A stretch of DNA of 18,675 nucleotides, from the NCBI GenBank assembly GCA_964510165.1, contig CAZEBC010000066.1, positions 1 through 18,675 on the forward strand, given 5' to 3'. The notes under the pieces were generated by a model, which was not told the origin of the DNA, ran no database searches, and was given only the letters and a program-made list of their open reading frames with translations. This stretch comes from an uncultured bacterium. GTDB taxonomy: Bacteria; Abyssobacteria; SURF-5. The translations under genes were made by a program, and so were the position numbers. Every line of letters begins with the position of its first letter. The first letter of the stretch is position 1. Shown here piece after piece: positions 1 through 18,675 of this stretch.

Positions 1-152
1 AGGACCGCGATCTGTTTGGCCTTCAGTAAGCGAGTGAACCTCGAAGTGAGTGAACCACGCTTGAGACATGTAGAAGGGGGTGATAGAGGGAAGCATTGGG
101 GGTGTGGCATGAGGCAATGGGCAGGAAGCAAGAACAACTTGGAGGCGATGGA

Positions 153-665
153 ATGAGTAGAATCAAGAGAAGCGGCATGATTACGATGTTTCTCGTACTG
201 TCGTTGTTGGCGTATCCATTTGCGGATGTCGCGACGGCGGCTCCCATTGGAGAACCTTTGGTGCTGAAGGCTGGGCCTCTGAAGGGCGCCGTAACCTACA
301 CGAGCGGCCGACCGGTGGCCAATGCCACCGTAAAGGTATTGGGCAAGGACGGCGCCACGGTTGCAAAAGGGCTCACTGACAAGGCGGGCCAATTCAGCCT
401 CAAGAGCTTGGACGCGGGCACGTACACGCTGAATGTCGGTGGCAAGTATGACCTTCCGCTTGTCCTTAAGGCCGAGGCCGCAGCGTCGGAGATGAAAGTC
501 GTAGTGCCGGAGAAGACGGCGGCCGCTGCTGGGGCGGCGGGCGGACTCACGATGACCCATGTCATCGTTGGCGGCGTTGTGGTGGCTGTGATAGCCGGCG
601 TCGCGATAGCCGCGTCTGATAGTGACGGGAGCAGCCACGGCACTCCGCCGCCGGTCAGCCCCTGA
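153..665 (+). CDS. Small secreted protein (170 aa): signal peptide, carboxypeptidase-regulatory-like (prealbumin-like beta-sandwich) domain, Ala/Gly linker, C-terminal hydrophobic helix and Ser/Asp/Pro tail
   Basis: GGAGG at 141-145 lies 7 nt before ATG153, which is preferred over TTG96 in the ORF track. The N-terminus MSRIKRSG-MITMFLVLSLLAYPFADVATA|AP fits a Sec signal. The pattern G.V...GRPV.NATV...TD..GQF....L.AGTY.L.V matches the carboxypeptidase-regulatory-like domain by eye. The protein ends AAAAGAAGGL-TMTHVIVGGVVVAVIAGVAIAA-SDSDGSSHGTPPPVSP. Confidence 0.8.
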   Translation: MSRIKRSGMITMFLVLSLLAYPFADVATAAPIGEPLVLKAGPLKGAVTYTSGRPVANATVKVLGKDGATVAKGLTDKAGQFSLKSLDAGTYTLNVGGKYDLPLVLKAEAAASEMKVVVPEKTAAAAGAAGGLTMTHVIVGGVVVAVIAGVAIAASDSDGSSHGTPPPVSP

Positions 666-767
666 AACTTCTCGCGCAGCCTCTTTCGAATGATGCATAA
701 GGCAGGCGTCTGGCGTGAGCACGGGACGCGGGTGAACGAAAGAGGCGATTGGGGACCGTCCTGTAAT

Positions 768-833
768 GTAGGGGCGCCCCCATGTGGGCGCCCGGGCGGC
801 CGTTCGTGGCGAGCCACGCCGAGCCGCCCCTAC
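768..833. repeat. Inverted pair of GTAG-tagged REP-like palindromes (REPIN-like)
   Basis: GTAG-GGGCGCCC-CCATGT-GGGCGCCC at 768-793. The reverse complement of 808-833 reads GTAGGGGCGGCTCGGCGTGGCTCGCC. The ends GTAGGGGCG (768-776) and CGCCCCTAC (825-833) are perfect inverted repeats. Confidence 0.7.
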
Positions 834-843
834 GGGGCGGCTT
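821..843 (+). terminator. GC-rich hairpin, possible terminator or mRNA-stability element between gene 1 and wza
   Basis: AGCCGCCCC-TAC-GGGGCGGCT forms a perfect 9-bp stem (822-830 with 834-842). No clear U-tract follows, so terminator function is uncertain. Confidence 0.35.
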
Positions 844-932
844 CGAACCACAGGACAGACTCATTGGCGCAGTCATTGGCGAAATTTGGGTGAAGACCTG
901 CTCGATGCAGAGAACCTGATGAGAGGTCTCAG

Positions 933-2105
933 ATGCGACTCGGTCACAGGGGTGAAGACCCGCATAAAGTCAAGCGCATTTCGGGGTTCATGCTCTCTTG
1001 CCTGATGATGAGCCTGTTGTTGGGCTGCAGTTCCGTGAAGGTTCGCAGTCCTGTCGGTCCGGCGGCGGGAGCTCAATACGTATCTTTTTCGAACGACCAG
1101 AGTCGGCAGTTGGCCGCCAGCACCCAATACCTGTTGTCGGAGCGGGCCGAGGATTATCGCATAGGCCCCGAGGACATGCTGGAGGTCACCATCTTTGAGT
1201 GGGAGTTGAGGGAGGAAACCAAGACGGTGGACGTTCGTGTCGCCGAGAGCGGCAGCATATCCCTGCCGGTGATCGGCGATATCGAGGCGGGCCAGAAAAC
1301 GGTCGCCGAAGTGAAGGGCATGATTGAAGACCGTCTGGTGGGTGGCGGTTTCATTATGGCCCCTCGCGTGAGCGTGAACGTGAAGGAATATCGAAGCAAG
1401 AAAGTCGCTGTCGTAGGCGCCGTCACTGACCCCGGCGTCTATACGCTTCGCCAGAATGTCACCACGTTGTTGGACATTCTTTCCCTGGCGGGCGGGTTAA
1501 ACGACAGAGCGGGGAACCTGCTGTATGTGGTGCGCCCGTCTGTCTCTGCGCAGGATTTTCTCCCTCACACGCCCGGCGCCGCCCCTGCCGAGGAGCAACT
1601 GCTGCAAGCGGCGGCCACAGGAAATCCGGGCAATCCCTCTCGGGCCGGAATCGGCGGCAGGTCTGCGGTTGAGAATCACGGAGAGGTCATCGCGGTTGAC
1701 CTGTACGAGTTAATGGAGATGGGCAATCTCTCGCTTAATGTCGTGCTTCAAACTGGAGATATTGTTAACGTCCCGGAGGCGAAGCGATTCGCGGTTATCG
1801 GGTATGTCGGAGAGCCTGGGAGTTTCCCATTGAAAAAACCCACGACGGTGCTCGAGGGGATCGCGATGGCCAAGGGGTTGAAGGTTCCGGATGCGTCTCC
1901 GGGTTATTGTACGCTGAGGCGCATGACCCCCGAAGGCGAGAAGATAATCCCTCTGAATTTACAGGCGATATCGGACGGCAAGGCGCCCAACCTGTATCTG
2001 CAGCCCGACGATGTGATCGAGGTGGGCCAAACCCCCGGACGGAAGGCCTTCCTAGGCGTGGTCGACGGTCTGAGGTACATTTTCAACGTGGGTTGGAGCC
2101 TATAG
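933..2105 (+). CDS. wza: Polysaccharide biosynthesis/export (OPX, Wza-family) lipoprotein with Poly_export and SLBB domains
   Basis: Lipobox LLG-C at residue 32. Poly_export signature YRIGPEDMLEV...VRV..SGSISLPVIGDIEA. SLBB segments VAVVGAVTDPGVY and VIGYVGEPGSF, with LQTGDIVNVP and LQPDDVIEV. GAGAGG lies upstream of ATG933, and the gene sits directly before wzc. Confidence 0.93.
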   Translation: MRLGHRGEDPHKVKRISGFMLSCLMMSLLLGCSSVKVRSPVGPAAGAQYVSFSNDQSRQLAASTQYLLSERAEDYRIGPEDMLEVTIFEWELREETKTVDVRVAESGSISLPVIGDIEAGQKTVAEVKGMIEDRLVGGGFIMAPRVSVNVKEYRSKKVAVVGAVTDPGVYTLRQNVTTLLDILSLAGGLNDRAGNLLYVVRPSVSAQDFLPHTPGAAPAEEQLLQAAATGNPGNPSRAGIGGRSAVENHGEVIAVDLYELMEMGNLSLNVVLQTGDIVNVPEAKRFAVIGYVGEPGSFPLKKPTTVLEGIAMAKGLKVPDASPGYCTLRRMTPEGEKIIPLNLQAISDGKAPNLYLQPDDVIEVGQTPGRKAFLGVVDGLRYIFNVGWSL

Positions 2106-2156
2106 CCGACCAGTGCTGTACTGGCTGTATTAAGGGAGAAGGCGGAGGCACGCACC

Positions 2157-4394
2157 GTGAAAGAACAGATGGAACTGATGAACCGCAAGGCAGAACTGTC
2201 GGCGTGGGCGAGCCTGAATGTCGGTCCTCATCTTAAAGATTATCTCAGGGTTGTGAGCGTTCGGCGCTGGGTATTCCTCTGCGCGTTCGTGTCGGTCGTG
2301 CTGACTGTCGCGGTGTGGGTGTTTGTGCGCACACCCATATACCGGGCCGAAAGCATGCTCTTGATCGAGCCGGTGAAGGTTAATCTCACCGAATTCAAGG
2401 CAGTCTACGATCCCACGCTGGGGGAGGCGGGCGGACACCTCGCCAATCAGGAGTTTCTGGAAACACAGTACAACTTGATCGTCTCGCGTCCTTTGCTCGA
2501 GCAGACTTTTGAGAAGTTCGGATACGGGTCCATGCAGGAGTTCAAAGACAAGAAGGAGCCGATCGAGAAATTTGCCAAATTGTTCCGCGTCATCCCCGTT
2601 CGAAGGTCGCGTCTTGCGACAGTCACATTCGAATGGAAAGACCCCGAATTGGCCGCGCGGACCGTGGATTTCCTGGTGAACGAGTATATTGCCGACTATC
2701 GCAAGCGCGCGCTCGGGGTAACCCGTGAGGGCTTGTCGGCATTGCGCGAAAAGGCGGAGGAACTGAGGCCGCAGGTTGACGCCAAGGCCAACGAGTTGCA
2801 GAAATTCAGGGCTGATCACAATATGGTGTCGCTTGAAGAGACCCAAAACATAGTGGTGGAGCGCCTGAAAGACATCAGCAAAAACCTGACCGAAGTGGAG
2901 AGGATTCGTATTGAAGTCGAAAGCGACTATCTGTCCATCGAGCGCGCTCTCGCCGGCGAATTCCAGATGGAGAATCTGCCCGAAATCGCGAGCAGTGAGA
3001 CGATTCGCGACCTCAAGCTGGAATACATAAAGACGAAGCAGCGGTACAGTGATCTTGGAAAATCATTTGGGCCGAACCATCCGGAGGTGAAGGCGGCGCA
3101 GGCTATCCTCGACGCGATCAAGGAAAAGACCGAAGCCGAGATGATAAGCATTCTCAAGACCGTCAAAGCCGAGTACGAACGCGCGGTCAATCGGGAGAAG
3201 CAACTGCGAGATGAACTCCGGAAGCAGGAAGAGGAGGTTATGGAGTTTAACCGGCTCGCCGTCGAATACAAGGCGCTGGCGGACGACTGCGATACTTTGA
3301 GACGAACATACAACGCCGTTGCGAAACGCATCGAGGAGATCGAGATCGCAACCGCCGCCGGCTCGAAGGGGGATAACATATTCATCATTTCAGCTCCGCG
3401 AGTTCCCATGAAACCGGTCAAACCGCGCAAGGCGCTTTCGCTTGCGATAGCCTTGGTCTTTGGGGCCTCACTGGGCGTGGGTCTGTGCTTCCTGGTCGAC
3501 TATCTCGACACCACGGTCAAGACCAAGGAGGACGTCGAGGCGCTCATGGGTGTGCCTGTGATCGGCTATATCCCCGGCATCGAGGACGGCCACGCAAACG
3601 GCGTCCACTCAGACTTGCCAGTCGAGTTGCACTTGTTGAAGGAACCGCGTTCGGCGGTTGCCGAGGCGTTCAGGTCTATTCGCACTGCTATTGCGTTTTC
3701 CAGCAATAATGGAGGTCTGAAGCAGCTCATCGTCACGAGTTCAGACCGTAGCGAAGGCAAATCAATGAGCAGCGTGAACATATCGGTCGTCATGGCGCAG
3801 ACCGGAAAGAGCGTGTTGCTGGTTGATGCGGACTTGAGGAAGCCGAGACTGCACAAGGTGTTCGGAGTCGCGCCCTCGCCGGGGCTTAGCAACCTGCTGG
3901 TTGGTGAGGGGGCTTCCTCTCTTGACGAGGCCATCCGAAAAGTGGAAGGAATTGACAACCTCTATTTGCTTCCGAGCGGTCCGATGCCCCCAAATCCCGC
4001 GGAACTTCTCCAAAGTTCCCGGATGAAGCAGTTGCTTGAGGAAATGGGGAGCCGATTTGACATCACGATATTGGATACGCCTCCCTTGGTGAGCGTTACT
4101 GACGCCGCCGTCCTGTGTCAGTACGTGAAGAACGTGGTGATGGTCGTTCGCAGCTTTTCCACGCAGCGAGAAATCATTGCTCGCGCCAGAGAAATCATTT
4201 CGGAAACCAACAGCAAGGTGCTCGGGATGGTGCTTAACAACGTTGATGTCCCAAGGGGCGAATATCACAGCTATTACTACGGCTACTATTACGGATACGG
4301 CGACGAGGACGGGAAGAGAACAAAGAAGGGGCTGAGCAGGAACGGCAAGAGCCGGCGCAAAGCTCTTGCGAGAGGCAATGGAAGCAACACTTGA
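2157..4394 (+). CDS. wzc: Polysaccharide co-polymerase / BY tyrosine autokinase (Wzc/GumC family)
   Basis: GGAGG precedes GTG2157. Two TM helices flank a coiled-coil periplasmic region (GPNHPEV, PVKPRK). The kinase domain shows AEAFRSIRT, Walker A SSDRSEGKS, A' LLVDADLRKP and Walker B ILDTPP. C-terminal Tyr cluster EYHSYYYGYYYGY. Confidence 0.96.
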   Translation: MKEQMELMNRKAELSAWASLNVGPHLKDYLRVVSVRRWVFLCAFVSVVLTVAVWVFVRTPIYRAESMLLIEPVKVNLTEFKAVYDPTLGEAGGHLANQEFLETQYNLIVSRPLLEQTFEKFGYGSMQEFKDKKEPIEKFAKLFRVIPVRRSRLATVTFEWKDPELAARTVDFLVNEYIADYRKRALGVTREGLSALREKAEELRPQVDAKANELQKFRADHNMVSLEETQNIVVERLKDISKNLTEVERIRIEVESDYLSIERALAGEFQMENLPEIASSETIRDLKLEYIKTKQRYSDLGKSFGPNHPEVKAAQAILDAIKEKTEAEMISILKTVKAEYERAVNREKQLRDELRKQEEEVMEFNRLAVEYKALADDCDTLRRTYNAVAKRIEEIEIATAAGSKGDNIFIISAPRVPMKPVKPRKALSLAIALVFGASLGVGLCFLVDYLDTTVKTKEDVEALMGVPVIGYIPGIEDGHANGVHSDLPVELHLLKEPRSAVAEAFRSIRTAIAFSSNNGGLKQLIVTSSDRSEGKSMSSVNISVVMAQTGKSVLLVDADLRKPRLHKVFGVAPSPGLSNLLVGEGASSLDEAIRKVEGIDNLYLLPSGPMPPNPAELLQSSRMKQLLEEMGSRFDITILDTPPLVSVTDAAVLCQYVKNVVMVVRSFSTQREIIARAREIISETNSKVLGMVLNNVDVPRGEYHSYYYGYYYGYGDEDGKRTKKGLSRNGKSRRKALARGNGSNT

Positions 4395-4428
4395 TAGAGA
4401 CAGTGGGCTGCCATTCTGAGCATCTGCA

Positions 4429-4447
4429 CTCCCGCCTGCGGCGGGAG
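4429..4447 (+). terminator. Hairpin downstream of wzc, either a terminator-like element or a degenerate palindromic repeat unit
   Basis: CTCCCGCC-TGC-GGCGGGAG forms a perfect 8-bp stem. No strong U-tract follows, and the core resembles the adjacent TCCCGC...GCGGGA repeats. Confidence 0.35.
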
Positions 4448-4470
4448 ACTTGACTAAGAAACAGCAATTT

Positions 4471-4563
4471 TGGATTCTCGCTTTCGCGGGAATGACGGTA
4501 TGGGTGAGCATCTCAATAAGTCATTCCCACATTCCAAATGTCATTCCGAAAGCGGGAATCCAG
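4471..4563. repeat. Cluster of CGTC-tagged / dRS3-like (ATTCCC-N8-GGGAAT type) palindromic repeats
   Basis: 4471-4497 is TGGATTCTCGCTTTCGCGGGAATGACG (reverse complement CGTCATTCCCGCGAAAGCGAGAATCCA). A partial copy GTCATTCCC lies at 4520-4528. An oppositely oriented copy GTCATTCC[3-nt gap]GAAAGCGGGAATCCAG lies at 4540-4563. Confidence 0.8.
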
Positions 4564-4617
4564 GAAAGATATGGGTGTTATCTCGGAAGGTTGGTATTCC
4601 GTGGAAGCGATGGCCGG

Positions 4618-5421
4618 ATGATTGATTTGCACGCCCACATTCTCCCGGGGCTCGATGACGGACCCGCCAGGATGGAAGAGGCTGTGGCCATGTGTCGGAT
4701 TGCCGCCGACGACGGAACAATGGCAATAGTGGCCACCCCTCACATGTTCGGCGAGATTCACAATGTGAGCCGCTCCGAAATACTTGAAGGCGTACGCGAG
4801 TTGCAAACGGCGCTTGAGCGAGAAGGTATCGGCCTGGTTGTAAAGCCGGGCGCCGACGTTCACGCGGTTCCCAATCTCAACAAACTGCTTCGAGGCGGAG
4901 AGGTGATGACCATCGGCGACGGCGGCAAGTACCTCTTGATAGAGCTACCCCATGACGTGTTGCCGCAGGGATTGGCCGGACTGCTCTTCTCGATACAGGT
5001 GCTCGGCCTGATTCCGATCATTTCACATCCTGAACGCAACCTCGCGGCTCAAGCCAACCCTTTCAGCCTGACCGAGTACGTTGAGAGCGGCAACCTCATC
5101 CAATTGACTGCGGGGAGTCTGCTGGGAGAATTCGGTGAGGATGCCCGACAGTGCGCAGAAACATTGCTCGTTTCTCGCCTCGCGCATCTGATTGCGAGCG
5201 ACGCGCATTCGGCGGAGCGGCGGCGTCCCGGCCTGAGTCACGCGCTCGCGCGTGTCCGACAACTCTTGTCGGAGGACGAAGCCGAAGAGATATTCGTGCA
5301 TCGCCCGCTCAAGGTGTTGGCCGGATGCTATTTTGCCGTGCCTGAGCCGATCAGACAGATAGAGAAGAAGAGAAAGTTTGCGTGGATGGGTTTCAGGGAC
5401 GGGGCCAAGTCCGCTGTCTGA
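4618..5421 (+). CDS. cpsB: CpsB/CapC-family PHP-domain tyrosine-protein phosphatase (267 aa)
   Basis: Starts with the family N-terminus MIDLHAHILPGLDDG at ATG4618. Other motifs: ATPH, LLIELP, SHPERN, ASDAHSAERR. It follows wzc. The track's extension from 4450 is translated repeat DNA. Confidence 0.92.
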   Translation: MIDLHAHILPGLDDGPARMEEAVAMCRIAADDGTMAIVATPHMFGEIHNVSRSEILEGVRELQTALEREGIGLVVKPGADVHAVPNLNKLLRGGEVMTIGDGGKYLLIELPHDVLPQGLAGLLFSIQVLGLIPIISHPERNLAAQANPFSLTEYVESGNLIQLTAGSLLGEFGEDARQCAETLLVSRLAHLIASDAHSAERRRPGLSHALARVRQLLSEDEAEEIFVHRPLKVLAGCYFAVPEPIRQIEKKRKFAWMGFRDGAKSAV

Positions 5422-5439
5422 CAGCCGTCCCGGATCGCC

Positions 5440-8400
5440 GTGCACAGGATGCGGGTTGTCGGAAGCCTTTGTCGAAAAATGAAACGAATGCCATCACGTA
5501 ATACGGAGCGGACGTATGCCCGCAAGGGTGGCATTGACATCGCCATCGAGGCAATCCTCATCGCAACGCTCGTGCTTTCACCCCTTGCCTTAGGCTCGGT
5601 GGCTCCTTGGGCTCGAAGCCTGCTCATGCTCGTCGGACTCCTCCTGTTTAACTTGTGGCTGCTGCGCTCGGTGCTTGCCGGTGAAATCTCTATCATGAAG
5701 AGTCCGGCGTGGATTCTTGTTGCTCTGTTCATTGTTCTTGCATTCATTCAAGTCATCCCCTTTCCACCTGGTGTCCTGCGCATACTCTCTCCCGCCGCAT
5801 GGCACAGCTATTCCGAGGCCTTGGGCGAACGGTTTCCTGCAGGAAGCGTAAGAACGCTCTCTCTGAATCCGTATTACACGCTAAGAGAAATCATGAGACT
5901 TGCCGCAGTAGGCATGGTTTTCTTCATGGTTCTCAATTCGGCGAGGGCGCGGTGGCAGGTGAAGGGGCTGGCATTTGCGCTTATGGCCGTCGGTTCATTC
6001 GAGGCCCTGTACGGACTTGCCGAGCAGTTTTCCGGGCACAAGCATATCTTCTGGCTCGCTCGACAGCATCATCTTGAGGCAGTCACCGGCACATTTCACA
6101 ACAAGAACCACTTTGCAGGATTGCTCGAGATGGTGATACCCCTGACGCTGGGATGTCTCGTTGCGCTCGACAGGTCCCGTGCCAGGGATTCTTCAGCGCG
6201 GGCTTCGGGCCTTGGTAAGCAGATCACGCTTGCCGCCTTAACGATAATCATGATCGTCGCAGTGTTCTTCTCGCTTTCACGGACGGGGATCGTGTGCGTC
6301 ATTGCCTCGATAGCCGCGCTCCTGCTGATTGCGGCGGCGCAGGCGCACTTTCGAGGTTACGCATTTGCAGTGATTGCGATAGGCGCGGCTGTAGCGACGA
6401 TAGCCGTAGCGATCGGAATTGATTATGTCATCGCAGCGGTCGGGGACGTTGCGGGCGGGCAGTCGGCATCGTGGATAGAACGCCTGATTCTTGCCCGCGG
6501 GGCTCTTGCGCTTATCCGAGATTACCCGCTTTTTGGAACCGGCCTGGGAACCTTCGCGGGTACGTTTGGCGGCTACCAGTCTCCTCATTTCGCCGACGCA
6601 TGGGTGAATTTCCTGCACAATGACTGGCTCCAGATATTCTGTGAGATGGGTTTATTAGGAGGGGCCATAGTCGTTGCCGGCACGTTGTGGGTTGTGCACA
6701 GACTGTTCAAATCGATAAGGAGGCAAGACGACACCTTCCTTCGATGGATGGCGACAGGCGCGTTGCTCGGCGTGCTTTCGATGCTGTTTCACAGCTTTCT
6801 GGACTATAACCTTTCCAGGATTACCTCGAACGGGATTGCCTTTGCGGCCACTTTGGGAATAGGCATTGTGGCGGCTAATATGGAAGCAGGCCAGGAACGC
6901 TTCATCGGAGGTTTCTGGCGGCTTCGCCTCGGTCAGCTTCCCGTTCGAATGGCTGTCGTTTCGATCGGACTGGGCGCCTCAGTCTGCGCGCTACCGGCAT
7001 TGCTCAAATCCGCTGCAGCCGATATCTCGTTCAACCGATATCTTGCGGAGACAACCGGAAAGACTGAAGATTATTTCTTCCTCCCTGTTTGCACGGATGC
7101 GTCAGACGAAGATGGGGACTCCGGCGTCAAGCACCTGCTAAAAGCATTGGAGAACCAGCCGCGCAATCCCGAGTATCTCTACCATTGCGCCCTGTACTCG
7201 CTTCGGTGCGCCGAGGAATTTCTGCGTTGCGAATCCAAACGCCGCGCCGTGGCGCTTCTAGGGCCCGCATCGAAAAAGGGTGAACCCGAACTCGAGCATG
7301 TGGCCACCGCTTTGGCCAATAATCTGAGGCCGTTGACAATTGCGGAACGAAGCCCTCATCTGGTCACGGCACTGGATTTTATGAACAAGGCCATTGAAAC
7401 GGCGCCGACAGAAGCGCGGTATCACATTGCGTGCGCAAAGATTCTGGCCGAATTGAATGGGTATACGCAGGCTCGACGTGAAGTCGAAACCGCGCTGCTG
7501 TTCGCGCCGGCCAGCCCCGATGTCCTGCTCGAGTCGGCCAGGATTCTTGTTACTGGAGACGATGAATCTTCGGATTCGAACACCGAAGCTGTCAGTTTGG
7601 CTCAGTCATACCTGCGCGCGACGATGTACGCCAACCCATCGTATGCCGAAAGGGTTTACTCCCTGGCGCGTTCGATGGATGAGCGCCAGGCGCTCCTTTT
7701 CTCAATTACGCCTCCGAGCCTTAAAGCATATGAGGCGCTTTACCTGACCTGTTGGAAATCGGGGCAATGGGATGCTGCGCTGGACTGTCTGGACGCGTTG
7801 GACCACATGGCGGACCGCCGCCAGGCTCTCGGCGTTCACGTCGCCCTCGCCGACATCGAGAAGATGGCTCACGTGGCGGCGTCGGGTGAACCGATAAAGG
7901 GCGCGGCCGCATATGACCCGCGCACGCCGCTACATATCAAAGCATCAATAGCTCAGCGGCGCGGCGTCATATTTGGAATCCTGGGCCGATGGGATGAGCG
8001 CTCCGGGGCGGCGGCGAGTTACCGAACGTGTATGCGTGAGGGCGACGAGAAGCTGCGTCTTGAGGCCGAACGGCTGCAACGCCTTGGCCGGTACCGGGAG
8101 GCTGCTGCGACTTATCTTGATATCCTTGAACGGGATTGGTCTGATCCGGGTGCACTGCTTGAGCTCGCCGAGCTTGCGTCGCTCCCGGGAATGGCGGACT
8201 CCATGCCGCAGTGGAACGGTCCGCTCGATCTCCTGTATCGCCTTGTCATCAACGCCACTGAATTATCGCCCGATACCTACGAGCAGGCACTCCGACTCCT
8301 GGACGGCCACTCCTTGCGCGGTCCCTACGATACGGTCACCGGCGCCTTTATTCGAGGCGCGGGCGCGATCCTGGCGGGTCGGCCGGAAGAAGGCATCTCA

Positions 8401-9114
8401 ACACTTGAGACGCTGGCGACAAACAATGAAGAGGCGGCCACATGGAGACAGAAACATCTCATCTGGTTCTACCTTGGACTTGGCTTGGAGCAAACCGAAC
8501 GCATCACCGAAGCCCGCATCGCCTATATGCGCGCTCTGGAAATTGTACCCGCCCATCGGCCGAGTCTGCTGCGTCTCGTCGGCCTGACGCCGTCCGATTC
8601 CGACCATTACCGCGAGCGCCTCGCGTCGCTGACGCCAGAGGTTTTATGCGAGGTCAACTTCGGAGGGAAACTGGTTTTTCTCGGATATTCACTCTCGAAA
8701 AGAAAACACCCTATCAATGTGGGTGGACTCGCGATCGAGCGCGAGGATTGGTTTATCACATACTACTGGCAGTTCACTGATCGAATGTATCCGGGGTACC
8801 ATCCCGCAGTGCACTTCTGCGATGAGCAGTGGAATATTTTGTTTCAAGACGACCACAGGATCGTGGCCGAAGGGAATCCGTATCCAGCGGATTTCGCTCG
8901 AAACGGCGAGGTTGTTGTTGAGAGGCGGCTTCTGCGGGGTGATCCCGAGGCCGCCACCTATCTGCGGGTCGCGGTCCGTACGGATTCTCCTCCCAGGTAT
9001 CTGGAGAAGAACCTCGTGCATGACTTGGGCCAAGCTGGCCCGGTCCAATTGGCGTTGGAATTCAGGCCAGAATCACATGCCGGCGAAATTCTCGCGCGAC
9101 AAATGATTCGGTAA
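5440..9114 (+). CDS. O-antigen ligase (Wzy_C) family membrane protein fused to TPR-like repeats and a C-terminal beta-rich domain; candidate oligosaccharyltransferase
   Basis: The N-terminal ~520 aa are multi-TM with ligase-family motifs GTFHNKNHFAG, SLSRTG, PLFGTGLGTF, FLHNDWLQ..EMGLLG and HSFLDYNL. TPR-like units follow (KALENQPRNPEY, KAIETAPTEARYH, RLGRYREA, YLGLGLEQ..RITEARIAYMRALEIVP). The C-terminal domain begins VNFGGKLVFLGY. The exact start is uncertain (GTG5440 or ATG 5449/5479/5488). Confidence 0.85.
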   Translation: MHRMRVVGSLCRKMKRMPSRNTERTYARKGGIDIAIEAILIATLVLSPLALGSVAPWARSLLMLVGLLLFNLWLLRSVLAGEISIMKSPAWILVALFIVLAFIQVIPFPPGVLRILSPAAWHSYSEALGERFPAGSVRTLSLNPYYTLREIMRLAAVGMVFFMVLNSARARWQVKGLAFALMAVGSFEALYGLAEQFSGHKHIFWLARQHHLEAVTGTFHNKNHFAGLLEMVIPLTLGCLVALDRSRARDSSARASGLGKQITLAALTIIMIVAVFFSLSRTGIVCVIASIAALLLIAAAQAHFRGYAFAVIAIGAAVATIAVAIGIDYVIAAVGDVAGGQSASWIERLILARGALALIRDYPLFGTGLGTFAGTFGGYQSPHFADAWVNFLHNDWLQIFCEMGLLGGAIVVAGTLWVVHRLFKSIRRQDDTFLRWMATGALLGVLSMLFHSFLDYNLSRITSNGIAFAATLGIGIVAANMEAGQERFIGGFWRLRLGQLPVRMAVVSIGLGASVCALPALLKSAAADISFNRYLAETTGKTEDYFFLPVCTDASDEDGDSGVKHLLKALENQPRNPEYLYHCALYSLRCAEEFLRCESKRRAVALLGPASKKGEPELEHVATALANNLRPLTIAERSPHLVTALDFMNKAIETAPTEARYHIACAKILAELNGYTQARREVETALLFAPASPDVLLESARILVTGDDESSDSNTEAVSLAQSYLRATMYANPSYAERVYSLARSMDERQALLFSITPPSLKAYEALYLTCWKSGQWDAALDCLDALDHMADRRQALGVHVALADIEKMAHVAASGEPIKGAAAYDPRTPLHIKASIAQRRGVIFGILGRWDERSGAAASYRTCMREGDEKLRLEAERLQRLGRYREAAATYLDILERDWSDPGALLELAELASLPGMADSMPQWNGPLDLLYRLVINATELSPDTYEQALRLLDGHSLRGPYDTVTGAFIRGAGAILAGRPEEGISTLETLATNNEEAATWRQKHLIWFYLGLGLEQTERITEARIAYMRALEIVPAHRPSLLRLVGLTPSDSDHYRERLASLTPEVLCEVNFGGKLVFLGYSLSKRKHPINVGGLAIEREDWFITYYWQFTDRMYPGYHPAVHFCDEQWNILFQDDHRIVAEGNPYPADFARNGEVVVERRLLRGDPEAATYLRVAVRTDSPPRYLEKNLVHDLGQAGPVQLALEFRPESHAGEILARQMIR

Positions 9115-9140
9115 GGACTCGTTTAGAGGCAATTCTCTGC

Positions 9141-9206
9141 AGGGGGTCCCGCGAGACGCGGGATGCGCCCCAGCGCGAAGCGGCAACCCCTTATCATCGC
9201 AAGGGG
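9141..9206 (+). other. Intergenic stem-loops upstream of the priming transferase
   Basis: TCCCGCG-AGA-CGCGGGA (9147-9163) and CCCCTT-N8-AAGGGG (9187-9206). Confidence 0.35.
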
Positions 9207-9233
9207 CTCTCGGAGGGATGGAAAGGCAAGACG

Positions 9234-10646
9234 ATGCTCAGAGAGAAGAACGATCTTTTGAGAAGGGTCCAGTTGTTTCTGGACGTGGGAATCACTGCCT
9301 TTTCGTTTGTTCTTGCCTATCATATTCGCAGCAATATGAAGAGCTCTTTGCCTGCCATCAGTCCCATCTCCTATTATCTTTTCCTCCTCTATATCATTCT
9401 GCCCGTCTGGGCGTTTCTGTTGCGATACAACAAGGCATATGCAACGGTCAGAACGCGGGCGCTCCTCAGAGTGCTGGCCCCTGTGGTCAAGACCGTGATT
9501 GTCGGCGCCGTCCTGCTGATGAGCTTCATGTATGTCTTCAAGATTCAGACAATCAGCCGAACTCTGATCGTGCTGTTCCTCATTCTTAACGGCGCATTGC
9601 TGGTGTTTGAAAGAGTGCTCCTCTATGCCTTTCTTCGACACATACGGACGAAGGGGCTCAACTACCGGACCATCCTGATTGTCGGGACGGGCCGCAGGGC
9701 AAAGGCGCTCGCGCAATACATCCGGAAACACAGCGAGTGGGGGCTCAAGATCGTGGGCTTTGTTGATGATGACCCTGCCCTCGTCGGCAGAGAACTCGGC
9801 GGCTCGCGAGTCATCGGCGCGTTGGATGACATGCAGGACATTCTCATCAATCGCCAGGTTGACGAGGTGATTTTCGTGGTCCCCAGGAAATGGCTGGACC
9901 GGATAGAGGAAGCTGTGCTGCTATGCGAGCAGCTCGGGAGAAAGGCGCGGATTGCGGCCGACCTTTATCCTCATGAGATCGCCCGCATGCAGATGGAACA
10001 ACTGCGCGACTGGCGGTTCCTAAGCTTCAACCCGACCTCGCGCCTCGACGAGGTATCCGCCGTCAAACGCGTCGTGGACGTCGCCCTATCCTCGGTCATT
10101 CTCCTGCTGATGTCGCCGCTCTTCCTGTTGATCGCGGCGGCCATCAAGCTCACGTCCGATGGTCCCGTCTTCTTCAAACAAAAGAGGGTCGGCCTGAACG
10201 GGCGTCAATTCAACATGCTGAAGTTCAGGACGATGCTAAGAGACGCCGAACGCATGAAGGCAGAGTTGCAAGCCCTCAACGAAGTCTCGGGACCCGTGTT
10301 CAAGATTCGGAAAGACCCCAGGATTACGCCCATCGGCAGAATCCTGAGAAAATACAGCCTCGACGAACTGCCCCAATTCATAAACGTGCTCAAGGGAGAC
10401 ATGAGCGTTGTCGGCCCCAGGCCGTCCATCCCGACCGAGGTCGACGCTTACGACCTGTGGCAGAGACGCAGGCTTTCCGTCCGCCCCGGCATTACCTGCC
10501 TGTGGCAGGTCGGCGGAAGGAACGCTGTGGATTTCGAAAACTGGGTCAAGCTGGACCTTGAATATATCGACAATCTGTCGCTGTCGCTCGACTTCAAGAT
10601 CATCCTGAAAACGATACCGGCGGTGTTCACCGGAAGCGGTATGTAA
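9234..10646 (+). CDS. Priming undecaprenyl-phosphate glycosylphosphotransferase (WcaJ/GumD/WbaP-type, Bac_transf domain)
   Basis: Four N-terminal TMs and a Rossmann-like segment ILIVGTG. The catalytic domain reads KRVVD...GPVFFKQKRVGLNG..F..LKFRTM...DPRIT..G..LRKYSLDELPQFINVLKGDMSVVGPRP...RPGITCLWQV. Sugar specificity cannot be read from the sequence. Confidence 0.95.
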   Translation: MLREKNDLLRRVQLFLDVGITAFSFVLAYHIRSNMKSSLPAISPISYYLFLLYIILPVWAFLLRYNKAYATVRTRALLRVLAPVVKTVIVGAVLLMSFMYVFKIQTISRTLIVLFLILNGALLVFERVLLYAFLRHIRTKGLNYRTILIVGTGRRAKALAQYIRKHSEWGLKIVGFVDDDPALVGRELGGSRVIGALDDMQDILINRQVDEVIFVVPRKWLDRIEEAVLLCEQLGRKARIAADLYPHEIARMQMEQLRDWRFLSFNPTSRLDEVSAVKRVVDVALSSVILLLMSPLFLLIAAAIKLTSDGPVFFKQKRVGLNGRQFNMLKFRTMLRDAERMKAELQALNEVSGPVFKIRKDPRITPIGRILRKYSLDELPQFINVLKGDMSVVGPRPSIPTEVDAYDLWQRRRLSVRPGITCLWQVGGRNAVDFENWVKLDLEYIDNLSLSLDFKIILKTIPAVFTGSGM

Positions 10647-10647
10647 C

Positions 10648-12027
10648 ATGCACACGCACTCTCAAGTTGAAGAGAACCGCGTCAGACGGAGGTCGTGGGA
10701 CCTGTCGCTTTTCGGCGGCCGCCTCGATGTTCATATGCGGGAGTTGATTGAAGGCGCGTCCGTTGCCCTGGTTCTGAAAGTGGCGGGCGCGGGCCTGGCA
10801 TTCTCCTTCAATGTCGTCCTGGCGCGAATGCTGGGCGCGGAAGGCGCCGGCCTTTACTTCCTCGCGCTTACCCTGGCGACCGTGGCAAGCGTGTTCGGCA
10901 GGCTCGGCCTCGACAACGCGCTCCTTCGATTCGTGTCGGCCAATGTCTCGATCAGCGATTGGCAGGCCGTAAAGGGAGTCTATCGAAAGGGTCTTTCGCT
11001 GGCGATAGTGGCCTCGGCGGCATCCTCGGTGCTCATGTTTCTTGCTGCTCCGCTGCTCGCGGAACGGGTCTTCTTCAAGCCCGCGCTCATTTGGCCGCTC
11101 CGGTGGATGAGCCTTGCGGTCCTGCCCATTACCCTCTTCACGCTTCATGCAGAAATACTGAAGGGCTTGAAGCGGGTGCGCGACTCCATATTGGCTCAGA
11201 GCGTGCTTGTGCCCGCCTTCTCACTGGCGGGACTGTTCGTCCTTGCCCGACCGTGGGGTGTGAACGGCGCGGCGTGGGCATACACAGGAGCAGCGGCGTT
11301 ATGCGCGTCGTTCGGCTATCTTTCATGGCGCTCCTCCACTCCACAATTGACGGGAGTGGCTGCGAGGTTTTCAACACGGGAACTCTCTCAGAGCAGTATG
11401 CCGCTGTTCTGGAGCGCCTTGTTGAACCTCGTCATGATGTGGGCGGGCACGTTCTTCCTCGGCGTGTGGGGCACGGCCACCGACGTCGGCATTTTCAGCA
11501 TCGCCATGCGCACGGCGGGCCTCACGAGCTTCATCCTCATCGCCATCAACAGCGTGGCAGCCCCCAAGTTTGCCGCCCTCTACAAACAAGGAGACACGAA
11601 AGCGCTCGCTTCCACGGCCCGCAATTCCGCCAAACTGATGACCCTGCTCGCCGCGCCTGCGCTGTTGCTGTTCCTCCTCCTTCCCGGATGGGTAATGAAG
11701 GTTTTCGGAGCGGAATTCTCCGGCGGCGCCGCGGCGCTCGCAATCCTCGCCATCGGTCAGTTTGTCAACGTCGCCACCGGCTCGGTCGGCTATCTCCTGA
11801 TAATGAGTGGACACGAGCGCTTGATGCGCAACGCCGTCTTCGCGGCGGCGATCCTGAATGTGCTTCTGAGCATCTGCCTGATTCCCCTGCTTGGATTGTT
11901 GGGGGCGTCGGTTGCTTCGGCCTTCAGTTTGGCCTTTCAAAACATATGCGCATATTGCTTTGTCGTAAGGTCGCTGGGGATTTCCACGATTCCCCTGCCC
12001 GGCTCAGTCAAGGAAGAGAAAGCATGA
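10648..12027 (+). CDS. wzx: Oligosaccharide flippase (Wzx, MOP superfamily)
   Basis: About 12 or more hydrophobic segments. Motifs LARMLGAEGAGLY, RLGLDNALLRFV, DVGIFSIA.R, APKFAALY, LLIMSGHER and LIPLLGLLGA. ATG10648 begins 1 nt after the upstream stop; ATG10735 is an alternative start. Confidence 0.9.
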   Translation: MHTHSQVEENRVRRRSWDLSLFGGRLDVHMRELIEGASVALVLKVAGAGLAFSFNVVLARMLGAEGAGLYFLALTLATVASVFGRLGLDNALLRFVSANVSISDWQAVKGVYRKGLSLAIVASAASSVLMFLAAPLLAERVFFKPALIWPLRWMSLAVLPITLFTLHAEILKGLKRVRDSILAQSVLVPAFSLAGLFVLARPWGVNGAAWAYTGAAALCASFGYLSWRSSTPQLTGVAARFSTRELSQSSMPLFWSALLNLVMMWAGTFFLGVWGTATDVGIFSIAMRTAGLTSFILIAINSVAAPKFAALYKQGDTKALASTARNSAKLMTLLAAPALLLFLLLPGWVMKVFGAEFSGGAAALAILAIGQFVNVATGSVGYLLIMSGHERLMRNAVFAAAILNVLLSICLIPLLGLLGASVASAFSLAFQNICAYCFVVRSLGISTIPLPGSVKEEKA

Positions 12028-12947
12028 TCTTGAAGGCAAATTCAGAAAGCCCGCGCTTGCCGAATTTTTTCATTGTGGGCGCGGCGAAATCCGGTACCAC
12101 CTCACTCGCCGACTATCTGGGCCAGCATCCCGATATCTATATGTCGCCCGTGAAGGAGCCGTTCTTCTTCGTGCCAGACACGGGCCTAAAGGACTACGGC
12201 GAATATCTCAAATTGTTTAAGAAATCCGGCGACGCCAAGGCGGTGGGGGAGGCCTCGACGGGCTATTTGTTTGATGAAAGCGCTGCACGTTCGCTGCGCA
12301 AGCATTTCCCCGACGCCAGGATCATCATCATTTTGAGAAATCCCGTAAACATGGCGTTTTCGTATTGGCAATACATGCAGGTTATCGGCAACGAGGCGAA
12401 GTCATTCGAGGAAGCCATTAGTGAGAGGGAACGCGCGTACAGGATGACGGAAGAGTTCAAGAGATCCTGTGTCAACTGGTGGGCGAGCTATATCTATCTG
12501 GACAGGGCTCTCTATTTTGGGCAGGTCAAGAGATACCTCGATTTGTTCGGGCGGCAAAGGGTCAAGGTATATGTTTTCGAGGAGTTCTTCGCCGACCTGC
12601 CCCGGTATTGCCGAGACGTGTTTGAGTTCCTTGGCGTGGCCCCCGATTTCACGCCAGATTTCCGGGTCGTGAACGAGGGAGGCGTAGTCCGATCCCAGTT
12701 GATCAAGAAGATCCGGAATGGCCGTTATCCAATCGCAAAGAGGGTCCTTCCATTGTCGCAGAGGCAGAATCTCCGAAACTTTCTCCTGCGTATTAATCTG
12801 AGAAAGGACAAGCGCGTCAGCATGCCCCCTGAAACGCGGCTCAAGCTGGAGGCCTTCTTTCAAGAAGACATATGGAAACTGGAGCGATTGCTTCGTCGCG
12901 ATATACTGGCATGGATGCCGAAACAATGCTCAATAGTCCCTTCATGA
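12024..12947 (+). CDS. PAPS-dependent sulfotransferase 1 (307 aa), resembling the heparan-sulfate sulfotransferase-domain type
   Basis: ATG12024 overlaps the wzx stop (ATGA) and is preceded by AAGGA. 5'-PSB loop PNFFIVGAAKSGTTSL, then HP.I, KEPFFF, GEAST.Y, and 3'-PB motif ILRNPV..AFSYW. The track's start at 10959 is a shadow-frame extension. Confidence 0.92.
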   Translation: MILKANSESPRLPNFFIVGAAKSGTTSLADYLGQHPDIYMSPVKEPFFFVPDTGLKDYGEYLKLFKKSGDAKAVGEASTGYLFDESAARSLRKHFPDARIIIILRNPVNMAFSYWQYMQVIGNEAKSFEEAISERERAYRMTEEFKRSCVNWWASYIYLDRALYFGQVKRYLDLFGRQRVKVYVFEEFFADLPRYCRDVFEFLGVAPDFTPDFRVVNEGGVVRSQLIKKIRNGRYPIAKRVLPLSQRQNLRNFLLRINLRKDKRVSMPPETRLKLEAFFQEDIWKLERLLRRDILAWMPKQCSIVPS

Positions 12948-12957
12948 GAGGAGCTCG

Positions 12958-13950
12958 ATGGAGACTGTTAATCCTTTTTTCATAATAGGCGCTCAGAGGT
13001 CAGGCACAACGTTGCTTCGATTGATTCTGAACGCGCATTCCAAGATGGCAATACCCGAAGAAGGAACGTTTTGGATGCCTCTTATTCGGGCGAGACGCCG
13101 CGATTATTCCAGGCCGATTCGGGGAAAGCTGCTCAATCGATATGTTGAATACATCGGGAGGAACAGCCAGTTCCGCGCTTGGAAAATGGACGCTGGTGAA
13201 ATGTTCAAGGACATTCTGTGTCGAAAAGAGGTGACCCTGAGAGAGTTAATGGAAGCATTATATCTGCAATACGCTCAAGCAAACGGCAAGCTGTACTGGG
13301 GAGACAAGACGCCGAGTTTCTTTCGGATGATAGATGAACTGTCGCAGATATTTCCAGCCGCAAAGTTCATACACGTTGTCAGAGATGGGAGAGATGTCTT
13401 CTTGAGTTTGCGAAACAGAGACCCTCGGAGGAACAACATCGCCTTGGCGGCGCTGGAGTGGAAATACAAAGTGCTCAAGGCGAGAGATTCCCTCAGCCGC
13501 TTACACTCGGACCGAAAAATAGAAGTGAAGTACGAGGAGATATTGGCGCAGCCGGAAGACGAAATCGGGGAGTTATGTAAGTTCGTCGGCGTGCCCTTCG
13601 AGCGCGGCATGCTTGATTATCATGCGTCAAGCGGCAACTTCATCGGTCGCCAGCATTCCGATCTCATTTTCAAGCCGATTTCCATGAGCAACTCAGGCAA
13701 GTGGAAAGCCCAACTGACGCCAGAGGAGAAGCAGACGTTTGTCTGTGTAGCCAGCGACTGTCTTAATCTTCTTGGATATGAGACTGCCTGCGCTGCCAGG
13801 CTTCAGATCAAAGCGAAGGCTAAATCAATGATGAAGCTCGGCCTGGGCCTGCCCTGCAGAAGCATGGAGGTCGGTCTTACGATCGTAAGGCTCGGCTTGT
13901 CCTCTCGCCTGGGGTTGGCAACTGACGCTGCGGGAAAGGGATCGGAATGA
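12958..13950 (+). CDS. PAPS-dependent sulfotransferase 2 (Sulfotransfer_3 / TPST-like type)
   Basis: AGGAG upstream. 5'-PSB motif PFFIIGAQRSGTTLLRLILNAH, then WGDKTP, 3'-PB motif FP.AKFIHVVRDGRDV..S, and VKYEEIL..PE...LCKFVG. Confidence 0.93.
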   Translation: METVNPFFIIGAQRSGTTLLRLILNAHSKMAIPEEGTFWMPLIRARRRDYSRPIRGKLLNRYVEYIGRNSQFRAWKMDAGEMFKDILCRKEVTLRELMEALYLQYAQANGKLYWGDKTPSFFRMIDELSQIFPAAKFIHVVRDGRDVFLSLRNRDPRRNNIALAALEWKYKVLKARDSLSRLHSDRKIEVKYEEILAQPEDEIGELCKFVGVPFERGMLDYHASSGNFIGRQHSDLIFKPISMSNSGKWKAQLTPEEKQTFVCVASDCLNLLGYETACAARLQIKAKAKSMMKLGLGLPCRSMEVGLTIVRLGLSSRLGLATDAAGKGSE

Positions 13951-15380
13951 CGCCTTCTTCGGCTCAGCTCGGATGCGAATCGCCCATGGAAGAAACGGCA
14001 ATTCAAGTTCCCTATTCGGGCTGTTCTGATCGCTCGCTTGTTTCCAAGGCCAAGAAAGCGGCGATGTTGTTTCTCGTGCTACTGCCGTTCCAGAAGTTCC
14101 CGGAGACCGTGTGGGCTGGGAGATTTCCGGAGGGTGTTGATTATCATTCCATTATGCCGTTCCATATAATGGCGTTACGATATTTGGATGAGGTCGCGAT
14201 CTTCCTTTTCTCCGCCGTCCTGCTCACGTTCCTTCTCCTCAGTCCCGGAAGATACAGAGTGAAGCGTCTTCCCTTTGTGGCGTACATTGCGTGCTTTGTC
14301 GTGATCACCGGAGCCGAATTGCTCATAAATCGCGTTTCCCCGCTGCAAGGGGTTTTCGCGACGTATGATTATATCAAGAACTTTATCGTCTTATGCCTGT
14401 TCAGTTGGCTCAGCTTCACTGAGGATGACTTCAAAGACATCCTCGCTCTGCTGAGGAGGATAACGCTTGTGCTGGCTCTCTTCGGCATTGCCGGAGAAGC
14501 GGCGGCGATGATGTTCGAATCGGGGATCGGCTTGCTTGTGGCGGACGATCAAAGGTTTGGGCTGTACCGCGTCATTTCCCTCACGGGCGCCGGTAACTGG
14601 AACTATCTCGGCGTCTATGCCGCGCTGATCTTCTTCCTTACCTACATCACTGACCGCAAACGGTTCATGAATTACCTTGAACTGTTCTTAATAGGCTCAT
14701 TGATAGTCTTGACCTTTTCGAGGCAGACCTGGATCATTTTCGGGGTATTATTTTTACTCCTCGGAAAGAGGCGTACGGTCGTCATCGCCTCAGTCGCGAT
14801 GGTGTATGTCGCGATCGGACTTGCTCCACATTTCTCGGAGATCGCCGAACTCGCGAATTTTAGGACTTCGTTCGATCCCGATGAATATTTCAGGCTTTAC
14901 GCCTTTTACGAAGCAACGAGTCTTTTCTTTGACAACCCGATACTGGGCGTCGGTCCGGGCATGTTCGGCAACCTCGCTTCTGTCATCTTCGACAGCCCGA
15001 TATACGATTACTGGCCCGCTTACTTCAGAAATTTCGCCGTGCAAACCAGGGGAATAGACCAGTTCTGGCCTGCTCTTTGGGCAGACACCGGCATAGCGGG
15101 CACGCTTGCATTTGCACTAATATTCGCGGGCATCTATGCGGCCCTTTACCGAGCGTCTCGCATATATGAGCGCTTGGGCAATCGTGGAATGGTGCGGATG
15201 GGAAGGGCTTTGTCCTTCTTTCTGATCGGGTTGGGAATCATGGGACTATTCGGCGGTTTGAACGCGGCATTCGTCAGTTTCACATATTTCGCTCTTGCAG
15301 GAATGTATCTTTCAAGTTGTCCCGATTCGCCTGAACCGTCGTGGGAGCGCACGCTCGATGAAGGTCCTGCTGGCCAATAA
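13947..15380 (+). CDS. wzy: Multi-TM Wzy/O-antigen-ligase-superfamily protein, probably the repeat-unit polymerase
   Basis: ATGA overlap with sulfotransferase 2. About 10-12 TMs. Motifs NYLG, LTFSRQ, FRL, PILGVGPGMFG and DQFW....DTGIAG. It lies among the repeat-unit genes. Polymerase rather than ligase is an inference. Confidence 0.7.
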   Translation: MTPSSAQLGCESPMEETAIQVPYSGCSDRSLVSKAKKAAMLFLVLLPFQKFPETVWAGRFPEGVDYHSIMPFHIMALRYLDEVAIFLFSAVLLTFLLLSPGRYRVKRLPFVAYIACFVVITGAELLINRVSPLQGVFATYDYIKNFIVLCLFSWLSFTEDDFKDILALLRRITLVLALFGIAGEAAAMMFESGIGLLVADDQRFGLYRVISLTGAGNWNYLGVYAALIFFLTYITDRKRFMNYLELFLIGSLIVLTFSRQTWIIFGVLFLLLGKRRTVVIASVAMVYVAIGLAPHFSEIAELANFRTSFDPDEYFRLYAFYEATSLFFDNPILGVGPGMFGNLASVIFDSPIYDYWPAYFRNFAVQTRGIDQFWPALWADTGIAGTLAFALIFAGIYAALYRASRIYERLGNRGMVRMGRALSFFLIGLGIMGLFGGLNAAFVSFTYFALAGMYLSSCPDSPEPSWERTLDEGPAGQ

Positions 15381-16575
15381 ATTCTTCTATCCCAGAGGCG
15401 GCGACGCCGCGGTCTTTTTCGCGACCGCTATGCTCTTGAAGGAACACGGGCACGATGTGTCCTTCTTCTCGATGAAGAGCGCCGATAATCTCGAATGCCC
15501 ATACTCCCGCCACTTTGTCTCTTATGTGGACTTTAATGGAAAAGGCGGGATTCTCCAACGGGTGAGGGCCGCAGCGCGGGTGCTCTATTCGTTCGAAGCA
15601 AGACAGAAGATCGCACAACTCATAAATGAAGAAAGACCGACCCTCGCCCATCTTCACAACATATACCATCAACTCTCGCCCTCCATCATTGATGCCCTTA
15701 AGAAGAGGGGAATTCCCACGGTCATGACGCTGCATGACTATAAACTCATATGCGCCGCCTATACCCTTCTGTCCGATGCCGGGATATGCGAGCGCTGCGG
15801 CCACGGGGCATACCACAACGCAATCAAGAATGCCTGCATAAAGGGATCGAAAGCAAAGAGCATGCTCGGTGCGCTTGAGATGTACCTGCATCACCGTGTG
15901 CTCAAGCCTTATGAAAAGGTGGATGTGTTCATCTCGCCGAGCCGGTTCCTCAAGCAGAAGACCGAGGAGATGGGGTTTAAAGGAAAGGTTGTCCATCTGC
16001 CGAATTTCATTAACCCCTCGGACTACGAGCCGTGCTTCGACTCGCGGAACGGCACGATCGTCTACTTCGGACGTCTCTCGCGAGAGAAAGGCCTCAGGAC
16101 TCTCATTGATGCAGTCAAGGGGCTGGACATCTCGCTGAAGGTCATCGGCACCGGCCCGGAAAAGCAGAACCTCGAAGCGAAAGTGGTCGCGGAACGAATA
16201 GCGAACGTCAGTTTTCTCGGATACAAGACTGGCCGCGAATTGCACAGGGAGATTGCAAACAGCGGCTTTGCAGTTGTCCCATCCGAATGGTATGAAAACA
16301 ATCCGCGCGCCATTATCGAGGCGTTTGCGCTCGGAAAGCCCGTCCTCGGCGCCAACATCGGCGGCATCCCGGAACTGGTTCGAAGCGGAGAGACCGGCCT
16401 TACGTTTGAGAGCGGAAACGCCAATGATTTAAGGGAGAGAATCCTCCATCTCATGAAAGATAAATCCGCTCTCTCTCGGATGGGCCGGGCCGCCCGCTGC
16501 TTCGTCGAGAAAGAGCTAAATCCGCGTTCGCATTACGAAAGACTGATGCAAATCTACAAGATGGCCGGAGCATAA
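15358..16575 (+). CDS. Glycosyltransferase family 4 (GT-B, retaining), 405 aa
   Basis: The true start is likely ATG15358 (MKVLLANKFFYPRGG), with GGGAG upstream. Motifs GHDV, HLHN, MTLHDYKLIC, YFGRLSREKG, PSEWYENNPRAIIEAFALGKPV (E-x7-E) and IGGIPELV. Confidence 0.93.
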   Translation: MKVLLANKFFYPRGGDAAVFFATAMLLKEHGHDVSFFSMKSADNLECPYSRHFVSYVDFNGKGGILQRVRAAARVLYSFEARQKIAQLINEERPTLAHLHNIYHQLSPSIIDALKKRGIPTVMTLHDYKLICAAYTLLSDAGICERCGHGAYHNAIKNACIKGSKAKSMLGALEMYLHHRVLKPYEKVDVFISPSRFLKQKTEEMGFKGKVVHLPNFINPSDYEPCFDSRNGTIVYFGRLSREKGLRTLIDAVKGLDISLKVIGTGPEKQNLEAKVVAERIANVSFLGYKTGRELHREIANSGFAVVPSEWYENNPRAIIEAFALGKPVLGANIGGIPELVRSGETGLTFESGNANDLRERILHLMKDKSALSRMGRAARCFVEKELNPRSHYERLMQIYKMAGA

Positions 16576-16589
16576 CAAGGAATCATTAT

Positions 16590-17606
16590 ATGGAAGCAGC
16601 CGTCATAACCACATACCGATGCAACGCCAGATGCCATATGTGCAATATCTGGAAATATCCCACCCGACCGGAAGAGGAGTTCAAGCCCGACCTGCTTGAG
16701 AAGCTTCCGCCACTTGCATTCTGCAACATCACCGGCGGAGAGCCTTTCCTTCGCGATGACATTGATGAAATAGTCTCCATCGTCACGCGCAAATCCATGC
16801 GGGTCGTGATAAGCACCAACGGCTACATGACTGACAGAATCCTGGATGTGGCAAGAAGGAATCCGTCCATCGGGATCAGGATCAGCATCGAGGGCCTTCC
16901 CTCGGCCAACGACGAGTTGAGGGGCATCAGAAACGGCTTCGACCATGGTCTCAGGACACTGCTCGAACTCCAGCGCATTGGCCTGAAGGACATCGGCTTC
17001 GGCATCACAGTCTCCGACCGTAACGCCGAAGACATGCTCGAACTGTACCAGCTCGCAAAAGCGATGAGACTTGAATTCGCCACCGCCGCCGTCCACAATT
17101 CCTACTATTTTCACAAGCATGACAATCAGATAGAGCGAACGGAACATGTCGTCGAATGCTTCAAGCGGCTCGTTGATGAACTCCTGCGTTCGCGCCGGAT
17201 CAAGGACTGGTTCCGCGCTTATTTCAACTATGGCCTTATGAACTATATCAAGGGTTTGCCGCGCCTTCTTCCATGCGAGGCCGGGACGGAAAATTTCTTT
17301 GTCGACCCATGGGGCGAAGTGAGGCCCTGCAACGGTCTCGAGGAGCATATCTGGATGGAGAGCATGGGCAACATGAACCTCGATTCGTTCGAAGACATCT
17401 GGAACGGAGAGAAGGCGGAGGCCGTCAGAAGAAAAGTCCGCACCTGTCCAAAGCATTGCTGGATGATCGGGACTGCTGCGCCCGCCATGAAGAAATATCT
17501 GGCCGCACCGCTTCGCTGGGTGCTGAAGAACAAGATCAGGAGTATTCTCAACGGAAGCTCATGCCCAGTATTGCCAAGATTCGACGAGAGGGACTCTAAC
17601 GCATGA
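16590..17606 (+). CDS. Radical SAM enzyme with C-terminal SPASM/twitch-like domain, function unknown
   Basis: CxxxCxxC motif (C11, C15, C18), TGGEP, STNG and ISIEG. C-terminal PCEAG...VDPWGEVRPC...GN....FEDIW...CPKHC (C229, C247, C286, C290). AAGGA upstream. Confidence 0.93.
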   Translation: MEAAVITTYRCNARCHMCNIWKYPTRPEEEFKPDLLEKLPPLAFCNITGGEPFLRDDIDEIVSIVTRKSMRVVISTNGYMTDRILDVARRNPSIGIRISIEGLPSANDELRGIRNGFDHGLRTLLELQRIGLKDIGFGITVSDRNAEDMLELYQLAKAMRLEFATAAVHNSYYFHKHDNQIERTEHVVECFKRLVDELLRSRRIKDWFRAYFNYGLMNYIKGLPRLLPCEAGTENFFVDPWGEVRPCNGLEEHIWMESMGNMNLDSFEDIWNGEKAEAVRRKVRTCPKHCWMIGTAAPAMKKYLAAPLRWVLKNKIRSILNGSSCPVLPRFDERDSNA

Positions 17607-18675
17607 AGGTTGTCGTTCTCGGTACACGCGGTTTTCCCGCGGTGCAGGGCGGCGTCGAGAAGCACTGCGAGGAACTCTATCCGAGGCTTGCGGCGCTCGG
17701 CTGCGACGTCACCGTCTTTACAAGAACACCGTATCTCCCCAAAGAAGACAGATTGAGCGAATGGAAAGGCGTCAGGTTTCTCCATCTTTGGTGCCCACAC
17801 CAAAAGGCCTTTGAGGCGATTACCCATACGTTCATAGGGATACTCAAGGCGCGTACTCTCAAGCCTGATATACTACACATTCACGCGATTGGCCCATCCC
17901 TCCTCACGCCGTTCGCCAGAGCTCTCGGCCTGAAGGTGGTCTTTACGCACCATGGCCCCGACTATCTGCGGGCGAAATGGGGCGGCATGGCAAAGGCCAT
18001 TCTCCGACAAGGCGAGAAGTTCGGCGTGAAATACAGCCACAAGATAATCGCGATATCAGAAGGCATAAGAAGACACATCCAGCAACAATTCGGCGCGAAC
18101 GCCTTGTTCATCCCCAATGGCGTGAGCGTCCTGCCTCCTCTGCCAGCCGGCCAAGGACTCCGGCGATGGGGCCTGACACCCAAAGGCTATGCTTATACGG
18201 CATGCAGGTTTGTTCCCGAGAAAGGGCTTCATGATTTGGTCGATTCATACAAGTCCATACCCAAGCCCGCGTTCAAGCTGGTCATCGCCGGTGACGCCGA
18301 CCACGAAACAGAATACAGCCGCGGCCTCAAGCGCCTCTGCGCCGGTACCGACGGCGTGGTAACCACCGGGTTCATCTCAGGCCCCACCCTGGCCGAGTTG
18401 TTCTCCAACGCCGGCCTGTTCGTGTTGCCCTCTTATTATGAGGGGCTTCCCATCGCATTGCTCGAAGCCCTGAGCTATGGGCTTCCCGTCCTCGCAAGCG
18501 ATATCCCTCAGCACAGAGAGATTCCCTTGAGCCAAAAGAGATATTTCCCCGTCGGAAATGTCGCCGCATTGTCTCAATCCCTCGTCGAAGGTTTCGCCAC
18601 CGGCATTTCCACCCAGGAACGAGACCGCTATGTCTCGCTCCTCAATGAGAACTACAACTGGGACCTCATCGCCGA
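17603..18675 (+). CDS. Glycosyltransferase family 4, 3'-truncated by the window edge and absent from the supplied ORF track
   Basis: ATG17603 overlaps the radical SAM stop (ATGA). Manual translation gives MKVVVLGTRGFPAVQGGVEKHCEELYPRL...HIHAIGP...THHGPDYLRAKW...IPNGV...RFVPEKG...FVLPSYYEGLPIALLEALSYGLPVLASDIP...YNWDLIA, with no stop before the window ends. Confidence 0.93.
   Translation, partial: MKVVVLGTRGFPAVQGGVEKHCEELYPRLAALGCDVTVFTRTPYLPKEDRLSEWKGVRFLHLWCPHQKAFEAITHTFIGILKARTLKPDILHIHAIGPSLLTPFARALGLKVVFTHHGPDYLRAKWGGMAKAILRQGEKFGVKYSHKIIAISEGIRRHIQQQFGANALFIPNGVSVLPPLPAGQGLRRWGLTPKGYAYTACRFVPEKGLHDLVDSYKSIPKPAFKLVIAGDADHETEYSRGLKRLCAGTDGVVTTGFISGPTLAELFSNAGLFVLPSYYEGLPIALLEALSYGLPVLASDIPQHREIPLSQKRYFPVGNVAALSQSLVEGFATGISTQERDRYVSLLNENYNWDLIA

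Follow-up and report, generated by a model that had tools for sequence, protein, structure and literature searches.

In the window, by which we mean the whole 18,675-nucleotide stretch analysed here, an uncultured bacterium carries a Wzx/Wzy-dependent locus for an exopolysaccharide or a capsule; the closest named relatives are Candidatus Abyssubacteria and Poribacteria MAGs. All 13 plus-strand genes fitted the expected families in Pfam and NCBIfam searches. The genes that the sequence-only reading had named on one strand were all recovered there, at or near their predicted positions, from the open reading frames and the family matches. As judged from the gene sequences, the product is probably a surface sugar polymer that carries sulfate. 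All features described below lie on the plus strand.

The gene at 153..665 encoded a small envelope protein of 170 aa matching the Pfam family PF13620 (CarboxypepD_reg, E 7e-12). A start at position 153, rather than at 96 or 117, was indicated both by a GGAGG sequence 8 nt upstream and by the alignment of homologues. The protein consisted of a signal peptide, a CarboxypepD_reg-type beta-sandwich, an Ala/Gly linker and a C-proximal hydrophobic segment (residues ~137–155), followed by a short acidic tail with a terminal Val-Ser-Pro. The signal looked cleavable and the C-proximal segment was similar in hydrophobicity to genuine TM helices; with a standard topology, the conserved C-terminus of the window protein is therefore predicted to be cytoplasmic. 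The Phycisphaerales subfamily was devoid of the C-proximal hydrophobic segment. Its Ser-Pro motif would be periplasmic, so that the two subfamilies would expose their C-termini in different compartments.

The small gene was separated from wza by a GC-rich structured intergenic spacer (666..932) with an RNA fold of -126.6 kcal/mol (z -3.2). None of 200 shuffled sequences folded equally well, and no Rfam family matched the spacer. The Wza-type outer-membrane polysaccharide export (OPX) protein (933..2105; Pfam Poly_export E 6.6e-18, SLBB_2 E 2.4e-19) possessed a lipoprotein-like LLGC signal and was 60% identical to its counterpart in L001. The next gene (2157..4394) encoded Wzc, in which a polysaccharide co-polymerase and a BY-tyrosine kinase are fused, and which had GNVR, AAA_31 and Wzz matches in Pfam. 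Its P-loop kinase domain scored 200.6 bits on the NCBIfam model TIGR01007 (cut-off 108), the C-terminus showed a Tyr cluster, and a 362-aa loop lay between two hydrophobic segments on the hydropathy plot. The CpsB/CapC PHP-type phosphotyrosine phosphatase was placed at 4618..5421 (PF19567 E 4.2e-47, residues 57–290). Its reading frame was open from position 4450, the domain and the homologues began at Met57 (nt 4618), and the homologues in related loci began at domain position 1.

The long Wzy_C/TPR protein of 1224 aa was encoded at 5440–9114, with start candidates at 5440, 5479 or 5488, and combined a Wzy_C match (E 2e-17, residues 267–411) with TPR matches. Its AlphaFold model (pLDDT 89, pTM 0.84) consisted of 13 TM helices, a TPR solenoid and a beta-sandwich. 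The membrane domain (5440..7056), which includes the Wzy_C region, had a WaaL-like fold, WaaL being the best fold match (E 1.9e-6 at TM-score 0.55; TM-scores 0.55–0.59 over the comparisons). The all-helical solenoid (residues ~561–1063, 7120..8628) was recognised by TPR_14, TPR_2 and TPR_16 and by the helical repeats of the model, and its fold matches corresponded to the OGT/SPY TPR superhelix. The C-terminal beta-sandwich (residues ~1068–1206, 8641..9057) was modelled with strands at pLDDT >90; it matched no Pfam family and yielded unnamed clusters only in the Atlas, and it was conserved across the long-protein family, for example at the invariant Trp1110. In the database, 54 of the 74 matches covered at least 90% of the protein, with 29–66% identity and lengths of about 1150–1350 aa. 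Searched with the family profile, the solved membrane proteins gave a single match, WaaL (7tpg_B, E 8.5e-8). In this alignment the invariant His393-Asn-Asp of the long protein fell on the WaaL His-Asn-Asp, and an Arg...Gly-x-Gly-x-Gly-x-Phe loop was likewise aligned. WaaL is described as depending on His and Arg residues of the Wzy_C region, which are also conserved in PglL (PMC3643930). Because of the 13 TM helices and of the 10 Lys/Arg among the first 29 residues, the TPR solenoid is predicted to be periplasmic, and the conserved motifs of the enzyme would face the periplasm. This predicted plan resembles that of PglS, for which 13 TM helices together with a C-terminal domain in the periplasm are described (PMC12800693), and the C-terminal TPR motifs described in the O-oligosaccharyltransferases WsfB and PglL (PMC2943079).

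The remaining genes were devoted to the glycan. A priming polyprenyl-phosphate glycosylphosphotransferase (9234..10646; Pfam Bac_transf E 1e-70; 436.8 bits on TIGR03025, cut-off 295.6) was followed by a Wzx flippase (10648..12027; Polysacc_synt E 1.2e-20, Polysacc_synt_3 E 6.5e-15). Two sulfotransferases came next, the first at 12024..12947 (Sulfotransfer_3 E 1.1e-15 and Sulfotransfer_1 E 2e-13, both above cut-offs) and the second at 12958..13950 (Sulfotransfer_3 E 4.9e-38), the latter being 40% identical to its counterpart in the Nitrospinota locus L003. A short Wzy_C protein of 477 aa (13947..15380; Wzy_C E 1.9e-10) preceded a GT4 glycosyltransferase (15358..16575, frame open from 15295; Glycos_transf_1 E 7.6e-31), a radical SAM/SPASM enzyme (16590..17606; Radical_SAM E 9.7e-17, SPASM E 5.1e-10) and a second GT4 glycosyltransferase cut by the window edge (17603..18673; Glyco_transf_4 E 8.7e-24, Glycos_transf_1 E 3.2e-23). 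These three proteins were 54%, 70% and 44% identical, respectively, to those of L003, where the GT4–radical SAM–GT4 order was the same. All 45 NCBIfam matches of the radical SAM enzyme were below cut-offs, and its subfamily was left unassigned.

From the compared sequences, the locus is best described as two layers, a conserved assembly and export module and an exchangeable glycan cassette. The module comprised five genes, encoding the small beta-sandwich protein, Wza, Wzc, the CpsB phosphatase and the 1224-aa Wzy_C/TPR protein. Their order was kept across genomes of Poribacteria (L001), Phycisphaerales/Planctomycetota (L002, L004, L007, L008, L011 and L012 in Phycisphaerales, L023 in Planctomycetota) and Lentisphaerales (L022). 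The cassette was made of the priming transferase, Wzx, the two sulfotransferases, the short Wzy and the GT4–radical SAM–GT4 block. By tblastn, the sulfotransferases, radical SAM enzyme, GT4s and short Wzy had no counterpart in the loci with the module order, and the sulfotransferase/radical SAM/GT4 block was common only to L003, from one Nitrospinota genome. Sulfation and the radical SAM enzyme, which had been read as parts of the conserved system, thus belong to the exchangeable cassette. Among the deepest orthologues of the long protein, L015 and L017 showed no exopolysaccharide context (Pfam), and no wza, wzc or cpsB match was found by tblastn in L018 and L019.

A strong homologue of the small protein (E<=1e-29) was present at 12 of the 24 loci with an orthologous Wzy_C/TPR protein and at none of 55 comparison loci, in which another Wzy_C protein matches the N-terminal domain only. 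The linkage of the small protein with the ligase-TPR protein and wza/wzc, which had been suggested as a check, was thus found in several phyla. In the other 12 orthologous loci the fetched flanks contained no small gene; three of these (L009, L013 and L014) have little or no upstream sequence. The usual immediate downstream neighbour of the small gene was wza rather than the long gene, and in the window the small gene precedes the long gene by 4.8 kb, with wza, wzc and cpsB in between. The C-terminus was nearly invariant in the alignment (n = 15), with Pro last in 15/15, Ser penultimate in 14/15 and Val, Ile or Leu before Ser in 13/15; two further members also ended in Val-Ser-Pro. Of the 4037 ORFs in the window and the loci that reach 100 aa, only 17 had a V/I/L-Ser-Pro ending, and 13 of these belonged to the small-protein family. 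The codons of Val, Pro and the stop varied, which points to selection on this C-terminus at the protein level. The Ser codon was of the AGY class in 13/13 loci.

The two Wzy_C proteins behaved very differently. For the short one, which is located among glycan-specific genes and is likely the repeat-unit polymerase Wzy, tblastn over the 79 loci found no relative (E<=1e-5), whereas the long proteins retained 27–43% identity across phyla, in loci with wholly different glycan genes. Polymerases are repeat-unit specific. The reading that fits the long protein best is a conserved terminal transferase of the ligase type, and not a repeat-unit polymerase. A second, short Wzy_C gene (424–527 aa) was observed beside the long one in 6 of the 15 related loci scanned with Pfam, in addition to the window, which fits one polymerase and one ligase-like enzyme. 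The proposal of a polymerase plus a separate ligase, already made in the sequence-only reading, would suit these loci; it does not extend simply to L004, L005, L007, L024 and L025, where Pfam found no second Wzy_C within 10 kb and where the long protein could therefore be the polymerase. Four of these five possessed a polytopic membrane protein of ~430 aa, of no known family, which could be the polymerase instead. A WaaL loop motif was found in 10 of the 11 long proteins examined, but 4 of the 7 short Wzy_C proteins had it as well, so that it does not separate ligase from polymerase.

We tentatively favour, at somewhat short of even chances, the account in which the locus has two layers, the short Wzy polymerises and the long protein is a WaaL-like transferase that does not polymerise. 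In this model, the cassette would make a repeat unit, probably sulfated, which the short Wzy would polymerise. The long protein would take the Und-PP-linked glycan at the periplasmic face of the inner membrane, and would then hand it to an acceptor or release it. The periplasmic TPR solenoid and beta-sandwich may dock a partner, either the small protein, the Wza-Wzc conduit or both. The step proposed for the long protein would correspond to the terminal step which is still unassigned for many exopolysaccharides. Against this account stand the loci with no small gene in the fetched flanks, the deepest orthologues of the long protein with their different gene context, the loci where Pfam found no second Wzy_C, the loop motif shared by both classes, and the predicted cytoplasmic C-terminus of the small protein, across the membrane from the TPR domain and the catalytic-side motifs of the enzyme, which are predicted to be periplasmic.

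The nature of the acceptor leads to two other readings. The long protein could be a protein O-oligosaccharyltransferase which loads the small protein, most likely on the Ser of the motif, with the exopolysaccharide or with a single repeat unit, giving a membrane-anchored glycoprotein that bears a sulfated glycan. We consider this unlikely, although the co-occurrence of the small and long genes, their proximity in L010 and L016 where wza is not adjacent, and the near-invariant Ser-Pro with its uniform Ser codon all speak for it. TfpO, TfpM, PglL, PglS and the S-layer enzymes WsfB/WsaB share the Wzy_C catalytic domain of the long protein, and TPR motifs are not foreign to the group. According to PMC9829042, TfpO and TfpM each act on a small protein, encoded immediately upstream of the enzyme, whose C-terminal Ser/Thr they glycosylate, and TfpM transfers long capsule chains; for PglL, the genes of enzyme and target are described as neighbours in 21 of 31 species (PMC3643930). 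The conserved C-terminal motif and the TfpO/TfpM precedent support the earlier surface-glycoprotein interpretation, which overall is partly supported. On the other hand, the Ser is penultimate and not terminal, and residues added after the Ser are described as blocking glycosylation by TfpO (PMC9829042). The candidate acceptor is a CarboxypepD_reg beta-sandwich and not pilin-like, its gene is not adjacent to that of the enzyme, and the enzyme is twice as long as these O-oligosaccharyltransferases, with no match to the PglL_A family PF15864 in the Pfam search of the window. The enzyme and export genes also occur without the small gene in L006, L024 and L025. The small protein is thus a candidate acceptor at most, and the topology predicted for it, with a cytoplasmic motif in the window protein and a periplasmic one in the Phycisphaerales subfamily, argues against that role. 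Alternatively, the long protein could be a true WaaL-type ligase acting on lipid A-core or another membrane lipid, giving a lipid-anchored capsule in which the small protein has no direct part. WaaL (Cupriavidus metallidurans, PDB 7TPG/7TPJ) shares the Wzy_C domain and is the best solved match, with aligned His-Asn-Asp and Arg/Gly-rich loop, and WaaL-like enzymes are described as terminal transferases to lipid A-core (PMC12419801). This is still less probable, as the solved WaaL chain has 403–413 residues whereas the long protein has 13 TM helices and ~700 more residues in its predicted periplasmic extension, as its gene lies within the Wza/Wzc export module and not in a core-oligosaccharide cluster, and as the small-protein linkage would be left without explanation.

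The long protein might also act as a polymerase or co-polymerase of the Wzy type, which its TPR and beta-sandwich domains would tether to the Wzc/Wza conduit. In that case the short Wzy_C protein would be a second polymerase or a ligase, and the small protein would be an unrelated accessory of the export channel in the periplasm, such as a glycan-binding adaptor. The Wzy_C domain is common to polymerases and ligases, five related loci have no second Wzy_C in the flank by Pfam, and the usual place of the small gene next to wza would suit a channel accessory. Periplasmic TPR scaffolds that connect synthesis with outer-membrane export are well described in synthase-dependent systems (PMC12220298). 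The conservation of the long protein among unrelated glycan genes, the isolation of the short Wzy_C, the ligase WaaL as nearest solved relative by both profile and fold, and the ~430-aa candidate polymerases all make this improbable.

The analogy with PEP-CTERM/exosortase (XrtA) loci, put forward initially, fails. Both have EPS export genes, a ligase-like membrane protein, TPR proteins and secreted proteins with a C-terminal hydrophobic anchor, but the small protein of the window has neither a PEP motif nor a basic cluster after the hydrophobic segment. All XrtA-associated NCBIfam models were below cut-offs. Exosortase and sortase families had no Pfam match within the window, in agreement with the first reading as regards exosortase, and none among 196 proteins scanned from 15 related loci. 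The synechan (xss) locus of Synechocystis 6803 is likewise of the Wzx/Wzy type, with two sulfotransferases of different subfamilies among glycosyltransferases (PMC8205485). The window differs by its phylum and by having no XssQ/R/S regulators, and sulfation of its product is only predicted; it contains a Wzy_C/TPR protein and a radical SAM enzyme, both absent from xss as described there. The Group 1 capsule/colanic acid pathway has in common with the window a priming transferase, Wzx, Wzy, the Wza OPX, a phosphotyrosine phosphatase and a Wzc co-polymerase/BY-kinase with a Tyr cluster. In the window the phosphatase is of the PHP type (CpsB) instead of the low-molecular-weight Wzb, and the conserved module is larger by two proteins, the small beta-sandwich protein and the Wzy_C/TPR protein.

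The window was occupied by a single, tightly packed array of genes for 13 proteins, all on the forward strand. The array opened with the gene of a small protein of 170 residues (153–665) containing a CarboxypepD_reg beta-sandwich (Pfam, E 7e-12). It was followed by Wza (933–2105; Poly_export and SLBB domains by Pfam), Wzc (2157–4394; a GNVR domain, a kinase domain scoring 200.6 bits on TIGR01007 against a cut-off of 108, and a C-terminal tyrosine cluster), a CpsB PHP-type phosphatase (4618–5421; CpsB_CapC, E 4.2e-47) and a long protein of 1224 residues combining Wzy_C (E 2e-17) and TPR domains (5440–9114). These five genes are called the conserved module below. The remaining genes encoded a priming polyprenyl-phosphate glycosylphosphotransferase (9234–10646; Bac_transf, E 1e-70; 436.8 bits on TIGR03025, above the cut-off of 295.6), a Wzx flippase (10648–12027; Polysacc_synt, E 1.2e-20), two sulfotransferases (12024–12947 and 12958–13950; Sulfotransfer_3, E 1.1e-15 and 4.9e-38, respectively), a second, short Wzy_C protein (13947–15380; E 1.9e-10), and two GT4 glycosyltransferases (15358–16575 and 17603–18673; Glycos_transf_1, E 7.6e-31 and 3.2e-23) flanking a radical SAM/SPASM enzyme (16590–17606; E 9.7e-17 and 5.1e-10). 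The components of the Wzx/Wzy pathway were all present (priming transferase, Wzx, Wzy candidate, Wzc, Wza and phosphatase), and the machinery is the standard one with a PHP-type phosphatase. The short Wzy_C protein presumably acts as the repeat-unit polymerase.

The gene content named in the sequence-only reading was confirmed, since each item was matched by the Pfam and NCBIfam scans of the 13 proteins, the Pfam scan of the window detected neither an exosortase, in agreement with that reading, nor a sortase family, and the scans for other signals were null. No Rfam family was found in the window, and consensus promoters (8 versus 8.6 expected) and terminators (22 versus 18.3 expected) occurred at about the frequency expected by chance. 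A repeat scan of the window returned nothing except the codons of the tyrosine cluster, and Pfam recognized no PAPS-synthesis gene within it. Between the small gene and wza, a GC-rich spacer of 268 nt (666–932) matched no Rfam family and had a predicted fold more stable than 200 of 200 shuffled sequences (z -3.2). Its role could be that of a terminator or attenuator, letting the small gene outexpress the export genes. The spacer between wzc and cpsB (4395–4617) showed a GC hairpin directly 3′ of the wzc stop, and a short inverted motif, GTCATTCC / GGAATGAC, occurred in it several times, resembling small dispersed palindromic repeats. A long ORF open from position 4450 ran through this spacer, and its beginning is probably not the true cpsB start. 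The window Wza (933–2105) stopped soon after its second SLBB domain and may be devoid of the long C-terminal helix that spans the outer membrane; it may then require a separate beta-barrel partner, of which none was seen in the window.

A database search with the long protein produced 74 relatives, of which 54 covered at least 90% of its 1224 residues, with 29–66% identity and a similar length. The few named relatives belonged to Poribacteria and Planctomycetes and were annotated merely as “O-antigen ligase family”. A profile of 32 relatives was used to retrieve 79 genomic loci with flanks of up to 10 kb per side (designated by L and a number). The 24 loci considered orthologous possessed a full-length long protein, or one cut by the contig end inside the conserved module, and in the 55 others the match was limited to the N-terminal Wzy_C domain. 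On sequence grounds, the long protein is a member of a coherent and widespread family.

The AlphaFold model of residues 17–1216 (pLDDT 89, pTM 0.84) displayed 13 transmembrane helices, an all-helical TPR solenoid (approximately residues 561–1063) with a fold like the OGT/SPY superhelix, and a C-terminal beta-sandwich (approximately residues 1068–1206). The N-terminus was basic, with 10 Lys/Arg among the first 29 residues. From this and the 13 helices we therefore infer that the TPR and beta-sandwich domains are periplasmic, and the invariant motifs of the family, situated at loop-facing helix ends, would be so too. When a profile of 14 membrane domains was compared with solved proteins, the sole match was the ligase WaaL (chain 7tpg_B, E 8.5e-8). 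The invariant His393-Asn-Asp of the long protein was aligned with the His-Asn-Asp of WaaL, and the Arg...Gly-x-Gly-x-Gly-x-Phe loop was likewise aligned, the invariant Arg348 being located in the Arg-Leu...Gly-x-Gly part. In a fold search with the membrane domain, the same WaaL chain came first (E 1.9e-6, TM-score 0.55) and the SEDS proteins FtsW and RodA ranked next. A profile was required, as the PDB search with the single membrane-domain sequence gave no match. The full-length profile weakly matched one solved chain (9rmk_A, E 2.9e-4), which bears the name “oligosaccharyltransferase”, and the C-terminal beta-sandwich retrieved only generic or unnamed clusters from the ESM Atlas. His393 and Arg348 may be the counterparts of E. 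coli WaaL residues. The conserved His/Arg residues listed for the periplasmic loops of that enzyme in an excerpt of PMC3643930 are R215, R288 and H338. The resemblance to WaaL lies in the Wzy_C domain and the fold of the membrane domain; the genomic context differs, the gene of WaaL, which transfers its glycan onto lipid A-core, being found in an LPS core context and the long gene instead within an export module.

The distribution of the 13 window proteins over the 79 loci was established by tblastn, ORF inspection, a small-protein HMM and, for 196 proteins of 15 related loci, Pfam scans. The order small protein–Wza–Wzc–CpsB–long protein recurred in loci of Poribacteria (L001), Lentisphaerales (L022) and Planctomycetota (L023), and in the Phycisphaerales loci L002, L004, L007, L008, L011 and L012, the small gene being duplicated in tandem in L002. 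The small gene was shifted by approximately 3 kb in L005, and in L010 and L016 it was close to the long gene and not flanked by wza. A strong small-protein homologue (E 3e-29 or better) was found in 12 of the 24 orthologous loci versus none of the 55 others, all loci having been chosen via the long protein. Three of the 12 orthologous loci without the small gene (L009, L013 and L014) had little or no upstream sequence. The combination of wza, wzc and cpsB was detected by tblastn in 12 orthologous loci, and the small gene was present in 10 of these, the exceptions being L006 and L024. The linked small proteins were distributed over at least four phylum-level groups in addition to the window, and the closest relative of the window protein (72% identity) was labelled Candidatus Abyssubacteria. 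The small-protein family could not be delimited by its alignment profile, which gave 134,182 matches at E<=0.001 among 1.84 billion representatives, because giant multi-repeat adhesins share the CarboxypepD_reg/SdrD_B-type beta-sandwich. Word-based searches returned three proteins with the single sequence and nine with the alignment, one of them unrelated. One related locus (L025, 4907–6235) encoded upstream of wza a 442-aa protein whose last residue was aromatic, as in outer-membrane barrels.

The sulfotransferases, the radical SAM enzyme, the GT4 enzymes and the short Wzy_C protein were not kept with the conserved module. The cargo of other loci was different, with GT2 enzymes, aminotransferases, epimerases and methyltransferases, and one sulfotransferase in L001. 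Only the Nitrospinota locus L003 had a block in common with the window: GT4, radical SAM and GT4, identically ordered and accompanied by a methyltransferase and two sulfotransferases (window 15358–18673; L003 13582–19936, minus strand). The L003 block adjoined an orthologous long gene, and the 10 kb upstream contained neither wza nor wzc nor a small gene. The identity between the two loci reached 70% for the radical SAM enzyme, 54% and 44% for the GT4s and 40% for sulfotransferase 2, far above the 35% of the neighbouring long proteins, which suggests horizontal transfer between phyla. Sulfation and radical SAM tailoring are thus traits of an exchangeable glycan cassette.

The earlier interpretation was retained in part. 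The linkage of the small protein to the long gene, which gene neighbourhoods had been expected to reveal, was observed, whereas sulfation and radical SAM tailoring do not belong to the conserved core of the system and the analogy with PEP-CTERM/exosortase systems was abandoned. No PEP motif existed in the small protein, in which an acidic or Gly/Ser-rich tail with a Val-Ser-Pro end comes after the hydrophobic segment; Pfam found no exosortase in the window or among the 196 proteins of the 15 related loci; and the XrtA-associated models TIGR03027, TIGR03018, TIGR03007, TIGR03013, TIGR02917 and TIGR03088 all remained below their cut-offs in the window.

The polymer of the window locus is a candidate sulfated polysaccharide, both sulfotransferases exceeding the Pfam cut-offs and being located between wzx and wzy. 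The cassette with its sulfotransferases resembles the synechan xss cluster, for which an excerpt of PMC8205485 describes sulfotransferases embedded in a Wzx/Wzy cluster. It also resembles the sulfated capsule clusters reported for marine Gammaproteobacteria. The cassette, shared between distant phyla at up to 70% identity, widens the set of non-cyanobacterial sulfated-polysaccharide candidates. The radical SAM enzyme had no closer match in the PDB sequence search than the distant SPASM/twitch proteins SkfB and cytosylglucuronate decarboxylase (E about 1e-9 to 1e-8), and in the ESM Atlas it retrieved only generic or unnamed clusters. A sulfatase-family protein was encoded within the polysaccharide locus L008 (21525–22694) and an FGE-sulfatase-type protein near an orthologue of the long protein in L015 (16625–18478). 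Together with the sulfotransferases in L001, L003 and L030, they hint at a recurrent sulfate chemistry around the long-protein family.

The pairing of a WaaL-like/TPR enzyme with a motif-bearing small beta-sandwich protein in a five-gene module, associated with interchangeable glycan cassettes, is a new finding. No description of the module was found in the searched literature, a corpus that excludes most subscription journals, nor did any paper in it contain “carboxypeptidase regulatory-like” together with “polysaccharide export”. Excerpts of some of the papers joining “Wzy_C” and “tetratricopeptide” did not describe the architecture of the long protein within an export module.

We propose that the long protein may carry out the last, unassigned step of Wzy-dependent export. 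To our knowledge, how the finished Wzy-made polymer leaves the undecaprenyl carrier, and its final attachment, is still an open question. Here a WaaL-like enzyme bearing a large, putatively periplasmic domain for docking is kept with the export genes and not with the glycan-specific genes. With its small partner and the near-invariant C-terminal motif of the latter, it constitutes a concrete terminal-step candidate in several poorly studied phyla. The alternative is that the long protein is itself a polymerase. Among the glycan-specific genes of the window, a separate, short Wzy_C protein was encoded where a polymerase gene usually lies, and a second, short Wzy_C protein existed in six of the 15 scanned related loci. 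The long proteins were 27–43% identical across loci with differing glycan genes, and the short Wzy_C protein of the window had no relative detectable by tblastn in the 79 loci. This pattern is the one expected of a donor-tolerant transferase and not of a repeat-unit-specific polymerase. On the side of a polymerase, sequence motifs failed to separate the two activities. A WaaL loop motif (His, then Asn/Ser/Gln, nine residues, Gly-x-x-Gly/Thr/Tyr) was rejected as a discriminator, because four of seven short Wzy_C proteins had it as well as 10 of 11 long proteins; the His was often kept in the short proteins, too. When the short Wzy was compared by profile with the long family, the match was weak (probability 33%). 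Five related loci had no second Wzy_C by Pfam, and the most distant orthologues were outside polysaccharide loci (L015 and L017 by Pfam; L018 and L019 had no tblastn match to wza, wzc or cpsB). Four of the five loci encoded a polytopic membrane protein of approximately 430 aa and of no recognized family, which may be their polymerase. In Phycisphaerales, a polytopic protein of about this length was encoded between cpsB and the long gene in L004 (8619–9932), L005 (8683–9963), L006 (8725–10005) and L007 (4912–6225). The four copies were 38–55% identical to one another and had an acidic, Glu/Tyr-rich tail; they matched no Pfam family, had no counterpart in the window and could be an unrecognized polymerase.

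The small proteins shared a common order in an alignment of 15 members: a signal, the beta-sandwich, a linker, usually a Gly/Ala/Val-rich hydrophobic segment, and a short tail without a basic cluster. The window protein conformed, with a signal-like N-terminal segment and a C-proximal hydrophobic segment. The terminal residue was Pro in all 15, the penultimate one Ser in 14, and the preceding one Val, Ile or Leu in 13; two more database members likewise ended in Val-Ser-Pro. The Val was encoded by four codons (in addition to the Leu and Ile variants), the Pro by all four, and all three stops were used, the Ser codon being AGY in 13 of 13. Varied codons around a constant Ser therefore indicate selection on the protein, strict on Ser. 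The motif closed 17 of the 4037 ORFs with 100 aa or more in the window and the loci, and 13 of the 17 belonged to the small-protein family. The Phycisphaerales subfamily (L007 29–595, L008 5058–5615, L011 202–756, and the proteins P0231 and P0232) lacked the C-proximal hydrophobic segment, and its N-terminal segment was more hydrophobic, as though the anchor had been transferred to the N-terminus with the terminal motif retained. Its loci-encoded members shared a longer conserved Asp/Pro-rich tail ending in Asp-Glu-Asn-Val-Ser-Pro. In the long protein, the indels tracking this loss consisted of only three short loop gaps. In hydrophobicity sums, the value of the C-proximal segment of the window protein overlapped that of true transmembrane helices. 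With a cleavable-looking signal, such a segment would leave the Val-Ser-Pro tail of the window protein in the cytoplasm, whereas the tail of the Phycisphaerales proteins would be periplasmic, so that no single compartment-specific role fits both.

The small protein would be a conserved partner of the long protein, as acceptor or adaptor. If it were the acceptor, the long protein would be an O-oligosaccharyltransferase. The layout of the long protein, which also speaks for a non-polymerase role, is shared with protein O-oligosaccharyltransferases, for which excerpts describe 13 transmembrane helices with a periplasmic domain (PMC12800693) and a C-terminal TPR (PMC2943079). It has 13 modelled helices and a C-terminal domain, on the putative periplasmic side, in common with PglL, PglS, TfpO and TfpM, but the PglL-specific PglL_A (PF15864) was not matched at E<=0.01 in its Pfam scan. 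An excerpt of PMC9829042 describes two Wzy_C-family enzymes, TfpO and TfpM, whose substrate is a small protein encoded immediately upstream and glycosylated at its C-terminal Ser/Thr; the glycans attached by TfpM are long capsule chains, and its target site had been suggested by a conserved C-terminal residue. PglL genes adjoin the target gene in 21 of 31 species (PMC3643930, excerpt). The co-occurrence of the small and long proteins and the conserved Ser-Pro end are consistent with such a role. However, the Ser is penultimate, the small protein is not pilin-like, and the predicted cytoplasmic tail of the window protein is unfavourable. As no one compartment fits both subfamilies, we keep the acceptor role as a rival that is unlikely. 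The putative periplasmic part of the long protein was also modelled in complex with the mature small protein; one control scored too close to the pair, so that the model speaks for binding no more than against it. Were the partner the acceptor, both the O-oligosaccharyltransferase class and its short sequon would be new, which would interest glycoengineers; such a class is less probable than the terminal-step role. More doubtful still is the full proposal that the approximately 1200-aa Wzy_C/TPR proteins form a new polysaccharide-to-protein O-oligosaccharyltransferase class attaching whole chains (sulfated here) to the penultimate Ser of Val/Ile/Leu-Ser-Pro on the small beta-sandwich protein as a dedicated carrier, giving a bacterial proteoglycan and filling the gap at the end of Wzy-dependent export in Abyssubacteria, Poribacteria and the Planctomycetota/Lentisphaerota group.

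In a Nevskiaceae locus (Gammaproteobacteria; L076, 6994–7689), a 231-aa secreted protein outside the small-protein family, encoded directly after a shorter Wzy_C homologue, ended in Pro-Pro-Val-Ser-Pro, a single case that may be due to chance. Two Acidobacteriota loci that contained wza, wzc and the gene of a Wzy_C protein also encoded weak, more distant look-alikes of the small protein (L048, 3687–5044, as a tandem pair; L054, 13194–13838). The look-alikes comprised a beta-sandwich, a hydrophobic segment and a Ser/Pro-rich tail ending in Ser-Pro or Ala-Pro, and the pairing of small and Wzy_C proteins may extend past the TPR-bearing family.
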